Assembly: GCA_036169735.1 (NCBI GenBank) | Contig: JAVHNX010000051.1 | Location: 8,569 to 72,568, forward strand | Direction of reading: 5' to 3' | Length of the DNA stretch: 64,000 nt | Origin: Minisyncoccota bacterium | GTDB taxonomy: Bacteria > Patescibacteriota > Minisyncoccia > Phycocordibacterales > UBA9973 | Shown here: positions 1-64,000 of the stretch, piece by piece | How the letters are laid out: every line of letters starts with the position of its first letter | Numbering within the stretch: the stretch's first letter is position 1 | Made by a program: the position numbers and the translations under genes | The notes under the pieces: model-generated | Databases searched by the model: none | What the model was told of the DNA's origin: nothing | Seen by the model: only the letters and a program-made list of their open reading frames with translations

Positions 1-1674
1 GCTGGTAAAGCAGCCAACAGAACCAATGTTTGTGCTTACAACTGTTCCTTTATCGCTCCAAAGTCTTTCCAAGACTTTGCAGAAATAATGTACATCTCAA
101 TGTGTGGTACTGGTGCTGGTTGGTCTGTTGAAAGTGAGAATATTCAAGCTTTACCTCAGATTAAAAAACAAACAGGAAAGATGCTTCCATCTTATGTTAT
201 TCCTGACAATAAAGAAGGTTGGGCAGATGCTTTCAGTTTCGCTTTGAAAACATGGTTTGAAGGTGAGGATGTTATTTTTGATTATTCTCTTATCCGTCCA
301 GCTGGTGCTCGCCTGAAAACAATGGGAGGAAAGAGTTCTGGTCCTGAACCACTTCGTTCTTTAATTGATTTCACTCGTGAGAGAGTTACCCGCAAACAAG
401 GTAGACACTTAACAAACCTAGATGCTCACGATATTATCTGTAAGATTGGTGAGTGCGTCGTCGCTGGAGGTGTCCGACGTAGTGCGATGATTTCCCTTTC
501 TGACTTAGACGATGAATCTATTCGTGATTCCAAGAAAGGTGCTTTTTATGTAAACGAAGGACAAAGAATGCTTGCAAACAACTCCGCAGTTTACAATTCC
601 AAACCATCTACCCCAGAATTCTTAGATGAATGGACTGCTCTTGTAAAGAGTGGTAGTGGAGAAAGAGGTATTTTCAATCGTGGAGGACTCGCAAAGACTT
701 TGCCAAAGCGTCGCTTGGATCAATTCAAAGGTGGCATCTATCCATCTTGGGGAACGAACCCATGCGGAGAAATTATTTTGCAATCAAAACAATTCTGTAA
801 TTTGAGCGAAGTTGTCGCTCGAGCTGATGATACTGAAGAAACCCTATTAAAGAAAATACGTATTGCGACAATCATCGGAACTTATCAGTCATCTTTGACA
901 TACTTCCCTTACCTTTCCAAGGAGTGGAAAAAGAATTGTGAAAAAGAAAGATTGCTCGGAGTATCTGTCACCGGTCAATGGGATTCTAGTCTCGTTCGGG
1001 AACCAAAAGTTCTTGAAAAATTAAAAGCTGCGTCAATTGAAGTAAACAAAAAATATGCGAAACGTTTTGAGATTGGAGAATCCACATGTATTACTTGTGT
1101 GAAACCATCTGGAACAGTCTCTCAGACTGTGGACTGTTCTTCTGGTATGCATCCTCGTCATGCTCCGTATTATATTCGCCGCGTTCGTATTTCCGCGACC
1201 GACAACCTCTTTAAAATGTTAAAGGATCAAGGTATGCCTTTTTATCCAGAAGTCGGACAGACTTTAGAGAATGCTTCTACCTATGTCCTTGAGTTCCCTG
1301 TCAAAGCTCCCGAAGGTGCAATCTGCAAAGATGACATCAGTGCACTAAGACAGCTTGAACACTGGAAAGTTGTTAAGCAACACTACACTGAACACAATCC
1401 TTCTGTCACCATTTCTGTCGGTGAAGATGAATGGATTACTGTTGCCAACTGGGTTTATGAAAACTGGGATCTAGTCGGAGGACTTTCTTTCCTTCCTCGT
1501 TCCAACCATGTCTACCAGCTTGCTCCTTACGAATCTATCACCAAAGAAAAATACGAAGAAATGCTTATGAAAGTAGATTGTCTTGATTTCTCCAAGATTG
1601 TTACTTACGAAACTGTTGATGAAACAGAAATGAAAAAAGAACTTGCTTGCGTCGGTGGCGTCTGTGAAATATAG
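1..1674 (+). CDS. nrdJ: Ribonucleotide reductase, class II (adenosylcobalamin-dependent); 5'-partial, continues upstream of the window
   Basis: Frame 1 is open from nt 1. It has the active-site motif GTNPCGEI typical of class II RNR and a C-terminal Cys pair (CVGGVCEI). A PduO-type B12 adenosyltransferase gene sits immediately downstream. Confidence 0.8.
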   Translation, partial: AGKAANRTNVCAYNCSFIAPKSFQDFAEIMYISMCGTGAGWSVESENIQALPQIKKQTGKMLPSYVIPDNKEGWADAFSFALKTWFEGEDVIFDYSLIRPAGARLKTMGGKSSGPEPLRSLIDFTRERVTRKQGRHLTNLDAHDIICKIGECVVAGGVRRSAMISLSDLDDESIRDSKKGAFYVNEGQRMLANNSAVYNSKPSTPEFLDEWTALVKSGSGERGIFNRGGLAKTLPKRRLDQFKGGIYPSWGTNPCGEIILQSKQFCNLSEVVARADDTEETLLKKIRIATIIGTYQSSLTYFPYLSKEWKKNCEKERLLGVSVTGQWDSSLVREPKVLEKLKAASIEVNKKYAKRFEIGESTCITCVKPSGTVSQTVDCSSGMHPRHAPYYIRRVRISATDNLFKMLKDQGMPFYPEVGQTLENASTYVLEFPVKAPEGAICKDDISALRQLEHWKVVKQHYTEHNPSVTISVGEDEWITVANWVYENWDLVGGLSFLPRSNHVYQLAPYESITKEKYEEMLMKVDCLDFSKIVTYETVDETEMKKELACVGGVCEI

Positions 1675-1687
1675 AGAGAAATCTAAT

Positions 1688-2245
1688 ATGTTATATACAA
1701 GAAAAGGTGACGATGGCACAACTAAAACTTTTGGATGCAATCAACGTATTTCCAAAAGTTCTAGTGTCGCCGAAGCCCTTGGCTCTCTTGATGAGATTAA
1801 CTCTTTTCTAGGTTTAGTAAAAATAAAATCTGAAAAGGTTTCTTTTTCTCTACCCACTGGAGATATTTTACTCAGTGAAACTATCGGACGTATTCAACAA
1901 GACCTTTTTATTATCCAAGCGGAACTCGCAGGTGCAGAGAAAACTATTTCCGAAGAAAAAGTGAAATGTCTGGAAGAAATAGTAAATGGTATAGAAAAAA
2001 TACTTCCACCCATCAAGACATTTTTTGTTTCAGGGGGTACCGAACTCGCAGCCCTTTCCGACATTGCTCGAACTATTGCTCGCCGAGCAGAGAGAAGAGT
2101 TGTTGGAGTAGCCGAGGAACAAATACAGCCAGTCAGTAAGAATACTCTAGCGTATCTAAACCGCCTCTCAAGCGTCCTGTATGCTTTTGCTCGTGCAGCG
2201 AACCATGTTGCTGGAATTAATGAAGAATCACCAACTTATAATTAA
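1688..2245 (+). CDS. ATP:cob(I)alamin adenosyltransferase, PduO-type
   Basis: N-terminus MLYTRKGDDGTT matches the PduO/MMAB signature (TKTGDKGTT). Size is about 185 aa. Adjacent to nrdJ. Confidence 0.75.
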   Translation: MLYTRKGDDGTTKTFGCNQRISKSSSVAEALGSLDEINSFLGLVKIKSEKVSFSLPTGDILLSETIGRIQQDLFIIQAELAGAEKTISEEKVKCLEEIVNGIEKILPPIKTFFVSGGTELAALSDIARTIARRAERRVVGVAEEQIQPVSKNTLAYLNRLSSVLYAFARAANHVAGINEESPTYN

Positions 2246-2261
2246 ATAATGTTAAATAAAA

Positions 2262-2291
2262 ATTCCACATGACTACATGTGGAATTTTTAT
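2262..2291 (+). terminator. Rho-independent terminator hairpin after the adenosyltransferase gene
   Basis: Inverted repeat AATTCCACATG...CATGTGGAATT followed by a T-run. Confidence 0.6.
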
Positions 2292-2328
2292 TCGCATTTG
2301 GAGTGCGATTATTGTATAATTTGTTTAT

Positions 2329-2781
2329 ATGACTATTGAATGGCAAGCACTTGAACATGAGGAAGTAGAACACACTACTGATTGGTTCTGGGCTCTTGGT
2401 ATTATTGTTGTGGCTAGTTCTGTAACAGCAATTATTTTTAGCAATTACTTCTTTGCTTTTATTCTTATTTTAAGCGGAGTGATGCTTGGATTTTTTGCAA
2501 CAAAGAAACCAGACATGGTCACTTATGAACTAAATGACAAAGGACTAAAAATAAACAATCAGTTTTACCCTTACAAAAATATAAAATCCTTCTGGGTACA
2601 AACAGAACCAAAGCCCACTCTCTTCTTAAAACTAGACCGTTTCTATATGCCCATGATTTCTATCCCTATAGAAGAACAAGCGGCTGAAGAAATGAAGGAC
2701 TTATTACTCGAAAAGGAGGTTATTGAAGAAGAAATGAAAGAACATGTGTCTGAAAAAATAATGAACACTTTGGGTTTCTAA
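2329..2781 (+). CDS. Hypothetical small membrane protein (two predicted TM helices, acidic C-terminus)
   Basis: 150-aa ORF with hydrophobic stretches WFWALGIIVVASSVTAIIF and FAFILILSGVMLGFF. Followed by a strong hairpin terminator. Confidence 0.5.
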   Translation: MTIEWQALEHEEVEHTTDWFWALGIIVVASSVTAIIFSNYFFAFILILSGVMLGFFATKKPDMVTYELNDKGLKINNQFYPYKNIKSFWVQTEPKPTLFLKLDRFYMPMISIPIEEQAAEEMKDLLLEKEVIEEEMKEHVSEKIMNTLGF

Positions 2782-2791
2782 TTTTAATTAA

Positions 2792-2832
2792 AGTCCACCC
2801 TGTCACTCGCGAGCGACAGGGTGGACTTTTTC
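2792..2832 (+). terminator. Rho-independent terminator
   Basis: AAGTCCACCCTGTCACTCGCGAGCGACAGGGTGGACTTTTT, a long GC-rich stem plus T-run. Confidence 0.7.
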
Positions 2833-2863
2833 CCTAAAAATGTTAATCTGTAAGTGTTCGATT

Positions 2864-2935
2864 GCCCTCATAGTTTAATGGATAGAATACGAGCTTGCGG
2901 AGTTTGTGATGTAGGTTCGATTCCTACTGAGGGCA
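2864..2935 (+). tRNA. tRNA-Arg (anticodon GCG as read; cloverleaf folded by hand)
   Basis: Acceptor stem GCCCTCA/TGAGGGC. D-arm TAGTTTAATGGATAGAAT resembles the bacterial tRNA-Arg D-arm. Anticodon stem CGAGC/GTTTG has two G-U pairs and the loop is TTGCGGA. T-arm is GTAGG-TTCGATT-CCTAC. No encoded CCA. Confidence 0.6.
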
Positions 2936-3045
2936 CAATAAAAAAAGGCTTCGCTTTGCGAAGTCTTTTTTTATTGTGCCCGAATAGAGCCAACTGCTTG
3001 GCTCTATGTAGGAATCGAAAAGCTTTTCATTATTTAGCGTAGCTA

Positions 3046-3185
3046 AATTGAAAAGGTATACTGTCCTCGTAGAGGAAGATATCCTACTGCTTAAATTCTT
3101 AAGGTATACTGTTCCTGTAAGGAAAGGTTCCTACAATTTATTTGATACTGTCCTTGTAGAGAAAGATATCCTACTGATTAAATTT
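3046..3185. repeat. Three degenerate tandem repeats of about 45 bp (GGTATACTGTCCTCGTAGAGGAAGATATCCTACTG...), each with a small hairpin TCCTnGTAnAGGA
   Basis: Copies lie at about 3046, 3097 and 3141. The hairpin differs by compensatory changes between units (TCCTC/GAGGA versus TTCCT/AGGAA). The repeats lie between the tRNA and the pseudouridine synthase gene. Confidence 0.5.
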
Positions 3186-3232
3186 CCAAATTTTACTAAA
3201 CTAGCAAAAAGTGTGCTAATATAAAAAAACCA

Positions 3233-4015
3233 ATGCGAACCAACAAAAAACAAAAGAAAATAATAAGGAAGGTTGAAGCTGTAGTGGAAGAAGAAAAGGA
3301 ACCAACCTTCCCTATGCGTATTAACAAATACCTAGCATGGAAACAGATTTCCACTCGCCGAGGTGCTGACAAGCTAATTGAAGACAGGCAGGTTTTTGTA
3401 AATGGTAAACTAGCGAAACTAGGCAGTAAAGTTCTAGAAAAAGATAAAGTAGAAGTAAAAGGAAATAAAAGCCAAAAAGCTTATGTTTATTTTGCTTATA
3501 ACAAACCAGTTGATATCATTACTCACTCTCCACAAAGAGAAGAAAAAGATATCAAAGAAAGTATAAAAAAAACTGGTCTACCAGATGATGTCTTCCCTAT
3601 TGGCCGACTCGACAAAAATTCTCATGGACTAATGATTCTGACCAATGACGGCAGAATTACTGACCAATTATTGAACCCAAAATATACTCACGAAAAAGAA
3701 TACATCGTAAAAACTTCCAACAAGCTCCGTGCCAACTTCAAACAAAAAATGGAAGCTGGAGTAAATATTGAAGGCTACACAACCAAACCATGTAAAGTAT
3801 TAATCGTAAATGATTTCGCTTTCAAAGTCACTCTGACCGAAGGAAAGAAGCACCAGATCCGCAGAATGTGTTCAGCTCTCTTCCAAGAAATAGCAGATTT
3901 GAAACGTGTTCGATTTATGAATATCAAACTCGGTACTTTAAAACCAAACGCTTTCCGAAAACTTGAAGGTGAAGAACTCAAAGCTTTCCTAGATCCAATC
4001 TTAAAACAGAATTAA
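3233..4015 (+). CDS. Pseudouridine synthase, RsuA/RluB family, with N-terminal S4 domain
   Basis: S4-like segment RINKYLAWKQISTRRGADKLIEDRQVFVNGK. Catalytic region GRLDKNSHGLMILTNDG. Family motif KKHQIRRM. Confidence 0.8.
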   Translation: MRTNKKQKKIIRKVEAVVEEEKEPTFPMRINKYLAWKQISTRRGADKLIEDRQVFVNGKLAKLGSKVLEKDKVEVKGNKSQKAYVYFAYNKPVDIITHSPQREEKDIKESIKKTGLPDDVFPIGRLDKNSHGLMILTNDGRITDQLLNPKYTHEKEYIVKTSNKLRANFKQKMEAGVNIEGYTTKPCKVLIVNDFAFKVTLTEGKKHQIRRMCSALFQEIADLKRVRFMNIKLGTLKPNAFRKLEGEELKAFLDPILKQN

Positions 4016-4018
4016 AAA

Positions 4019-4052
4019 AGCCCCCTTTATTTTAAGGGGGCTTTTTGTTTTT
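4019..4052. terminator. Bidirectional hairpin terminator
   Basis: AAAAAGCCCCCTTTATTTTAAGGGGGCTTTTTG. Confidence 0.65.
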
Positions 4053-4062
4053 AGTAAAATGT

Positions 4063-4581
4063 TTATCGTCTTACTTGGTTTTTGGATTGTTCTTTGTACA
4101 TATCCTGAACATCATTCAAGGCTTCAGTAGGTTCTTCTTCCTTCTTTAACACCTTGAACTCTTCTTCAACTTTACAGTTTGGAACTGAACACACATACTT
4201 TCCATGAAAGAAATGTTTTCTCATTGCTTCAATAATATCAGCAAGTAGATTTATTTCTTCTTTGTTTTGTGCTGGAATTTTAGATAGGATTTCAAAGTAT
4301 CCACCATCATCCCAAACACTCAGGATTTTTAAAGACTGTATCCCAACATGGTTATGTACTGGAGCCTTATGGCAGCGGCAACATTTTTCTTTACCACTTA
4401 CTAGGTCATTAAAAATTAAATACTTAATTTTTAAATTTTTACCAAGACTGGTTTGATTTCTAATTTTGAAATCATCAGTATTAAAGTTAAATTCATAATT
4501 AGAATCTAACGTTAAATTTTTTCCAACAGAGATTAAACTGTTGGACAAGATTAAATTAACATTTTCTGTGTCTGTTTTCAT
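4063..4581 (-). CDS. Hypothetical protein with Cys cluster (possible zinc ribbon)
   Basis: 172-aa ORF with CCRCH...CSVPNC. No confident family match. Confidence 0.4.
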   Translation of the reverse strand: MKTDTENVNLILSNSLISVGKNLTLDSNYEFNFNTDDFKIRNQTSLGKNLKIKYLIFNDLVSGKEKCCRCHKAPVHNHVGIQSLKILSVWDDGGYFEILSKIPAQNKEEINLLADIIEAMRKHFFHGKYVCSVPNCKVEEEFKVLKKEEEPTEALNDVQDMYKEQSKNQVRR

Positions 4582-4760
4582 TTGTTTTAGATTTATTGAT
4601 TATCTATATTCCCATAAAGAAACAGAGATAATCAATAAATACAGACAAAAGTACTAACAAAGAACTACATCAATACGTGTTCGATAATATCGTATCAACC
4701 AAAGATTGTCAATGCAATACAAAATAAAATCCCCCGACCTAAGTCGAAGGATTTTTTGTT

Positions 4761-6281
4761 TTATTTTTCCAAATCTAGAATTTCATCAATCCTAATTTGT
4801 TTTACGAATTCTGGTACGTGAGAAACCAAGATCATCGCTCCTTGGTATTTATCCAGCGCTTCGGCAATTACCGGCAAGTGACGGAAGTTTATATGGTTTG
4901 TTGGCTCGTCTAAGATGAGCAAGCCTGGCTTTTGAAGTACTAGTCTAGCAAAAGATACTAGACCTTTTTGTCCTTCAGACAAGCTACCAATACGAGTACG
5001 GATAAATTCTCCAGTAATCAAGAATCCTGCAGCAATAGAACGCATTCTTTCTTCATCCAATTTTTCTCCACCATCAAGCATTGCACTCGCAAGAGATTGG
5101 TACACTGTGTCGTCAAAATTGAGTGTAGAGAAGTCTTGTCGGTAATACCCAATACGAATACCTTCTTTGACTGTCTCCCCTTCAGACTTGCCACTCGCAA
5201 GTTTTTCCAACAAAGTACTCTTGCCAATACCATTAGGGCCGGCCAAAAGTAAGTGCTGATTTTTCTTCAAAGAAATATTCGCTTTATGTTTTACTATTTT
5301 ATGTTTTTTAGGATCCATTATCGAAAAAGAATTGATACTAAATATCTCACCAACCATATCTGGCTGAGATGGAATAGTAAAAGGTCGAATGGTCCTGTCT
5401 TCTTTGCGAACCTCCACAATATCTTCTTCAAGTTCTTCCGCTTTCTCACGCATACGTCGCGCAACTAATCTTAGTCGTCCTCCTTTGTGCGCGAAGACAT
5501 TGGCCTGATCTTTCTTGGCTTGAATTTCTTTTGCGAGTTGAGCGTTCTTTGCATTTTCTCTCTCGACTCGAGCAGTAATATCTTTCACCACATTAAAATA
5601 GTTCCCGACGTATTGTTCAATCTTTCGAGTATAAACATCTAAATACAGGACACCTTCAGTAAAAGCATTCAAAAATTCCGCATCGTGGGAAATAACCAAA
5701 ACAGTTTTTGTATAACTCATCAAAAATTTTGTCAGGTGAGCAATACCGGCTTTGTCGAGATTGTTTGTCGGTTCATCGAGCAAAAGTAAATCTGGGTCCT
5801 GAATAAGAGCAGAAGCCAAGAGTAAACGAGCTTGTTGACCACCAGAAAAAGTTTTAATTATTCTGTCATGCACTTTATCGTGGCCTTTTAAATTTACTAC
5901 TTCTAAAATATCATTAATCTTTACATCAATGTTGTAAATCTTTTTTTGAACACCCTCACCCCGTTCCTCTCCCTTATGGAGAGGGGGTTCCATAAAACAT
6001 TTTTCAAAAAATTCTCGGACTGTTAGGTCAAGTTGATCACGAGGGATAACCTGTCGTGCGGAAGCGATAGTCAAACCTTTTACAACATTAATGATTCCGG
6101 ATTCCGGTTTGAAAGAACTAGAGATAAGTCCGAAGATAGTACTCTTTCCAGCACCATTCTGACCCATCAAAGTGAACTTTGCGCCACGGCGAATAGAAAA
6201 ACTAACCTCTTCTAAAATAGGTTTGTTTATTCCGAACTCAAACGAGACATCATCGAATCGAACTATAGTTTCTTGAGCCAT
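4761..6281 (-). CDS. ABC-F family ATPase (two tandem ABC domains, no TMD)
   Basis: Two Walker A motifs (GQNGAGKST, GPNGIGKST), two signature motifs (LSGGQ, LSEGQ) and two Walker B motifs (LLLDEPTN, LILDEPTNH). Contains an in-frame GC-rich palindromic element at 5951-5992. Confidence 0.85.
   Translation of the reverse strand: MAQETIVRFDDVSFEFGINKPILEEVSFSIRRGAKFTLMGQNGAGKSTIFGLISSSFKPESGIINVVKGLTIASARQVIPRDQLDLTVREFFEKCFMEPPLHKGEERGEGVQKKIYNIDVKINDILEVVNLKGHDKVHDRIIKTFSGGQQARLLLASALIQDPDLLLLDEPTNNLDKAGIAHLTKFLMSYTKTVLVISHDAEFLNAFTEGVLYLDVYTRKIEQYVGNYFNVVKDITARVERENAKNAQLAKEIQAKKDQANVFAHKGGRLRLVARRMREKAEELEEDIVEVRKEDRTIRPFTIPSQPDMVGEIFSINSFSIMDPKKHKIVKHKANISLKKNQHLLLAGPNGIGKSTLLEKLASGKSEGETVKEGIRIGYYRQDFSTLNFDDTVYQSLASAMLDGGEKLDEERMRSIAAGFLITGEFIRTRIGSLSEGQKGLVSFARLVLQKPGLLILDEPTNHINFRHLPVIAEALDKYQGAMILVSHVPEFVKQIRIDEILDLEK
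5951..5992. repeat. GC-rich palindromic element, family A, inserted in-frame in the ABC-F gene
   Basis: CACCCTCACCCCGTTCCTCTCCCTTATGGAGAGGGGGTT encodes an extra peptide EPPLHKGEERGEGV. Same family as the copies at 9431, 18688 and 51356. Confidence 0.6.
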
Positions 6282-6514
6282 TGATACAATCTATCCTATT
6301 TGAGCCAAAATTGAAAGCTTTTTATCTCAATTGGCACAAATGACCTACTGAGTGTGGATAATTCAAATAGACTCTTTGACAAATACCCTGCAATGTACTA
6401 CACTTGTAGGGCATAAATAAGTCCTGAGCCTAAGGGTGAAATACTCAAGGGGTTCGAAAAGAGTCGATTTCTCGAAATACTTATTTTGTAATTTAATCAT
6501 ATAACAAAAAAATC

Positions 6515-6712
6515 ATGACTGGTATAATCAAAAGATTAACTGATAAAGGTTTTGGCTTCATTACTGGAGAGGGTCTTTCAAAAGATTTATTCTTCCACAG
6601 TAATTCTCTTGTCGGAGTAAATTTCGATGAGTTACACGAAGGTGACGCTGTTTCTTTCGAAACAGAAGAATCTCCAAAAGGATTGAACGCTGTAAACGTA
6701 CAACGCGCATAG
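6515..6712 (+). CDS. Cold-shock protein (CspA family)
   Basis: MTGIIKRLTDKGFGFI... carries the RNP1-like motif KGFGFI. 65 aa. Strong terminator downstream at 6723-6757. Confidence 0.85.
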   Translation: MTGIIKRLTDKGFGFITGEGLSKDLFFHSNSLVGVNFDELHEGDAVSFETEESPKGLNAVNVQRA

Positions 6713-6722
6713 TATTCAATAA

Positions 6723-6757
6723 AAAACACCCCGACCTTGGTCGGGGTGTTTTTTATT
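6723..6757. terminator. Bidirectional hairpin terminator
   Basis: AAAAACACCCCGACCTTGGTCGGGGTGTTTTTT. Confidence 0.7.
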
Positions 6758-7016
6758 TGTCTTGAGCCCAATCTTTTAATTCTTGATAGTCAGCTTCTCC
6801 ACAGATCCATTTTCCAGTTTTTTCATTATAGAAAAAAGGAACACCTCCACAAAAGGTTTTATCTAATTCTTCAAGTCTTTTTGCATTTTCTTCATTATGC
6901 CAAACTTCCAAAGCTTCAACTTTAATTCCCTCTTCTTTTTCGAGCTTTATAACAAGCTCATGCATCTCCACACAATGTGGGCATTCAGTTCCATAAAATT
7001 CTAATAGGTGTGACAT
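6753..7016 (-). CDS. Glutaredoxin/thioredoxin-like small redox protein
   Basis: CPHC active-site motif near the N-terminus (YGTECPHC) and CGGVPFF motif. 87 aa. Confidence 0.7.
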   Translation of the reverse strand: MSHLLEFYGTECPHCVEMHELVIKLEKEEGIKVEALEVWHNEENAKRLEELDKTFCGGVPFFYNEKTGKWICGEADYQELKDWAQDK

Positions 7017-7145
7017 ATTTAAAGTTAAATTTTCAGCAAATAAAGAATTTTGTTTTTAGGGGGTTTTTCGTGCGTCGGCACGAAAACTTCAGAATTTTTA
7101 AAGCTTTAAAAATTCGTACCCTAGAAAACAAAGTTCTTTATGGTG

Positions 7146-7403
7146 CTACTTTACTAATCTAGTTAAACGAGATTTCTTGCGAGAAGCAGTATTCTTCTTG
7201 ATAGCACCGTTCTTTGCAGCTTTATCAATAGCTTGATAAGCTTCTGAAAGCATTTTCTGTGCTTCAGCTTTGTCTGACTTAGATGTTTTTTCAATCTTTT
7301 TAACTACTTCCTTCATTGTTCGCTTTCGACGGTCATTAATAGCCTTCTTTCGAAGTGAACCGCGGATCGCTTTTTTAGCTGATTGTGTTATAGGCATAAA
7401 CAC
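7146..7403 (-). CDS. rpsT: 30S ribosomal protein S20
   Basis: MPITQSAKKAIRGSLRKK...KNTASRKKSRLTRLVK is the typical Lys/Arg-rich S20 sequence. Start is ambiguous between 7403 and 7397. Confidence 0.8.
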   Translation of the reverse strand: MFMPITQSAKKAIRGSLRKKAINDRRKRTMKEVVKKIEKTSKSDKAEAQKMLSEAYQAIDKAAKNGAIKKNTASRKKSRLTRLVK

Positions 7404-7450
7404 ACAATACCAAAAATGCTTTAAAAAGGCAAATCTGATATGATAAAACC

Positions 7451-8014
7451 ATGATCGGTAGTATAAAAGGAAAAATAATCTTCAAAGCAGATAAATATCT
7501 GATAGTGGAAACAGGTGGCGTCGGATACAAAATAAATGTCTCCCCTGATGCTTCATTAATGGTTTTTAAAATTAATCAAGAAGTTTTTCTTTGGATTCAT
7601 ACTCATATAAGAGAAGATGCGATGGACCTTTATGGTTTCCTCGACATAAAAGAATTGGAATTTTTCGAAATGCTTATCAGCGTCTCAGGAATCGGACCTA
7701 GAAGTGGTCTCGCAATTTTAGGTATTGCTTCAATTGAAACTTTAAGAAAAGCTATCGGAACAAGTGATACTTCTTACCTCACAAAAATTTCTGGTATTGG
7801 TAGAAAAACAGCAGAAAAAATTGTTATCGAACTTCGAGACAAAATGGGTAAAGAAGAATCTGATGGTTCCCTTCAAGAAGAGATGGACACACTCGAAGCC
7901 TTGAAAGCTCTCGGCTACTCACAGTCTGAAGCGCGTGATGCCCTTAAACAAACCAAAGCAACAGATACTAATACAAAAATAAAAGAGGCTTTAAAGATTC
8001 TTGGGGGAAGATAA
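7451..8014 (+). CDS. ruvA: Holliday junction DNA helicase subunit RuvA
   Basis: MIGSIKGKI...LIVETGGVGYKINVS N-terminal OB domain, HhH region (ISGIGPRSGLAIL...ISGIGRKTAEKIV) and a C-terminal domain. Confidence 0.85.
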   Translation: MIGSIKGKIIFKADKYLIVETGGVGYKINVSPDASLMVFKINQEVFLWIHTHIREDAMDLYGFLDIKELEFFEMLISVSGIGPRSGLAILGIASIETLRKAIGTSDTSYLTKISGIGRKTAEKIVIELRDKMGKEESDGSLQEEMDTLEALKALGYSQSEARDALKQTKATDTNTKIKEALKILGGR

Positions 8015-8105
8015 AGCAAGATATCTTAAATTTTTTCCCACTACGCCCTCCTCGGAGTACCGAGCGGGACCCCTCATGGATAAAAAATTTAAGATATCTT
8101 GCTTT
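8014..8105. repeat. About 24-bp perfect inverted repeat (AAGCAAGATATCTTAAATTTTTT / AAAAAATTTAAGATATCTTGCTT) flanking a GC-rich hairpin (CTCGGAGTACCGAG)
   Basis: Seen directly. Begins at the ruvA stop codon. Could be a large terminator or a MITE-like insertion. Confidence 0.5.
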
Positions 8106-8130
8106 TAAAAAACTTTAAACTTGTGTTTTA

Positions 8131-8238
8131 AAAAGCATTGCACAGGCCGACGGGCCGAGCATAGCAAATTTTTGATTCTGCAGAATCATGCCGCGCAATG
8201 TCGATTGAAGCGCGGCCTCTTAATTATGTGCGGTTTTT
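8131..8238. repeat. GC-rich palindromic element, family B (intergenic, extended copy)
   Basis: AAAAGCATTGCACAGGCCGACGGGCCGAGCATAGCAAATTT...ATGTGCGGTTTTT. Shares both ends with copies at 34067, 51741(rc) and 53086(rc). This copy has an extra internal hairpin CCGCGCaatgtcgattgaaGCGCGG. Confidence 0.65.
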
Positions 8239-8273
8239 AAAATACAAGTTTGAGGTTTTTTAATTTTATATTT

Positions 8274-9125
8274 TTACGGAAAGAAATTATTTTTAATCCC
8301 CTTAACAGTCATGTCAGCCATTGTTTTATAAGCCTGATGACGTGTGGAACTCTTGCGAAATATTTTTTCGTAAACATACCCGTATTCAATAAGGATAGAG
8401 CGAACATTTGATGACAAAGTATTACTAGACCCAAGGGCTATTAGCTTTTGATCTGGAATCAATCCACCTTCTTCTTCTGGAAGTGTACTCGTTTTATATT
8501 TTTTAGAAAGTTGAGTAAAAACATTACCTGCTAACTTGGCACTCTTTAAAGAATTAGAGAACTGTCCATCTGGCATATAAATACTAAAACCTTTATAATC
8601 ACCTATTTTCCATTTTGTTGATCGTGGAATATCATTGAAATGAATATGAATTACAGCATCCATTTTATTTTCATTCGCCCATTTGTTTATCCCATACAAT
8701 TGGATAGAAGTATTTTTCGCGACTGAGTTGTGTACGACAACCACATTATTAACAAAAGCTCCACTGGAAACTTTTTTCTTCATCTCCTTTTTGGCGTTAT
8801 CTCTAAAAGAAATAATATCTGCTTCATGTAAGGACAAGTAACTAGTAAACTCTGTCGAGTAACCCTGACTGTTACGAGTAATATAAACCTTAAATCTTTT
8901 ATCCTTTTTAAGTAAGTTATATATTTGTGTTGCTAAAACTAGGTTCATGTCTGCTTCTTTTATGTTTCCATACTGTGCACCCCATATTTCATTGTCATGG
9001 CCTGGAACAAGTAATATTTTAATAGGCACCACTGGTTTTAGTATAGTTTTTACAACAGGTTTAGCTGCCTGTATAAAAAATACAGGAAATAAAAACATTA
9101 TTAGTATGAATAATACTTTCTTCAT
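8274..9125 (-). CDS. N-acetylmuramoyl-L-alanine amidase (Amidase_3-like), secreted
   Basis: Signal peptide MKKVLFILIMFLFPVFFIQA. Amidase_3-like motifs LVPGHD...E, ITRNS and AVIHIHFN. The ORF track extends to 9170 but the signal peptide is consistent with the start at 9125. Confidence 0.65.
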   Translation of the reverse strand: MKKVLFILIMFLFPVFFIQAAKPVVKTILKPVVPIKILLVPGHDNEIWGAQYGNIKEADMNLVLATQIYNLLKKDKRFKVYITRNSQGYSTEFTSYLSLHEADIISFRDNAKKEMKKKVSSGAFVNNVVVVHNSVAKNTSIQLYGINKWANENKMDAVIHIHFNDIPRSTKWKIGDYKGFSIYMPDGQFSNSLKSAKLAGNVFTQLSKKYKTSTLPEEEGGLIPDQKLIALGSSNTLSSNVRSILIEYGYVYEKIFRKSSTRHQAYKTMADMTVKGIKNNFFP

Positions 9126-9142
9126 TGTAGTACAATAATACC

Positions 9143-10085
9143 ATGCCTGAATTACCAGAAGTAGAGACAACCACTAGGGGCCTGAGAAAAGAGACTGTAG
9201 GCCTTAAAATAAAAGACGTTTGGACAGATTTAAATACCAAGGATAAACGTCAACATGATGCGGTCGCGAACCCGAAGTATTTTACTATTTTTAAAAAAGA
9301 AGTCGCGAACAAAAAAATAATATCAGTAGAAAGACAGGCAAAAAATATTTTGATAAATATGTCGGGTGGCAAAACTATTTTAATTCACCTAAAAATGACT
9401 GGTCATCTACTTTATGGAAAGTATAAATTTCACCCCTCCCCAACCCTCCCCTTAGCAAAGGGAGGGAGAAGTGTGGGGTCAATGGCTACCAGACGAACAG
9501 GGACCGCTACAAGACCCTTACAACAGGTTCATACATGTTATTTTTACTTTATCCAATAAAAAACATTTAGCTTTTTCAGATGCACGCAAATTTGGAAAGA
9601 TAACTTTGCTTGATACTAAAACAGCTCATGATTCAAGACATCTAAAAGATTTAGGACCAGATCCCCTATCTAAAGATTTTAGTTTAGAAAAATTTAAAGA
9701 AAGACTTTTTAAAAAACCAAATGGAAAAATAAAAACAATTCTAGTAGACCAGAGTGTACTCACTGGTATCGGAAATATTTATTCTGATGAAATACTTTGG
9801 TATGCAGGAATTCATCCAGAAAGAAGAGTGAAAGATATTAAGGAAAATGAATTCAAAAAAATGTTTCAAGTCACCAAAGAGACTTTAACTAAAGGTATAA
9901 ACTTTGGTGGAGACTCAATGTCAGATTACCGCAATATTTATGGTCTTCCAGGCAAATTTCAACTACACCACGAAGCTTATCATAGAACTGGGGAGAAATG
10001 CAGAAGAAAAGGATGCAAGGGTGTTATAATAAGAAAAGTTATTAATAGTCGGAGCGCACATTTTTGCTCCATTCATCAAATTTAA
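9143..10085 (+). pseudogene. fpg: Formamidopyrimidine-DNA glycosylase (Fpg/MutM), reading frame interrupted by a 49-bp GC-rich palindromic element (9431-9479)
   Basis: N-terminus MPELPEVE. C-terminal zinc finger CRRKGCKGV...CSIHQ. The two ORFs (9143-9559 and 9471-10085) are both Fpg segments in different frames. Removing nt 9431-9479 joins ...GKYKF to QWLPDEQGPLQDPYNRF... in frame. Confidence 0.75.
9431..9479. repeat. GC-rich palindromic element, family A (49 bp), disrupting fpg
   Basis: CACCCCTCCCCAACCCTCCCCTTAGCAAAGGGAGGGAGAAGTGTGGGGT. Its reverse complement matches the family A consensus CCTCCCCCTTnnnAAGGGGGAGGnTGGGAGGGGGT. Confidence 0.7.
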
Positions 10086-10100
10086 TTAAACAAAAAATAT

Positions 10101-10265
10101 ATGGCATGGGATCACTTAAAATGGTTAATCTTTGTTCTTATCGGACTTTGGTTTGTATGGTTTTTTACTGGTGGACCTCAAAGATATAGTAGCAATCAAG
10201 GACCTTTTCTTAGACCACCTGCTCCAATAGATACTGGGGAAATTTACGGACCTAAAGCTAAGTAG
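10101..10265 (+). CDS. Possible small membrane protein (54 aa)
   Basis: ATG-started ORF MAWDHLKWLIFVLIGLWFVWFFTGGPQRY... with one hydrophobic helix. Not in the supplied ORF track because it is under 60 aa. Support is weak. Confidence 0.25.
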   Translation: MAWDHLKWLIFVLIGLWFVWFFTGGPQRYSSNQGPFLRPPAPIDTGEIYGPKAK

Positions 10266-10282
10266 TGCAGTTTCTTTAAATT

Positions 10283-10783
10283 TTAAATACCTAGCATTCT
10301 AAAAAGTGCGATTCCTAAAGACACCGAAACATTCAATGACTCCTTCTTCCCTTTCATTGGAATCTCCGCAATAACATCACACTTCGATAAAATACTTTTT
10401 GGAATTCCAGAAACTTCCGTACCGACAATAAAAGCAGTCTTCTCTTTTGTTTTTACTTTTTTGTAATCAACAGAATTTTCTGACTGCTCTATGGCTATGA
10501 TTAAAAAACCTTCTTTCTTTAATTTTGTAATAAGTGGCAAAATACTTTTCTTTTGCTCCCATTGAACAAATTCTTCCGCACCGAGAGCAGACTTCGCTAT
10601 ATCTTTGCGCTTTATACCGAAACGATCCAAAGGTGCCGGAGTGTAACCAGTCAAATATATCTTGGAAATACCGGCTGCATCAGCCGTACGAAACATTGCT
10701 CCGACGTTCTCAGTACTACGAATATCAAGCAAAATTAAAACGTTTCCTTGATTTTGTTTGCCAATGGGTTGATTTTTTACCAT
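10283..10783 (-). CDS. SpoU/TrmH-family RNA 2'-O-methyltransferase
   Basis: SpoU-methylase motifs ILLDIRSTENVGAMFRTADAAG..., IVGTEVSGIP and NVSVSLGIALF. Start chosen at MVKNQPIG; the ORF track extends to 10864. Confidence 0.7.
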   Translation of the reverse strand: MVKNQPIGKQNQGNVLILLDIRSTENVGAMFRTADAAGISKIYLTGYTPAPLDRFGIKRKDIAKSALGAEEFVQWEQKKSILPLITKLKKEGFLIIAIEQSENSVDYKKVKTKEKTAFIVGTEVSGIPKSILSKCDVIAEIPMKGKKESLNVSVSLGIALFRMLGI

Positions 10784-10892
10784 ATTTCTTATACTATCAT
10801 AAGTACGCAATAGATTTGTGTTTGTGGTCTGTTGAAAAATAAATATATGCGCTGTGTGTAACATATAAGATAGGGTATATTTATATAATGAT

Positions 10893-10965
10893 GCGCTCGT
10901 AGCTCAGTCGGTAGAGCAGCTCCCTTTTAAGGAGATTGTCGTTGGTTCGATTCCAACCGAGCGCA
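10893..10965 (+). tRNA. tRNA-Lys (anticodon TTT)
   Basis: Acceptor GCGCTCG/CGAGCGC. D-arm TAGCTCAGTCGGTAGAGCA. Anticodon loop CTTTTAA. T-arm GTTGG-TTCGATT-CCAAC. Discriminator A; no encoded CCA. Confidence 0.8.
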
Positions 10966-10983
10966 CAAAACAAGAACCCAACA

Positions 10984-11007
10984 AAAGCACCCTGCGGTGC
11001 TTTTGTT
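10984..11007 (+). terminator. Hairpin terminator after tRNA-Lys
   Basis: AAAAGCACCCTGCGGTGCTTTTG. Confidence 0.5.
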
Positions 11008-11544
11008 TGTTTTGTGCGAGCCACAGGTATGTTTTGTTAGTAAACAAAACAACCGAGGCAGGGTCGTGAAAATTTTGTTTTGTCGAAAACAAAATTATTC
11101 CTGACCACAAACTAATTCGAGTTTCCGGAGATTTAAGATCCGGAAACAACCTAATTTTAATTAAAAAAAACTACAACGCAGAGAATTGTAGTTTTGTATT
11201 TTGCAGCTTATTTAAATATTTATTTTTTTGAACCGATAAATGCTTTCGCAAAGATAAACACACCATAATTCTGTCTATAATTTTCTATAATTTCCCCTCT
11301 AGGAGATGTAAACACAGCCTCAATAAAAATAGGTATTTTGATTGTTGTCTTATTGACGAATACTCTTAACAAGGTAAGTCTGATAAACGAGATTTTCTTT
11401 TTCATTTCTATAATTTTTAGGAACAGTTTAACTCAAATTTATTTACCCAAACAATATCACAAAAACATTGACGAGTCAAAGAATGTTTGGTAATGTGACG
11501 ATATATTTGTTGCTTGAAATAAACCAAACTTAATCCCTCACAAT

Positions 11545-12165
11545 ATGAAGCCTAACCTATTTTTTGATTTTGATAATACAAAATTCAACACCACCCCTGC
11601 TTTAATGTTATATATAAACCAAAGGTGGAATATAAACTCCATCGAATCTGATTACATAGGCAAAAACGATGATTTAGAATTAGTCGTGGGAAAATACAGA
11701 ACCGATATTGAAATTAATCGTGATGAAGTATACGAAGATCTTGGAAGAGATTACAATAAATCTATTCTACGACAAAAAGATGTTCCCTCTATAAAAAATA
11801 TGCGTAGGGTTATAAAGTTACTTTCAAAAAAATACACACTATGGACTGTAACAGCTCGACAAAAAGAAGGTATGCACGTCATTAAATACCTACTTGATAA
11901 ACACATTCCAGGATGTATCAGTGGTATCCACTGTGTATGGGAACGTAAAGCTAGTGGCATTTCCATAGAAACATCAAAAAAGGATTTTATTGAAAGCATT
12001 TCTGGAGAAAAAGTTGCATTCATTGATGATTCTCCAAAAGAGATATTAAAAATGCAATCAATTATTCCCTCTTACCTTTTTGACCCAAGTAAGTTACATG
12101 AAAATTTAACAGGAATAAATAACCGCATTTACAGTTGGAATGAAATCGGCAAAAAATTTCTTTAG
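11545..12165 (+). CDS. HAD-superfamily hydrolase, possibly 5'(3')-deoxyribonucleotidase-like
   Basis: HAD motif I FDFDNT (DxDxT), motif II WTVTAR and motif IV FIDDS. The product assignment is inferred. Confidence 0.5.
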   Translation: MKPNLFFDFDNTKFNTTPALMLYINQRWNINSIESDYIGKNDDLELVVGKYRTDIEINRDEVYEDLGRDYNKSILRQKDVPSIKNMRRVIKLLSKKYTLWTVTARQKEGMHVIKYLLDKHIPGCISGIHCVWERKASGISIETSKKDFIESISGEKVAFIDDSPKEILKMQSIIPSYLFDPSKLHENLTGINNRIYSWNEIGKKFL

Positions 12166-12175
12166 TTAAAAGCAA

Positions 12176-12207
12176 AACAGTATTACGTAAAAATAATACT
12201 GTTTTTT
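12176..12207. terminator. Bidirectional hairpin terminator
   Basis: AAACAGTATTACGTAAAAATAATACTGTTTTTTT. Confidence 0.6.
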
Positions 12208-12222
12208 TATTTCTATAAAAAA

Positions 12223-12681
12223 TTATCTCATCTGTTCCCCAACAGCTTCATCCTCTACATCTTTGTCTGCATCTGCCTTAGTAAGATGAATACGTCCATC
12301 AATATGATTTGGTGGAGCGTAAACTGTATAAATCTTTAGTGAACTCGTACCAGTATTTATAAAATTATGTTTTATACCAGGCGTAACAACCACAACATCA
12401 CCCGCAGCGATAGGACTTTCTTTTCCATCCAAGACTGCTTTACCGACACCACTCAAGAAGAACAGAGTCTGTTCAGTAAACTTATGTGTCTCTTCTCCAA
12501 CTTCCACACCAGGAGGAATATCCATCATAACGAGCTGACTTCTTGTACCAGTAAAAAGAACTTTTCTAAAATAAGTATTTGTTTCTGTTTCTTTAACGAT
12601 ATTTGTTATATATGGCATATGAGCTTTGCTATTTATTAAAAATAATTCATTACTCTGTTTATTTTGATAATAACGAAACAT
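12223..12681 (-). CDS. Cupin-domain protein with N-terminal membrane anchor
   Basis: Cupin-like core G(X)5HxH-like segment GEETHKF...GDVVVVTPGIKHNFINTG. Confidence 0.5.
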   Translation of the reverse strand: MFRYYQNKQSNELFLINSKAHMPYITNIVKETETNTYFRKVLFTGTRSQLVMMDIPPGVEVGEETHKFTEQTLFFLSGVGKAVLDGKESPIAAGDVVVVTPGIKHNFINTGTSSLKIYTVYAPPNHIDGRIHLTKADADKDVEDEAVGEQMR

Positions 12682-12782
12682 ACTGGCTAAAATAATAAAT
12701 AGGACTACTATAATTAAAACTAAATGCCATTTTTTTAATCTTTCTATAATATATTTATTATACTTATTTTTTAAAAACTATA

Positions 12783-13430
12783 CTAAAAAGCCTTAAGCAA
12801 AAACTGTTCAAAAGCAGATTCATCATCAAAACCAAACTTGCGGGACTCCGGTAAAAGATAAGAAATTTTTGATGCGAAGTTTTTTAACTCATCTTCTGAA
12901 AATTTCCTAAAACTCTTTTTCAAAATCATATCTTTCGCTTTCCAAAATAAGATTCCAATAAGTTCCTCCATCCCTACCCCTTTATCCATCGCTTGTCTGA
13001 AATGAACCCAAAGATTCAGTTTGTCTCTATCTTCAAAAGCGTAAGCCAAAAGAAAACTATTAAATTTTTCTTTTTTTTCTTTGGGTAGTTCAAAAATATT
13101 CAATTCTGCTCGAGCTTTTTTGAAACTATCCAGAACTGGTTTGTTTAGTTTACCTTCTAGAAAAATAAAATAATTTTTAGATCGCACCATAAACTCCAAC
13201 CTTTTCAAGATAAAATCCAAGGTCTCCTCACGCTCAAAAATATTTTCATAAACTACTGCACACTGCGTAAAAAAAAGACCAGCACCAGAATAAAAACTTT
13301 CTGTTTGCATTTGATTAAAATCATTTTTCCCAATAAAAAAAGTCTCCATATCTTTAGACAGAGACTTTATGAATTTCTTGTAAGTACTACGCTTGGTCTT
13401 AGTATCATCACCAGCAAAAAGATATATCAT
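12783..13430 (-). CDS. Probable DNA polymerase III delta subunit (HolA-like, short form)
   Basis: N-terminus MIYLFAGDD resembles the delta-subunit start (MIYLFYGED). Otherwise low-complexity. Moderate support. Confidence 0.45.
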   Translation of the reverse strand: MIYLFAGDDTKTKRSTYKKFIKSLSKDMETFFIGKNDFNQMQTESFYSGAGLFFTQCAVVYENIFEREETLDFILKRLEFMVRSKNYFIFLEGKLNKPVLDSFKKARAELNIFELPKEKKEKFNSFLLAYAFEDRDKLNLWVHFRQAMDKGVGMEELIGILFWKAKDMILKKSFRKFSEDELKNFASKISYLLPESRKFGFDDESAFEQFLLKAF

Positions 13431-13433
13431 ATA

Positions 13434-13934
13434 TTAAAATCTAAATAATTTTTTGTACTCGAGATATGGGGTACCGTATTTATCGACAAGGATTAATTCT
13501 TCTTTTCTTGAAAAGACAGACTTGGTTATAAAAAAAGAAATAACTGAAAATAAAATGACAAATGTAGCATTAACAATAAAACCAAAACTTAAAATCAAAA
13601 GGAAAAGACCGAAATATGTCGGTGTACGAGTAAAATAATAAGGACCATGACAAAAAGCTTCCTTGGTTACAGTTTCTTTTTTAAAATCTCTCAAAGTTCT
13701 TTGCGCCCAAAGAATTAGAACGGAAGACAAAACAAGCAGGACAAAACCAACAGGTGTCATGATAGACTGATCAAAAAATTTGTATGGAAAAATAAAATCA
13801 AAAAAGACTCCAAGCAAAAGAGCGGTAAAATAAAAAATATAAGAATACGCGAATATAATATGAATATTTTTGTTCGAGGAAGCCTTTGTATCCGGGCTAC
13901 ATATATTTGTTTGAGTTTTTTCTTCCAGACGCAT
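13434..13934 (-). CDS. Membrane methyltransferase-family protein (ICMT/PEMT-like)
   Basis: Multi-TM 166-aa protein. HGPYYFTRTPTYFG resembles the ICMT motif (G.Y...RHP.Y.G). Confidence 0.45.
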   Translation of the reverse strand: MRLEEKTQTNICSPDTKASSNKNIHIIFAYSYIFYFTALLLGVFFDFIFPYKFFDQSIMTPVGFVLLVLSSVLILWAQRTLRDFKKETVTKEAFCHGPYYFTRTPTYFGLFLLILSFGFIVNATFVILFSVISFFITKSVFSRKEELILVDKYGTPYLEYKKLFRF

Positions 13935-13972
13935 ACAGGATTAATTATACCACGAAAAATTGGTCAAGTATA

Positions 13973-16432
13973 TTATTTAACCTCTCCAAAATTATTTCCT
14001 GATCCAGAATGAACCTCTAGTGGGACGTCTGTTTTGAAGTGCAGATATGACCTTGAGAGTACTGTTTCCATTGCATTTAATATTATTTTTTCAGCTTTTG
14101 GCAGGACACTTTCCTCTATTTCGTAGACAATTTCATCATGAATTTGAAGTACCAAATGGGCCTTTTCCAATAAACCAGCCTCTTTTAGGTCTTCACAGCT
14201 GTAACGCATTGCTAGTTTGATAAGATCAGCCGCAGTTCCCTGCAAAGGTGCATTCGTAGCAGTACGTTCTGCCATTTTTTGTAAAAATGGAATTCTAGAT
14301 TTTATATTTGGAAAATATCTTTTTCTGCCAAACAAAGTCTCAGTGTAAGCATTTTTTGTTGCTGCAGCCTTGACCTCTTCTAAATAATCTCGCACACCTG
14401 AGAATTGATTAAAATAATTATCGTAAAAAGTTTGTGCTTCTGCTAGAGTACCTCCGAGATTTTTCTTTAGACTCGAAACTCCCATACCATAAATAATACC
14501 GAAGTTTATAACTTTCGCCCGACGACGCATTTCTTTGTCGATTTTATCCATTGGTACACCAAACACAAAAGAGGCTACCCCAGAGTGAATATCTTTTTTT
14601 TCTTTAAAAATCTGGGTCATTTTTTTATCACCCGAAAGTATCGCGGCAACACGAAGCTCAATCTGACTATAATCAAAAGCTGCGAGCTTGTAACCTTTCT
14701 CTGCTATGAACCCTCCACGGATTCTCCTACCGAGTTCTGATTTGATTGGTAAGTTTTGTAAATTTGGATCTTGAGATGAGAATCTTCCAGTCGTCGTGCC
14801 ATTCTGCAAAAACTTTGCGTGCAAGCGATTGTCTTCAGTCGTCATTTTTGGAATAACATCAATATAAGTAGAAAGTAATTTTTGTAATTCTCGGTAACTC
14901 ATTATTTCTTTTATGATTGGGTTCCCCTCTTCTAGTTCTTCGAGAACTGAAATCTTGGTTGAAAAAGAACCACTCGTACCTTTTTTCTTGGTAGTTTTAA
15001 TTCCCATTTTTTCAAAAAGAACTTCGGCAAGTTGTTTGGGAGAATTTATATTAAATTCTGTGCCAGCTATTTCATAAATCTTTTTGGTCAACTTATCCAA
15101 CTCAATATGATACTCAGCTGACAAACTTTCAAAATATTTTTTATCAATCAATATTCCATGATCTTGCATTTCTTTCACAATCGGCATTATCGGTTTTTCT
15201 ACTTCATCGAAAACAAGAGTGAGTTTTTCTTCATGAAGCTTTTTAAATACATATTCATAAGCAACCTTAAAAGACTCAGTCTTGGCATAAAATAAAATAT
15301 CATCCAAGCTTGGGTTCGTCATATCAGAATTGATAAGCCACAAAGCAATAGAGGCTTCCTGTAGCTCATTTGGATATATCTCTTCAATATTCTCTGCCAC
15401 AGAAGGCCCCTGTAAATTTAGAGGTTTTTCCGATGGTCTGGCCGAGCTTACTAGCGAAGGAGATCCGAGGACCTCGGTAAAATCTGCTAAATTTTCAGGG
15501 GCCTTCCCGTCACCTTTATTAAAAAAACCTCTTACTCTTGAGAGTAAACTCCTAAATTCAAACTCAGAAAAAACATGTTCAACTTTTTTCAAATCAGCAG
15601 CATCCCAAAAAGTCTTTTCTGGCATACTGAAATCTACCGGAGCATCAGTTCTTATTTTCGCTAATACTTTTGAAAACTCAGCTTCTTCTTCATTATTTTT
15701 TATCAGTTCGATGATTCTAGGTTTGATACCTGCTTTAATAAAAACTTCCGGGTCTTTCTTTATTTTTTTATAAATTTCCTCAATAGTTCCAAAATTAACA
15801 ATCAAATCTGTCGCAGTCTTTTCTCCAATACCTTTGATACCGATAATATTATCAGATGGGTCACCTCGTAGACCTTTGTAGTCCGGCAAGAGTCTTGGTT
15901 CGAAACCAAATCTTTCTTTCATTTTTTCTTCATCATATAAAATAGTGTCATTGATTCCCTTCTTCAAAGTAAAGACTTGGACTTTTTTACCATCTACGAG
16001 CTGCATTGTATCCATATCACCGGAAGCAATAATAATATTTATAGTTTTATCTTTTTTAAATTTTTCAACAATTGTACCCAAGACATCATCCGCTTCGAAA
16101 CCTGGGGCGTCATAAATCGGAATATTAAAAGCCTCAAAAATTTGTCGGGAACTTTTTAATTGTGAGATCAATCCTTCATCAGCTTTCGCTCGGCCTGCTT
16201 TGTATTTATCATAAGCTTCATGACGAAAAGTTTTCTGTGGCAAGTCATAACAAGCCACAATATAATCCGGCTTCAAATCAGTGATGATCTTCATTAACAT
16301 TGTTGAAAGACCATAGAGTGCACCAGTCGGCTCACCCTTGGACGACATAAATTCCGGCAAAGCATGATAAGCACGATGAATTATCGCATGTGAATCGAGC
16401 AACACTAATGTTTTAAGTTTATCATTTTTCAT
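13973..16432 (-). CDS. polA: DNA polymerase I (5'-3' exonuclease domain plus polymerase domain)
   Basis: FEN-like N-terminus LLDSHAIIHRAYHA. Pol A motifs DYSQIELRVAAILSGD, RRRAKVINFGIIYGMG and LQIHDEIVYE. Confidence 0.9.
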   Translation of the reverse strand: MKNDKLKTLVLLDSHAIIHRAYHALPEFMSSKGEPTGALYGLSTMLMKIITDLKPDYIVACYDLPQKTFRHEAYDKYKAGRAKADEGLISQLKSSRQIFEAFNIPIYDAPGFEADDVLGTIVEKFKKDKTINIIIASGDMDTMQLVDGKKVQVFTLKKGINDTILYDEEKMKERFGFEPRLLPDYKGLRGDPSDNIIGIKGIGEKTATDLIVNFGTIEEIYKKIKKDPEVFIKAGIKPRIIELIKNNEEEAEFSKVLAKIRTDAPVDFSMPEKTFWDAADLKKVEHVFSEFEFRSLLSRVRGFFNKGDGKAPENLADFTEVLGSPSLVSSARPSEKPLNLQGPSVAENIEEIYPNELQEASIALWLINSDMTNPSLDDILFYAKTESFKVAYEYVFKKLHEEKLTLVFDEVEKPIMPIVKEMQDHGILIDKKYFESLSAEYHIELDKLTKKIYEIAGTEFNINSPKQLAEVLFEKMGIKTTKKKGTSGSFSTKISVLEELEEGNPIIKEIMSYRELQKLLSTYIDVIPKMTTEDNRLHAKFLQNGTTTGRFSSQDPNLQNLPIKSELGRRIRGGFIAEKGYKLAAFDYSQIELRVAAILSGDKKMTQIFKEKKDIHSGVASFVFGVPMDKIDKEMRRRAKVINFGIIYGMGVSSLKKNLGGTLAEAQTFYDNYFNQFSGVRDYLEEVKAAATKNAYTETLFGRKRYFPNIKSRIPFLQKMAERTATNAPLQGTAADLIKLAMRYSCEDLKEAGLLEKAHLVLQIHDEIVYEIEESVLPKAEKIILNAMETVLSRSYLHFKTDVPLEVHSGSGNNFGEVK

Positions 16433-16556
16433 TAATGAAAATTATAGCATTTATAGTGATTTTATTTAAAAAACGGTAGGTCTTGCCTACAGCTTACATT
16501 ATTGTTCCAGTTCACGTTCACCTTACAAAGCTCGCCTTTTGCAATAAAACCATCTC

Positions 16557-16608
16557 TTCCGCTAGGTTTCCGCTAGGTCTTTCCGCTAGGTCTTGCCTAG
16601 CGGAAGAT
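16557..16608. repeat. REP-like hairpin cluster (left flank of RAYT): TTCCGCTAGGT tandemly repeated three times, then the inverted copy CCTAGCGGAAG
   Basis: Seen directly. Forms the hairpin CTTCCGCTAGG-tcttg-CCTAGCGGAAG. A partial related hairpin (GTAGGTCTTGCCTAC) lies at about 16470. Confidence 0.7.
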
Positions 16609-17257
16609 TATAATTGAACCAATCAAAAACTTCTTGCCAAAAAACATCTTCAGTTGGAAAATACTTCGGAAAAGATTTCCTATCTAAAATCTTTTCCTCT
16701 ACTCTTTTGAATCCGGAATAATCAAGGAAACTTGAGTATTGATAATTTTTAAGATAATTTAACGTAATATTTTTATTTTTAATACCCTTTTCTATCCATT
16801 CTTTATCTATTAGTTTAATGGGATTAAAATGAATATAAGAAAATACATATTTCAAATATTGATCAGTATTGAGATGTTGTGATTTAAACTTACCTTCGAA
16901 TAATCCACCTGTTCGCTTATATTTTTTATTATAATACATCACATAAGCAGTAGAAAGCTTTTGCATAAATTTACTTAGGTTCCCATCATCTCCTTGAGTA
17001 ATCAATAAATGAAAATGATTAGGCATCAAACAATATGCTCCGATACTAACTAATGGACTATTTCTATCTATATCAAATAAAGTATCTCCTTTCGACAAAT
17101 TATCAATTTTAAAGTTATCTTTCTGGTTACAAGCATACAAAAGACCAATAAAGTGAACATAATCTTCTTTACTATTAAAAATTTTTTGCTTACTGTTTCC
17201 CCTATTATAAATATGATAATACTCACCTAGAGCAAACGGCACTGTGCGTATAGACAT
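16586..17257 (-). mobile_element. REP-associated tyrosine transposase (RAYT; IS200/IS605-type Y1 HUH transposase TnpA)
   Basis: Conserved motifs YHIYNRGN.KQ.IF and LMPNHFHLLI (HUH). Flanked by inverted REP-like hairpins at 16557-16608 and 17277-17316. Start chosen at MSIRTVPF; the ORF track extends to 17329 through the REP. Confidence 0.75.
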
Positions 17258-17276
17258 AATATTATTATATACTTTC

Positions 17277-17316
17277 CTCTCCGCTAGGCAAGACCTAGCG
17301 GAAGACCTAGCGGAAC
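17277..17316. repeat. REP-like hairpins (right flank of RAYT): CCGCTAGGcaagacCTAGCGGAAGACCTAGCGGAA
   Basis: Same CCGCTAGG/CCTAGCGG palindrome as the left flank, in inverted orientation. Confidence 0.7.
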
Positions 17317-17605
17317 ACACGCGTCCCAAACCATGAAACGCTGTATATTATTTGGAAAATAAATTTCTCCAGATTATCTCACCAACAAATTATTTTTTAT
17401 TTTTTCACAATACCACAACTCTTTTGTTAGGCATTACCCAACAAAACTCTCTGTAATATTGCAAATATATCTTTTACCCTAAGCTTGTACTAGGACACAA
17501 CCAAAGATAACAAAAGAATACATACCTATTATACAAAATTACATAAAAAAATCCCCCTGAAAAATTTCAGAGGGATTAAGAGATTAAGAACTTAAGGGTT
17601 TAGTC

Positions 17606-18442
17606 TTAAGAATTTAAGCGAAATGTTGCAGGAACCACAAAACGATGCCGACCCGAAGCACACCAAACACTGTAGTACGACAACCTGTCGACATTGAGCA
17701 GCAAGCGACCATCGTCACTGAAGTACACGTCGGCAACGAAGAACTCTTTCTTTTTTTCAACTTCTTCTTCAAAAAGGAAGAAAGTTCCACAACCATCCGT
17801 GCGAAGCCATGAAGAGTTTTCAAGACAAAATTTTTCAATTTGTTCCTGTGAATCAAATTTCAATTTCTTAAGATCCACATTGAATGAATTAAAAATTTCT
17901 TTGAAAGTTCCATCTTTAGCATGCATTTCCCAAACTTCTGCTTCTGTTTCCAAAGTAGCCGGCTGAGCAGTATCAAGTTTCCAATTTTTAAAATCATTAT
18001 CTAAATGAGCAGGAAAACTTTTACTAGCATAAGCCAATGAAGCTCTCGGTCCACCAGTGCAAGCAGAAATTTTTGGATTTTTACCTCCTGAAATCAAGCG
18101 GAGGTGAGATGTTTCTTTTACTTCATTTGTTATTGCAGATTTAATTGTTTCAACTTTTGGGAAAATTTTACGGAACATTTCTTCCATAATTTTTGGAAGA
18201 TCTTTATTCCCAATAATTTCATTTTGCATATCCTCTTCGTAAACCCAAGATGGGATTGCTTTTAAGATTGCATTATTTGCTTCGGTAGTATGCTTTGCAA
18301 ACTTTCCGACATTCTCAATTAGTTTTGTCATGAGCATTTCGTATTTTATTGTAAAAGAAATATAGATTTTCGAGCGAAGCTCAGGCAGTCTTTTGACCTT
18401 AAAACTAGATAAAGTATAGCACAAAAAGTGGTCATTTGTCAA
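17606..18442 (-). CDS. Hypothetical protein
   Basis: Long ORF directly downstream of tsaE. No recognisable motifs. The true start is probably internal (MLMTKLIENVGKF). Confidence 0.4.
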   Translation of the reverse strand: MTNDHFLCYTLSSFKVKRLPELRSKIYISFTIKYEMLMTKLIENVGKFAKHTTEANNAILKAIPSWVYEEDMQNEIIGNKDLPKIMEEMFRKIFPKVETIKSAITNEVKETSHLRLISGGKNPKISACTGGPRASLAYASKSFPAHLDNDFKNWKLDTAQPATLETEAEVWEMHAKDGTFKEIFNSFNVDLKKLKFDSQEQIEKFCLENSSWLRTDGCGTFFLFEEEVEKKKEFFVADVYFSDDGRLLLNVDRLSYYSVWCASGRHRFVVPATFRLNS

Positions 18443-18462
18443 GCCATGAAAAATATCCTTAT

Positions 18463-18951
18463 TTATAGTCCTTTTATCTTGAAGCTTCTATGCCCTTCTT
18501 TGGTATGCGAGATTGAAATCTTGTGATGTTTTTTCGGCATAGCTTTTTTAACATTCTCCGGCCATTCAATAAAAACTAAATGTTCTGGGTTTGAAATTAT
18601 TTCTGCCCAGCCTAGATTTAAGAGTTCTTGTTCGTTTTTTAATCTGTATGCGTCTAAGTGAAAAAGATTCTTGAACCCGTTCTTTCTCCTCCCCCTTACC
18701 AAGGGGGAGGTTGGGAGGGGGTTCTTCAGTGGATACCGCCTCATAATCACATAAGTCGGACTATTCACCTTGCCCTTGATACCCAAAAGTTTCGCGACGG
18801 CTTGAGTGAAAGTAGTCTTCCCTGTTCCGAGTTCACCCGACAAACCAATAACGCACGCGTTTTTACATTCTTTATTTAAAACGGTATCGAGGAATTCTTC
18901 CGCTATCTTTTCTGTGTCTTTTTGATTTTTTGAAATTATCTTATTTGGCAT
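18463..18951 (-). CDS. tsaE: tRNA threonylcarbamoyladenosine biosynthesis ATPase TsaE (YjeE)
   Basis: P-loop LSGELGTGKTTFTQ and the ...SPTYVIMRRYPL...HLDAYRL pattern. Contains an in-frame family-A element adding about PLPTSPLVRGRR. Confidence 0.75.
   Translation of the reverse strand: MPNKIISKNQKDTEKIAEEFLDTVLNKECKNACVIGLSGELGTGKTTFTQAVAKLLGIKGKVNSPTYVIMRRYPLKNPLPTSPLVRGRRKNGFKNLFHLDAYRLKNEQELLNLGWAEIISNPEHLVFIEWPENVKKAMPKKHHKISISHTKEGHRSFKIKGL
18688..18723. repeat. GC-rich palindromic element, family A, in-frame in tsaE
   Basis: CCTCCCCCTTACCAAGGGGGAGGTTGGGAGGGGGTT. Confidence 0.65.
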
Positions 18952-19014
18952 ATATTTTACATTTTAGCATAAAAAAAAGACCCCAAATATTTGGGGTCTC
19001 ACTAAATAATTATA

Positions 19015-19860
19015 CTATCTTCTTCTTCCATAATACGAACCTCCACCATTGGAGTTGTTTGAATTATGGTGAATATTTCCACCACCATTTCCATAACCGT
19101 TAGAATTTTGATTGTGATGGTTTTGAACAACCATATTTCCACAACCATTGTTGTAACCAGTATTAAAACTAACACCTGCTTGGAAATTCATTCCGAAACC
19201 ATTTCCACAACTTGGCTCATTCCAAATTCTTCTTTGGAAAGGTCCTTCGTTGTAATAAACAGGTCCATAATAATACGGTCCGGTTGAAACTGTTGGATGT
19301 TCGATACAATCACCAAGATTTTTGTAGCAAGTACATTGATTTTGGTTTTGTGGTTGGTATCTTTGATATTGATTACCATCTTTCACAACAGGACTCGGTA
19401 CTGGAACAGGAGCAGTTTGTTGAATAATCACTGGAACTTCCAATAAATTCATACAAATCGTTTTGAAAATAATTAGCTCACACTTTCCATATTGGAAGAT
19501 GCCGACTGTTCCTTGAAAATTTTTGTCAGGATAAAATTGGATTGTATTTCCTTTTCTACCTGAATTAGTAAAACCTTCAAGTTTCATTTCAGAATATTGA
19601 ACATGATCCAATACCCAGAAAATATTATTCTCGTCAACTTTTACTGTCTCACCAGCGGCTACTAAACCAAAGTTTACGATTCGTAAAAACTCTTTACGGT
19701 AGTTCTTGGATAATTCCGAGGTTCCCATTAAGAAATTTTTTACTTGCTCGTTTGTGTAACCGTTTTCGTTATACGATTGGATTGGTTGTAAACGTTGTGC
19801 TTTGCTCGATCCTACGAATAGGAGAACAGCTAGGATAAAAAGAATTTTCTTAATTTTCAT
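19015..19860 (-). CDS. Secreted hypothetical protein with N/G/Q-rich C-terminus
   Basis: Signal peptide MKIKKILFILAVLLFVGSSKAQ. C-terminal low-complexity tail NHHNQNSNGYGNGGGN... Confidence 0.55.
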   Translation of the reverse strand: MKIKKILFILAVLLFVGSSKAQRLQPIQSYNENGYTNEQVKNFLMGTSELSKNYRKEFLRIVNFGLVAAGETVKVDENNIFWVLDHVQYSEMKLEGFTNSGRKGNTIQFYPDKNFQGTVGIFQYGKCELIIFKTICMNLLEVPVIIQQTAPVPVPSPVVKDGNQYQRYQPQNQNQCTCYKNLGDCIEHPTVSTGPYYYGPVYYNEGPFQRRIWNEPSCGNGFGMNFQAGVSFNTGYNNGCGNMVVQNHHNQNSNGYGNGGGNIHHNSNNSNGGGSYYGRRR

Positions 19861-20056
19861 TTGTTATTATTTTAAAGTTGGTTGCCGCAAACCCTATATA
19901 TTATGGATTTCTGGCAACCAACCAAAATATTTTTCGAACAACTTATCTATGTAACAAGTATAGCACCTTTTTGTACAAAAGTCAAGCCCTATAACCTATC
20001 TAAAATTAGTTAAGAACCCTTTGTTTTAAAGATAAAATGCGGTATGATTTCAGGTA

Positions 20057-21754
20057 ATGGCACCATTTGACGAAGAAAAACAAAACAAACAACTAGATGA
20101 TTTACACAAGCTAGAAGAAGAGCAGTTAATCGAAGTTCTAGCAGAATCAAAATATAATCTACCTTATATAGACTTATCTCGTTTGGGTATAGACAACGAA
20201 GCTCTTCGTGCGATATCCGAAACTGAAGCACGTGAAATGAAAGTCGCTCCTTTTAGACTTTCTGGCAAGAATATTTTCATCGCGGTCCGTTCCCCTTCAG
20301 AAGATCTTTTGGGAAAATTAAAAGATGCAATGGAAAGAAAAAATCTAGTCGCAACTTTTTATATGGTATCGATGGCGAGCCTAAACAAAGTTTGGGATAG
20401 ATATAAAGAAATTTCTTTGGCTGAGAATTCAAAAGTTGGTGGGTTAGATATTTCTGGAGAAATTTTGTCAGAAACTGCAAAAGATATTAAAAAAATGCAA
20501 GACATTGAAGTCCTAATTACAGGTGCAATGACAGGAAACCAGAAACATAAAATTTCTCATATTCTTGAAATAATACTAGCGGGTGCAATTTCAATCAAAG
20601 CTTCTGATATCCACATCGAACCAGAAGAAAATCGTGGAAGACTACGTCTTAGACTCGATGGTGTTCTCCAAGATGTTATGTTTTTTGGAATGGATATTTA
20701 TCGTCTATTAAATTCTCGTCTAAAACTTCTTTCCGGAATGAAACTAGCAACAAGAATTGCTCAAGACGGACGCTTTAGTATTGAAGAAGGAAACGAAGAA
20801 ATAAGTATTCGTGCTTCTATGATACCTGGTACTTATGGTGAATCAATTGTTATGCGTATCTTGGATCCAAAATCCATTCAAGTGAAACTAGAAGATATGG
20901 GTATTGAACCTTTTCTTTTTAGTACGATTCAAGAAGAGATAGCTAAACCAAACGGTCTTATTTTGGTTACTGGTCCGACAGGATCAGGAAAAACCACGAC
21001 TCTTTATGCCTTTTTAAGAAAAATATATTCTTCCGAAATAAAAATCATCACTATTGAAGACCCAGTAGAATATCACCTAACTGGAATAACTCAGACACAG
21101 ACAGACGCAAAAAAGGGTTACACCTTCCTGGAAGGTTTACGTTCCGCTCTCCGTCAGGACCCAGATGTGGTAATGGTTGGAGAAATACGAGATGCCGAGA
21201 CTGCAAAGATCGCAGTCGAATCTGCTTTGACAGGACACTTGGTTTTTTCAACACTCCACACAAATAATGCAGCGGGTGTTATCCCTCGTCTTATTGATCT
21301 GGATGTTAACCCAAAGATTATGGTATCAGCTTTGTCTCTTTCTATTGCTCAGCGTCTTGTCCGTAAGCTTTGCCAAGAATGTAAAAAGGAAGCATCCCCA
21401 ACTGCCGAAGAAGCAGCTAGTATCAAGCTAGTAGTAGATAGTATCAAAGCAGAAAACAAAGATCTTAAAAATTATAATATAAACCCTGATGCTCCTTTCA
21501 AAATATTTTCTGTTGTTGGTTGTGAAAAATGTAACATGACGGGATACAAAGGACGAATCGGTATTTTTGAAGCTATCAAAACCGATGAAGCTATTGAAAA
21601 AATAATTCCAGAAAATCCAAGTGAACGTGAAATTAAAAAAGTGGCTCGAACACAAGGAATACTTTCCATGCGCCAAGATGGTGTAGTAAAAATTTTGAAT
21701 GGTGTCACCTCTCTCGAGGAAGTACAGAGTGTCGTTGATTTAAAAGAAGAATAA
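20057..21754 (+). CDS. pilB: Type IV pilus assembly / type II secretion ATPase (PilB/GspE family)
   Basis: Walker A GPTGSGKTT, Asp box DPDVVMVGEIRD, His box GHLVFSTLHTN and C-terminal tetracysteine CQEC...CEKCNMTGYKGRIGIFE. Confidence 0.85.
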   Translation: MAPFDEEKQNKQLDDLHKLEEEQLIEVLAESKYNLPYIDLSRLGIDNEALRAISETEAREMKVAPFRLSGKNIFIAVRSPSEDLLGKLKDAMERKNLVATFYMVSMASLNKVWDRYKEISLAENSKVGGLDISGEILSETAKDIKKMQDIEVLITGAMTGNQKHKISHILEIILAGAISIKASDIHIEPEENRGRLRLRLDGVLQDVMFFGMDIYRLLNSRLKLLSGMKLATRIAQDGRFSIEEGNEEISIRASMIPGTYGESIVMRILDPKSIQVKLEDMGIEPFLFSTIQEEIAKPNGLILVTGPTGSGKTTTLYAFLRKIYSSEIKIITIEDPVEYHLTGITQTQTDAKKGYTFLEGLRSALRQDPDVVMVGEIRDAETAKIAVESALTGHLVFSTLHTNNAAGVIPRLIDLDVNPKIMVSALSLSIAQRLVRKLCQECKKEASPTAEEAASIKLVVDSIKAENKDLKNYNINPDAPFKIFSVVGCEKCNMTGYKGRIGIFEAIKTDEAIEKIIPENPSEREIKKVARTQGILSMRQDGVVKILNGVTSLEEVQSVVDLKEE

Positions 21755-21880
21755 AAAGTGATTAAAGAGACTTGGGAGCGCGACGGCGCGAGCACGAGGA
21801 ATTTTTTAGCAAAAAAATATCCGTGCTCTTTAATTACTATTTATTTTTATTTTTCTTTTTTAAATTAGCAATAAAAAAAA

Positions 21881-22021
21881 CACTAATCTCTAAACAATCC
21901 TTTCAAAGCTAAGCTTCGAAAGTAACAAATTCTTGAAGGATGGTCCCCGTGAACTAATAAAAGTACCGAGACGTCCTACGCAAAATTGTATAACCGGGGG
22001 CTGATTGCTTAGAGATTAGTG
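21881..22021 (+). ncRNA. Candidate structured small RNA (about 141 nt) closed by a 13-bp perfect stem
   Basis: CACTAATCTCTAA (21881-21893) pairs with TTAGAGATTAGTG (22009-22021). Internal nested hairpins are ATCCTTTCAAAGC-taa-GCTTCGAAAG...TTGAAGGAT and GTCCCCG...CGGGGGC. Intergenic between pilB and ruvB. Strand and identity are unknown. Confidence 0.3.
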
Positions 22022-22083
22022 CCTTCTTAACTTAATAGGGTCTTAACCTGTAAAACTATTATACTATATTCAAAACCAAGTAA

Positions 22084-23169
22084 ATGTTACAATGTGGATA
22101 CCAGAGTGGATACCGTGTTAACAAAGCAACAAAGAAAGTATATCATACTACTAAACCAATGTCAAGTGAATTAGACAAAGAAATAAAAAACACCCCCGAA
22201 GAGTCTTCCCTTGATAAGACCCTTCGTCCTTCGCGTTGGGAGGAGTATATTGGCCAAAAACACATAAAAGACAACGTTAAAATACTATTAAAGGCCGCTG
22301 AAGAACGTGGTCATACCCCTGAACATCTACTATTTTATGGTCCTCCGGGCTTGGGAAAAACAACTATTGCTCACCTGATTGCCAAGGAAACTGGTCGACA
22401 AATGAAGATAACTTCCGGCCCCGCCATCGAAAAAGTTGGGGATTTGGCTTCTATCCTGACAAACCTCGCCCCCGGAGATATTATCTTTATTGACGAGATT
22501 CACCGCCTAAATAAAATGGTGGAAGAGGTCCTTTACCCTGCGATGGAGTCTGGAGTTCTTGATATTATCATTGGTAAAGGTCCTTCGGCTCGTACTATCC
22601 AGCTCGATTTGCCTCCGTTTACTCTGATCGCTGCGACGACTCGTGTCGCGATGGTGTCTTCCCCTCTTCGTTCTCGTTTTTCGGGTGGAGTTTTTCGATT
22701 AGAATTTTATTCTAACGAAGAGATTGCCGAAATTGTCCGACGATCCAGTAAACTTTTAGAAACAGAACTCGAAGAAGAAGCATTACTAGAAATAGCCAAG
22801 AGAAGCAGATTTACTCCTCGTACTGCAAACTACTTTTTGAAAAGAGCACGCGACTATGCCCAAGTAAATAAAAAAAGTTTAGACAAAGACACAGTAAAGA
22901 GAGCTCTCTCTATGCTTTCGATTGATGAAATAGGATTGAATGCTTCCGACAGAAAATTCTTGGAAGTCTTGATTGAAAAATTTAGTGGTGGACCAGTCGG
23001 ATTGAAAACTATTGCTGCTGCACTCTCCGAAGAAGAAGCAACTGTCGAAGAAGTGATTGAACCATACCTTATTCAGCTCGGATTTCTTGAACGTACTGCG
23101 AAAGGCAGAGTCGCCAATAAGAAAGCATATGAACATATGGGTTTTGACTTTATAGAAAATAAAGATTAA
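22084..23169 (+). CDS. ruvB: Holliday junction DNA helicase RuvB
   Basis: LRPSRWEEYIGQ..., Walker A GPPGLGKTT, Walker B IFIDEIHRL and sensor motifs. The true start may be the Met at about 22159. Confidence 0.9.
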   Translation: MLQCGYQSGYRVNKATKKVYHTTKPMSSELDKEIKNTPEESSLDKTLRPSRWEEYIGQKHIKDNVKILLKAAEERGHTPEHLLFYGPPGLGKTTIAHLIAKETGRQMKITSGPAIEKVGDLASILTNLAPGDIIFIDEIHRLNKMVEEVLYPAMESGVLDIIIGKGPSARTIQLDLPPFTLIAATTRVAMVSSPLRSRFSGGVFRLEFYSNEEIAEIVRRSSKLLETELEEEALLEIAKRSRFTPRTANYFLKRARDYAQVNKKSLDKDTVKRALSMLSIDEIGLNASDRKFLEVLIEKFSGGPVGLKTIAAALSEEEATVEEVIEPYLIQLGFLERTAKGRVANKKAYEHMGFDFIENKD

Positions 23170-23181
23170 ATTTTAAATATT

Positions 23182-23718
23182 ATGAGTCACTCACAATGGG
23201 AAAAGAAAAAACTGAAAAAAGCAGCCAATGGCAAAGACACTCACAAAATCTTTACAAAGATGGTGCGTTTGATAATGTCTGAAGCGAAGAAATGCAATGG
23301 AGACAGAAATTCTGACGGGCTTAAAGCTGCTATAGCCAAAGCTAAAAGTGTGAGCTTACCATCCGAAAATATCGACCGAGCAATCAAGAAAGCGAGTGAG
23401 CCAGGAGAAAGTATGAGTTCTATTACTTACGAAGCCTACGGACCAGGAGGTGTCGGTATTATTATTGAAACCCTTACTGATAGTAAAAATAGAACTGCTC
23501 AAGATATAAAACATATTCTTACCAAAAATGAATGTACATTAGCTGGTATTGGTTCTGTCGCTTGGGCTTTTGAAAAAAAAATTTCTCCTGAAGGCCTCAA
23601 CTGGAGACCAACAACCACAGTCTCTCCTTCTAATGAAGATCTAGAACTTTTAGAAAAGCTTGTGGACGAACTGGAAGCAAATGACGATGTACAGGAAGTT
23701 TTTACTAATGCAGAATAA
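23182..23718 (+). CDS. YebC/PmpR-family probable transcriptional regulator (short form)
   Basis: N-terminus MSHSQWEKKKLKKAANGKDTHKIFTKMVRLI resembles YebC (MAGHSKWANIKHRKAA...KIFTKL). Lies between ruvB and ruvC as in many bacteria. Confidence 0.7.
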   Translation: MSHSQWEKKKLKKAANGKDTHKIFTKMVRLIMSEAKKCNGDRNSDGLKAAIAKAKSVSLPSENIDRAIKKASEPGESMSSITYEAYGPGGVGIIIETLTDSKNRTAQDIKHILTKNECTLAGIGSVAWAFEKKISPEGLNWRPTTTVSPSNEDLELLEKLVDELEANDDVQEVFTNAE

Positions 23719-23720
23719 AA

Positions 23721-23764
23721 CCCTACCCCGGAGATAGGGGATTTCCCCTATCCCCGGGGTAGGG
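23721..23764. repeat. GC-rich palindromic element, family C (near-perfect 21-bp arms around a TTT loop)
   Basis: CCCTACCCCGGAGATAGGGGATTTCCCCTATCCCCGGGGTAGGG. Shares the TAGGGGATTTCCCCTA core with the copy at 31853. Confidence 0.65.
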
Positions 23765-23783
23765 TGCGTGCTAAACTTTAACT

Positions 23784-24263
23784 ATGATAATTTTAGGAAT
23801 TGATCCAGGTTTTGAAAGACTTGGTGTCGCAGTGCTCGAAAAAAATAAAGGTGACAGAAAAGAAAAGGTACTTTTTTCTGAGTGTTTTAAAACTTCGGCT
23901 AAATTAGAATTTTCAGAAAGATTACTTTTGATTGGTAAAGAAGTCAGAAAAATAATAAAAGAATATAAACCGAAAGTTCTTTCGATTGAAACTTTGTTTC
24001 TAACTACCAACCATAAAACAGTTATGCACGTCGCAGAAGCACGCGGTGTTGTTATCTATGAAGCCTCTGATGCCGGTCTAAAAATATTTGAAGCTTCCCC
24101 TCCTCAAATAAAAATAGCTACTACAGGCTACGGTAAAGCTGACAAATCTCAAGTAATAAAAATGGTTAAGATGTTAGTTGATATAGATAATTCAAAAAAA
24201 CAAGACGACGAACTAGACGCAATAGCTATTGCTCTCACTGCTTTTGCACATCTAAAATTTTAA
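23784..24263 (+). CDS. ruvC: Holliday junction resolvase RuvC
   Basis: MIILGIDPG... catalytic acidic residues and RNase H-like fold motifs. 159 aa. Confidence 0.85.
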   Translation: MIILGIDPGFERLGVAVLEKNKGDRKEKVLFSECFKTSAKLEFSERLLLIGKEVRKIIKEYKPKVLSIETLFLTTNHKTVMHVAEARGVVIYEASDAGLKIFEASPPQIKIATTGYGKADKSQVIKMVKMLVDIDNSKKQDDELDAIAIALTAFAHLKF

Positions 24264-24414
24264 GGATTTTACCCCGCGAAGCCTTGGCGAAGTGGGGTTA
24301 TCCACAGTTTTATTTTTAAAGTATTGCGAAAGTTTTCTAGATTTGGTACAAAATATAAATTAAAAATAATTGTTGTTAATGGGTCGTTTTTAAAAGTTTA
24401 AAAAATAAAAAAAT

Positions 24415-24573
24415 ATGGACGAAGAAGAAGAATCAATCGAAGAAAAGAGTTTTAGTTCAAGTAGTATCGATGATGAAAATTTTAATGATGATCTAGGTGA
24501 TACATTAGATCCGTTAGAAGTATCTGACCTGGGTATTGAAGACGATGATGATATTGATAAACTAGAAGAATAA
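24415..24573 (+). CDS. Small highly acidic hypothetical protein (52 aa)
   Basis: ATG ORF MDEEEESIEEKSFSSSSIDDENFNDDLGDTLDPLEVSDLGIEDDDDIDKLEE. Followed by a strong hairpin terminator at 24581-24607. Not in the ORF track because it is under 60 aa. Confidence 0.35.
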   Translation: MDEEEESIEEKSFSSSSIDDENFNDDLGDTLDPLEVSDLGIEDDDDIDKLEE

Positions 24574-24580
24574 TAAAAAA

Positions 24581-24607
24581 TCCTCCGATCTAATCGGAGG
24601 ATTTTTT
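24581..24607. terminator. Bidirectional hairpin terminator
   Basis: TCCTCCGATCTAATCGGAGGATTTTTT. Confidence 0.65.
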
Positions 24608-24609
24608 AT

Positions 24610-25989
24610 TTATACGATTTTTATGAATCTTCTCTTTCCAATCTTGTAGACTCCAGGAGTAGCTAAAATTTTAAAATCAGTAATTTTTGTTTCCCCTTCT
24701 TCACTCAACATTTTAACAGCACCTTCTTCAACAAGTCTACGCCATTCACTTTTTGAGGCAAAAACTTTATTTTCAAAAAGAACATCGACTAACAAATCTC
24801 CATCTTTGTATTTTACTTCTTCAATATCATCTGGAATCTCTTTTTTCTGAAAAGTATTAATGAAATTTTCCTGAGCTTCGTCTGCTTTAGATTCTCCGTA
24901 GTAGATAACAACAACTTCTCTAGCTAGCCTCATTTTTAAATCTTTTGGATTAACTTCCCCTACTCCGAGTATTTTGCGTATTTCTTCAACTTCTTCTAAT
25001 GGGGTGAAGGTACACAACTCAAAGTAATTACAAATAGAAGAATCTGGAATAGACATTATTTTTCCATACATATCATTTGGTTCATCAGTGATAGCAACAT
25101 AATTATCAAGACTCTTGGACATCTTTGCATTGCCATCAGTTCCTTCTAAGAGCTTAAAAGACAATACTGCTTGAGGTTCTTTGTTGTTCATTTCCATAAC
25201 CTCACGTCCTACCAACATGTTGAAATGTTGATCAGTACCACCAACCTCTAAATCACATGAACCATAGATATCATAAATTGCATCGGAATCAATTCCTTGA
25301 ATAACTGGGTACATCATCTCATGCATAAAAATCGGCTCTCTGTTTTTTATACGATCTTGGAACATGTCTCTTTCAACTAATCTTCCATGGGAAACATGTC
25401 TAAGAATCGCTAGAAAATTTATCAGAGTGTAATTTTTTATAACATTCCTTTGTCTGCGTGTTTCTACCCAGTTTAATGACTTATTGTAAATATCATTTTC
25501 GGGCAAAGTTTCTGTTCCATATTGTTTTTGAGAATATTCTTTAAAAATATCAACTGATCGCACCGGAGCTATGATGTCATTGATAGAAACAAACCAATCT
25601 GAATTCATGGTCCATGAAAAAAGCTTTTCATCTTTGAGTAAAATTTTATCAACTTGATTTAAATAAGTCTCCATATTTTTTTGGATCTCATCAATATTTA
25701 TTTCAGGTCGTATTTTACTTTTACCAGTAGGATCTCCAATTTGAGCTGTTATGTCACCAATCAGAAAGACTACCTTACACCCCATGTTTTGAAATTGGCG
25801 TAGTTTACGTAGTACTACCGCGTGTCCTAGATGAATATCTGGACGTGTTGGGTCAACACCGAACTTTATAACTATTTTTTCAGGGTTATTTTCTAATTTT
25901 TTACGAAAAATGCCATCTGGATCAATAAATTGACCTACCCCGCGGGTAAACAACTCGTCCATCATTTCTTTATCCTTGCTTATTTTCAT
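24610..25989 (-). CDS. tyrS: Tyrosyl-tRNA synthetase
   Basis: Class I motifs HLGH (DIHLGHAV) and KMSKS (AKMSKSLDN). GVDPTRPDIHLGHAVVLRKLRQFQNMGCKVVFLIGDITAQIGDPTGK aligns with the TyrRS N-terminus. Confidence 0.8.
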   Translation of the reverse strand: MKISKDKEMMDELFTRGVGQFIDPDGIFRKKLENNPEKIVIKFGVDPTRPDIHLGHAVVLRKLRQFQNMGCKVVFLIGDITAQIGDPTGKSKIRPEINIDEIQKNMETYLNQVDKILLKDEKLFSWTMNSDWFVSINDIIAPVRSVDIFKEYSQKQYGTETLPENDIYNKSLNWVETRRQRNVIKNYTLINFLAILRHVSHGRLVERDMFQDRIKNREPIFMHEMMYPVIQGIDSDAIYDIYGSCDLEVGGTDQHFNMLVGREVMEMNNKEPQAVLSFKLLEGTDGNAKMSKSLDNYVAITDEPNDMYGKIMSIPDSSICNYFELCTFTPLEEVEEIRKILGVGEVNPKDLKMRLAREVVVIYYGESKADEAQENFINTFQKKEIPDDIEEVKYKDGDLLVDVLFENKVFASKSEWRRLVEEGAVKMLSEEGETKITDFKILATPGVYKIGKRRFIKIV

Positions 25990-25998
25990 ATTGTGGAT

Positions 25999-26134
25999 TA
26001 TAACAGCAAACGAGGAGCATAAACAAGTTCACTTGTTTAATGTCCGAGAGCAGCTGTTATATGGTAATCCATATAACAGCAAACGAGGAGCGTAGACAAG
26101 CTTGCTTGTATAACGTCCGAGTGCTGCTGTTATA
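25999..26134. repeat. Two tandem 63-bp imperfect palindromic units (period 73 bp) in the tyrS/PBP divergent intergenic region
   Basis: Unit 1 (25999-26061) and unit 2 (26072-26134) share the outer arms TATAACAGC...GCTGTTATA. The inner hairpin differs by compensatory changes (ACAAGTtcACTTGT versus ACAAGCttGCTTGT). Confidence 0.6.
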
Positions 26135-26150
26135 TAGTATTCTATATAAC

Positions 26151-28690
26151 ATGTTTTCTGATATGATAAAGAGGATGAATAAAAAACTAAAGAATAAACA
26201 ATTTTTGAAAAACTTAGTACTGTTTTGTACTGGGGGTCTTATTATTTTATTAGGTGCATTAATAATTTTAGTTTCTAGTATAAAAATACCTGACTTTCGT
26301 TCTTTTGAAGACAGAAAAGTTGCAAACTCTACCAAAATATACGATCGTACAGGTGAAATTCTTCTTTATAATATTCACCAAGACGTAAAAAGAACCAACA
26401 TTACTTTTTCAGAAATGGGTTCGAATATAAAAAATGCAACAGTCGCAGTGGAAGATTCGGATTTTTATAATCATAGTGGAATACGAGTAACCTCTATTGT
26501 TCGAGCTATTTATTCTAATTTATTTCATGTTGGGATAGGTGGGGGTGGGTCAACCATTACACAACAGTTGGTTAAAAATACACTTCTAACACGAAATAAA
26601 ACTTACATCAGAAAAATAAAGGAATGGGTATTGGCAATCAAGATTGACCGATCAATGCCAAAAGAAAAAATCTTGGAATATTATTTGAACGAAGTTCCTT
26701 ATGGTGGAGCTGTCTATGGTATACAAGAAGCAGCAAAAACATATTTTGGGAAAAATGCGAGTGATCTAACTTTGGCCGAAGCTGCATATTTGGCAGCAAT
26801 ACCTCAGTCCCCCACAACCCTATCTCCTTATGGAAAAAATAAAGATAAACTTGAAGAAAGAAAAAATTTCGTACTTTCTAGAATGAAAGATGTAAACTTC
26901 ATTACGGAAGATATCTATAATAAAGCAAAAAATGAAGTTGTAACTTTTCTTCCTCAAACAACTGGAGGTATCAAAGCTCCCCATTTTGTTTTTTTTATTA
27001 AAGATTATTTAGAAAATAAATATGGTGTGGATATGGTGGAACAAGGTGGATTGAAAGTAACTACAACTCTTAATTACGACCTACAACAAAAAGGAGAACA
27101 GATTGTAAAAGAAGGAGCACTCCAGAATGAAAAAGATTGGAACGGTAGTAACGCAGGACTTGTAGCAATTGACCCAAAAACCGGACAAATATTGACAATG
27201 GTTGGTTCCCGAGATTATTTTGATAAAAAAATTGATGGTAACTACAATATTGCGACAGCGACAAGACAACCTGGCTCTTCTTTTAAGCCTTTTATTTATG
27301 CTACAGCTTTTAACGAAGGTTTTACTCCAGATACAGTACTCTTTGATCTACCAACTGAATTTCAAACAACCTGTAATGCTTATGGTAAAGCGTTACCAGG
27401 ACATAATCAAAGTGACTGTTATATGCCCGATGACTATGATGGGAAATTCCGTGGACCTATGAGCTTACGTAATGCACTAGCTCAATCAGTAAACATCCCT
27501 GCGGTAAAACTTTTTTATTTAGTTGGACTTAAAGATGCACTGAAAACTGCAGAAGATATGGGAATTAGTACCCTGACTGATTCAAGTCGATATGGACTTA
27601 CGTTGGTTATCGGAGAGGAGAAGTAAAACTTCTTGATATTACTTCTGCTTATGGTGTTTTTGCCAATAACGGTATTAGAAACCCAGCTACTGGAATATTA
27701 AAAATAGAAGATGCTAGTGGTAAAATCTTAGAAGAATTTACACCAAGCCCTCGAGAGATTTTACCAAAAAATACAGCATTAACTATTTCAAATGTTCTTT
27801 CTGACAATACTGCACGTATTCCAACATTCGGGGCAAATTCTGTTCTTCAAATTCCTGGTAAAGACGTAGCAGTCAAAACAGGAACAACCAACAGTAACAA
27901 AGACGCTTGGACCGTCGGATACTCTCCTGTAATAGCTGTTGGTGTTTGGGCTGGTAATAATGATAACAAGCCAATGAAAAAAGGAGGCTCGGCTGTCGCG
28001 GGACCTATTTGGAATAAATTTATTATTGAAGCAATGAATATATTACCAGATGAAAAATTTGATAAACCGAATTTGGAAGTTGATATTGAAAAAGTAAAAC
28101 CAGTAATTCGTGGAATCTGGCAAGGAAACGAAAATTTCTTTATTGATAAAATTTCTGGAAAACTAGCCACAGTTAATACACCAAAAGAAACACTGAAAGA
28201 AAAAGTAGTAACCAATGTACACACAATCCTTTATTGGGTAAACAAAAATGATATTATGGGACCTTCCCCAACTAACCCTGAGAATGATTCTCAGTTTAGT
28301 CATTGGGAAATTCCAATTCAAAATTGGTGGGCAAACAATAGTTACAAATATGCAAAAACAACTTTAGCAGAGAAACCAAATGCACAAGACGATGCTCATA
28401 CTGATGCCAATAAACCTGTTGTTGGAATTGTTCAACCGAATACCACCACCGTTTATCCTAGTAATCAAAAAATACAATTAACACTCTCAAATTCTGGAAC
28501 ATACCCTCTTCAAAAAATAGATGTATTTATAAATGATGTTTATTTAGGAACTTCAAAATATCCTTTTAACTTTTCATTCACACCTTCAGATTTAGAAAAT
28601 CTAAAAGATATAAACGAAATAAAAATTATTTCATATGACACTGCATACAATAGTAGTGAGACCACTTCTATTTTTGGTGTGAGTCAATAA
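26151..28690 (+). CDS. Class A penicillin-binding protein (transglycosylase plus transpeptidase) with an apparent -1 frameshift near 27617
   Basis: GT51 motif EDSDFYNHSGI. Transpeptidase SxxK motif RQPGSSFKP. The frame ends at LVIGEEK* (27626) and the PBP sequence resumes in frame +2 (GEVKLLDITSAYGVFANNG...KTGTTN...). A single G inserted in GGAGAGGAGAAG restores GGGEVKLLD. Confidence 0.7.
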
Positions 28691-28701
28691 AAAAACAAAA
28701 A

Positions 28702-28722
28702 GCCCCCGACCGAAGTCGGGGG
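28702..28722. terminator. Hairpin terminator, followed by a second hairpin
   Basis: GCCCCCGACCGAAGTCGGGGGC plus T-run, then TACGGAGGCAACGCCTCCGTA. Confidence 0.65.
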
Positions 28723-28793
28723 CTTTTTGTTTATCTTCTACGGAGGCAACGCCTCCGTATTTAACAAAAATATCAAGGGTAGTCCTTGATATT

Positions 28794-29051
28794 TTATCTA
28801 AAACTCTGTGGAGATCTTTTACCAAGAGTTTCTTCTAATTTGGTAAATATTTTATCTCTCTTTAAAAATATCTCGTTTTTATAGACTGGTTTTATATTTA
28901 GGTATATCGTGCCGTTTTTTATTTTTATATCTTCTGATTTTATTTGTATTCCGATTGCTTCAGAAATAATACTTCTAATAGTTTCCTTTTGTGCCTCACC
29001 TGAGGTGAGAAGGTGACTAAATTTTAAAAGTAAGTCTTTTATTTCTATCAT
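28794..29051 (-). CDS. Small DUF721/DciA-like protein downstream of dnaN
   Basis: 85-aa protein. Its position (dnaA-dnaN-small ORF) and the segment IKNGTIYLNIKPVYKNEIF resemble DUF721. Weak support. Confidence 0.35.
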   Translation of the reverse strand: MIEIKDLLLKFSHLLTSGEAQKETIRSIISEAIGIQIKSEDIKIKNGTIYLNIKPVYKNEIFLKRDKIFTKLEETLGKRSPQSFR

Positions 29052-29062
29052 TCTAGTTTAAA

Positions 29063-30160
29063 CTATCGATTCATTGGCATTATCAAATAAGTGAAAGATG
29101 AATCTGATACTCCCGTGATTAATATCGGACTGGAAGCTTGATTAAACTTAATAGAAATACTATCTGTGGTGATTGATTGGAAACAATCAAGGAAGTATTT
29201 GTAATTAAAACCAAGTTCTATCTCCTCTCCGGATATTGCAGCATCGAGTAAAGTTTTGTTCTCTCCCACGTCGTTGTTTTGGGATGACAATTCAAAAATT
29301 TTCTCTTTTGGTCTGATACTCAGGTTCACTTGATTAAACTTGTCTGAGAAGATATTTGAGAGCTTCAGGGCATTCAGTAGGTCTTGTTTCAAGACAACTG
29401 CTTCAGTCTTAAATTCTTTTGGAAGAATCTGACGATAATCAGGAAACACTCCATCAATCACCCGAGAAGTTAAGTAAGTATTACCAGAAGAAAAAGAAAT
29501 CTGATTTTTATTAAAACAAACACTCATAGCACCAGTAAATTCTCCAAAGACTCGTAGAATTTCAGGAACATTTTTAAAAGGAATAAGAATACCAGGGATT
29601 TCTTCTAAACCTTTAATTTTTACTTTCTTTTCAGCTAAACGGAAAGAGTCAGTAGAAACAAAGACAAGATTATCTTCATTGGAATAAATATAAACACTAG
29701 ATATTTCGGGTTTAATATCAGAAACTGAGGAACTATAATAAACAGCTTTAATACCATCAATTAATTTTTTCGCATCTATTTCAAAGGTTGTTCCAGATAC
29801 TTGTGGAATAGTTGGAAAATCATCATGGAGCTGGCCTTTTAGTTTTATTTTACTTTTCTTTGTTTTAATTATAATATTTCCGTCTTCACCTTCGATTGAA
29901 ACATTTTCGTTTTGAATAATGTTTGAAAAAATACCAGACAAAACAGTTCCAGCAATCGCTGCTACTCCCTCTTCTTCTATCTTGGCTGGTATTTCAATTT
30001 CAATACCAAGACTTAGATTAGTTGCACGAAGTTTTAAAGATTTACCTGAAGCTGTAAAAAGAATTGAACTTAAAACAGGAAGAGTTAAATTCTTTCCAGT
30101 TATTCTTTCTACTTGGTTAATAGCATTTTTTATTTTTTCTATTTCGCATTCTAGTCTCAT
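29063..30160 (-). CDS. dnaN: DNA polymerase III beta subunit (sliding clamp)
   Basis: 365 aa with the three-domain clamp pattern. N-terminus MRLECEIEKIKNAINQVERITGKNLTLPVLSSILF. Classic dnaA-dnaN order. Confidence 0.85.
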   Translation of the reverse strand: MRLECEIEKIKNAINQVERITGKNLTLPVLSSILFTASGKSLKLRATNLSLGIEIEIPAKIEEEGVAAIAGTVLSGIFSNIIQNENVSIEGEDGNIIIKTKKSKIKLKGQLHDDFPTIPQVSGTTFEIDAKKLIDGIKAVYYSSSVSDIKPEISSVYIYSNEDNLVFVSTDSFRLAEKKVKIKGLEEIPGILIPFKNVPEILRVFGEFTGAMSVCFNKNQISFSSGNTYLTSRVIDGVFPDYRQILPKEFKTEAVVLKQDLLNALKLSNIFSDKFNQVNLSIRPKEKIFELSSQNNDVGENKTLLDAAISGEEIELGFNYKYFLDCFQSITTDSISIKFNQASSPILITGVSDSSFTYLIMPMNR

Positions 30161-30203
30161 ATGTTTATTTCTTATATATATAATCTATTAATAGTATTAG
30201 TAG

Positions 30204-30212
30204 TGTGGATAA
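30204..30212. promoter_or_regulatory. Perfect DnaA box (TTATCCACA, reverse orientation) in the AT-rich dnaN-dnaA intergenic region, a candidate oriC
   Basis: TGTGGATAA is seen directly. Two 1-mismatch boxes lie nearby (TTATCAACA at about 30292, TTATACACA at about 30405). Region 30161-30418 is strongly AT-rich. Confidence 0.55.
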
Positions 30213-30418
30213 GTGTATAACTCTATTTGATATTAATTTATATACTTATTTTAGTTATTTTAGTTTAATTTTACTCTAATAACTTTTTTACTTATCAACA
30301 CCCCCAATGAATATATTTTTTTAACCCAATATTTATTCTTTACTTATTCTTCATTTAATATTATTTGTTAACATGTTTTATTTTGTTTATTATTAGTTTT
30401 TCAACTACTTATACACAA

Positions 30419-31762
30419 CTATTTAAACATTATTCTTATCTGTTCCAACTCTTGAACCAACTGTTGATCATTCTTTAAATCCTCTTTGATTTTTAAATAT
30501 GAGTGAATAACTGTAGTATGATCCTTCCCTCCTAACTTCTGTCCTATCAAAGGATAAGATACATTGAAATCTTCTCTTAAAATATACATGACTACCTGTC
30601 TAGCTTTTACTATTTCTTTTCTTCTAGTCTTTTCATAGATAGATGACTCATCTAAATTGTAATGATCACTCACTATTTTAACAACATCTTTGATAGCTAC
30701 ATTTTTCTTGGGACGGATGTTGTTTTTAAGTAGGTTTTTAACCTCAGGTAGAGTTAAGGGTCGATTTTTTAACCGATAATGGCAAACAATTGTATTTAGA
30801 CTACCCTCAAGTTCTCGGATATTTCCTTGAATTGCTGATGAAATATATTCTAAAATGTCTTGATCTAAATCAATACCGAGCTCTCGAAGTTTTACTTTTA
30901 AAATGGCCATACGTGACTCGTATTCAGGTTCAGAGACGTCTACTATCATTCCCGCAGCAAAACGAGACTTGAGGCGGTCTGCGAGTTCAGGGATGTGGTT
31001 TGGATGTTTATCGGAAGAAAAAATAATTTGTTTATTACTTTCATAAAAAGTATTGAAGGTATGAAAAAGTTCTTCTTGAATTTTTTCCATTTTACCAATG
31101 AATTGAATATCATCGATGATTAATAAATCATATTTACGATATTTTTCTTTGAAAGAATTAGCTTTGTTTCCTTGAAGAGAATTTATAAAGTCAGTCGCAA
31201 ACTTTTCGAGTGTCATATAGTGAGCCTTCTTGTTTGGATATTTATCTTTAATAGAGTTTCCTACTGCTTGGATAAGGTGAGTCTTTCCAAGTCCTGTGTT
31301 TCCATAAACAAAGAAAGGATTATATTTTGTTCCAGGGTTTTCTATAATTGCTTGAGATGCAGCATAAGCTAATTCGTTGAAAGTACCTACAATAAAGGAA
31401 TCAAAGCGATAACGTGGGTTCAAATTGTCATCAGGACTGATATATAAATCCTTTAAAGGTAACTCCTTATTTACATAAGTTTCATTTGTCTTCGGTTGTT
31501 CTCTCTCCTCAGCTTCTGTCTTAGTAATAATATATTCAACAGCACGCATATTTTCAAAACCATCAGCAATAGTTTTTGAGATTAGTTTATGATATTTATT
31601 TTTTAACCAATCACGTACAAACTCATTTGGTACTCCAACATAAACTACACCACCATCTTCTTTTAAGATAGAAGTATTTTTGAACCATGTGCTAAAGTTT
31701 GCTTTTGAGACACCTGCCTCAATTTCTACTAAACAATTTTTCCAAAGTTGTTTTATTTCCAT
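30419..31762 (-). CDS. dnaA: Chromosomal replication initiator DnaA
   Basis: AAA+ Walker A GNTGLGKTHL, Walker B LLIIDDIQF, sensor and C-terminal DNA-binding domain (...VKARQVVMYILRE...). Confidence 0.9.
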   Translation of the reverse strand: MEIKQLWKNCLVEIEAGVSKANFSTWFKNTSILKEDGGVVYVGVPNEFVRDWLKNKYHKLISKTIADGFENMRAVEYIITKTEAEEREQPKTNETYVNKELPLKDLYISPDDNLNPRYRFDSFIVGTFNELAYAASQAIIENPGTKYNPFFVYGNTGLGKTHLIQAVGNSIKDKYPNKKAHYMTLEKFATDFINSLQGNKANSFKEKYRKYDLLIIDDIQFIGKMEKIQEELFHTFNTFYESNKQIIFSSDKHPNHIPELADRLKSRFAAGMIVDVSEPEYESRMAILKVKLRELGIDLDQDILEYISSAIQGNIRELEGSLNTIVCHYRLKNRPLTLPEVKNLLKNNIRPKKNVAIKDVVKIVSDHYNLDESSIYEKTRRKEIVKARQVVMYILREDFNVSYPLIGQKLGGKDHTTVIHSYLKIKEDLKNDQQLVQELEQIRIMFK

Positions 31763-31852
31763 TAGTTCCTATTATACTATCCCTTTCAACTTAAGGAACT
31801 TCCCAAAACTTATTAACTATGTTTATAAGCTGTTGATAACTTTTTTAATAAT

Positions 31853-31898
31853 CCCCTATGTCAGACTTAGGGGATTTCCCCTAAGTCTGACATAGGGG
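31853..31898. repeat. GC-rich palindromic element, family C (perfect 22-bp arms, TTT loop) in the dnaA-rpmH intergenic (origin) region
   Basis: CCCCTATGTCAGACTTAGGGGATTTCCCCTAAGTCTGACATAGGGG. Confidence 0.7.
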
Positions 31899-31954
31899 AA
31901 ATATGTGGTTAATCAAAATTTGATTTATTATAAATAATGTTATAGTATGTACTC

Positions 31955-32092
31955 ATGTCACAGACATACCAACCTAAAAAAAGAAAAAGAGCTAAAACTC
32001 ACGGATTTCTAGTTAGATCCAAGACAAGTACTGGCAAGAAGGTTATTCAGAGCCGAAGAAGAAAAGGACGCGCACAACTTTCAACAGTTTAA
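31955..32092 (+). CDS. rpmH: 50S ribosomal protein L34
   Basis: MSQTYQPKKRKRAKTHGFLVRSKTSTGKKVIQSRRRKGRAQLSTV. Not in the ORF track (45 aa). Canonical position upstream of rnpA. Confidence 0.85.
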   Translation: MSQTYQPKKRKRAKTHGFLVRSKTSTGKKVIQSRRRKGRAQLSTV

Positions 32093-32099
32093 TCTTTTT

Positions 32100-32492
32100 A
32101 TGCTTCCCAAAAAGAATAGAGCCGATAGAAAGTCAGTTGAAAAGATTTTTAAAGAAGGTAAATTTGTTAATTCTCAAAATTTAACACTTAAATTCATTAT
32201 TAATAAAGAGGCAAAACCTGAGTTATCAGGTTTTGCCTCTTTTGTTTCCCCACAGATTTCTTTTGTAGCACCTAAAACAGTCAGTAAAAAGGCTGTAGTA
32301 CGTAATCTCTTAAGACGACGTGGTTATACTGTTTTAAAGCCTTTTTTAAATGTCTTCCCTTCTAGTTTTACCGGTGTCTTTCTTTTTGGTAAGAAAAGTA
32401 AGGATATTTTCAGTGGAAGGAAGAATAAAACAAGAAATCCTATTAAAGACCTTGAAAATGAAATTAAAACTATACTTAATAAGCTTCATTAA
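32100..32492 (+). CDS. rnpA: Ribonuclease P protein component
   Basis: [20 protein letters not shown]..., basic, 130 aa. rpmH-rnpA synteny. Confidence 0.8.
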
Positions 32493-32673
32493 TTTTTATC
32501 AAAAACATTTAAGCCCTCTAAAACGGCCTAGTTGTGTTTTTTATCCTACTTGTTCTGAGTATACCAAAGAAGCTATTAATAAATATGGTATTTTAAAAGG
32601 TGTTTTTCTGGGAATTAGACGTATTTTGCGTTGCCATCCTTGGCAGAAAAATCATATTGATCCCGTTGTGTAA
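32458..32673 (+). CDS. yidD: Membrane protein insertion efficiency factor YidD
   Basis: [11 protein letters not shown] motif (CxFxPSCSxY). Overlaps the rnpA 3' end. Start chosen at MKLKLY. Confidence 0.75.
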
Positions 32674-32796
32674 AAACCTAGTTATCAAAAATTTTCTGGC
32701 GGCCAAGACGCAGCCAGTGTCCGCAGGCGAAAATCTTTAGTAATCGTTTTTTATTGTATATTTTGCATTTTACTTATTTTCATATAGAATGGACTA

Positions 32797-33549
32797 ATGC
32801 ATGAAATTTGGAACATTGTTTTATATAAACCTCTTGTTAATACTCTAGCTTTTTTGGTTTCTGTCGTCCCTGGTGGAAATGTTGGTGTAGCTATTATTGT
32901 CCTAACAATGCTGGTTAAAACAGCCCTTATCCCCCTTTCTCAGCGTTCTATTGAAAGCCAGGCCAAGATGAAACTCTTGGAACCTGAAATGAAGAGTATA
33001 AAAGCTAGTGGAGCGACCAAAGAAGAACAAGCGAAGCAAACAATGGAGCTTTACAAAAAGCATAAAACCAACCCTTTCTCTGGGTGTCTTTTAGTTTTGA
33101 TTCAAATACCAATAATTTTTGCTCTTTATTATGTATTTTATAAAGGTATAAAATTTGATGACAGTATTCTTTATTCTTTTGTTCACGTTCCAGAAAGAAT
33201 CAATATGTTTTTCCTTGGAATGGATCTTAGCCAAAAGAGTATGTTATTAGCCGTTCTTGCTGGTGTCTCTCAATTCTTACAGGCATACTACATGCTTAAA
33301 ACAGCACCTTCTAAATCTTCCGATAAAGCTTCTTTCCAAGAAAGTTTTGCTCAAAGCATGCAAATGCAGATGAAATATTTTTTACCAATTCTAATCGTGT
33401 TTATTGCTTATAGTATTTCCGGCGCAATAGCCTTGTATTGGATTACAAGTAATATGTTTACTGTAGTTCAACAAATATATGCTAATAAGAAAAAGATTAG
33501 TATTGTTGTTCATGGTTATAAGTTAGAAACATTAGGAGATAACAAATAA
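32797..33549 (+). CDS. yidC: Membrane protein insertase YidC (short form)
   Basis: Five-TM core with ...CLLVLIQIPIIFALYYV... and WITSNMFTVVQQ. Confidence 0.8.
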   Translation: MHEIWNIVLYKPLVNTLAFLVSVVPGGNVGVAIIVLTMLVKTALIPLSQRSIESQAKMKLLEPEMKSIKASGATKEEQAKQTMELYKKHKTNPFSGCLLVLIQIPIIFALYYVFYKGIKFDDSILYSFVHVPERINMFFLGMDLSQKSMLLAVLAGVSQFLQAYYMLKTAPSKSSDKASFQESFAQSMQMQMKYFLPILIVFIAYSISGAIALYWITSNMFTVVQQIYANKKKISIVVHGYKLETLGDNK

Positions 33550-33554
33550 AACAT

Positions 33555-34046
33555 ATGGATAAAACAGAAATACAAAACTTAATAAAAGAATTGATTGAAA
33601 ATATGGCAATTTCCGTTAAAGAAATTGTTGTTTCCCAAGAAGATGATTCTAAAACCGTTTGGTATTCAGTAAGTGTTTCTGAACCACATTTCTTTACTAC
33701 TCGCGAAGGAGAGGCTCTTGCTTCTCTTAATCACCTTGTTAGAAGGATTATTGAATCTAAAACCCCTATGTCAGACATAGGGGAAGCTAAAAATGCACAA
33801 TATAATCCTATCCTGATAGATATTGGTGATTTTCAAAAGAAAAGAGTAGCAAATATTAAAACAATCGCTCATATGATGGCTGAGAGAGCTCGTTATTTCA
33901 AATCAAATATAGAAGTTGACCCAATGTCTGCTTTTGACCGTCGTATTGTACACGAGCATCTTTCAAATGCTACAGACCTTAAGACAGAATCATCTGGTTT
34001 TGGTCCTACTCGCCGAGTTGTTATTAAATATATTGGAGAACTCTAA
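33555..34046 (+). CDS. Jag-like KH/R3H RNA-binding protein
   Basis: C-terminal R3H segment FDRRIVHEHLSN...GFGPTRRVVIKY. Position after yidC. Contains an in-frame family-C palindrome (33763-33783) adding about TPMSDIG. Confidence 0.7.
   Translation: MDKTEIQNLIKELIENMAISVKEIVVSQEDDSKTVWYSVSVSEPHFFTTREGEALASLNHLVRRIIESKTPMSDIGEAKNAQYNPILIDIGDFQKKRVANIKTIAHMMAERARYFKSNIEVDPMSAFDRRIVHEHLSNATDLKTESSGFGPTRRVVIKYIGEL
33763..33783. repeat. GC-rich palindrome, family C (short form CCCCTATGTCAGACATAGGGG), in-frame in the jag-like gene
   Basis: Same arms as the 31853 copy but lacks the inner TTAGGGGATTTCCCCTAA core. Confidence 0.6.
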
Positions 34047-34066
34047 AATAAAGATTTTTGTTTTAG

Positions 34067-34131
34067 AAAGCATTGCGCAGGCCGACGGGCCGAGCATAGC
34101 AAATTTTCAGCAGAAAATTATGTGCGGTTTA
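34067..34131. repeat. GC-rich palindromic element, family B (intergenic)
   Basis: AAAGCATTGCGCAGGCCGACGGGCCGAGCATAGCAAATTTTCAGCAGAAAATTATGTGCGGTTT. Confidence 0.65.
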
Positions 34132-34163
34132 TAAAATATAAATCTTTATTTTAGAGTTGGGTT

Positions 34164-35549
34164 CTATTTGAGGTTTAATTTCCAAAGATAAGAGTTATTT
34201 TTATTCACAAAAAATAGATAATTTTCTCCATCATCCAATGCTAGTTTTATTCCATCCATATCCTCCCCTCCTATGGTTGAAGCAGGATCGAGAATCAATG
34301 ATGCATTGTTATTGGTAACATTTATTTTCCATATTTGATCTGAGAAAGAAACTTGTCCTTGATACCAAACATCTGGGTATGCCAATTGATCAACAAATTT
34401 CGGCACTGAACAATAAAGCGAATCACTATTTTTACCCCAAACGCATTTTTCTGGAAGAGTCTTTAATCCAAGAGGATTTGAACTTCTTGAATCTAAACTA
34501 TAAATACTAAGTGCTAGATTGTTGTTGCTATAAAGAACAAGTTTACCATTTGGACTAGTTAGAGTAGTAAGTCCGTTTATATTTCCTAGTATTTTATTAA
34601 AATCTTTCTTATTTGGATCGACTGCATACATATAACCTGGAACAGTAGCTGATGGTTTTGTTGTTAAAGTAATCATTTTTGTATTAGGCCATTGAGATAA
34701 CCATTCTGTGAAAGGAGAATTAAACACTTGAGATTTTTTATCACCAAGTGAACCAGAAGTTATACCTACAGTGCCATCTCCGATATTAAAAAAATAAAAT
34801 AGTTTTAAAGTGTCAGCTGACATACTCAAATCTGAAATATTTTCTGGAAAGAAAGATCCTTTAATTTGATTTTCCCCTGTTGTATCTGCTCCCAATACTT
34901 CTTTTGGTAAACTACCAGTGAAAGTCTCGATAGTTCTGTCATCTGTTTTTAAATATCGCATGATTACAGACTCACCTTTGTTTCCAAAATGAGCTTCATA
35001 TATAATTGGAATTATTGTTGTGGTAAATTTACGCTCTTCTATTTTATCTGCGAAAGTTTGGTAGATATTTCCTGTTGCACGTTCTACATATCTTACTGCT
35101 GGCACAAATTCAGTTGGTGGGGATGTTGGTTTAACTGGAGTTTTAGTTTTTGTAGTAGTTTTTTTTGTTGTACTGGTTGTTGTTGTGACAACTGGTACTG
35201 TTATATCGACTGGTGCTACGACAGGTACTACTACTGGTAATTCTTTGAATCTCTCTTTCATAAATATTCCAAATCCTGCAATAGGCATGCTTGATACTTT
35301 GGTCAACTTAAGTTTAGGTGCTTCTACTACAGGTGCGGGCTGAAATCCTGAAACATCAGCTGGTGCAGTAGGTTCGACTGGTGCTGGTGTGCTTTTAAAG
35401 AAAGGAAAAAATTTGGAGACAAAGTTTGATCCAGGTGAGCCAGCTGTTGTTGCTATTTGATTAGTATTATAAAAATAGAAAAAACCTAAACCAACAGCCA
35501 ATATGGCTATTAGAATAATTATTAAAAGTGTAAAGTTTCTTTTTTGCAT
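34164..35549 (-). CDS. Membrane-anchored hypothetical protein with Pro/Thr-rich linker (last gene of the T4SS-like operon)
   Basis: N-terminal TM (LLIIILIAILAVGLGFFYF), PT-rich linker (TTTSTTKKTTTKTKTPVKPTSPP), then a large extracytoplasmic domain. Confidence 0.5.
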   Translation of the reverse strand: MQKRNFTLLIIILIAILAVGLGFFYFYNTNQIATTAGSPGSNFVSKFFPFFKSTPAPVEPTAPADVSGFQPAPVVEAPKLKLTKVSSMPIAGFGIFMKERFKELPVVVPVVAPVDITVPVVTTTTSTTKKTTTKTKTPVKPTSPPTEFVPAVRYVERATGNIYQTFADKIEERKFTTTIIPIIYEAHFGNKGESVIMRYLKTDDRTIETFTGSLPKEVLGADTTGENQIKGSFFPENISDLSMSADTLKLFYFFNIGDGTVGITSGSLGDKKSQVFNSPFTEWLSQWPNTKMITLTTKPSATVPGYMYAVDPNKKDFNKILGNINGLTTLTSPNGKLVLYSNNNLALSIYSLDSRSSNPLGLKTLPEKCVWGKNSDSLYCSVPKFVDQLAYPDVWYQGQVSFSDQIWKINVTNNNASLILDPASTIGGEDMDGIKLALDDGENYLFFVNKNNSYLWKLNLK

Positions 35550-35566
35550 ATTATAATTATTTTTTT

Positions 35567-36700
35567 TTATTTTCCATCAAAAGACCAGTGCCAAGGCTCT
35601 TTTGAAAAATTAATAAGACCATAACTCCCTGCGTTAGCTTTTAACCAAATAAAGCATTTGTTGTCTTGTGTCTGGATTAAAACTCCTTCACATGTGAAAT
35701 CAAAAGCTAGACCACTTTCATGTCTTGATGTGCCTGGTACAGCAGTCGGAGGGTGGCATGTTGCTTTTGCATCATAAATACTCTGACTACCTCCACAATT
35801 TTGTGCCCTAAGATTTTCTTGAGATTGTTTTGATCTAAAGGAACCACCAGCCAGTTTGATTTGTATGCTTTGTGACCATGCTGAGTTAATCAAACTTTTT
35901 GCACCATTTGAAATTCTTTTACAGACCAAAAAATCTCCACCGGTAGTAGTTATTTTTTCAAATCCTTCTGTACATAAAGCATAAGGACCGCTCGGTGGTA
36001 TATTGCTAGTAGGGCCCACTGCCATAGCCGGTGTTTCCTCTTCTTGGATCGTTGCCTGCGGAATACCACTCAGACTCACATCCAAGAGTTGCGGGTTGAT
36101 TGTGAAAAGTAATGCATAAGCACCCAATGCGATTATAAGACCAAATATGGCATTAGTGATTCTCTCCTTCCCTTCTTCTTTGTGTCCTGAAATTTCACTA
36201 GTCATGTATTCGATACCACCGATGACTATCATTATCATTGCCAACACAGCACATATACCAATAAATAATCTAATTAATATATTTAAGTAGTCCCCAAAAG
36301 AATTAGCTTTTGCAGAGTCAAAAGTTGTTTGTAAGCCTCCTGATCCATTAGGTAGTGGAGCAAGTGGTGTATATGTTGTGTCTGTATTAACAGATCCACT
36401 GGCACCAGGTATTGGCACCGGTTTGTAAACATTTAAGGCAGTGGTACAACTATCAAAGGTATCATATGGACCTTTCCATACAATACCTGGATATCCGCCC
36501 TCAAGTGGCAAAAACCAATATTTTTGTACTGGCATTATAGTATTTGTATTTTTATCTATTGGATAACTTTTGCAAACTAACGTAGATTCAGCAACTGGTG
36601 GTTCAGTGACTTGGGCTTTTGAAAAAGAAAAAAAAGAAAAAACACCTAAAAATAAAATTATGATAACTAATATTTTATTTTTTAAATTTAACTTTTTCAT
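35567..36700 (-). CDS. Secreted protein with VirB2/TrbC-like pilin hairpin fused to a C-terminal M15 (VanY-like) peptidase domain
   Basis: Signal peptide. Central two-TM hairpin with charged loop (NILIRLFIGICAVLAMIMIVIGGIEYMTSEISGHKEEGKERITNAIFGLIIALGAYALLF), typical of T4SS pilins. C-terminal SRHESGLAFDF and EPWHW match the M15 zinc-ligand motifs SxHxxGxAxD and ExWH. Confidence 0.5.
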   Translation of the reverse strand: MKKLNLKNKILVIIILFLGVFSFFSFSKAQVTEPPVAESTLVCKSYPIDKNTNTIMPVQKYWFLPLEGGYPGIVWKGPYDTFDSCTTALNVYKPVPIPGASGSVNTDTTYTPLAPLPNGSGGLQTTFDSAKANSFGDYLNILIRLFIGICAVLAMIMIVIGGIEYMTSEISGHKEEGKERITNAIFGLIIALGAYALLFTINPQLLDVSLSGIPQATIQEEETPAMAVGPTSNIPPSGPYALCTEGFEKITTTGGDFLVCKRISNGAKSLINSAWSQSIQIKLAGGSFRSKQSQENLRAQNCGGSQSIYDAKATCHPPTAVPGTSRHESGLAFDFTCEGVLIQTQDNKCFIWLKANAGSYGLINFSKEPWHWSFDGK

Positions 36701-36703
36701 ATA

Positions 36704-37690
36704 TTAAAAATTTATAATGAGTTCTTTTTCCTTACTTTGGAAAAGAGTTAAGGTATTATTAATCGCTACTTTGATTCTAGCTGATCCTGTTTGTCCGCTG
36801 ACTGGCTTGATTGCTAGTATGTTTTTAGGATCAGGTGTTTGTGTTGGTTGACCATTAAAAGACCAGTCAAAAGTTAGGTCTGGTGACTGAATATTTTTTG
36901 GTGAAAAGAAATATGGTTCTACAACAAGGATTTCCCCGTTTGCATTTATTTGTAAACCATTAGTTAACGCTTTTTCCCATTGTGTACCAAGGGATAGATT
37001 TTTTTTGTAAAAAATTATTTGAGGCTTTACTGTATTTAAGGTAATAGTGCCTGAAGTATTTGTAGTTCCAGAGATGTCTGATGCAGTTACTTGTACAACA
37101 TTATTTTCATCTAAATAACTGTTTTTGAAAATAAAATAACTTTTACCCCATCCAGAATAGTCTGGCTGACTAGTAGAATCCTTGGACCAAGAATAAGAAA
37201 GATTGCTAGCATTTGATTTACCTGTTGATGTTATTAGATTTGGTATTGCTACTACTTTAAAAATTCCTTGACTAGGAGCCAATGCCTTGCCTTTATAAAA
37301 AGGCGGAGTATATGAATCATAAGCCTCCCACAACATGTCCATTTCTGTAGGTGTTAGAGTTATATTCTTTATTATGCTTTGCCCGTCGATAGTGTTCATT
37401 CTTGCCTCTAGTATTAAAGAAGATCCCATATTTCCAGTATTAAAAGAAAATGATTTTTTACCAACACCTGAGATTATTTCTTTACCATTTACTGACCAAG
37501 AAATATTTGCTTTATTAAGATCTAAAACATAACTACCCAAAGTGGCGTTTATGTTTTGGTTTGGAGCTGGATATGTTGGATTGATATTCAAAGTAACATC
37601 AGTATTTTGAACCTGAGCAAAGACTGTTCCTAAAAAAGAACAAAATAAAATAATGGCAACGAATATTGATTTTTTAATCAAACTTATCAT
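36704..37690 (-). CDS. Secreted hypothetical protein (T4SS-like operon)
   Basis: Signal peptide MISLIKKSIFVAIILFCSFLGTVFAQ. No family motifs. Confidence 0.5.
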   Translation of the reverse strand: MISLIKKSIFVAIILFCSFLGTVFAQVQNTDVTLNINPTYPAPNQNINATLGSYVLDLNKANISWSVNGKEIISGVGKKSFSFNTGNMGSSLILEARMNTIDGQSIIKNITLTPTEMDMLWEAYDSYTPPFYKGKALAPSQGIFKVVAIPNLITSTGKSNASNLSYSWSKDSTSQPDYSGWGKSYFIFKNSYLDENNVVQVTASDISGTTNTSGTITLNTVKPQIIFYKKNLSLGTQWEKALTNGLQINANGEILVVEPYFFSPKNIQSPDLTFDWSFNGQPTQTPDPKNILAIKPVSGQTGSARIKVAINNTLTLFQSKEKELIINF

Positions 37691-37766
37691 ATTATTGTTC
37701 TATTATACTCCCATTTGCTTGAATGGCATACCCCATTTACCGAAAATGTATCACTATTTTTAGATA

Positions 37767-39608
37767 TTAATGCGGTGCTTCTGCCTCTGTTTGCAAGTCT
37801 TCTTTTGCTTTTTTGATAGATAGAATTTGGGATGGATCGGAAGTGATTATTTGGTCTTCGGTATAAGAAGCGATTATTTTAATCGCCACGTGTTTTAGTC
37901 CCGCAAAGAAGATACCCTCCCCCACTCCAGATTCTAAAAGAAGATATTTTTCTTCGTCTGTTAGGTTGAATGTTTTTTGTAGGATATCAATTGTTGTTGG
38001 AGATTGTTTTAGAAGAAGTTGAATAGATGAGTTGGAAACAATAGGAACACCATAAGGTGATTTCATAAAGTCAGCTGCGTCTTGAGTGATAGTAGAAAGT
38101 CCAAGATAGTATTTTCTGCCTCTTTTTGCAATAGAATATAAGAATGAAGCAGTATCTTCTGATTTCATCATCCACCATGCCTCATCAACGACAAGTAAAC
38201 GCTTTTTTAAATTTTTACGAATAGCATTCCAGATATAATGCATAACGATGTACATTGCAATCGGTTTTAGTTCATCTTCCATATCACGCACAGAGAAAAC
38301 CACAAATTTTTTATTTATGTCCACATTTGATGGTCTGTTCAAGAACGTTGCCCAAGAACCTCGAGTGTATTTGATAAGTCTTTGCACTACTGAGTCACTA
38401 CCTTCCATTCCTGAAAGAACCATTTCAAAATCGGAAAGAAGCGGTGGTTCGATATTTGAGAAATCTGATTCTGGGGTAATATCTTTTATTGCATAAGTCT
38501 CAGAAATAGCACGGTCAACCATAGAATCTTCTTCTGGAGTAAGACCACCGAGCATTAGACGGAAAAGACCGACAAGATTAATCGTGTTTGAACGTAATAC
38601 ATCCTCTGCTGTCTCGTCTTCACGAGGCATCGGCAAATCAAAAGGATTGATGTGGTGATCAGAAGAAAGAGAAATATTAAAATATCTTCCACCAACAGCT
38701 TCAGCCAAGAATTCATATTCTCGTTCTGGGTCGATAACAATAACATCTACATCAAACATCAATGATCTTAAAATTTCGAGCTTGATGGCATAAGATTTTC
38801 CTGAACCAGATTTTGCGAAGGTTACTGAGTTGTAATTTTCCAATGAAAATCGGTCGAAAATAACTAGACTGGAATTGTGTCGGTTGATACCATAAAGTAT
38901 TCCCTTATCTGAAGTTAAGTCGAAAGAAACGAATGGAAAAATACTAGAAAGTGGTTCCGAATTAAGCTTTTGGTGAATATTTAATAGGTCGTTCCCTATT
39001 GGGATGACACTCTTGAATCCTTCTTCTTGTTGGAATAGTGCTGGTTTAATATAAATAAGTTTTGATTCTAGAATTGATTTTATTTCATTCTCAACTTTGT
39101 AAAGTTCTAGTTCATTGTCGGCGTAAACTGTGATATACACACCTACATCAAACATCTTTTCTTGTGCTTGCATTAAATTATCTCGAAGACTTTCAAGATC
39201 TTGAAACGCAATATCCAACATCGGATCGCGTACCATTCCTTTGGATTCTCGAGTAGAAATCTGACTTTGTACTTCCGCTACTTTTTTCTGAAATTCACGG
39301 AGTGCGATTGAAGTGTCTATTGGGTGGATAAAAATAGAAACATCAAAGATCTTATCCAAGTTAATAATAGGAGAAAACCAATTGTCTGTCAGGAATCTTG
39401 GGTAAGATATGATAAAAAATGTTCGCGCGATTTTGTCTCCCAGGTTTATTGATTTTGGTTCTATTTTTAGGGCTGACGGTGCGATAACATCTTGGAGTTC
39501 GAGTGTTGCTGATTCGTATATTTCTTCAGGTAGTACGGATAAAATAGAAGCACTAGCATTGCTTCCTTGATTTTTCTTTTTTCCAAATAATGAATCAAAA
39601 ATACCCAT
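37767..39608 (-). CDS. virB4: Type IV secretion system ATPase VirB4/TraC/TrbE family
   Basis: N-terminal VirB4-type region (...LGDKIARTFFIISYPRFL...), Walker A FAKSGSGKSY, and Walker B/D-E box LLVVDEAWWMM. 613 aa. Confidence 0.8.
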   Translation of the reverse strand: MGIFDSLFGKKKNQGSNASASILSVLPEEIYESATLELQDVIAPSALKIEPKSINLGDKIARTFFIISYPRFLTDNWFSPIINLDKIFDVSIFIHPIDTSIALREFQKKVAEVQSQISTRESKGMVRDPMLDIAFQDLESLRDNLMQAQEKMFDVGVYITVYADNELELYKVENEIKSILESKLIYIKPALFQQEEGFKSVIPIGNDLLNIHQKLNSEPLSSIFPFVSFDLTSDKGILYGINRHNSSLVIFDRFSLENYNSVTFAKSGSGKSYAIKLEILRSLMFDVDVIVIDPEREYEFLAEAVGGRYFNISLSSDHHINPFDLPMPREDETAEDVLRSNTINLVGLFRLMLGGLTPEEDSMVDRAISETYAIKDITPESDFSNIEPPLLSDFEMVLSGMEGSDSVVQRLIKYTRGSWATFLNRPSNVDINKKFVVFSVRDMEDELKPIAMYIVMHYIWNAIRKNLKKRLLVVDEAWWMMKSEDTASFLYSIAKRGRKYYLGLSTITQDAADFMKSPYGVPIVSNSSIQLLLKQSPTTIDILQKTFNLTDEEKYLLLESGVGEGIFFAGLKHVAIKIIASYTEDQIITSDPSQILSIKKAKEDLQTEAEAPH

Positions 39609-39664
39609 ATTTATTAGTATATTATAACTTAAAAACTTAAAAGCTGAAAGCCAAAAAATTCTTA

Positions 39665-40309
39665 CTACTTTGTTTCTAGTTCTATTTTACCTTCAATTTC
39701 TCCTGGGTTGAATACTTTGTAGAATACTTCTACTACTTCTTCTGTTCCTAGTTGAGCAGATTTTACACCACAACGAGCAAGACCTTGCTGAATAACACTC
39801 ACTCTTTGTTCGAGCTGAGACCTCTTTTCTTCAAAATCGATTTGTTCTGCGGCTCTTGCTTCTTCTTTGTTTTTTCTTGAAAAAATACCTGAAAAAAATC
39901 CCGCATCAGCTTTAAAAGCTGTCGCAGTATAAGGCACAACAACAAAAAAGCTTTTAGTCATTATACTCACAGTCTCTGTAAAATTTTTAATGAATTCAAT
40001 ATATTCTCTTGTTTGTAGTTTTAACAATGGTTCATTTTGAACTTTCATTCTGTTTTCTAAAAGTAAAAGGTAAGGCCTAATATCAAGTTTTCTTGATTGG
40101 ATTGATATTTGAACAGAAAAGTCTATGGTATTCAAGAAGTTTTGAAACTGAAGAATCGTCGCTCTTTGTTCGTCAAATGATTTCAAAGACAGGTTCGTGG
40201 AATTAGCCAGAACAATAGCTCGAAGTCCCCCGTCTTTTAGAACGATCATACCATCTCGGACTTCTTTGATGGGGACAAACTCTTGAGTTGCTTTTGCTGA
40301 TAATGCCAT
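39665..40309 (-). CDS. Hypothetical T4SS-associated protein (weak resemblance to VirB4 N-terminal domain pattern)
   Basis: Lies between the PrgI-like and VirB4 genes. FVPIKEVRDGMIVLKDGGLRAIVLANSTNLSLKS... loosely mirrors the VirB4 N-terminus. Low confidence. Confidence 0.35.
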   Translation of the reverse strand: MALSAKATQEFVPIKEVRDGMIVLKDGGLRAIVLANSTNLSLKSFDEQRATILQFQNFLNTIDFSVQISIQSRKLDIRPYLLLLENRMKVQNEPLLKLQTREYIEFIKNFTETVSIMTKSFFVVVPYTATAFKADAGFFSGIFSRKNKEEARAAEQIDFEEKRSQLEQRVSVIQQGLARCGVKSAQLGTEEVVEVFYKVFNPGEIEGKIELETK

Positions 40310-40341
40310 ATACTAATTATAAATTAAAATTAAAAATTGTC

Positions 40342-40791
40342 TTATTTTTCTTCTTTTTTTGTATCTAAAACATCCAGACTCCAAGCTAAATCTTTTAATT
40401 TACTCCCACCCAATCTTGGTTCAGTTATACCAGGATAATTTGTTCCTTGTTTCAACATTTGTGTTTTTGTTTCTGCGGCCATTCTTTCTTGTGCTTTAGT
40501 TTCTGTACTTTTTCTTCTTCTTTTCCAAATATAAAGTTTGTCTTGGAAAGCATATTTGAAACCGGCTTCTAGCATATATATAAAAGGTTTATTGTTTGGT
40601 CGGTAGAATGTGAGCATACCGGCAAACCCTCCTACTAAAATTATCGGGATTATACCCCAAAGAAGTCCGATTAGTTTATAAATAACAAAACACAAACCTC
40701 CCCCACCCACAAGGTAAACGAATTCCCTAAAAGTGAATGGTCCAAAGATTTTGTCCTCTATATCTAAAAATTGTGGGACTTTGAATTGCAT
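40342..40791 (-). CDS. PrgI/TcpE-family small membrane protein (VirB3-like)
   Basis: MQFKVPQFLDIEDKIFGPFTFREFVYLVGGGGL... followed by two TM helices. This is the signature start of PrgI-family conjugation proteins. Located immediately upstream of VirB4 as in Gram-positive T4SSs. Confidence 0.6.
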   Translation of the reverse strand: MQFKVPQFLDIEDKIFGPFTFREFVYLVGGGGLCFVIYKLIGLLWGIIPIILVGGFAGMLTFYRPNNKPFIYMLEAGFKYAFQDKLYIWKRRRKSTETKAQERMAAETKTQMLKQGTNYPGITEPRLGGSKLKDLAWSLDVLDTKKEEK

Positions 40792-40803
40792 ATTGATTAG
40801 TTT

Positions 40804-41553
40804 TTATTCTGCGGCCTCTCTATAAGGGTCTACTTTGATTGTTCTTGGAGTTGTGGGTAATTGTGAAGTTGGTATTGATGGTAATGGTGCAGGAGTAGGT
40901 GTCGTAGGTAATCCTGTTTTAGAAATATTTTGCAGAGAATATTCTGTTGTTTTGCTTGGTATTTGGAAAGAACCAGATAGTTTCGATAGAATCACAGCAG
41001 GTACTACTTCTTTTTGGACCTCAGTTAGATTTGGGATTTTAGTTGGAGTGTTTGCAAAATTTGGTTTTTCTAGTTTGGCTAGGATGTCTTCTATTTTTTC
41101 AGCTGGTTTCTCAATGTTGTATCGTATTTCTTCTTTTGGTTCTACAGTTTTTATTTCAGCTGGTTTTGATATTGGCATACTTTCTATTTTTTTTGTTTCT
41201 ACTTCAGTTTCAATCACAGGCTGTTCACCGAGTGGTGTATTCATCAATTTTAGTAACTCACGAATAGCCAAAAATACTTTTTCATTTATTTCTCCAACGA
41301 TAGCTGCACCTTTTACAGGGTCTATTTTAAGTTCGCTAATGAGTTCTGTTTCAAAGTTTTTTGTTTGAGTCAGACCCATCATCACAAGGGTTGTTTCTTG
41401 TTCAAGAATACCCATTTGTTCAACAGTTAACTGGTACCTTTTTCCAATTTCAAATAGAGTTTCTTGATAGTTGGAAGAAAGGATAACCTCTTGAATAGTT
41501 TTAGGTAAAGAATCAAACTTTTCTTTTATTATTTTTTGTGTGTTGTCGTCCAT
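40804..41553 (-). CDS. Hypothetical protein with Pro/Thr-rich C-terminus (T4SS-like operon)
   Basis: 249-aa ORF. C-terminus GLPTTPTPAPLPSIPTSQLPTTP. Confidence 0.45.
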   Translation of the reverse strand: MDDNTQKIIKEKFDSLPKTIQEVILSSNYQETLFEIGKRYQLTVEQMGILEQETTLVMMGLTQTKNFETELISELKIDPVKGAAIVGEINEKVFLAIRELLKLMNTPLGEQPVIETEVETKKIESMPISKPAEIKTVEPKEEIRYNIEKPAEKIEDILAKLEKPNFANTPTKIPNLTEVQKEVVPAVILSKLSGSFQIPSKTTEYSLQNISKTGLPTTPTPAPLPSIPTSQLPTTPRTIKVDPYREAAE

Positions 41554-41587
41554 GTTTTTATTTTATTATTAATAATCGACTTTAATT

Positions 41588-44461
41588 TTAATGTGCGTGT
41601 CCTCCTCCACCTCCCGCTGGTGCTGCGTGTGTATCTGCAGTGTGTGTGGCAGCATGTGAATCATTTACTTTTACATCTACTTCCACATGTTTTGTAAGAT
41701 CTTCTACTTTATGTTTATCTTCTTTACTCATCTTCTTCAGTGCATCTAGAAGAGATTTATCTTTACTAATTCCTTTTCGTACAGCTGCTACAACTTCAGG
41801 ATTTGTTTTGTGAATTTCACTGAGTGAATAACCTCCGATTTCCACATGAGAAACAGCTTTCTTTAGAGCACTCAAGAATCCTCCACCCACAACTGCACCA
41901 ACGATTAATGGAGCTGCCATTCCTCCTGATCCGACTATTGCTGCACCAGCTAATGTCTTATTGGTTTTTGTATCCATTTTCTTCATACTGTCATTCCAAT
42001 CAGCCCAAAAGCCTTTTATTGCAGATTTATCATGATCCTTTTTTGCTTGATCTTCCAAACTAACGGCATACGATTCTCTTCGTTCTGCATTTATTTTCTT
42101 AGAATCTTTTTCTTCCACTGCCCCCTTAATGTCTTTGGCTTTTGCTCCTTCTTCATTTCCTTCTGTTAGACCATAACTACCAAGGTCTTTCCCTTCTTCA
42201 TGATAATCTTTTTTAAATTTCTTTTTGAACCCTTCTTCATCAAATGACACAAGAGGTGGAGGAGGTGGAGTTCCTGCTTCATATTCTTCTTTAAACTTCT
42301 TTTCATCAAAAGCCTGTTTAACTTCAAAAGGCTTTGTTGGTTTAGCTGCTTCGGCTGCTTTTGCTGCAGTCATTTGTTTAGTATATTCATTTTTCCATTT
42401 CTCATTGTCTCCTGCGAGTGCTGCAGTTGCTGTAGTCTTGGCATTTTCTACTGCTTGTTTTTCATCACCTGTATAAGCAGCTTTTTGGTCACTAGCTTTT
42501 TTATCTTGTTTTTGTGCAGCAGCTCCGGAGATTTCATAAGTTGCCATTGTCTTTTGCGCTTCTTCTTTTTCGTGTTCAAGCTGAGCCTTCATACCACCCT
42601 TGAGGTTTGCAGTACCGACTCCCATTGTGCCAGTTCCCTTATCAAGATTTAAACCAGTTGCTCCACCGAATTGTTTTCCTATATCAGTCTGTCGGAAATC
42701 AAAACTCTTACTTGCTGTCTTGTTTGCTGCAGCTAGTTTCTTTTGTGCGTCGGCTTGTGCTTTTTTCTGACCAGCAATATCGTCTTCTTTTATTCCTGCT
42801 CGGGCAAATGCTGCTTTGTCTCCAGATGCCATTGATTTTAGATTGTCGTCATTGGCAACTCCTAAAGCTTTCTTACCTACAGTGTTACGCATAGCCATCG
42901 CTGCTCCTCCTGTCGCCACACCTAATGCAAGTCCTGTAACAGCTGATCCTGCTTTAGTTATCGCCTCTCCAATATCACCTGAGTATTCTACTGCGAGTTT
43001 CTTTGCCTTTTGTAGAAGAAGGAAAATAATTAGGAAAGGAACAACAACTCTCATCATTTTGTCTAATACACCATCATTGGTTGCAACATTATAAGCAATA
43101 AGATTAAATGACTTACCAAGTAAAAGTATTACATAAAGGAAAAAAATAAAAAGTGGTGCCATGAAAGCTTGTTTCAAAAGATCATCCCACCATTTTTTGT
43201 GTCCTACACCAGGAATATCAAACGGTAATGTGTAAGAGGCGAAGGCTATCGGTGCCATAATCATTGCGACCCAAAGCCCTGCGACTCGTCCGACAAACAA
43301 AAGAGCCACTGACATAAAAATATATATCATGTATACCATCAGTATGATTGATATCAGGATTATTATAAGTGTCATTCCAGGTTGACTTGCTTTGTCTGCT
43401 ATTACGGTTTGTGGGTCAAAAGTATTAACCAAGAGCACTGTGATGGATTTTTGCCCAGCTCCACCAGCTGGTAATATCTCTCCGTTGGCTCCTTTGGAAT
43501 CGATATGATTATAAAAAACTTTTGCCAGGATATTTGATCCATCGATTATTACTTGAGTAAAAAACATACTGAAATTTATTAGAAGAGCGACGATGACTAT
43601 CGTTGCTATCATTTTCTTTCCCCCATGCCCTCCTAACCCTAAAATAGTTTGTATTGCGACATAGAGCAAAGCAATAATAAAAAATATATTAGCAATATCT
43701 CGTACTGTCGCCCAAGCTGAACCGATAAAACTTCCAGAATAAGAAGTACTAAGAGTCGAGTAGTAAATAAAGAAATCAAGAATTGAAGCAGCGAATTTTG
43801 TTACCCAAGAAATAGGTGTCCAAATTAAATAATAAATTGCTCCAACAATACACTGCTTAAACCAAGTGAACATGCTTAAGCCACAGCCAAAACTATCGTC
43901 TATTGTTGCACCAGTACTTCCTCCGGAGTTTACTGGGTTGTTATCTACTGAAGTTGGTGTTGTTGTACTGGCTGTATGAAATGTTGTATTTAGTATTTCT
44001 AAACCACCTTTGTATTTTATTTTTAACCAATACTGTGTATCTGGTAATAGATCAACATCATTACTATTACTAAAATTCTTACCAAAAAATAAAACAACAT
44101 CTCGCATAGTACCTCCCTGGACACCTGCTTCTGCTGAAGTGATCATTTGTGTAGGGTCATTTTGAGTTCCATTTAAATACAACTCACCTAATATTGTTTT
44201 AGTATTCTCTGTATCAAGATTGTTGAAAGCCGAAAGATGAACTTTGGCCATATTTAAATTTTTTTCTATTACACCTAAAATAAAACATGGTGTTGCTGAG
44301 CCTATATCACATGCAGCTGGTGTCTGTGCTAAAGCTGTATTTACTTTTGGAACGATAGCTAAATTACCTTCATTATTTTTTTGAAAACTAGCACTGACAG
44401 GCGCTAGAAAAATAGCGACCATCACTGCTGATAAAATAATTTTTGTGAAAATATTCTTCAT
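41588..44461 (-). CDS. VirB6/TrbL-like polytopic membrane protein with large N-terminal extracytoplasmic and C-terminal K/A/E-rich domains
   Basis: Signal peptide, about 190-aa exported domain, at least 6 TM helices (e.g. IIALLYVAIQTILGL, IATIVIVALLINFSMFFTQVII, LIIILISIILMVYMIYIFMSVALLFVG), then a long hydrophilic tail. This architecture matches T4SS VirB6-type proteins. Confidence 0.5.
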   Translation of the reverse strand: MKNIFTKIILSAVMVAIFLAPVSASFQKNNEGNLAIVPKVNTALAQTPAACDIGSATPCFILGVIEKNLNMAKVHLSAFNNLDTENTKTILGELYLNGTQNDPTQMITSAEAGVQGGTMRDVVLFFGKNFSNSNDVDLLPDTQYWLKIKYKGGLEILNTTFHTASTTTPTSVDNNPVNSGGSTGATIDDSFGCGLSMFTWFKQCIVGAIYYLIWTPISWVTKFAASILDFFIYYSTLSTSYSGSFIGSAWATVRDIANIFFIIALLYVAIQTILGLGGHGGKKMIATIVIVALLINFSMFFTQVIIDGSNILAKVFYNHIDSKGANGEILPAGGAGQKSITVLLVNTFDPQTVIADKASQPGMTLIIILISIILMVYMIYIFMSVALLFVGRVAGLWVAMIMAPIAFASYTLPFDIPGVGHKKWWDDLLKQAFMAPLFIFFLYVILLLGKSFNLIAYNVATNDGVLDKMMRVVVPFLIIFLLLQKAKKLAVEYSGDIGEAITKAGSAVTGLALGVATGGAAMAMRNTVGKKALGVANDDNLKSMASGDKAAFARAGIKEDDIAGQKKAQADAQKKLAAANKTASKSFDFRQTDIGKQFGGATGLNLDKGTGTMGVGTANLKGGMKAQLEHEKEEAQKTMATYEISGAAAQKQDKKASDQKAAYTGDEKQAVENAKTTATAALAGDNEKWKNEYTKQMTAAKAAEAAKPTKPFEVKQAFDEKKFKEEYEAGTPPPPPLVSFDEEGFKKKFKKDYHEEGKDLGSYGLTEGNEEGAKAKDIKGAVEEKDSKKINAERRESYAVSLEDQAKKDHDKSAIKGFWADWNDSMKKMDTKTNKTLAGAAIVGSGGMAAPLIVGAVVGGGFLSALKKAVSHVEIGGYSLSEIHKTNPEVVAAVRKGISKDKSLLDALKKMSKEDKHKVEDLTKHVEVDVKVNDSHAATHTADTHAAPAGGGGGHAH

Positions 44462-44517
44462 TAGATGTTATAAATAATTATAACATTGTTTTTAACAAAA
44501 AGCCTTTAATAACTTTT

Positions 44518-46185
44518 TTATTTTTTGAAATAATACTCATACCCACTGGTGTTTTTCAAGCCAGAAGTTAAATTTTGGATATTTATGATTCTTGAGTTGT
44601 AATATTCATAAACGGTAATCTTATTGGCAACAACTTTGATTTGATAAGCAGCAATATCGGGTTGACTGACGCGTACTTCTTTACCACTTGCACTGACATA
44701 ACCGAATACTTTTGCGAAAAAGTCCGCGAGTGTCCAAGCAAAAGATGTAAGGTTCTCCCCTTCTTGATAACCGTATAGTTTTGCTAGATTTTTGTCAGCG
44801 ATTATTTGTCGAGCGAAAACTGTCTCGATACCTTCATGATAATGTACAGTGGCGTCTCCTGGTGGAGTTGCGATTGTACCTATTGTTAAAGTTGTTGTCG
44901 TTGTTGTGGTTGTTCCAGTACCAGTTCCAGTGCCTCCACCACCATTTGGATCTACACAATTAGGATAAGTACCTTCCCATCCACTCGGACAAACACCATT
45001 GTTATTATTTGGACCAACACAGTTAGGATAAGTACCAGTCCATCCACTTGGACAAATGTTACCGCCACCACCATTTGGATCTACACAATTAGGATAAGTA
45101 CCTTCCCATCCACTCGGACAGTTGGTGGTATCAATCAAACCATCTCCCCCATCAGTTGCTCTAGTTTTAAAACTTAAAATTCCTCCGTCAAAAGTTTGAA
45201 CACCATCAGCTGTCTCTGCCTTGAATACATAATTATATTTTGTGTTTGGTGTTAATCCAGTTAAAGGGAAAGTCATAGTTCCAAAAGTATTAGCTGCATG
45301 AGTTTCATCGCCTACTCTCGTCCATGGTGACGCAGGATGTGCTTCACCTATTGTATTTACGTTTGATAAAGTTCCATAAGTATAAGAGTTATTTTGTGCA
45401 TTAAGCAATGCAGATAATGCTTGGGAATTCATACCTATTGTTCCTTGATTAACAGTGTTTATTGTGTTGGTGTTGTATTGTGTATTGAGTATAGAGGGTT
45501 CTAGTTGAGAATTCATACTTACTGGGTTCATATTTAAAGGATTAGTATTGTTTTGTGTATTAAGTAACGTTGCTACTTGAGCATTAACACTAGCCGTTGC
45601 TTCGCTGATAGCTGCGTTGGGATTAAAAACAAAACTAGTGTCTTTTTTATACTCGAAATAAGTATTAACAGAATCTACAGATCTGTACGATCCTCTTATA
45701 TCGGTTGATGTTGTGTCTATATTTGATGCATTGATTGTCGTTGCGACAGTTTGGGCACAAGTTGGACATGGATCGGTTGTAAAACTTTTAACTTCTCCGT
45801 ATACAATTGATTTCTTGTTTGAAACAATACTGCAGTAATGATAAGTTGTGCTTGGTTCTAAATCGGTTATATGTTGACTAAAAGATTGTGCTCCACCATA
45901 TTCATTAAAATTTTTAATATCTTTGGTTGATACCATATTATTTCCATAAATTTCATTACAAAAAACAGGAGCTATCTCTGTATCAGAATATCTGAAATAT
46001 GCAGTTGTTGTTAGTCTTGGATTTAAACTTAAATCTGGTGACACTGTTCCGTGAAGTGTAGCTTCTGTGTCAGTGACAATATCCGCACCACCAGTAGTGA
46101 CAGCGAGAGCAGCGAGAGAAATACCCGGCTTGAAAAATACAAGGGATAATATGATTATAAGTAATATTGTTTTTATGTTTTTCAT
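44518..46185 (-). CDS. Secreted protein with three tandem Cys-containing repeats CPSGW(E/T)GTYPNCV(D/G)PN and a poly-Thr tract
   Basis: Signal peptide MKNIKTILLIIILSLVFFKPGISLA. At DNA level there are about 60-bp tandem repeats at about 44935-45125. Confidence 0.55.
   Translation of the reverse strand: MKNIKTILLIIILSLVFFKPGISLAALAVTTGGADIVTDTEATLHGTVSPDLSLNPRLTTTAYFRYSDTEIAPVFCNEIYGNNMVSTKDIKNFNEYGGAQSFSQHITDLEPSTTYHYCSIVSNKKSIVYGEVKSFTTDPCPTCAQTVATTINASNIDTTSTDIRGSYRSVDSVNTYFEYKKDTSFVFNPNAAISEATASVNAQVATLLNTQNNTNPLNMNPVSMNSQLEPSILNTQYNTNTINTVNQGTIGMNSQALSALLNAQNNSYTYGTLSNVNTIGEAHPASPWTRVGDETHAANTFGTMTFPLTGLTPNTKYNYVFKAETADGVQTFDGGILSFKTRATDGGDGLIDTTNCPSGWEGTYPNCVDPNGGGGNICPSGWTGTYPNCVGPNNNNGVCPSGWEGTYPNCVDPNGGGGTGTGTGTTTTTTTTLTIGTIATPPGDATVHYHEGIETVFARQIIADKNLAKLYGYQEGENLTSFAWTLADFFAKVFGYVSASGKEVRVSQPDIAAYQIKVVANKITVYEYYNSRIINIQNLTSGLKNTSGYEYYFKK
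44935..45125. repeat. Three tandem 60-bp coding repeats (copies 1 and 3 nearly identical)
   Basis: CCACCACCATTTGGATCTACACAATTAGGATAAGTACCTTCCCATCCACTCGGACA appears twice and a diverged copy lies between. Confidence 0.7.
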
Positions 46186-46188
46186 ATT

Positions 46189-48663
46189 TTAGTAAATTTT
46201 TATGCCTTTGCTTTCAAATGTTGGTGGGTCCATATAGGCACCACTTCTGCAAGTCATTACACTTATACCTCTACAAAGAAAATTGTCTGGAACGACGTTA
46301 GTATAGGCAGCCGTTACATTGAAAACACCAGTAAGAAATGAAGGTAATGACTGGTTAGTAAATGCCTGTTTGTTTGTTTGCGAATAAGGAAGGTTTGTGT
46401 CAGGAGAGATTGTTGAAAATTGTATACCAGGTATCTCTGGAATAGGGTGATCTGGAATTTCTATATCAACACCCATATTGTAATCATATAAATGAGGTTC
46501 TTGATAAGAAGGCCTTGTTAGAACCCAAAATCTCCAGTCAGTCCTGGCTCTCCATGTGGTCTGTAGTTCTTGCTCACAACCACTTGGCCCCTTTAGGAGA
46601 TTATCCCAAACGTAATTTCTTTCTGCTTTTGCTTGTTCATACAAACCATTAATGTTGGCTATGTCATCCCCGGTTTTTAAGTTCTGTGAGATTCTCGCAA
46701 ATTGTTTTATTACAAAACTGGTCGGGGAAAAATCAGTATAAGTACCATTGTCGATGCCTTTTTTTAATGTTTGAAGTTTTGTAATATTTTCGTTTTGAAA
46801 AATAATTTCTGATTTATTGTCTTCTATCAATTGTTGATAGCCTATAACTTTATTAAATTTTTCAACTGATTCTCTCCAAGTAAATGGCATAAAATTACCG
46901 TCTTTATAATATTTGTCAATTGTTGTTTTGTAGGCATTAAATGTTCCATCTAAAAAGCTAATTCCTGCTTCTTTTGTAATTTTACTAGTATCAGCACCAA
47001 ACCCAAATATCATATTAGTAACCCTTTGAAATGAAATTTGTACAACAGTTGAGATTACATCGTCTGCATACTCAGAAGGTGTATCTGAACGGGTAAGAAA
47101 ATCCTCAACATCTGTAATTTCAGCTAAGATTGAATCTTCGGTTGTCTGAAGGCTTTCTCTTGAATCACTCTCCCATCCTGGATGGGGTCCAGGCATACAA
47201 TAATCTAATTGATAAATTGTTCTATTTAAGGCATCTAATTCCTTGTCATACCATTCTAACTTAGATACATAAGTCCTCTGTTGGTCTACTAGAGCTTGGG
47301 TAACATCAGTATGAATATTGAAATCAGGATTTTCAGAAAGCCAGAATGTATTTCCACTTCCGAGTGGAAAATCTTGTTCTACTTGAGTTTGCCCGTCGAT
47401 TCCACTAGTACCACTATAATCAAATTGATCATTTGGGTTTGATGGAGACATACTAGCCAAACCTTGATTCATAAGCTCTCCTCCCCATTTGCTTATTGCT
47501 GCATCCAATATAGCTGCGATAGCATCATTGAGATCTGTTACAGAAAGAAGTTGATCTTTTTTGTCGTCCATTAATTTCGTAGCAGCTTGCGCTATCATTC
47601 CTCCTGGTGTGACATACTCCCATTTCGCACAGATATTATCCTTATTCCACTTGTCGTAATCAGAAGTGCCTGGTACTAAATTCCGATTACCTTCAGATAC
47701 AAGAGCTTGTTTTTCTGTTTGTCTAGTTATTTCATGATTACTAGCACACTGTTCTTGCCCCAAGAAACCCCCAGCTTCTTTTAATGCATCACGAACATTT
47801 TGCGCAGCTGTTTGTACAGTACCTTCTAGCCTTGCTTGTAGTTCATTTGAGGCTTGTAAATTGAAACCAATTGGATTATTGGCCGGTACTTGTGTTAATG
47901 CACTCCAGGCGTTCCATCCTCCGGCAGAGAAATCTGTAGTAAAGCTAAGGCTTGTGTATTCTGGTGTGGTATCTTGAATAACTTTATTTAAAGAGTATTG
48001 AGCATTTTGTGCAAAATGATTCTTTAGAGATAGAGCTTGATTTTGCATAAATGCTCGTCCAAAAGGATACAGTGTTGTGTTGCTTATTTCTGAGTTGAAT
48101 TTTAATATTTCATTTTTAGCTATATCTTGGAAGTAAGTTTGTCTGTCTTTGGGCCAGAATGATTCTCCAAAGTTTCCGGTGTTGATCCAGTTCACGGTGC
48201 TTTCAGTTAATGTCTTGATTAACATTTTAGCAATCATTTTACCAACGCTGTCTAAACAAAGTTTATTACTTGCAACAGTATCTGTTGTTTTTTTAGTTCC
48301 CGCTGTACTTATTTCTGTTTTAATTGTTGCTTTATCAACAATCTTATTATTTATTGATACTGACAATGCCATATTCCCTGCTGTTTCCCCTGCTGAGGTT
48401 AAGGTACTACCACTACCAACGCTACTAGAAAATAAACCCTTTATTGCATTTATGCCTTTACCTATTCCGTCTTTTAATACTTGTTTACATCCTTGTAACT
48501 TTGGTATCATTGGGGTCGCTAGTTCCATATAGTAACTGAGATCTTGTTGTCCTGAATTAAATTGGGCGTAAGCATTTTGGGCTGTACCGAAATATGGCAC
48601 TAAAATTGCTCCTACTAAAAGAAATGAAATTATAGATTTTTTGAAATATTGTTTATGTTTCAT
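46189..48663 (-). CDS. Large secreted hypothetical protein (824 aa)
   Basis: Signal peptide ...FLLVGAILVPYFGTAQNAYAQ. No family motifs recognised. Confidence 0.5.
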   Translation of the reverse strand: MKHKQYFKKSIISFLLVGAILVPYFGTAQNAYAQFNSGQQDLSYYMELATPMIPKLQGCKQVLKDGIGKGINAIKGLFSSSVGSGSTLTSAGETAGNMALSVSINNKIVDKATIKTEISTAGTKKTTDTVASNKLCLDSVGKMIAKMLIKTLTESTVNWINTGNFGESFWPKDRQTYFQDIAKNEILKFNSEISNTTLYPFGRAFMQNQALSLKNHFAQNAQYSLNKVIQDTTPEYTSLSFTTDFSAGGWNAWSALTQVPANNPIGFNLQASNELQARLEGTVQTAAQNVRDALKEAGGFLGQEQCASNHEITRQTEKQALVSEGNRNLVPGTSDYDKWNKDNICAKWEYVTPGGMIAQAATKLMDDKKDQLLSVTDLNDAIAAILDAAISKWGGELMNQGLASMSPSNPNDQFDYSGTSGIDGQTQVEQDFPLGSGNTFWLSENPDFNIHTDVTQALVDQQRTYVSKLEWYDKELDALNRTIYQLDYCMPGPHPGWESDSRESLQTTEDSILAEITDVEDFLTRSDTPSEYADDVISTVVQISFQRVTNMIFGFGADTSKITKEAGISFLDGTFNAYKTTIDKYYKDGNFMPFTWRESVEKFNKVIGYQQLIEDNKSEIIFQNENITKLQTLKKGIDNGTYTDFSPTSFVIKQFARISQNLKTGDDIANINGLYEQAKAERNYVWDNLLKGPSGCEQELQTTWRARTDWRFWVLTRPSYQEPHLYDYNMGVDIEIPDHPIPEIPGIQFSTISPDTNLPYSQTNKQAFTNQSLPSFLTGVFNVTAAYTNVVPDNFLCRGISVMTCRSGAYMDPPTFESKGIKIY

Positions 48664-48742
48664 TTTTTTTGTTTATGACTTAGCCATAAATTTATTAATT
48701 AGAATCATACTTGGTTCATCTAGCCCGCTTATTATATCACTT

Positions 48743-49675
48743 TTATTGCATGACTGCTTCCATATCTGAAACTGCTGCGATAAATTCTTCACTATACTTT
48801 TGATATTGAGAAAGACCTGAGAGTCCGACGACTGGGTCAGCTATTGTTTTCGCCATATTGCGTACACTGATACCTGTGTTGTTAGCACTATTGGCTATTT
48901 TCAAATGATATTGCGCCAAACTTTCTGGTACGGCTATTTTCATAGCCTCATTTGCAAAATCTTGATAAGCATCAGCTATAGTTTGAAGTTCTGCTGATTG
49001 AGTTCCTGTACCGAGTGTCGAATATATTGAAAGATCATTGCCCACGATGTCTAATTCGTCCCCTAAACCTGTAGAAGCATAACCCTCAAATAATGTTTTC
49101 ATCGCAGCGTAGTATTTGTTTTGATTTTTTGATGAATTATCGGTACTTACTCTCACTTCATCTTGAACATAACGATCAATCAGTGTAGGGTCTATCATTT
49201 TTTGACCTAAAGCACTAGAAAAGTTGTTTATAGTATTACTGTCCACCTGACCTGATTGTTTCATAGACATAAATGCAGCAAAAAACTCCCTTGAGAATTT
49301 ATCTGTTTCGGTCAAGTTTTCATCATTTGGAGTTTGTTCTGTCCCAAGCTCAATTTTTTTATTCTGTATATAAGTAGCGTCTGGTGTGTTGTTGAAAGTT
49401 ACTTTATTATTTTTGTCAGTACCCCAAAGAGCCTCTTCCCAGTCAGGGATCCCATCACTGTCAGAGTCTTTTAATACAAGTTCGTTTATAGTTAGTTTTC
49501 CTGTTTCCTGTATCAGGGCATTTTTCTCAGCTTGAGATATAAATTTTTCTTTTGCAGATATCCTAAAAAATATAAAAAGACCAATAGCCACAACGAGACA
49601 AGTAAGACCTATTTTAATAAACCTTTTGCTTGGGATATATTTTGAATATTTTTCTAAAACATGTTTTTTTTTCAT
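48743..49675 (-). CDS. Membrane-anchored hypothetical protein (N-terminal TM)
   Basis: TM LTCLVVAIGLFIFF, then a hydrophilic domain. Confidence 0.45.
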   Translation of the reverse strand: MKKKHVLEKYSKYIPSKRFIKIGLTCLVVAIGLFIFFRISAKEKFISQAEKNALIQETGKLTINELVLKDSDSDGIPDWEEALWGTDKNNKVTFNNTPDATYIQNKKIELGTEQTPNDENLTETDKFSREFFAAFMSMKQSGQVDSNTINNFSSALGQKMIDPTLIDRYVQDEVRVSTDNSSKNQNKYYAAMKTLFEGYASTGLGDELDIVGNDLSIYSTLGTGTQSAELQTIADAYQDFANEAMKIAVPESLAQYHLKIANSANNTGISVRNMAKTIADPVVGLSGLSQYQKYSEEFIAAVSDMEAVMQ

Positions 49676-49687
49676 CTGATATTTAAT

Positions 49688-50098
49688 TTACTTTTTAGAG
49701 GTCCCAAAGAGAACCATCGTTGCAAGATTAACTACGGTTGTCACTGGTGGATCTCCCTTCAAAATGCAGGTAATCGGGGTTGTTGTTGGACTATAGAGCC
49801 CAAGAATTGATTGCCCTGGTGATAATGGTAATTTTGTTTTGCTAACAACAGCGGCTGGTATAAAATATCCTGTTGGGGCTTTATTTACTGGTTTAATTGT
49901 TATAGTCTGACCAGGAATTACGCAAGTATAGCCAGTAGTTTGCAAAGATTTTATCTTTGTGTTCGTTGTATATAATATTTTTCCACCAAAAGATTTAGTT
50001 GAAGCAGCTGCAAAAGCAATCTTTATTGTAACTAGTACAAAAAATAACACCAATATAGTTCGTGCAAAAATCTTTATCATTCTATTATTATACTCCAA
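49688..50098 (-). CDS. Small secreted hypothetical protein (first gene of the T4SS-like operon)
   Basis: N-terminal anchor/signal IFARTILVLFFVLVTIKIAFAAAS. Confidence 0.45.
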   Translation of the reverse strand: MEYNNRMIKIFARTILVLFFVLVTIKIAFAAASTKSFGGKILYTTNTKIKSLQTTGYTCVIPGQTITIKPVNKAPTGYFIPAAVVSKTKLPLSPGQSILGLYSPTTTPITCILKGDPPVTTVVNLATMVLFGTSKK

Positions 50099-50162
50099 TT
50101 TTTCTTGGTTTCAAGGGAAAGTCTTGTCTAACGCAAGATTATACCCATTAATTATAAATTAA

Positions 50163-51104
50163 CTATTTTTTCTTACTTTTCCTAATTAAATTCATTTCAT
50201 ACCTTTGTATTGCATCAAGCGACGTTTTCCAATTTCTACCCTCTTTTACCCCCGCAACTTTACCAGTACGGACAAGAAGTCCAAGGTATTCCGCATCATA
50301 TTTTGTTTGCGGAGCTATTTTTGATAGGGATAATAAGGTATTTTCTTTAGTAGAATTTTTTATTGCTTTTATATATAAATCCAAGGAACGTTCAACTGCT
50401 TGAGAAATAAAAAGAACTAAATCTTCTATTTGGTTTTTATCAGCTTTCTGTAAAGCTTTATAATATTTTGTCCTGTCATTTTTAAGAATCACAACAATTG
50501 GATAACCTTGTTTCATTAAAATGATATTTAAAATCAATCTGCTCACCCGTCCATTACCATCACCAAAAGGATGAATAAAAACAAAACGATGTTTAAATTC
50601 TGTTGCTAAAGTAACAATGTCCAACTTGTTTTTATTTTCCTTATACCAATCTAGCAAATCCTTCATTTTATGAGGTACTTCAAATGCAGGTGATGGAGTA
50701 TGTTTGCTCCCAGTTATACGCACATCATAAGTGCGATATGAGCCAGCTTCCACCCCATCAATATTCTGCACCACCAAACTATGCAAATTTCTTATGAGCA
50801 TTTCAGAAAGCGGAATATCTTTTTTACTATCTACTACATCATATAAATATTCAATCGCTTTCGCTTGGTTTTTTACTTCCAAATGATCCTTGAATGATTT
50901 CCCTTTGACTGTAATACCTTGTTGTAAGACAAGCATTGTCTCTCGTAGGGTAAGAGTATTCCCTTCTATTGCATTTGAATTGTAATTCATCTCAATAGAA
51001 AATTGTTCACGCAGTTTATTTACTAGGTAAGGAGGAAAAGGCCGTACTTTTTTTAGTATAACTAATTTATCTTCTATTCTTTTTAAAATAAACGTATTTC
51101 TCAT
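50163..51104 (-). CDS. Fic-family protein (class II, with intrinsic inhibitory motif)
   Basis: Fic motif HPFGDGNGRVSRL. The N-terminal SNAIEGN matches the (S/T)xxxE(G/N) inhibitory helix motif. Confidence 0.8.
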   Translation of the reverse strand: MRNTFILKRIEDKLVILKKVRPFPPYLVNKLREQFSIEMNYNSNAIEGNTLTLRETMLVLQQGITVKGKSFKDHLEVKNQAKAIEYLYDVVDSKKDIPLSEMLIRNLHSLVVQNIDGVEAGSYRTYDVRITGSKHTPSPAFEVPHKMKDLLDWYKENKNKLDIVTLATEFKHRFVFIHPFGDGNGRVSRLILNIILMKQGYPIVVILKNDRTKYYKALQKADKNQIEDLVLFISQAVERSLDLYIKAIKNSTKENTLLSLSKIAPQTKYDAEYLGLLVRTGKVAGVKEGRNWKTSLDAIQRYEMNLIRKSKKK

Positions 51105-51176
51105 ATTATTTTATAATATCATTAATATCGGATAACTTCATTTAGTATACTATCCGATGTTAAGAAAAGCAAGTAG

Positions 51177-52160
51177 CTACTGAGCTAGCGAAATCCAATC
51201 TTCTAGTTTCAGTTCTTCGGCTCGTTTGTTTCCTAGCTCGGTTTTTTTGTATTGGACACCTGCATCTGCAAGGTTTTTTGAAAGTTTCTTTCTTTTGTGA
51301 GCAAAACCAGCTTTTACTATTTCCCAGAATTTCTCTTCGTCTGTATTTTTGTTCTCCTCCCCCTTAATAAGGGGGAGGCTGGGAGGGGGTGAATTTAAGA
51401 ACCTCACCCCAACCCCCTCCTCAACAAGGAGGGGGGTAAAAAAATTCTTCCTAGAAATATTTTTGATAGCTATCACAGCTGAATCCACTTTAGGTGCTGG
51501 TGAAAAATATCTTGCTGGTACTTTCATTATTATTTTTGGTTCTCCGTAAGCCTTTACTGATATAGATAAAATACTTTCTTTGCCGTCTCGTGCGACTATT
51601 CTTTTTGCTACTTCGTGTTGAACCATCAAGACCATTGTTTCAGGCTGATGTGCGTCTGTTAGGAATTTTTTTAATATTGCGCCGGTTATGTTGTATGGGA
51701 TGTTTGCGATTATTTTATAATCTTGAAGGATATTACTTTGAAAACCGCACATATTTCCCTGCTGGGAAATTGCTATGCTCGGCCCGTCGGCCTCCGCAAT
51801 GCTTTTCAAAACAATATTCTTCAAGATTATTTCGAGGTTTAACTCCAAAATATCTCCCCTAATTAAAACTAATTTTTTGGTAGCTATTTCTTCACTAAAT
51901 TTTTCGGTAAGTGTCTCAATAAGGTCACGATCTTTTTCTACAGCTATTACTACCCCTGCTTTTTCTAGAAGCTTTTCAGTAAGAGCTCCTTTGCCTGGGC
52001 CAATTTCTAAAATGACATCAGTAGGTGTTATATCCCCCGCTTCTACTATAGCCCGTAAGGCTGGTTCTGATTTTAGGAAGTTTTGTCCTAAAGCCTTTTT
52101 GGCTCGGACGAACCCGTGTACGGGTTTTAGTTCTAATGATTTTTTTGCTTTATGTATCAT
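51177..52160 (-). CDS. ksgA: 16S rRNA (adenine1518/1519-N6)-dimethyltransferase RsmA/KsgA, carrying two in-frame palindromic-element insertions
   Basis: KKALGQNFL...ILEIGPGKGALT SAM motif. At 327 aa it is long for KsgA. The extra segments TPLLVEEGVGVRFLNSPPPSLPLIKGEE (family A) and SIAEADGPSIAISQQGNMCGF (family B) account for the excess. Confidence 0.8.
   Translation of the reverse strand: MIHKAKKSLELKPVHGFVRAKKALGQNFLKSEPALRAIVEAGDITPTDVILEIGPGKGALTEKLLEKAGVVIAVEKDRDLIETLTEKFSEEIATKKLVLIRGDILELNLEIILKNIVLKSIAEADGPSIAISQQGNMCGFQSNILQDYKIIANIPYNITGAILKKFLTDAHQPETMVLMVQHEVAKRIVARDGKESILSISVKAYGEPKIIMKVPARYFSPAPKVDSAVIAIKNISRKNFFTPLLVEEGVGVRFLNSPPPSLPLIKGEENKNTDEEKFWEIVKAGFAHKRKKLSKNLADAGVQYKKTELGNKRAEELKLEDWISLAQ
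51356..51437. repeat. GC-rich palindromic element, family A, two head-to-head copies in-frame in ksgA
   Basis: CCTCCCCCTTAATAAGGGGGAGGCTGGGAGGGGGTG...CTCACCCCAACCCCCTCCTCAACAAGGAGGGGGGT. Confidence 0.65.
51741..51806. repeat. GC-rich palindromic element, family B (reverse orientation), in-frame in ksgA
   Basis: AAAACCGCACATATTTCCCTGCTGGGAAATTGCTATGCTCGGCCCGTCGGCCTCCGCAATGCTTTT. Confidence 0.65.
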
Positions 52161-52179
52161 GAATTTATTAATTACAAGT

Positions 52180-54213
52180 TTACAGATAGATTGTTTTCAC
52201 TCCACTTTCTTCGCCTTCTTTTTCTAGTATATCATCTGGAATATTGGAAATAAATTCTGACGGAGTATTGATTTGTCGTGAACCGAAAATAGTTCGGTAG
52301 TTTGCATATGATAAAAACAATTTTTCTTTCGCACGAGTAAGAGCAACATAAAAAAGTCTTCTTTCTTCTTCAGAATCCTCTCCTGATCTTGTCTCACCAA
52401 ATTTTCGATGAGGAAAGAGTCCGTCTTCGAGTCCAGTTATAAAAACATATTTAAATTCAAGACCTTTTGATGCATGGACAGTCATTAATTTTACCCCAGT
52501 CTTGACCTCCTTCTTCTTATCATCATTAATCATAATACTGTCTTGGTCTGATGCGAGTGACGCATCTTCTAAAAGTTTTTCTACACCTGAACCATTTTCT
52601 AGTGCGTCATATTTAAGAGCTAAGGTCACCAATTCTTTTATATTTTCTAATCTTTCAGTATCTTCTTCTGTTCCAGTCATGAGTTCATTTTCTATACCAG
52701 ATTTTTTTACTGCGAATTTTATAACATCGGAGACTTTTGAATTTTCTATTTTTTCTTTTATTTCTTCCAATGTTTTATAAAAGTTATCCACTTTTATTTT
52801 TACTTTAATTGGTAGGGTTTCTTTTTCACCACTAAATATTTTTGCCATTGTGACTTTCCCAATCCCTCTGACCGGGAAGTTTATAATACGTCTGATGTCC
52901 GATAGACTTTCTGGGTTGAGTGCGGCGCGAAGATATGAGAGAGTGTCCTTTATCTCTTTTCTTTCAAAGAATTTAACACCCAGAACTTGATAAGGGACAT
53001 TGTATCTAAGTAACGCTTCTTCGAGTGCACGGGATTGGAAATTAGCCCTATATAATATGGCTACTTCGGACAGGATACTATTATTAAAACCGCACATATT
53101 TCCCTGCTGGGAAATTGCTATGCTCGGCCCGTCGGCCTGCGCAATGCTTTTAATAACAGTGTCCTGTCCTTTGTTTGAGCTGTTATCTAATATCTCTAAA
53201 ATTTTTGTCGCGACAAAATCAGCTTCGTCATTTTCTGCTAATCCTTCATATAAAGTTATTTTTTCACCAGCTGAATTTTGAGTAAATAGATTTTTGTCGG
53301 GTCGATATTTGTTTTTTTTAATAACTTCATTGGCGGCTTCTAAGATATTTTTAGTGGATCGGTAATTTTCTTCTAATAAAACTATTTTTGCATTTGGGTA
53401 ATCTTTTTCAAAATTTAATATATTTTTTAAATTTGCACCACGCCAAGAATAAATATTTTGATCAGCATCTCCGACGACACAGATATTTTTATTATTTTCT
53501 GAAAGTATTTTTGACATCAAGTACTGCACTTCGTTTGTATCTTGGTACTCATCGATGTGTATATACTCCCATTTTTCTTGATAACTTTTTCTTATCTGTT
53601 CGTTTTCTTTTAATAACTTAACTGCCTTTAAAAGTAAATCATCAAAGTCTAAAGAATTTTCTTTGTTTTTTTTGTTTTCGTATAAAGACCAAACTTGTGC
53701 AACAATCTTACTAAGATAGTCACTGGCATTTTCTGAGTAATCTGATAGATGCGTAAATTTACCTTTTTCTCTGCTGATAATACCTTTTATTTTTTTTGGT
53801 TCGTACTGTTTAGGATCTAAACTTATTTCTAGTATTGCTTCTTTTACCAGTGCGACAGAACTTGATTCGTCTAAAATAGTGAAATACTTTGTAAGCCCTA
53901 GAATTCTCGCATTTTCTTTGATTATAAAGACCCCTAGAGAGTGGAAAGTACTAACAAAAGGAATAGTATCATGCCCTTTAGCATTTTTTTCTATTTCTAA
54001 TATTACACGTTCCCTCATTTCTTTTGCTGCTTTGTTTGTGAAAGTAACAGCCAGGATCTTTTCTGGAGCAGTTCCTTGTTTAATTAAATTAACGATTCGG
54101 TGTGTAATCGTCTTTGTTTTTCCAGCTCCTGCGCCAGCCACAATAAGAAGCGGCCCATTCATGTGAATAGCCGCTTCTTTTTGTGCATTATTAAGTCCTT
54201 TCAAATGTTCCAT
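52180..54213 (-). CDS. pcrA: ATP-dependent DNA helicase, UvrD/PcrA/Rep family
   Basis: LNNAQKEAAIH..GPLLIVAGAGAGKTKTITHRI (motifs Q and I), plus ...VGDADQNIYSWRGA... and the later helicase motifs. Contains the in-frame family-B element (SIAQADGPSIAISQQGNMCGF). Confidence 0.85.
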   Translation of the reverse strand: MEHLKGLNNAQKEAAIHMNGPLLIVAGAGAGKTKTITHRIVNLIKQGTAPEKILAVTFTNKAAKEMRERVILEIEKNAKGHDTIPFVSTFHSLGVFIIKENARILGLTKYFTILDESSSVALVKEAILEISLDPKQYEPKKIKGIISREKGKFTHLSDYSENASDYLSKIVAQVWSLYENKKNKENSLDFDDLLLKAVKLLKENEQIRKSYQEKWEYIHIDEYQDTNEVQYLMSKILSENNKNICVVGDADQNIYSWRGANLKNILNFEKDYPNAKIVLLEENYRSTKNILEAANEVIKKNKYRPDKNLFTQNSAGEKITLYEGLAENDEADFVATKILEILDNSSNKGQDTVIKSIAQADGPSIAISQQGNMCGFNNSILSEVAILYRANFQSRALEEALLRYNVPYQVLGVKFFERKEIKDTLSYLRAALNPESLSDIRRIINFPVRGIGKVTMAKIFSGEKETLPIKVKIKVDNFYKTLEEIKEKIENSKVSDVIKFAVKKSGIENELMTGTEEDTERLENIKELVTLALKYDALENGSGVEKLLEDASLASDQDSIMINDDKKKEVKTGVKLMTVHASKGLEFKYVFITGLEDGLFPHRKFGETRSGEDSEEERRLFYVALTRAKEKLFLSYANYRTIFGSRQINTPSEFISNIPDDILEKEGEESGVKTIYL
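53086..53152. repeat. GC-rich palindromic element, family B (reverse orientation), in-frame in the helicase gene
   Basis: Nearly identical to 51741-51806 (CCTGCGCAATG versus CCTCCGCAATG). Confidence 0.65.
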
Positions 54214-54233
54214 CCCCTATAATATAGCACAGT

Positions 54234-54539
54234 TTAGTTTCCGATTTGATTCATTATGTTTGAAGTTTTATTTTTGAATTTTTCTGTTTCTTCGATTATG
54301 ATTTTTTCGAAATCCACTACTTTATCTTTTAGAAAACTGAAAATTTCTTCAGGTTTTGCTTCATTATCTAGCATTTTTTCAAAATCATCTTGATCTTTGT
54401 CTGTCATTTTCTCAACTGCGCGCATTAAAACATTTTGATAAATCAAAGTTCCAGTTCGAATCAATATTTCTTCAGCTTCTTCTTTGGGAAGATTATCAAG
54501 TTCAAGTATGTCAATTATATTATTTTGTATTGGATTCAT
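54234..54539 (-). CDS. Hypothetical acidic protein (101 aa)
   Basis: ORF only. Confidence 0.35.
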   Translation of the reverse strand: MNPIQNNIIDILELDNLPKEEAEEILIRTGTLIYQNVLMRAVEKMTDKDQDDFEKMLDNEAKPEEIFSFLKDKVVDFEKIIIEETEKFKNKTSNIMNQIGN

Positions 54540-54553
54540 AAATTTTTTGTTAA

Positions 54554-57163
54554 TTATAATTTAACTTCGTCTAATACTTCCATTTCCGCTGCCTTTTCTA
54601 GACTTCGTGTAATAAATTCATCATTTGTTTCAGCTGCAGAAACCAAAGTCTCCTCTAGAGGACTGAGTCCTGTAACATCGTGCAGCTTGTTAAGATATGA
54701 GACCAGTTTTTTTGTATCTTCAGTCATACCTTCAGTTTTCAAATGCATAATTTTGTCTGCTGTTAGACTTGGTGAGTGTGAATTTTTCACATTGTCCCAT
54801 AAGGTAGTGTTTTTACCAAAAAGGTGATTAATATTTTCTGTTCGTACTAGTTGAGCCTGCTCTAAGTGTTGTTTTAGAAGACTTTGAAGTATTTCTCCAG
54901 TTGGTTCTATTGGATTTTCTGGTATACGTTTACCAGATGCGTCATACTGACCTTTAGTTTCTGTTGGATTTACTTGATTTTGTTTAAGATGTTCATCGAT
55001 TGCGGGAGTTTCTGTTGGATTCACTTGGTTTTGTTCTAGCTGTTGATCTATTTCTCCGTCTTCAGGAGTTGCGTGTGCTGAACCTTCTTGGGGTGCAACA
55101 TGCTGACCTTGATGATTTGAATCAAACATGTCACCTTTAAATTGTTCAACATCAGCACCTTTAATTAGAACCTGATCATGTTCAATACCTTTCATATCAA
55201 TATAATGTGTTTTTAAAGTTCCATTTTCAAAAGAAAGTGTTCCTTTCTGAACAATCATACTTTCCGCTGGGGAATTTGGATTATACATACCCAGTTTGAT
55301 CGCCTCCTGTGTCGAATCTGTCTTCATGAATTCCTGTATATTTGCTGGAGCTTTCGTGATATCAGGATAATCATGACTAATCTGTGTTTTTAAGTCATGA
55401 ATAGTTTGTATTGCTCCTCTTGAACTATAGTCTACACTTTCTGTTTTTAATTCTATTTTTACTGTTCCATGACCGTCAGCTCCAGGCTTTTGTAAATCAC
55501 CATTAGCCAGTGCTTGTTCGGGTGAGATATTATGCAAAATATTTCCCATTTCATAAGACGCGATTCCACCAGCTGCAACTGTAATCAAAGCCTTGGTAAT
55601 CAATCTTTCTCTTTTTGCTTTTCGTTCTTTTTCTGATATTTCATCAAATTCTTTTTTGTTTTTTGCAAAACTTGTATCAAAAGTTTCCTCAGAAAATCTT
55701 TTAGCCAAGTTTCTTTCTTCCATTTCTCTATTTTCTGCAGATTTTGATTTAAACAACCAGTCATAAGCTTGAGCGGCACTTTGTCCAACGAAACTTCCTG
55801 TTAATCCTCTTACGTATTTAGTACCTAAATACGTAGCTGTTACTCCCCCTGCCGCGATAGAACTAGGTAGGAATGTAGCGATTGCTGCAGTAGATAATGC
55901 GGTAGAAATTGCAATTTTTTTCCATCTAGGTTGTTTCAAGTACCAATCCATACCTTGTTTCCAAAGAGCTTTTTCTTTCAAAGGAAGGTTCTCTGCCTTA
56001 AGAGCATTCAATCTTGTTTGTTCTTCGGCTATTACTTTTGTGAAAATCTCGTTACCTTTGTATCTCTTTAGTTCTATTTTTTGTTGTTCTGAAGTTAGTT
56101 TGGAATTTTTTAATTTTGCCTCTTTTTCAGAATACATGTTTTTACCATATTCGATTGTAGTTTTCTCGTATTCTTTTTCTAGGTCTTTTAAATATTGTGG
56201 AGTTTCAGATTCTGTCACTTTTGATCCAAAGATTTTTCTACCAAGATTTTTATACCAGCTAGAATCTTTCTTTCTGTCTGCAAGAAACTTTTTATAACCA
56301 TCCGCATATTGTACTCTAGCATTATTTAATTGTGCTAGAAGTACTTGTTCGGATGCTTTTTCAATAACTTTTTCTTCTGATTTTTTTTCTGAAATTTTTG
56401 TATCCTCAACTTTTCCTGCAGGATTTTTTAATTTTTCTTTTTCAGTCTCAAGTTCTATTTTTAATGCTTTAATTTTTTCTATTTCATTTAGTTCTACGTT
56501 CACGTGGGTATTTTCTTTTTTCTCTGTTGGTGCAGCCACTGTTTCTTTGGTTGTTTCTTTTTTGACTGCTACAGCATCATCTTTTGTGTTCTTAAAACCA
56601 TTAGCAATAGTATTTCTTATCTCTTCCATTTTTTTATCAGATTTTTCTTTCGCTTCTGTGATCATCTTTTCTGATTTTTCATGAATATTTTTTATGTTTT
56701 CTTCAAACTTTGTATTATCTTCTACTATTACTCGTTCTGAATTTTCAGTTATTTTTTTCATTATGTCTTCGTTTTCTTCAGCTTCTGTTTTTTCAACTTT
56801 TTCTATTGGTGTAGCTATTGTTTCTACTACTGGGTTTACAGTATCCTTTGTCTCTACTACGTTTTCAGCACCCATAGTTTTTTTCTCTCCTTTTTCTGCA
56901 AGAAGCTCTCCTAGTCTTATGGTATTTTCAGACAAGACATCGTCTTTTTTAAATAACTCTGCTTCTTTTTCTTCATCCTTTAAAGAAGGGTCATTTGCAG
57001 TGGCTTCTCTGCGGGCTTTGGTTGCCATAATAACAAACTCAACATCTGCTATTTTTGCAGCAGTTTCTTTGGTATATCCACCTTCAACTAACTCTAAAAC
57101 TCTTTTATCAATTTTTTCTTTGTTTCTTTTGAAGTCTTTGTTTTTAGGTGGTATATCTTTCAT
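54554..57163 (-). CDS. Large K/E-rich hypothetical protein with central hydrophobic segments
   Basis: 869 aa, coiled-coil-like low-complexity. TM-like ISTALSTAAIATFLPSSIAAGG. Confidence 0.4.
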   Translation of the reverse strand: MKDIPPKNKDFKRNKEKIDKRVLELVEGGYTKETAAKIADVEFVIMATKARREATANDPSLKDEEKEAELFKKDDVLSENTIRLGELLAEKGEKKTMGAENVVETKDTVNPVVETIATPIEKVEKTEAEENEDIMKKITENSERVIVEDNTKFEENIKNIHEKSEKMITEAKEKSDKKMEEIRNTIANGFKNTKDDAVAVKKETTKETVAAPTEKKENTHVNVELNEIEKIKALKIELETEKEKLKNPAGKVEDTKISEKKSEEKVIEKASEQVLLAQLNNARVQYADGYKKFLADRKKDSSWYKNLGRKIFGSKVTESETPQYLKDLEKEYEKTTIEYGKNMYSEKEAKLKNSKLTSEQQKIELKRYKGNEIFTKVIAEEQTRLNALKAENLPLKEKALWKQGMDWYLKQPRWKKIAISTALSTAAIATFLPSSIAAGGVTATYLGTKYVRGLTGSFVGQSAAQAYDWLFKSKSAENREMEERNLAKRFSEETFDTSFAKNKKEFDEISEKERKAKRERLITKALITVAAGGIASYEMGNILHNISPEQALANGDLQKPGADGHGTVKIELKTESVDYSSRGAIQTIHDLKTQISHDYPDITKAPANIQEFMKTDSTQEAIKLGMYNPNSPAESMIVQKGTLSFENGTLKTHYIDMKGIEHDQVLIKGADVEQFKGDMFDSNHQGQHVAPQEGSAHATPEDGEIDQQLEQNQVNPTETPAIDEHLKQNQVNPTETKGQYDASGKRIPENPIEPTGEILQSLLKQHLEQAQLVRTENINHLFGKNTTLWDNVKNSHSPSLTADKIMHLKTEGMTEDTKKLVSYLNKLHDVTGLSPLEETLVSAAETNDEFITRSLEKAAEMEVLDEVKL

Positions 57164-57179
57164 AAATTTGTTTATTATA

Positions 57180-58628
57180 TTAACCTTGTAATTTTGTATT
57201 AATGTTTTTTGTTTGTTGTGTTTGGGCTATACTTTTGTTTTCAACTTTTCCTGTTTTAGGGTTTACTGCATATTGATGAACCAGTGTTTGTTTTCCAATC
57301 TTTCCTGTTTGTGGGTTTAAGGACAAATTCGGGTCATCTGTGGTTATAAACAATGTAGTATTTTCTGGAAGATTATCGAGATACTTGAAGTTTTCTTTGT
57401 CTGCGTTAACACACCCGAAGGTTGCTTTGTTATCATCAGAAGTAGGAGTATTGAGTGCTTTTGTTCTTTTTGCATATTCTCCAGGGTAAGTCATGTGGAT
57501 ACCTAAATCATCACTTCCATAGATACTAAATATTTTTCCTTGGTATTCTACATAGTCACTTCTGTTTATTTCTTTACGTCCTATTTTGTATTTACCGGCT
57601 GGTGTCGTTGCGTGTGGTCCAGCTAAATCACTATCTACATCAGATCTGTTTGGCGCTTCTCCTTTTGTTTTTCCGACGAGTACAGGGAATGAACCAATTA
57701 AATTTTTGTCTTTTCCAATTACGTACATAGTTGCTGTTGGTTTATCAAGAATAAGAAAACTTGAGTCAACTATATTTTTGAAAGAGTAAAGATAAATTTC
57801 TTGAGCACTTGGTGAAAGTTTGTAATAAAATGATGCGTCAATAGTCTTTTTATCTTGTTCTAAAGCCACCTTTGCTACTTTTTCATGGCTGATTGTTGTT
57901 ACCTTTCCATTTACATTTTCTGGCAATACAGTCTTTCCTTCTTTGCCTAGAGCTGAAGGCCAAAGAACAAGTATTCCCGTGCCCAACAAAACCCCTCGTC
58001 TCATTTTTAGAGAGATGGCTTTCATTTTTTCTGAAACTTTGAATCCTGATGCAAGTTTTACTACTTGGTTGCGCAAAAATAAACCAAGGTTAGTTTTTAC
58101 TTGTTCTGGTTCGAACTTTTCTAGAGTTGATGTTTTTATTTCTTCTTGAACAGTCTTTATTTCTTCTTTTGAAAGACTTTCTACCAATTTTTCTTCTTGT
58201 TTTTGTTCGACAACTTCCTGTGTTTCAAGTATTTCTGTTGATTTTATTACTTCTGTTTCGGTAGTTATTTTTTCTGTCTCTTTTGGTATTTCCTCTTTAG
58301 TAAGTAATACTTCTTCTTTTTCAATATTAATAACTTCATCTGGGGCTACCTGCTCACCTACAGCTTCAGTCTTTATTTCTGTAGATTGTTCTATTACTTC
58401 TTGAACTGTTTCTTTTCTAGAAAGTGAATTTTCTTTTTCTTGAATTAAACCCAGAAGGTTTTGAGCTCTATTCCTTAAATATTCGGATTCTGATTTTAAG
58501 TCTTCTGTAAATAATTTTTTCCAATGGTCTATATTGGCTTTTGATGGATCAGAAAAAATCTTTTCGATTCTTTTTGTTTCAAAAGTTTCTTTTTTATTAT
58601 CTATTGTATTTTCTTTTGATTTTTCCAT
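57180..58628 (-). CDS. Hypothetical protein with possible C-terminal L,D-transpeptidase (YkuD)-like domain
   Basis: C-terminal ...GIHMTYPGE...ATFGCVNA loosely fits the His...(S/T)xGC(V/I) catalytic pattern. N-terminal K/E-rich region with one TM. Confidence 0.35.
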   Translation of the reverse strand: MEKSKENTIDNKKETFETKRIEKIFSDPSKANIDHWKKLFTEDLKSESEYLRNRAQNLLGLIQEKENSLSRKETVQEVIEQSTEIKTEAVGEQVAPDEVINIEKEEVLLTKEEIPKETEKITTETEVIKSTEILETQEVVEQKQEEKLVESLSKEEIKTVQEEIKTSTLEKFEPEQVKTNLGLFLRNQVVKLASGFKVSEKMKAISLKMRRGVLLGTGILVLWPSALGKEGKTVLPENVNGKVTTISHEKVAKVALEQDKKTIDASFYYKLSPSAQEIYLYSFKNIVDSSFLILDKPTATMYVIGKDKNLIGSFPVLVGKTKGEAPNRSDVDSDLAGPHATTPAGKYKIGRKEINRSDYVEYQGKIFSIYGSDDLGIHMTYPGEYAKRTKALNTPTSDDNKATFGCVNADKENFKYLDNLPENTTLFITTDDPNLSLNPQTGKIGKQTLVHQYAVNPKTGKVENKSIAQTQQTKNINTKLQG

Positions 58629-58805
58629 TTTATTTATTTCTACAAAATGTTTTCAACAAATTTATTTTTTTTATTGTAATTTGATTATACCAATTAAATC
58701 TCTATTTGTTGTATATTATACCTAAAGTATATCATACTTTGACCAAATAGTCAAGCTAAATGTGTCCACAATATCCTATGATTTATTGCTATTTTCGGTC
58801 TGAAA

Positions 58806-58832
58806 AATAAAAAAACCGCCTTTTTGGGGCGG
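58806..58832. terminator. Hairpin terminator
   Basis: AAAAAACCGCCTTTTTGGGGCGGTTTGG. Confidence 0.55.
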
Positions 58833-58854
58833 TTTGGATTTTAAGTGAAATTCT

Positions 58855-59358
58855 TTATTTTCTTTTGCACTTATGTGATTTTTTTTCAGGGGCAGGTGCA
58901 GCCGCGGTTGGTTCTGTGTGCGTTGGGCTGGGAGCCTGGGTTTGTGTTTCCTTCTCTTCTGTTTTTGATCCATATTTTGATGCATACAATTGTTTAGCCA
59001 TCGAATCGGCTTCTACTTTGTTTGCATTAGCTATGGCTTGCAGGCGCAGATTTTCTGCATTTTTTTCAGAAAGTTGTTTTTGAAGTTCCGCAATTTTTGG
59101 ATCTTCTTTTTTTTCAGCAACTATAGGAACTACAGGTGCTGAACTTTCTGTTTTTTTAACTTCAGCAGTAGCTACCGGTTTTTTTGCAGCAGTTTTAGTG
59201 TTAGTCGATTTTTTTGCTGTTGCGTCACTTTTTGTGAGATTTTGTATTTTCTCTTTTAAAGTTGGTTTTTTTTCAGGTGCTTTTTGTGCATTACACATTG
59301 TGCTCGATCCAAAAAGGAGAGCAATTGCCATAAAGGCAGAAAAAAATGATTTTTTCAT
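58855..59358 (-). CDS. Secreted K/A-rich hypothetical protein
   Basis: Signal peptide MKKSFFSAFMAIALLFGSSTMCNAQ. Low-complexity mature region. Confidence 0.5.
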   Translation of the reverse strand: MKKSFFSAFMAIALLFGSSTMCNAQKAPEKKPTLKEKIQNLTKSDATAKKSTNTKTAAKKPVATAEVKKTESSAPVVPIVAEKKEDPKIAELQKQLSEKNAENLRLQAIANANKVEADSMAKQLYASKYGSKTEEKETQTQAPSPTHTEPTAAAPAPEKKSHKCKRK

Positions 59359-59562
59359 TTGAACGGTTTTTTATGTTAGTTGATTATTTATAGAAACTCC
59401 TTACCTATTATGGTTTTGGGGCTTCATTTAAATAACCAATAACCTTTTTTAAAGATCTATAGTACTACATCAAGTATAACATATTATTGAGTAATTTGTC
59501 AAGCACTAACATAAAACACCCTATATATTAGGGTGTTTTATGTTTTTCTGTATTTTTATAGA

Positions 59563-61887
59563 CTATCTTGTTTTTGTTGGTGCAAATTCACTTTCTTCGT
59601 ACATTTTTTTCAATAAATCCTTTTTCTTATCCAGGTTCCCTGTTTTAATAGCTTCCACAATCTCTGGGTTTTCTGGTTTATTCTTTATGTCTGTAAAGAA
59701 CTTTTCAAAATTATCTAACTCATCTATGTTTTGATTTGGCATCCCTTTCATAAGCGCCGCTATTTTGTCTTCTAAATCTTTTATTTTCTTTTCTGTTTCA
59801 GACATCTCCTGTTTTGGTAGTTCTTCTATCTCTTCTTTTTTTATTGGTTCGTTTGTTTTTGATTCTTCCTTTGTTTGTATTTCGAGTTCCTTTTCTTTCG
59901 TGTTTTTAGAGGAAGAGTAAGGTTCTTTTGCTTCCACTGAAGCATCAGGGTTTTTTATGATATCCAAAAATTGTTTCTCGGTTAGATTTTTTATTTTTCC
60001 AAAAACCATCACACCTCTTATTTCTGATGCACAACCAGGATCAACTTCATTTAATTTTTCAATAACCTTACCTAGATTGGGATGTTTTGAATTTATGAAA
60101 AATGTTTTATTGCTCTTGTTTTTGCTCCAACTTACAAAAGTATCATAACCAAGAGCTTTGGTTCCAATAAAAGCTCGGTTGTTTGGAATTTGGTTTGGTT
60201 TATAGCTATTTCCATCTTTTTCTTTTATTGGTCGGAAGTCATGATATACAACTTTTCCTAAAGAAGTATTTTCTATCTTTTTTGCATTTTTAATACCGGT
60301 AATTGTCTGTTCCACATCTTCTGTTCGTGATTTTTTACATAATTCTGCAATACTAAATTCCCCTACTTTGGTTTTTCCAAGTTCACCCTCCAATTCTTCT
60401 TGAGTAAATGGAACAGAAGGATCTTTTATCTTTCCAGATTTTATCAATTCAAGTAAGGTATTGTAAGGGATTTTCTCAGCCATAGAGTAAAGAGAATCAG
60501 GCCATTTATTTCTGAAATAGTTCTCGTTAAAAGTTCTTGGTTTTTTTGCATCTTCATTTTCTAGGTAAGATAAATTATCAAAATCATTAACGAAATTAAC
60601 AAATTTATTTAACCATTCTGGTTTTTCTTTCAATAAGCCTGCTTTTTCCAATATTCGATACATCATCTTTGTTCCTGAGGTTGGTTTCCTTTGTCCTGTT
60701 CCATGATGATCAATACGAAGTGTGGTTGTCTTTCCATCTTCTTCGAGCTTCAACCAGCTACCTCCAGTATCAAGAAAAACTCTGACGCCTTCTACTTTTT
60801 CTTTTGGTTCCATTTCTCCTTTTCGAATATCAACTATTGTAGATTTGGCACCTTCATTATAAATTTCTTCAGGTTTATTTTTATTGAAATCATTTAAAAG
60901 CAATAAAGAGGTTTGTGAATCTAGGTCTTGATTAAAAGTTGCTATAGGGTCGCCTATTTTTCCACCAAGAAGTTTAGCTTGTTTTTCATTTTTAATTCTT
61001 TTGTTTCCAGCACTAACAATGACTTCACTGATCTTGTTGTTTTTTAGTATCTCAACAATTCTCTCTTCTGTCTCTTCTTCGGTTTCTATTTTACTTTCTG
61101 GTTTTAAATCGACTGAATTTTCTATAACAATAGGAGTCTCCTCTTTGTTGTTGTCCATAAGTGGCTCATTTGTTGCAGTTTCAACCTCAACCTTGTCTTC
61201 TCCCTTGGTTATTATTGTTTTTTTTGAATTTTCTTTCTCAAATTTATTTAATGCTTCCTGTCTTTTGTCTGATGCTGTGAATAAGATACCGTCTTTTTTA
61301 AAGTATTGCTCAAATTGAGCTCGAGTCAGCTCTAAAGGCTTCTCGTTTTTGTCGTTCGCATTTTTTTTAGATTGAATTAAAAGAATATTGTCTTTGGCAG
61401 TAGTTCTGGTTCCGACAATCATATAACTACCACTACGCACTTTTTCTTTATTATGGCCTACTGTTCCTCTTAATGTGAATTTACTTCCAATACCGATTTT
61501 CTTCTTTTCACCATCTTTTAAAGTAAGCTCTAATAGCTCTTTTCTGGGTATTCCTTTTTCCTCATCTGGTCTTTTTGTATATTCTCCAAAAAAAGCTCGT
61601 ACTACCTTGTCTACGGATCCTTTTTGAGGATTTATATTCCCTATTTTGTCTTCATTTTGTTTTGGTTTTATACCCCCTTTCTCTTTTCTTTCTTTAAAAG
61701 AGATTTCCTGTGCCTTTGTTCGACTTATTCTTTCTTTGATTGCTTCGGGTGTTGTCTCAACAGTAATTTTTATAGATGTATCTTCTTCTGCATCTTCTTC
61801 ATTTTGTTGTAGCATTGGTTGACTGTATTGAGGTACAGCCCCTTCTTTCTTGTATACTTTTTTAGATTGTTTATTATTTTCTAACAT
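59563..61887 (-). CDS. Large hypothetical protein (774 aa) with a weak DHH-like motif
   Basis: K/E-rich. The segment VFLDTGGSW...LRIDHHGTG resembles DHH phosphoesterase motifs II and III, but motif I is not evident. Confidence 0.4.
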   Translation of the reverse strand: MLENNKQSKKVYKKEGAVPQYSQPMLQQNEEDAEEDTSIKITVETTPEAIKERISRTKAQEISFKERKEKGGIKPKQNEDKIGNINPQKGSVDKVVRAFFGEYTKRPDEEKGIPRKELLELTLKDGEKKKIGIGSKFTLRGTVGHNKEKVRSGSYMIVGTRTTAKDNILLIQSKKNANDKNEKPLELTRAQFEQYFKKDGILFTASDKRQEALNKFEKENSKKTIITKGEDKVEVETATNEPLMDNNKEETPIVIENSVDLKPESKIETEEETEERIVEILKNNKISEVIVSAGNKRIKNEKQAKLLGGKIGDPIATFNQDLDSQTSLLLLNDFNKNKPEEIYNEGAKSTIVDIRKGEMEPKEKVEGVRVFLDTGGSWLKLEEDGKTTTLRIDHHGTGQRKPTSGTKMMYRILEKAGLLKEKPEWLNKFVNFVNDFDNLSYLENEDAKKPRTFNENYFRNKWPDSLYSMAEKIPYNTLLELIKSGKIKDPSVPFTQEELEGELGKTKVGEFSIAELCKKSRTEDVEQTITGIKNAKKIENTSLGKVVYHDFRPIKEKDGNSYKPNQIPNNRAFIGTKALGYDTFVSWSKNKSNKTFFINSKHPNLGKVIEKLNEVDPGCASEIRGVMVFGKIKNLTEKQFLDIIKNPDASVEAKEPYSSSKNTKEKELEIQTKEESKTNEPIKKEEIEELPKQEMSETEKKIKDLEDKIAALMKGMPNQNIDELDNFEKFFTDIKNKPENPEIVEAIKTGNLDKKKDLLKKMYEESEFAPTKTR

Positions 61888-61974
61888 AATTTTATTATAA
61901 AGTCTTTGCTCTTTTTTAACTAATTTTGATAAAAAATTGCTCTTTAACTCCCTAAATTGTATGTATTTTTGAGT

Positions 61975-62125
61975 ATTTTGTCAATAGGAGTTTTCCACAA
62001 ATGGGTTGACTTTTGACCCCCATCACGCTACCATTTAGGTATAGCTCTGAATAGAAGCGGGAAATAAATTGACCGAACCCAGATAAAAGACAGTAACCAT
62101 CGTGAGAACCTTTGTTTGCAGTACT
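61975..62125 (+). ncRNA. Candidate cyclic-di-AMP (ydaO-type) riboswitch upstream of the LysM-M23 peptidase gene
   Basis: The 3' half CCGAACCCAGAUAAAAGACAGUAACCAUCGUGAGAACC resembles the conserved ydaO segment (C)CGAACCC...UAACC.UCG...UGAG. Upstream are GGGUUGAC...GACCCCCA and AGAAGCGGGAAAU. Context (cell-wall hydrolase gene) is typical. Recalled consensus only; not computed. Confidence 0.4.
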
Positions 62126-62232
62126 ATTGGTCGTCCTGTAATTTCTACCCTTACTTTAAAAGGCTAGAAAAGAAATTCTTGCGGTAATTAGTTTATCTCA
62201 TAAAACCTCAAATAAAAATCTATAGCCTGTTT

Positions 62233-63327
62233 TTGGCGTTTTCCCTTGTGTTTGGGGCCTTTTCTGTGCCAGTCCAAGCGCAAGCGGGTTTTTTGTCTGC
62301 AATCTTTGGGACCAATGCTTCAGCTGAAGATAATGCTCCGGATCCTGCTAAAATAAATAATTCTCAAAATATGGTCCTCCTGCAAGCCAATGCTTCCTCT
62401 GCTTTAGATTTTCATGTCAAAACAAGTAAGGATGATGAAATAAAAGACAACGCCAATGTTAACATTCTTTCTGATAGTGCTCTTGTTCCTTCAACAGGGT
62501 TAATGGGTGTTTCTGACGGTACTGATTCTGCTGACATTTCTTCTGAGGATACAAGTGTTTATGTTGTTAGAAAAGGAGATACTGTAGCAGCTGTAGCGAA
62601 AATGTTTGATGTTTCAATAAATACTATTCTTTGGGCGAATGATATGAAAAAGGGTGAAAAGCTTGTGGAGGGTGATATTCTTTTGATTTTACCAATAGAT
62701 GGAGTTAATCATGTTGTTGTTAAAGGAGATACTTTAAAAAAGATTGCTAAAAAATATAATGCAGATGTGTCAGATATTATTGCTGTGAATGATGTAACTT
62801 TAGACTCAGATATAATTATTGGACAAGAACTTATCATTCCTGATGCTCAAATGAATGATGAAGGTGGTGATAAACCAGTCTCAAATATAGAAGTAACTAC
62901 AAAGAAAGACCAGGATTATTATATTAAAAACCCTATAAAGAATGCTTCTGGATATTATATAAACCCAGTACCAACAGGTCATAAAACTCAGGGAATTCAT
63001 GACAAAGGTAGAGCTATTGATATAGGAGCATCAACAGGCACACCTATTTACGCTGCAGCTTCCGGTACTGTTATCTTTGCAAAAGCAGGTACAAAAAGTA
63101 GATATTCAAATGGAGGTTTTGGAGGTTTAGTTATTTTAAAACACGCAAACGGAACAGAAACTTATTATGCGCACCAGTCAAAAATTGGAACTTCTGTAGG
63201 ACAAAATATTATACAAGGACAAGTAATTGGTTATGTCGGTTCAACCGGTCATTCTACTGGTCCACACCTTCACTTCGAGGTTCGTGGTGCAAGAAACCCT
63301 GGAGCTGACTGGTCTTGGAAAAAGTAA
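62233..63327 (+). CDS. LysM-domain M23-family peptidoglycan peptidase
   Basis: Two LysM repeats (YVVRKGDTVAAVAKMF..., HVVVKGDTLKKIAKKY...). M23 motifs HKTQGIHDKGRAIDIG and GSTGHSTGPHLHFEV. Confidence 0.85.
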   Translation: MAFSLVFGAFSVPVQAQAGFLSAIFGTNASAEDNAPDPAKINNSQNMVLLQANASSALDFHVKTSKDDEIKDNANVNILSDSALVPSTGLMGVSDGTDSADISSEDTSVYVVRKGDTVAAVAKMFDVSINTILWANDMKKGEKLVEGDILLILPIDGVNHVVVKGDTLKKIAKKYNADVSDIIAVNDVTLDSDIIIGQELIIPDAQMNDEGGDKPVSNIEVTTKKDQDYYIKNPIKNASGYYINPVPTGHKTQGIHDKGRAIDIGASTGTPIYAAASGTVIFAKAGTKSRYSNGGFGGLVILKHANGTETYYAHQSKIGTSVGQNIIQGQVIGYVGSTGHSTGPHLHFEVRGARNPGADWSWKK

Positions 63328-63345
63328 ATTTAAATAAAAGAAAAA

Positions 63346-63369
63346 GCCCCCGACCTAGGTCGGGGGCTT
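63346..63369. terminator. Bidirectional hairpin terminator
   Basis: AGCCCCCGACCTAGGTCGGGGGCT flanked by A/T runs. Confidence 0.7.
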
Positions 63370-63382
63370 TTTCTTTTATTGT

Positions 63383-64000
63383 TTATAAAAACAAAGTAAC
63401 AATAGCAGCAATTCCTGAAACAGCCATAAGTCCAACAGTCATCCATCCTATTGCTGATGCAGTTTTATTGTTTTTGTAATGACCCATTATTTCTTTGTTA
63501 TTACTAATCCTTATGATGAAAAACAAAATAAATGGTGCGATAACTCCATTGGCTACAGCTGAGTAAATAAGAGTTTTGATGGGATCTAGACCGATGAAAT
63601 TTAATCCAATTCCAATTATTACTGATACTATTATGACGCCGTAAAAAGAATAAGCTTCCTTTAGTTTGCGATATAAACCATGTTTCCATCCGAAACTTTC
63701 AGAAATAGCATAAGAAGTAGAGCCAGCAAGTACTGGTATCGAGAGCATTCCTGTTCCTATAATACCGATAGCGAAAAGGAAGAAAGCAAAATCCCCTGCT
63801 AGCGGGCGTAGTGCTAGTGCAGCATCAGCCGCTGAGGTTATGTTTGTTATTCCGTTTGAGAATAATGTACTTGCACAAGCTGCTATTATAAAAAACATAA
63901 CTAGGTTTGAAAAAAACATTCCACTCCAAACATCTGAACGGATATGTCGGATTTCTTTTTTGAAAACAGGTTGATGCCAATTAGCTTCATTCTCTCTTCC
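63383..64000 (-). CDS. mntH: Nramp-family divalent metal transporter (MntH-like); 5'-partial, continues beyond the window end
   Basis: C-terminal Nramp segments ALALRPLAGDFAFFLFAIGIIGTGMLSIPVLAGSTSY. The frame stays open on the minus strand past nt 63919 to the window end. Confidence 0.7.
   Translation of the reverse strand, partial: GRENEANWHQPVFKKEIRHIRSDVWSGMFFSNLVMFFIIAACASTLFSNGITNITSAADAALALRPLAGDFAFFLFAIGIIGTGMLSIPVLAGSTSYAISESFGWKHGLYRKLKEAYSFYGVIIVSVIIGIGLNFIGLDPIKTLIYSAVANGVIAPFILFFIIRISNNKEIMGHYKNNKTASAIGWMTVGLMAVSGIAAIVTLFL

What the first reader, a model, noticed from the sequence alone, without database searches (positions are those of the whole stretch)
34164..50098. 16-kb, 12-gene operon encoding a type IV secretion-like apparatus rich in secreted proteins
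Twelve co-directional, tightly spaced genes include a VirB4 ATPase (37767-39608), a PrgI/VirB3-like membrane protein directly upstream (40342-40791), and a VirB6-like polytopic membrane protein with exported N-domain and long tail (41588-44461). There is also a VirB2-like pilin hairpin fused to an M15 peptidase (35567-36700) and seven further secreted or membrane proteins of unknown function, including a Cys-repeat protein and an 824-aa exported protein. No relaxase, coupling protein (VirD4) or VirB11 is present in the window. This suggests a minimised, non-conjugative T4SS-like machine, possibly for DNA uptake or host-cell interaction in an episymbiont.
Basis: partly seen in the sequence, partly recalled or inferred. 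Interest (0 to 1): 0.75.

Follow-up and report, generated by a model that had tools for sequence, protein, structure and literature searches.

The report
Patescibacteria-type type IV secretion operon
This is a real, origin-proximal type IV secretion gene cluster of the kind already described in ultra-small Patescibacteria (CPR) bacteria; its one unusual detail is a single pilin-like membrane hairpin fused to a cell-wall enzyme domain that differs between close strains.

Summary
Twelve co-directional minus-strand genes (34164-50098) encode a monoderm-type T4SS:
- PrgI/VirB3
- a VirB2-like hairpin fused to a VanY/M15 peptidase
- six exported or membrane-anchored accessory proteins and one cytoplasmic protein

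No relaxase, T4CP or VirB11 was found in the 64 kb window.

The cluster lies between uvrD-ksgA and jag-yidC-rnpA/dnaA-dnaN. The same order recurs in most of 42 fully flanked Paceibacteria loci. VirB4 identity (76-93%) tracks DnaA identity (Spearman rho 0.81). It is therefore a vertically inherited core locus, not an ICE.

This is the Patescibacteria T4SS already published: Wang 2023 (essential in Southlakia) and Quinonero-Coronel 2025 (origin-proximal in Paceibacteria, no relaxase). It is a new member of a known kind.

I did not find one feature in the papers I read. Only one pilin-like hairpin gene is present per locus. It always sits inside a 260-770 aa exported protein whose C-terminal peptidoglycan-active domain is interchangeable (VanY, YkuD, NlpC/P60, M15_4, Amidase_5, SLT). 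A relative with about 93% nucleotide identity carries YkuD exactly where this window has VanY.

The substrate and function remain inferred.

The parts
50087..50114 (-). Best sigma-70-like promoter match (TTGAAA-16-TATAAT, 11/12), just upstream of the first gene. The -10 box ends 7 nt before ATG 50080, which suggests a leaderless or very short-leader transcript.
   Evidence: The total number of promoter-like sites in the region does not exceed the shuffled expectation, so only this top match is notable.
49688..50098 (-). g1: small exported protein (signal-peptide-like N-terminus, 2 Cys), function unknown. The likely true start is ATG 50080.
   Evidence: No Pfam or NCBIfam hit. Homologues lie directly upstream of g2 in L051, L053, L068 and L011, with the order ksgA-g1-g2 in L051 and L053.
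48743..49675 (-). g2: N-terminally membrane-anchored protein (TM at aa 19-37) with a DSDGDGIPDWEE motif and a mostly helical exo-domain. Function unknown.
   Evidence: No family hit. Present in 32/42 fully flanked related loci at about 27% identity.
46189..48663 (-). g3: 824-aa exported protein (signal peptide, 8 Cys). It is a lineage-specific T4SS accessory family of unknown function.
   Evidence: Present in 37/42 loci. 184 homologues, all named hypothetical, with no informative Pfam domain.
44518..46185 (-). g4: variable exported protein with fn3-like N-terminal repeats and three 22-aa CPSGW(E/T)GTYPNCV repeats.
   Evidence: Tandem repeat of 66 nt x 2.9 copies at 44936-45120. Weak fn3/Pur_ac_phosph_N hits. 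Detectable in only 10/42 related loci at 23% coverage, which makes it the least conserved slot.
41588..44461 (-). g5: extended VirB6-like polytopic membrane protein. It has a signal peptide, an exported N-domain (aa ~27-185, low model confidence), a helical TM core (aa ~190-515), and a long charged tail with a further hydrophobic segment (aa ~837-866) and a Gly/His C-terminus.
40804..41553 (-). g6: protein with no signal peptide or TM segment (predicted cytoplasmic). It has a conserved helical N-domain and a Pro/Thr-rich tail. Function unknown.
   Evidence: No family hit. Present in 33/42 loci, sometimes duplicated in tandem.
40342..40791 (-). g7: PrgI/VirB3-like small membrane protein.
   Evidence: Pfam PrgI 5.6e-8, 33.7 bits against a gathering score of 27; TcpE 1.1e-3. 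Hydrophobic segment(s) at aa ~25-53. Present in 42/42 loci at 54% identity.
39665..40309 (-). g8: TrsD-like protein, a stand-alone VirB4 N-terminal domain. Together with g9 it forms a split VirB4.
   Evidence: NCBIfam VirB4_plasma positions 102-233 (1.2e-9) and TrsD (7e-4). 31% identical to the gene just upstream of VirB4 in the Pontibacillus system (3e-26). Present in 42/42 loci at 73% identity.
37767..39608 (-). g9: VirB4 ATPase core (613 aa) with Walker A (GSGKS) and Walker B (VVDEAW).
   Evidence: Nearest plasmid-borne relatives are 28-36% identical and come from Bacillota and Actinomycetota.
36704..37690 (-). g10: exported protein (signal peptide) with three internal W..NG...G.GK.F repeats, probably tandem Ig/PKD-like domains.
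   Evidence: A few homologues give weak PKD_3, Ig_3 or BiPBP_C hits. Present in 41/42 loci. No PDB sequence match. The fold was not modelled.
35567..36700 (-). g11: signal peptide + exported N-domain + VirB2-like two-helix hairpin (nt 36104-36304) + VanY/M15 peptidase (nt 35573-35923). The peptidase keeps the SxHxxGxAxD motif (SRHESGLAFD) and the ExxH motif (EPWH). It is the only pilin-like gene in the window.
35555..36051 (-). Swappable C-terminal cassette of g11. A relative with 93-94% nucleotide identity (L001) is colinear on both sides but carries non-homologous DNA here, encoding a YkuD domain in place of VanY.
   Evidence: Across 67 homologues: NlpC/P60 11, VanY 9, YkuD 5, Amidase_5 4, M15_4 3, SLT_2 2, SLT 1 (family counts, which can overlap on one protein). 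The C-domains fall into 23 sequence clusters.
34164..35549 (-). g12: N-terminal TM anchor, disordered Pro/Thr linker, and an extracellular seven-bladed beta-propeller.
   Evidence: AF2 mean pLDDT 78, propeller 80-96. Foldseek gives generic WD40/RACK1 propellers, E 2e-10, TM-score 0.6-0.65 normalised to target. The family has at least 1392 members, a few with an inserted PG_binding_1 domain. Present in 41/42 loci.

Best explanation
This is the chromosomal, origin-proximal type IV secretion system typical of Patescibacteria, here in a Paceibacteria/Nomurabacteria-like genome.

Shown:
- The cluster encodes a monoderm-type inner-membrane translocon: a split VirB4 ATPase (TrsD-like N-domain plus core), PrgI/VirB3 and an extended VirB6.
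- It also encodes a VirB2-like hairpin protein carrying a peptidoglycan peptidase, and several exported or anchored proteins, including a beta-propeller, an Ig-like repeat protein and a large orphan protein.
- It is vertically inherited and highly conserved.
- No relaxase or coupling protein lies in the 64 kb window.

Inferred:
- VirB4 hexamers dock on PrgI and VirB6 to power assembly and transport through the membrane.
- The hairpin-anchored enzyme opens or remodels peptidoglycan, either the cell's own wall or the host's, at the site of the machine.
- The exported proteins build the wall-spanning and host-contact part.
- By analogy with the essential Southlakia T4SS, the machine moves proteins or other molecules between the epibiont and its host cell, not conjugative DNA. 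The substrate is unknown.
For: - Component assignments: VirB4, TrsD-like, PrgI, pilin+VanY; VirB6 fold.
- Gene order matches Firmicute conjugation modules: VirB6-PrgI-VirB4-PG hydrolase.
- Closest non-CPR system: Pontibacillus, with pilin-like genes, a TrsD-like gene and a short VirB4.
- Synteny uvrD-ksgA-[cluster]-jag-yidC-rnpA-dnaA-dnaN in most of 42 fully flanked Paceibacteria loci.
- VirB4 identity correlates with DnaA, DnaN and YidC identity (rho 0.81-0.82). VirB4 is also more conserved than DnaA (76-93% against 55-93%).
- GC content is like the flanks.
- No relaxase, T4CP or VirB11 in the window.
- Literature: the T4SS is essential in Southlakia, has pilins, and has no recognisable relaxase or T4CP (PMC10633639). 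VirB4 occurs in 2,417 of 3,035 Patescibacteria genomes as a clade derived from MPF_FATA. TrsD, PrgI, VirB6 and VirB2 lie near virB4, and dnaA, dnaN, rnpA and ksgA are neighbours in Paceibacteria (PMC12102498).
Against: - No experiment bears on this organism. Function is transferred from a different class (Saccharimonadia).
- VirB6 rests on a predicted fold plus synteny. All direct sequence-profile tests failed.
- No VirB8-like component was identified.
- Five accessory proteins have no assignable role.
- A T4CP or relaxase elsewhere in the genome cannot be excluded from a 64 kb window.
- A single transcription unit is not established. Six of the 12 genes have their own TATAAT 6-21 nt upstream of the ATG.
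Confidence: 0.88

Rival explanations
1. It is an integrated conjugative element, or a decayed remnant of one, and the T4SS serves or once served DNA transfer.
For: VirB4 belongs to the CD1110 family that NCBIfam names as a conjugal transfer ATPase. The gene order mirrors Firmicute conjugative plasmids. An IS200-like transposase lies at 16586-17329 and a Fic gene is inserted next to the cluster.
Against: The cluster has the same position and order next to dnaA in most of 42 fully flanked species-level genomes. VirB4 divergence tracks DnaA divergence. There is no integrase, relaxase or T4CP, and no GC shift. The nearest tRNA genes are more than 20 kb away. Every core ORF is intact and strongly conserved.
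Confidence: 0.02
2. It is a DNA-uptake (competence-like) T4SS, analogous to the archaeal Ced system or Helicobacter ComB. It would import host DNA as a nucleotide source.
For: No relaxase or T4CP is present. Patescibacteria cannot make nucleotides de novo (PMC10633639). In class ABY1 the T4SS co-localises with comF, recG and radA (PMC12102498). VirB4 gives a weak CedB hit.
Against: The CedB match is 34.6 bits against a cutoff of 700. No CedA-like or ComB7-10-like genes are present. In Southlakia, DNA uptake runs through T4P/ComEC, and a comEC deletion abolishes competence without affecting viability while the T4SS remains essential (PMC12857230). No competence genes lie next to this cluster.
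Confidence: 0.07
3. It is primarily an envelope or cell-wall machine of the bacterium itself, for example for surface-filament assembly or peptidoglycan remodelling during growth and division. It would not be an intercellular transporter.
For: VirB4 is more conserved than DnaA. The cluster lies beside yidC. The only pilin-like protein is fused to PG-active enzymes that include L,D-transpeptidase-fold and carboxypeptidase domains, which are typically housekeeping activities. Some g12 homologues carry PG_binding_1.
Against: The enzyme cassette is swapped between strains at about 93% nucleotide identity and falls into 23 sequence clusters among 67 homologues. That pattern suits adaptation to a variable external target better than a housekeeping role. 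Every known VirB4/VirB6/VirB3 system transports substrates or builds a mating pilus. This is established knowledge of T4SSs, not something tested here.
Confidence: 0.08

Closest known systems
Patescibacteria-clade T4SS (Southlakia epibionticum SEML1_0005-0019; survey of Quinonero-Coronel et al. 2025)
   Same: A short (~612-aa) VirB4 is preceded by a TrsD-like gene and PrgI. A large extended VirB6 lies upstream. Cell-wall hydrolase and Ig-like exported proteins lie downstream of VirB4. VirB2-like pilin homology (PF18895) is present. No relaxase or T4CP lies nearby. The locus is close to the replication origin.
   Different: Southlakia has six small free-standing pilin genes on the opposite strand and separate lysozyme genes. 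Here, and in the related Paceibacteria loci examined, there is one pilin-like hairpin per locus, embedded in a 260-770 aa protein that carries the cell-wall enzyme. No NTF2/VirB8-like protein was seen here. The accessory proteins g2, g3 and g12 are families not mentioned in the Southlakia annotation passages I read; homology to the Southlakia proteins was not tested.
MPF_FATA conjugative T4SS of Bacillota (CD1110/CD1112/CD1115 type, e.g. C. botulinum pCDC3875; pCF10 Prg/Pcf)
   Same: The order VirB6-PrgI-VirB4-PG hydrolase is the same. VirB4 scores above the NCBIfam CD1110 cutoff. The architecture is monoderm, without VirB7/9/10.
   Different: Those modules carry VirD4 and often a relaxase, have an unsplit ~790-aa VirB4 and a compact ~265-aa VirB6, lack a pilin, and sit on mobile elements. 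VirB4 identity is only 28-36%.
Pontibacillus sp. ALD_SL1 megaplasmid system / Mycoplasma ICE (Mbov_0395 pilin-like, Mbov_0397 VirB4)
   Same: It has pilin-like genes recognised by the g11 hairpin profile (E 2.5e-12 and 4.4e-10), a TrsD-like gene (31% identical to g8), a short 621-aa VirB4 (33% identical, 1e-120), and a large M23 hydrolase directly downstream.
   Different: Its pilin-like genes are small and free-standing, not fused to the hydrolase. It lies on a megaplasmid of a free-living Bacillota species.
R388 Trw / Agrobacterium VirB (MPF_T) T4SS
   Different: No VirB5, VirB7-11 or VirD4 was found. It is monoderm. The VirB2-like part is fused to large exported domains.

Membership tests
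Patescibacteria-clade T4SS | VirB4 belonging to the monophyletic Patescibacteria clade nested in MPF_FATA | tested here: inconclusive
   No tree was built. The 80 closest loci kept are annotated as Patescibacteria-lineage or unclassified-bacterium MAGs, with VirB4 76-100% identical. The nearest plasmid VirB4s are only 28-36% identical and all come from monoderms. NCBIfam CD1110 scores above its cutoff. These results fit the clade but are not a phylogenetic placement.
Patescibacteria-clade T4SS | TrsD-like and PrgI/VirB3 genes adjacent to virB4 | tested here: met
   Both are found in 42/42 related loci.
Patescibacteria-clade T4SS | VirB6 homologue near virB4 | tested here: met
Patescibacteria-clade T4SS | VirB2-like pilin (PF18895/PF04956) near virB4 in a monoderm | tested here: met
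   PF18895 scores 34 bits against a gathering score of 26.6 in g11. 56 of 67 homologues hit PF18895.
Patescibacteria-clade T4SS | No relaxase or T4CP in the cluster; chromosomal, near dnaA/dnaN/rnpA/ksgA in Paceibacteria | tested here: met
Patescibacteria-clade T4SS | Required for epibiotic growth | not testable with these tools
   Shown only for Southlakia by Tn-seq (PMC10633639).
Conjugative T4SS / ICE (MPF_FATA) | Associated relaxase, T4CP (VirD4/TcpA) and mobile-element context | tested here: not met
   None found in 64 kb. The locus is vertically inherited at a fixed chromosomal site. The rest of the genome was not available.
Archaeal Ced DNA-import system | CedB equivalog plus CedA/A1/A2 | tested here: not met
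   CedB scores 34.6 bits against a cutoff of 700. No CedA-like genes were recognised.
TrbL/VirB6 (Pfam PF04610; NCBIfam CD1112) | Score above the curated cutoff | tested here: not met
   g5 and 54 homologues give no hit. One distant member scores 24.6 against 25.9 bits. hhalign against four CD1112 proteins gives E 0.15. By fold it works like a VirB6, but it is not a sequence-defined member of these models.
VanY / peptidase M15 | Pfam score above the gathering threshold and intact Zn-ligand motifs | tested here: met
   47.5 bits against 25. SRHESGLAFD and EPWH are readable in the translation.

The most novel reading that the evidence does not exclude
In this Paceibacteria lineage the VirB2-like element may not be a conventional pilin. 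It could be a conserved membrane or pilus anchor that displays interchangeable cell-wall enzymes (VanY, YkuD, NlpC/P60, M15_4, Amidase_5, SLT) and variable N-terminal domains on the cell surface. The enzyme cassette would be exchanged by recombination, even between strains of about 93% nucleotide identity, to match the peptidoglycan chemistry of different hosts. That would make it a polymorphic 'effector-on-pilin' module of an essential T4SS.
Probability: 0.25. Interest if true: 0.6.

Novelty: new member of a known kind. Interest (0 to 1): 0.35.

Why it matters
The Patescibacteria T4SS is considered one of the most intriguing recent additions to the T4SS superfamily: it is essential, carries pilins in a monoderm, and its substrate is unknown. 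This locus adds no new kind of system.

It does give a clean, complete Paceibacteria example with a structure-supported VirB6 and a recognisably split VirB4.

It also offers a concrete, testable lead. The single pilin-like hairpin is fused to a rapidly exchanged peptidoglycan-active domain. That points to cell-wall breaching, of the cell itself or of the host, as a built-in and host-adapted step of the machine.

Tried and rejected
- **VirB6 by sequence.** All of these were negative or non-significant: Pfam and NCBIfam on g5; Pfam on 55 homologues; family profile against PDB sequences; hhalign against four Firmicute CD1112 VirB6-like proteins (E 0.15). Only a near-threshold TrbL hit in one distant homologue and the fold searches support VirB6.
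- **g10 and g12 family profiles against PDB sequences.** Nothing was found.
- **g3 family search.** 184 homologues, all named hypothetical.
- **g12 structure.** A generic seven-bladed propeller, so no functional clue.
- **ICE hypothesis.** Rejected on synteny and co-divergence.
- **Ced-like DNA importer.** Rejected on score.
- **Source of the L001 YkuD cassette.** I checked whether it derives from the second YkuD protein in this window (57180-58628). There is no similarity.
- **Source contig.** The look-up returned only short Logan contigs.
- **Terminators.** Terminator-like hits on the coding strand all lie inside ORFs, so I did not use them.

Full report
**1. Observation**

The region 34164-50098 holds twelve ORFs on the minus strand, separated by 3-79 nt. 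The flanks are housekeeping genes. Downstream lie jag, yidC and rnpA on the plus strand, then dnaA and dnaN. Upstream on the same strand lie a Fic gene, ksgA and uvrD. GC content (0.345-0.387 in 2-kb windows) is like the rest of the window. The window is therefore the replication-origin region of a low-GC chromosome.

**2. Component assignments**

- **g9 (37767-39608), VirB4.** NCBIfam conju_CD1110 scores 378.5 bits against a cutoff of 325. Pfam P-loop_TraG gives 5.7e-24. The PDB VirB4 4ag5 gives 8e-39. Walker A and B motifs are readable.
- **g8 (39665-40309), VirB4 N-domain.** It matches positions 102-233 of the VirB4_plasma model, and g9 matches positions 285-893 of the same model. g8 also hits TrsD. 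VirB4 is therefore split into a TrsD-like N-domain protein and a 613-aa core.
- **g7, PrgI/VirB3.** It scores above the Pfam threshold.
- **g11 (35567-36700), pilin-like hairpin plus peptidase.** It has a signal peptide, an exported N-domain, a two-helix hairpin that hits T4SS_pilin above threshold and TrbC/VirB2 below it, and a C-terminal VanY/M15 domain with intact metal-ligand motifs.

**3. Accessory proteins**

- **g12.** A membrane-anchored protein with a disordered linker and a seven-bladed beta-propeller. Its family has at least 1392 members, and a few carry a PG_binding_1 insertion.
- **g10.** An exported protein with three internal repeats. A few homologues give weak Ig/PKD hits.
- **g3 (824 aa, exported) and g2 (anchored, helical).** Orphan families.
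- **g4.** The Cys-repeat protein, and the least conserved slot.
- **g6.** It has no signal peptide or TM segment.
- **g1.** A small exported protein, also found just upstream of g2 in some relatives.

**4. What is absent**

No ORF of 110 aa or more that I scanned matches a relaxase, a VirD4/TcpA coupling protein or VirB11. A few small ORFs were not scanned, all far shorter than such proteins.

**5. Context in other genomes**

The best 80 kept are annotated as Patescibacteria-lineage or unclassified-bacterium MAGs (Nomurabacteria, Paceibacterota, Minisyncoccia and similar titles), with VirB4 76-100% identical.

In the 42 loci with full 10-kb flanks, the order uvrD-ksgA-g2-g3-(g4)-g5-g6-PrgI-TrsD-VirB4-g10-g11-g12-jag-yidC-rnpA-dnaA-dnaN recurs. 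The core genes (g5, PrgI, TrsD, VirB4, g10-g12) are present in 41-42 loci, dnaA and dnaN in 39-40, and the outer genes in fewer, partly because of the flank limit.

VirB4 identity to the window correlates with DnaA, DnaN and YidC identity (Spearman rho 0.81-0.82). VirB4 is also more conserved than DnaA. This is vertical inheritance of a core locus, not an integrated mobile element.

The Fic gene is absent from all related loci. In L051 and L053 the order is ksgA-g1-g2. Fic is therefore an insertion specific to this genome.

**6. Relation to known systems**

The nearest plasmid-borne VirB4s are 28-36% identical and come from Bacillota and Actinomycetota. Their modules read VirD4 - small ORF - VirB6 (CD1112) - PrgI - VirB4 - PG hydrolase (SLT, NlpC/P60 or M23) - hypothetical. 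That is the same backbone as here, with the coupling protein, and in some cases a relaxase, added.

A Pontibacillus megaplasmid system is the best non-CPR match. It already has small pilin-like genes, a TrsD-like gene and a short VirB4.

The literature describes exactly this kind of system:
- Wang et al. 2023 found an essential T4SS at SEML1_0006-0019 in Southlakia. It has pilins and no recognisable relaxase or T4CP.
- Quinonero-Coronel et al. 2025 found VirB4 in 2,417 of 3,035 Patescibacteria genomes, as a clade within MPF_FATA. TrsD, PrgI, VirB6 and VirB2-like genes lie near virB4, relaxases are rare, and dnaA, dnaN, rnpA and ksgA are neighbours in Paceibacteria.
- A 2025 review lists these systems as unique in being essential and possibly piliated.

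**7. Mechanism**

Shown: the parts list, the predicted topology, conservation, and the absence of conjugation-specific genes nearby.

Inferred from established T4SS knowledge:
- VirB4, completed by TrsD, docks on PrgI and VirB6 in the membrane and energises assembly and transport.
- The g11 enzyme lies outside the membrane. The predicted topology places the signal peptide and both flanking domains outside and the K/R-rich loop inside, as in VirB2. It acts on peptidoglycan stem peptides at the machine.
- g10, g12, g3 and g2 form the extracellular part.
- The substrate is probably protein or another host-exchange cargo, not conjugative DNA.

DNA uptake is less likely. In Southlakia the T4SS is essential independently of ComEC, and the CedB match here is far below its threshold.

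**8. Side finding**

Only one pilin-like hairpin gene exists in the window. The related loci have one each, apart from two loci with two. This contrasts with the arrays of small pilins in Saccharimonadia.

In 67 syntenic homologues the hairpin is conserved. The N-domains range from 21 to 476 aa. The C-domains (nearly all 156-281 aa) fall into 23 sequence clusters. Pfam recognises NlpC/P60 (11), VanY (9), YkuD (5), Amidase_5 (4), M15_4 (3), SLT_2 (2) and SLT (1) among them; these family counts can overlap on one protein. In the examples checked, the domain is always C-terminal to the hairpin.

L001 is 93-94% identical to the window in nucleotide sequence and colinear on both sides. It carries non-homologous DNA exactly at 35555-36051, encoding YkuD in place of VanY. 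The proteins are 75% identical up to about 16 residues past the hairpin and unrelated after that.

I found no mention of this fusion or swap in the papers read, but I cannot exclude that it has been noted elsewhere. Large domains on both termini of every subunit seem hard to reconcile with a canonical VirB2 pilus unless the protein is processed. That is inference.

**9. Transcription**

The best promoter-like site lies just upstream of g1 and implies a start at ATG 50080. Across the window, 13 of 52 genes have an exact TATAAT within 30 nt of the start codon, against 3.4 expected. Only 7 have a Shine-Dalgarno-like core. Within the cluster, 6 of 12 genes have such a box. Internal promoters and leaderless mRNAs are plausible, so 'operon' should be read as 'gene cluster' until transcripts are mapped.

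**10. Verdict**

The finding is real and correctly interpreted. It is a well-conserved member of an already described system, so I rate it a new member of a known kind with moderate-to-low interest. The pilin-anchored, swappable cell-wall enzyme is the one lead worth following.

Noticed in passing
window 50163-51104 (-): A Fic-domain gene with the canonical HPFGDGNGRVSR motif and a basic C-terminal tail (RKSKKK) is inserted between ksgA and the T4SS cluster. It is absent from all related loci, where ksgA abuts g1 or g2. Fic proteins are T4SS effectors in some bacteria. Whether this one is a substrate, a toxin or unrelated is unknown.
   Followed up: partly
window 35555-36051 vs L001 8316-8889: The C-terminal enzyme domain of the pilin-hairpin protein has been replaced as a cassette (VanY here, YkuD in L001) between genomes that are otherwise 93-94% identical across the locus.
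   Followed up: yes
window-wide; T4SS genes at 34164-50098: An exact TATAAT lies within 30 nt upstream of 13/52 start codons (3.4 expected from shuffles). Only 7/52 genes have a Shine-Dalgarno-like core. This suggests widespread leaderless or short-leader transcripts and internal promoters inside the cluster.
   Followed up: partly
window 41588-41650 (C-terminus of g5) and alignment A1: The VirB6-like protein ends in a Gly/His-rich motif (GGGGGHAH). The consensus of 55 homologues also ends in GxGGGHH, despite an otherwise unconserved charged tail. Its role is unknown.
   Followed up: no
L085 (Pontibacillus sp. ALD_SL1 megaplasmid NZ_CP062975.1, 349313-365088): A Bacillota system has two small pilin-like genes, a TrsD-like gene, a short 621-aa VirB4 (33% identical to g9) and a 1050-aa M23 hydrolase. 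It is the closest non-Patescibacteria architecture I found.
   Followed up: partly
L002 12871-14619 and 16024-17871: One close relative carries two paralogous pilin-hairpin proteins flanking the g12 homologue. One has an NlpC/P60 domain and the other has no recognised C-domain.
   Followed up: no
window 54554-61887 (-): A run of large Glu/Lys-rich ORFs without family matches (869, 482, 167 and 774 aa) lies in a stretch of strongly negative AT skew. The 482-aa protein ends in a YkuD domain. The 774-aa protein contains a DHH-like 'IDHHGTG' motif. None is present in the related loci fetched.
   Followed up: partly
window 54214-54553 (-): The 'intergenic' gap upstream of uvrD contains an unlisted small ORF of about 100 aa (MNPIQNNIIDILELDNLPKEEAEEIL...).
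   Followed up: no
window 16586-17329 (-) and 20057-21754 (+): An IS200-like Y1 transposase-domain ORF, and a PilB-type T2SSE ATPase (type IV pilus motor) that lies apart from any other pilus genes recognised in the window.
   Followed up: no
P0129, P0207, P0224, P0231, P0233, P0238 (homologues of g12): Some homologues of the beta-propeller protein carry an inserted PG_binding_1 domain. This hints that the protein sits in or on the cell wall.
   Followed up: no

Follow-up and report, generated by a model that had tools for sequence, protein, structure and literature searches.

The gene on the minus strand between positions 35567 and 36700 of the window (the whole 64,000-nucleotide stretch of DNA analysed here) encodes a 377-residue fusion protein which is best explained as the resident VirB2-like pilin of the origin-proximal, chromosomal type IV secretion system (T4SS) of an ultra-small bacterium of the Paceibacteria/Minisyncoccia (Patescibacteria). 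The protein begins with a signal peptide and a variable ectodomain, continues with a VirB2-like two-helix pilin core and a linker and ends in a M15B zinc peptidase of the VanY/LdcB type, and the enzyme is an exchangeable cassette which is shuffled between relatives, even between near-identical genomes. It is tentatively proposed, with rather less than even confidence, that this exchangeable wall-editing enzyme is coupled to the T4SS through the pilin core and acts on the producer's own wall. A fusion of a pilin with a hydrolase had been suggested in a first-pass annotation, and the open reading frame and the strings quoted there are present in the DNA (35567..36700, minus strand, 377 aa). The elements of the gene are as follows.

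35567..36700, minus strand: pilin-VanY fusion open reading frame, 377 aa plus stop codon, ATG start.
36614..36700, minus strand: residues 1-29, Sec-type signal peptide (MKKLNLKNK, a hydrophobic core, then SKA before Q); hydrophobic segment 9-27, helix 6-22.
36386..36613, minus strand: residues 30-105, hypervariable N-terminal ectodomain (pLDDT 43-55).
36071..36385, minus strand: residues 106-210, conserved VirB2-like pilin core (Pfam and NCBIfam profiles; pLDDT 80-89).
35984..36070, minus strand: residues 211-239, conserved junction SGIPQATIQ, then a flexible Pro-rich linker (pLDDT 55-67).
35570..35983, minus strand: residues 240-377, M15B (VanY/LdcB-type) zinc peptidase domain with six conserved cysteines (PF02557; pLDDT >95).
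35699..35728, minus strand: SRHESGLAFD, the SxHxxGxAxD motif with zinc ligands H327 and D334 (PDB-chain alignment).
35585..35599, minus strand: EPWHW, the ExxH motif with catalytic E368 and zinc ligand H371 (PDB-chain alignment).
35555..36051: exchangeable cassette of linker, enzyme module, stop codon and spacer (blastn breakpoints; BLASTP).

The two-part reading frame belongs to a real gene. The first-pass annotation had itself raised the possibility that a frameshift fused two genes, and at least one such event can be found in the window, where another gene, PBP1, has an apparent frameshift near 27615. However, the identical 377-aa protein is found on four contigs that were independently assembled from different sequencing runs, 101 of the 137 retrieved homologues (37-57% identity) hold the hairpin and the VanY-type domain within one reading frame, and pilin and enzyme were not found as separate adjacent genes in any genome examined. 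An origin by frameshift or by a chimeric assembly of two neighbouring genes, one for a pilin and one for a peptidase, is therefore rejected, its probability being negligible, and the fusion, which the annotation had proposed to look for in homologous operons, recurs in these 101 proteins.

Judged by eye, the N-terminus of the protein, MKKLNLKNKILVIIILFLGVFSFFSFSKA, is organised into the n, h and c regions of a Sec signal peptide, and cleavage would probably take place between SKA and Q. The pilin core that follows the ectodomain contains, within residues 106-210, the hairpin LAMIMIVIGGIEYMTSEISGHKEEGKERITNAIFGLIIALGAYALLF and is built from a YTPLAPLP motif, a helix (134-167), a short K/E-rich loop, a second helix (171-201) and the sequence TINPQLL. 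The protein matches the Pfam family T4SS_pilin (PF18895) with 34 bits against a cut-off of 26.6 (E=3e-8), and 49 of 50 homologues match it when scanned singly. TrbC/VirB2 (PF04956) scores 19.5 bits, below its cut-off of 27.9, and is matched by 16 of the 50 homologues at E<0.01 (best 1.1e-6), which points to distant homology with this family and not to membership. The Mycoplasma-ICE pilin-like model NF045849 matches the hairpin with E=1e-6, again below its cut-off. Classical VirB2/TrbC/TraA pilins share the hairpin topology, and their layout of two hydrophobic helices with a short polar loop after a signal peptide is present here if the predicted cleavage takes place, but they belong to diderms and are small (about 7-12 kDa when mature and free of extra domains), whereas the fusion protein comes from a monoderm MPF_FATA-like system, has 377 aa including a 76-aa N-terminal ectodomain and a 138-aa enzyme domain, and is four to five times larger. 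The signal peptide and VirB2/TrbC-like hairpin of the first-pass annotation are borne out, the hairpin by PF18895 and by predicted helices of pLDDT 80-89.

By fold alone a two-helix hairpin is indistinguishable from many membrane hairpins, and this one might simply serve as the membrane anchor of a housekeeping D,D- or L,D-carboxypeptidase, in which case its location within a T4SS locus would be meaningless. A Foldseek search of the PDB with the predicted hairpin returned generic membrane hairpins (NuoK, ATP-synthase c subunits) and no pilins, and the hairpin profile found nothing among PDB sequences at E<=10, so that the pilin assignment rests on sequence profiles and gene context. Both speak against a generic anchor. 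Three independent pilin profiles match, one above and two below their cut-offs. A hairpin HMM run over all open reading frames of at least 50 aa identifies the gene at 35567-36700 as the sole pilin-like one of the 64 kb window. Its neighbours, listed here, are those of a monoderm-type T4SS, the setting which the first-pass annotation had assumed and which the VirB4, PrgI/VirB3-like and TraC/TrsD-like genes support.

34164..35549, minus strand: 461-aa membrane-anchored protein, conserved, directly downstream of the pilin.
36704..37690, minus strand: 328-aa secreted protein, conserved, always between virB4 and the pilin.
37767..39608, minus strand: VirB4-like T4SS ATPase, 613 aa (PF19044, E=5.7e-24; AAA_10).
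39665..40309, minus strand: TraC-like/TrsD-like 214-aa protein, which resembles the N-terminal region of ICE VirB4 (NCBIfam NF045975, NF041427).
40342..40791, minus strand: PrgI/VirB3-like membrane protein, 149 aa (PF12666, E=5.6e-8).
40804..41553, minus strand: 249-aa protein, conserved in the locus.
41588..44461, minus strand: 957-aa polytopic membrane protein, candidate VirB6-like channel subunit (conserved position; at least 6 hydrophobic segments).

The orthologues of the 214-aa protein match PF26593. The 957-aa protein has no Pfam or NCBIfam matches and may be VirB6-like to judge by its position and transmembrane segments, and searches of Pfam, NCBIfam and the PDB gave no relatives for the 328-aa and 461-aa proteins on either side of the pilin. 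The order VirB4, 328-aa protein, pilin, protein of about 460 aa, jag/yidC/rnpA and dnaA is kept in the loci L005-L010, and across 80 species, in which VirB4 is 76-100% identical, the pilin slot is conserved in 71 of the 80 species-representative loci. The slot belongs to an origin-proximal, chromosomal Patescibacteria T4SS locus. In other genomes the same slot is filled by stand-alone pilins of 143-151 aa, which are 59-71% identical to the core of the fusion protein, terminate near the position of the junction and have no adjoining enzyme gene; the protein of the slot is therefore the pilin. The conserved slot, the enzyme-free pilins that occupy it and the replacement of the enzyme by non-equivalent ones between near-identical genomes, to which a housekeeping enzyme would not give way, leave the generic anchor very improbable.

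These features agree with the VirB2-like pilins that have been described from Patescibacteria, which belong to the same Pfam family above its cut-off, have the same layout of signal peptide and two hydrophobic helices and likewise adjoin virB4 and PrgI/VirB3 near dnaA (Quinonero-Coronel et al. 2025, PMC12102498; Wang et al. 2023, PMC10633639). The described pilins are small and often form arrays of 2-11 genes (Saccharimonadia, Microgenomatia), whereas here a single gene carries an N-terminal ectodomain and a C-terminal enzyme. Pilin-enzyme fusions are not mentioned in the main texts of these two papers.

The C-terminal domain matches VanY (PF02557) with 47.5 bits against a cut-off of 25 (E=2e-12), as do all 50 homologues scanned singly. 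Both halves of the fusion thus exceed their Pfam cut-offs, the check which the first-pass annotation had proposed along with a structure prediction, and the latter gives a M15 fold at pLDDT >95. Among PDB chains the domain matches those of the VanY type (E=1.4e-13) and LdcB/YodJ (E=7e-10), and the model has a Hedgehog/DD-peptidase-type fold, which by Foldseek matches VanXYc (4oak, E=9.8e-5, probability 1.00). H327, D334, E368 and H371 are invariant in all 50 homologues, which together with the above confirms the M15 VanY-type domain that had been recognised from SRHESGLAFDF and EPWHW. The six cysteines of the domain are likewise invariant, which fits an extracytoplasmic enzyme. The NCBIfam scores lie far below their cut-offs (26 versus 275 bits for LdcB, 20 versus 400 bits for VanY-B/G), so that the domain is orthologous to neither. 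VanY (a D,D-carboxypeptidase) and LdcB/DacB (an L,D-carboxypeptidase) have PF02557, the SxHxxGxAxD and ExxH motifs and the fold in common with the fusion protein, as well as tethering to the membrane on the outside of the cell, which is predicted here, but they are anchored by a single N-terminal helix where the fusion protein has a pilin hairpin and, in addition, six conserved cysteines. Enzymes of this type are carboxypeptidases which trim stem peptides and not classical hole-making hydrolases. Enterococcal VanY and LdcB are tethered to the membrane of their producer and work at its outer face, so that a M15B module held in this way next to the own wall is the native configuration of the family.

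The VanY-type domain is one of at least 13 types of module found at this position. In a VirB4-anchored census, which replaced a hairpin-only protein search that had returned just 17 short proteins, the 71 occupied loci yielded 73 slot pilins. A C-terminal module of at least 100 aa is present on 67 of them and absent from the other 6, from which it follows that the machine is apparently able to work without one. The modules recognised by Pfam are NlpC/P60 (12), VanY (8), YkuD (5), M15_4 (3) and SLT/SLT_2 (3), all of which act on peptidoglycan, and about half of the modules match no recognised family. The first-pass annotation had called a pilin-hydrolase fusion unusual, and compared with textbook T4SSs it is; within this clade it is not, about 90% of the slot pilins carrying a C-terminal module. 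The nearest VirB4 neighbour carries a different module in 60 of 72 comparisons, and a genome with a 99.8%-identical VirB4 has YkuD exactly where the window has VanY. In the locus L007, which is about 94% identical, a 574-nt YkuD cassette lies at the cassette site, and the cassette is the only stretch without a counterpart in L007. Similarity resumes 5 nt upstream of the start codon of the next gene, which is conserved; the swap ends at stop codon and spacer, and the comparison with L007 reveals no immunity-like gene that is exchanged with the cassette. The junction motif after the hairpin is common to different module types, and recombination just after the conserved hairpin and junction probably swaps the enzyme for other wall enzymes.

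The largest group of unannotated modules, unknown-A, occurs in 12 species and has conserved HxxGxAxxD and HWH motifs. The motifs gave rise to the idea of a LAS/M15-like metallopeptidase, which found no support in Pfam or a PDB profile search, nor in a Foldseek search of the PDB and BFVD with an AlphaFold model, and hhalign aligned only the linker of unknown-A with the VanY family.

The proposed mode of action on the producer's own wall would proceed as follows. The fusion protein would be exported as a precursor, after which the signal peptide would be removed. The two long hydrophobic helices would then form a hairpin in the membrane whose short K/E-rich loop faces the cytoplasm. Both ends of the protein would thereby come to lie outside the cell, the N-terminal ectodomain at one of them and the M15B zinc peptidase, held by a flexible tether of about 30 residues, at the other. 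The peptidase is predicted to remove the terminal D-Ala from peptidoglycan stem peptides, as expected from the presence of all VanY/LdcB-type catalytic residues, and would edit the producer's wall where machine and pilus pass, lowering the local cross-linking. The fused enzyme may in this way be a built-in substitute for a separate VirB1-type wall enzyme, which is absent from these loci; a replacement of VirB1 by the fusion protein is a plausible idea. Action on the own wall accords with the native configuration of membrane-tethered M15B enzymes, both domains pass curated thresholds consistently over 50 homologues, and a search of the T4SS cluster (34-50 kb) with Pfam and NCBIfam finds no other wall hydrolase. 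The sister modules SLT and NlpC/P60 are moreover domains of known monoderm VirB1-like enzymes (PMC12102498). These enzymes, among them PrgK, TraG of pIP501, TcpG and CwlT, are likewise membrane-tethered wall enzymes encoded in T4SS loci, but they are separate proteins with an anchor of their own which cleave glycan strands or cross-links, whereas the enzyme here is fused to a pilin and of the carboxypeptidase type; the VanY-type protein shares with the class its place in a T4SS locus and lacks the SLT/lysozyme or CHAP/NlpC-P60 domain. Most Patescibacteria genomes with VirB2 lack VirB1, from which a 2025 survey concluded that pilus biogenesis in the phylum seems to be independent of a VirB1 homologue (PMC12102498), and a wall enzyme inside the pilin itself would be an alternative to VirB1-free pilus biogenesis for one large clade. 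Several observations sit less easily with editing of the own wall. A carboxypeptidase trims peptides and opens no holes, and there is no biochemical equivalence between VanY, the cross-linking enzyme YkuD, NlpC/P60 and SLT, which is odd for one housekeeping role. The 6 of 73 slot pilins without a module and the modules, about half, without a recognised identity also count against it, as does the combination of very fast module turnover with a hypervariable N-terminal ectodomain, a pattern more characteristic of proteins directed at another organism.

The ectodomain contains no recognisable domain in residues 30-105, is only 44.7% identical in amino acids to that of the L007 orthologue although the flanking genes are 93-100% identical, and ranges from 17 to 476 aa in length across species. 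A conserved core with modules swapped in near-identical backbones and a hypervariable N-terminal ectodomain resembles polymorphic effector systems, and it is possible, if rather unlikely, that the exchangeable enzyme and the adhesin-like N-terminal domain are displayed on a pilus, whose subunits would turn their termini outward and carry the enzyme in many copies, or on the cell surface at the point of contact, where they would weaken or remodel the peptidoglycan of the host bacterium at the site of epibiont attachment. Non-equivalent module functions would be normal for effectors, and there is overlap between the modules (amidase/endopeptidase, M15 peptidase, YkuD, lytic transglycosylase) and the effectors with which other contact-dependent systems target walls, examples of which are the YkuD-like T6SS effector Tlde1 (PMC9638812) and fused effectors of the VgrG3 type (PMC9927483). 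Evolved VgrG/Hcp/PAAR proteins of T6SS (for example VgrG3) and polymorphic toxins are likewise composed of a conserved structural N-terminal part, a junction and swapped C-terminal enzymes, and their wall-targeting activities include a YkuD-like fold. The swapped C-terminal domains are thus found here too, but no cognate downstream immunity gene is exchanged with the cassette, and the secretion system is a different one. A precedent for enzymatic filaments is flagellinolysin, in which the filament subunit combines a conserved core for polymerisation with an enzyme placed in the variable part that is exposed at the surface (Eckhard et al. 2017, PMC5595980), although the filament is of another kind, the enzyme is inserted and not terminal, its target is protein and not wall, and the pilin here is a candidate filament former. 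Southlakia cannot grow as an epibiont without the Patescibacteria T4SS and its pilins, and the existence of a pilus has been suggested; no other T4SS had previously been shown to be indispensable to its own carrier, and this one, unusually among monoderm systems, has pilins (PMC10633639, PMC12857230).

The geometry of such a pilus can be considered from both sides. Solved pili of the VirB2 family expose the two termini of their subunits on the outside, which would suit the display of both domains. The F-pilus, however, has a rise of about 2.5 A per subunit and a diameter of 87 A, and a 19-kDa domain together with an N-terminal ectodomain on every subunit would, by a rough estimate, be sterically very tight. 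The lack of an immunity-like gene swapped along with the cassette, the absence of a structural match between the hairpin and solved pilins (Foldseek, PDB profile search) and the position of a tethered enzyme, which by default is beside the producer's own wall, also argue against an attack on a host wall. The only cultured Paceibacteria parasitise methanogenic archaea, which have no murein, and highly express proteins with the T4SS-pilin domain (PMC10936435), which argues against the host wall as target in every lineage. The more far-reaching version, in which every subunit of a VirB2-like filament bears an exchangeable peptidoglycan-editing enzyme together with a variable adhesin-like ectodomain, the filament penetrates the partner's wall enzymatically and cassette swaps adapt the epibiont to different host wall chemistries, is unlikely.

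Both the proposed editing of the own wall and the display on a pilus keep the enzyme attached to the pilin. C-terminal processing, in which TrbC and VirB2 pilins lose a segment at this end, is established for VirB2-family pilins such as TrbC of RP4. By analogy the gene might encode a pro-protein from which the module is cut at the junction or linker during pilin maturation, the pilin gene delivering a released, soluble wall enzyme. A junction of the form TINPxLL...IPxAxIxV is conserved right after the hairpin in unrelated module families and is followed by the low-confidence Pro-rich linker, and the stand-alone pilins end close to this point. The conservation is, however, explained equally well by the end of the pilin fold or by a homology arm for cassette recombination, and a maturation peptidase, whether TraF-like or of another kind, was not found in the locus, which makes release of the enzyme improbable.

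No published description of a fusion between a pilin and a wall enzyme was found in the main texts of the papers that a full-text search covered, while database records already show the T4SS_pilin and VanY domains of Pfam side by side. If the fusion protein polymerises, it would to our knowledge form the first known enzyme-bearing T4SS pilus. The design may help to explain how a T4SS deals with cell walls, and the roughly one dozen modules without a recognised identity may be new families of wall-acting enzymes. The soluble enzyme domain of 138 residues, with its defined catalytic residues and natural swap variants, provides a handle on these predictions.

The pilin fusion lies in a minus-strand T4SS cluster with the following members, in order of transcription:

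First in the cluster (-): 957-aa polytopic membrane protein, proposed as VirB6-like solely from where it lies and how many transmembrane segments it has
Second (-): 249-aa protein
Third (-): PrgI/VirB3-like protein (PF12666)
Fourth, directly before virB4, 39665-40309 (-): 214-aa TraC/TrsD-like protein
Fifth (-): VirB4 (PF19044, AAA_10)
Between virB4 and the pilin fusion, 36704-37690 (-): secreted 328-aa protein
35567..36700 (-): pilin fusion ORF, 377 aa
After the pilin fusion, 34164-35549 (-): membrane-anchored 461-aa protein with a Thr/Pro-rich stalk

Directly beyond the cluster lie jag, yidC, rnpA, dnaA and dnaN, which places the T4SS locus on the chromosome beside the replication origin. 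Its arrangement is the one that Quinonero-Coronel et al. 2025 (PMC12102498) describe in Patescibacteria, namely an MPF_FATA-like T4SS with VirB2-like pilins near virB4, proximity to dnaA and no relaxase; VirB1 is absent from most VirB2-bearing genomes, and Saccharimonadia and Microgenomatia encode arrays of 2-11 divergent VirB2-like genes (PMC12102498). Epibiotic growth of Southlakia requires both the T4SS and its pilin array (PMC10633639), and a recent review describes Patescibacteria T4SSs as the only ones in monoderms that may make pili (PMC12857230). The 328-aa and 461-aa proteins, which have no Pfam, NCBIfam or PDB relatives, border the pilin in every locus examined and are likely T4SS or pilus components. 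The 214-aa protein aligns to positions 102-233, in the N-terminal region, of the 894-position Mycoplasma-ICE VirB4 model, and it also matches TrsD; this T4SS therefore seems to encode the VirB4 N-domain separately. A Fic-domain protein (50163-51104, -) and a 482-aa YkuD-domain protein (57180-58628, -), the latter with no detected signal peptide or transmembrane segment, are encoded upstream of the cluster, and a LysM+M23 peptidase nearby (62233-63327, +); LysM and M23 are reported as additional domains in VirB1 homologues (2025 survey, PMC12102498).

The pilin fusion gene is tightly packed in its operon, 3 nt separating the upstream stop from its start and 17 nt its stop from the next gene. 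The first-pass annotation had read it as a VirB2/TrbC-type hairpin behind a signal peptide and fused to an M15 D,D-peptidase. All sequence strings quoted there are found in place, and both halves score above the curated Pfam cut-offs, with VanY (PF02557) over residues 260-376 (E=2e-12, 47.5 bits, cut-off 25) and T4SS_pilin (PF18895) over residues 139-194 (E=3e-8, 34 bits, cut-off 26.6). In a simple hydropathy scan three segments come out as hydrophobic (residues 9-27, 141-159 and 181-199), the first of which agrees with the proposed signal peptide. An artefact check was needed since an apparent frameshift near 27615 divides the class A PBP gene (PBP1) of the window (26040-28690, +): from the 846-aa orthologue, residues 1-489 align in frame 3 and 491-845 in frame 2, giving a 528-aa ORF and a separate 238-aa Big_7 ORF, either by assembly error or as a pseudogene. 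The pilin gene passes this check. Four contigs, independently assembled from different sequencing runs, encode the identical protein, and among 5.8 billion proteins searched there are 359 relatives, those with an organism name all belonging to Patescibacteria, Paceibacterota, Minisyncoccia or Nomurabacteria. The hairpin is present in 134 of 137 retrieved relatives, a VanY-type domain in 104 and both within one ORF in 101; the three VanY-only relatives are fragments of 209-221 aa. The four contigs and the two-domain homologues rule out a chimera and also the alternative that the annotation had named, two genes fused by frameshift, and an artefact of any sort is extremely improbable.

An AlphaFold2 model built on 50 homologues (mean pLDDT 78) contains the following parts:

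Residues 6-22: signal-peptide helix
Residues 24-105: N-terminal region, low confidence (pLDDT 43-55)
Residues 134-167 and 171-201: hairpin of two long helices (pLDDT 80-89)
Residues about 205-239: Pro-rich linker, low confidence
Residues 240-377: alpha/beta domain, very confident (pLDDT 95-98)

Invariant in the 50-sequence alignment are H327 and D334 (SxHxxGxAxD), E368 and H371 (ExxH), R298 and six cysteines, and many hairpin residues are invariant or nearly so. Against the PDB the family profile matches D-alanyl-D-alanine carboxypeptidase chains 6a6a, 5zhf and 5hnm (E=1.4e-13) with both motifs aligned, as well as LdcB/YodJ (4ox3, 4ox5) and VanXY, and weakly the phage L-alanyl-D-glutamate peptidases; VanXYc (4oak, E=9.8e-5) is the sole significant Foldseek PDB match. 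The M15 assignment with its zinc-ligand motifs is thereby upheld. The NCBIfam LdcB and VanY-B/G models score far under their cut-offs, and the domain is therefore classed, by its sequence, as M15B-type but an orthologue of neither. Presuming a cleaved signal peptide, the N-terminal region and the peptidase would both lie outside, with helix 1 running inward, the K/E-rich loop cytoplasmic and helix 2 running outward; the conserved cysteines would fit an extracytoplasmic peptidase.

Whether the hairpin is a pilin is a matter that fold comparison on the model cannot settle: the Foldseek matches in the PDB are NuoK, ATP-synthase c and hairpins of that kind, with no pilin among them, and the hairpin profile has no match among PDB sequences even at E<=10. 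With the classical TrbC/VirB2 model, PF04956, the protein reaches 19.5 bits, under the cut-off of 27.9, though 16 of 50 relatives match it (best E=1.1e-6), and the NCBIfam model of Mycoplasma ICEs NF045849 (Mbov_0395 family pilin-like conjugal transfer protein) matches the core (36071-36385, -) under cut-off with E=1.1e-6. The same core also exists on its own behind a signal peptide, in stand-alone proteins of 111-187 aa; these are 59-71% identical, include a YxLLAPLP motif and are in some cases named "pilin" by NCBI. The case for a pilin rests on three profile matches, gene context, these stand-alone proteins and the fact that no other ORF in the 64 kb window is pilin-like; that the hairpin is a purely generic anchor is very unlikely. 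The protein is filed under the Patescibacteria T4SS_pilin family as VirB2-like, outside PF04956. If the NF045849 match is real homology, pilin-like proteins would occur in MPF_FATA-type systems, which would bear on a published proposal that Patescibacteria took over their pilin from a diderm T4SS.

Six related loci share the gene order of the window, and the slot between the ~328-aa and ~460-aa genes is variably filled:

Pilin+VanY: L005, L006 (the same fusion in homologous operons, as had been sought)
Pilin+YkuD: L007
Bare pilin of 143-151 aa, no enzyme gene nearby: L008, L009, L010

L007 is from the closest genome available (VirB4 99.8% identical, backbone genes 92-98% DNA identity). By blastn L007 and the window are 93.4% identical from window position 43870 down to 36052, the window has no L007 counterpart from 36051 to 35555, and identity returns at 93.9% from 35554 onward. 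These 497 nt comprise linker, VanY domain, stop and spacer, and their exact place is taken in L007 by 574 nt that code for a YkuD L,D-transpeptidase domain, with no extra gene exchanged alongside. Divergence is concentrated a second time in the N-terminal ectodomain (codons 30-105; 63.5% nt, 44.7% aa identity), while hairpin residues 126 to 213 are essentially identical. The hairpin end TINPQLLDVSLSG is common to the window, L011 (the contig that also gives L007) and the two L012 pilin genes, and is followed by VanY, YkuD, NlpC/P60 and a module without a name, respectively. The junction TINPxLL and, a few residues on, IPxAxIxV are kept across module families before the sequences diverge.

A census of this one clade, anchored on VirB4 and not on the pilin, covered 80 loci, each from a different GTDB species representative (VirB4 76-100% identical). 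A hairpin ORF lies about 1 kb downstream of virB4 in 71, and eight of the nine misses are contigs ending too early.

C-terminal modules of the 73 census pilin ORFs
NlpC/P60: 12
Unknown-A: 12
VanY-type, both motifs present in each: 8
YkuD: 5
Peptidase_M15_4: 3
SLT_2: 2
SLT: 1
Five smaller clusters without a name: 13
Singletons without a name: 11
No module: 6

All modules that Pfam can name act on peptidoglycan, and about half have no Pfam name. The locus nearest in VirB4 bears a different module in 60 of 72 comparisons; module type does not track VirB4 relatedness. Unknown-A, joint commonest (12 species; L016:9820-10842 and 11 other loci; alignment A2; P0110, P0112, P0115, P0118-P0120), has C62, C70, C88, C91, E100, W102, H104, H110, D118, H161 and H163 invariant, with motifs HxxGxAxxD and HWH, and no relatives by Pfam, PDB, Foldseek or hhalign. 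A new family of metallo-enzymes that act on the cell wall is a possible reading of it. Both domains, and Patescibacteria T4SSs with VirB2-like pilins, are already known, and public databases list both Pfam domains on these fusion proteins. The fusion had been thought unusual, which does not hold within this clade, where 67 of 73 slot pilins carry at least 100 aa after the hairpin, but does against textbook T4SSs. Full-text searches, and searches within the main texts of papers, found no published description of a pilin-enzyme fusion, of its dominance in this clade or of cassette exchange, and the main text of PMC12102498 does not mention such fusions.

These comparisons show a pilin core that is conserved, as is its T4SS slot, with two parts predicted to face outward that turn over quickly, one of them a predicted wall enzyme with intact catalytic residues drawn from an exchangeable set. 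The reading favoured here, though tentatively, is that the enzyme acts in cis on the producer's own wall: a tether of about 30 residues would hold it at the outer face of the producer membrane, where it would edit stem peptides around the T4SS, and the pilin itself would supply a wall-remodelling function otherwise absent from these loci. That membrane face is the normal working site of VanY and LdcB. Action in cis is also favoured by sister cassettes bearing SLT and NlpC/P60, the enzyme domains of monoderm VirB1-like proteins, and by the only cultured Paceibacteria, which have archaeal hosts without murein and yet highly express pilin-domain proteins (PMC10936435). The main rival, display of the enzyme toward a partner cell, possibly on a polymerised pilus, is somewhat less likely; it is favoured by modules that are polymorphic and not equivalent to one another and by the hypervariable N-ectodomain, features that resemble fused T6SS effectors and enzymatic flagellins, but the cassette travels without an immunity gene, surface space on a filament would be tight by a rough estimate, and the hosts, where known, are archaeal. 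That the module is cleaved off at the conserved junction and set free is improbable, and it would be compatible with either action in cis or partner-cell display. A pilin-enzyme fusion, of inferred function, would surprise T4SS specialists and would qualify the published inference that VirB1 is dispensable; part of the question about the role of the essential Patescibacteria T4SS at the cell wall becomes directly testable.

Further variants were seen among the related loci. The two pilin genes of one genome (L012:9871-11619 and L012:13024-14871) have near-identical cores followed by NlpC/P60 and the module without a name, and a single ORF, L090:10882-12306, contains two tandem hairpins. Small extra genes (23S_rRNA_IVP/bAvd-like, GIY-YIG and ORF6N) occur at variable positions within otherwise syntenic T4SS loci (L008:5482-5850, L009:5490-5852, L006:5620-5874 and L010:2073-2636).
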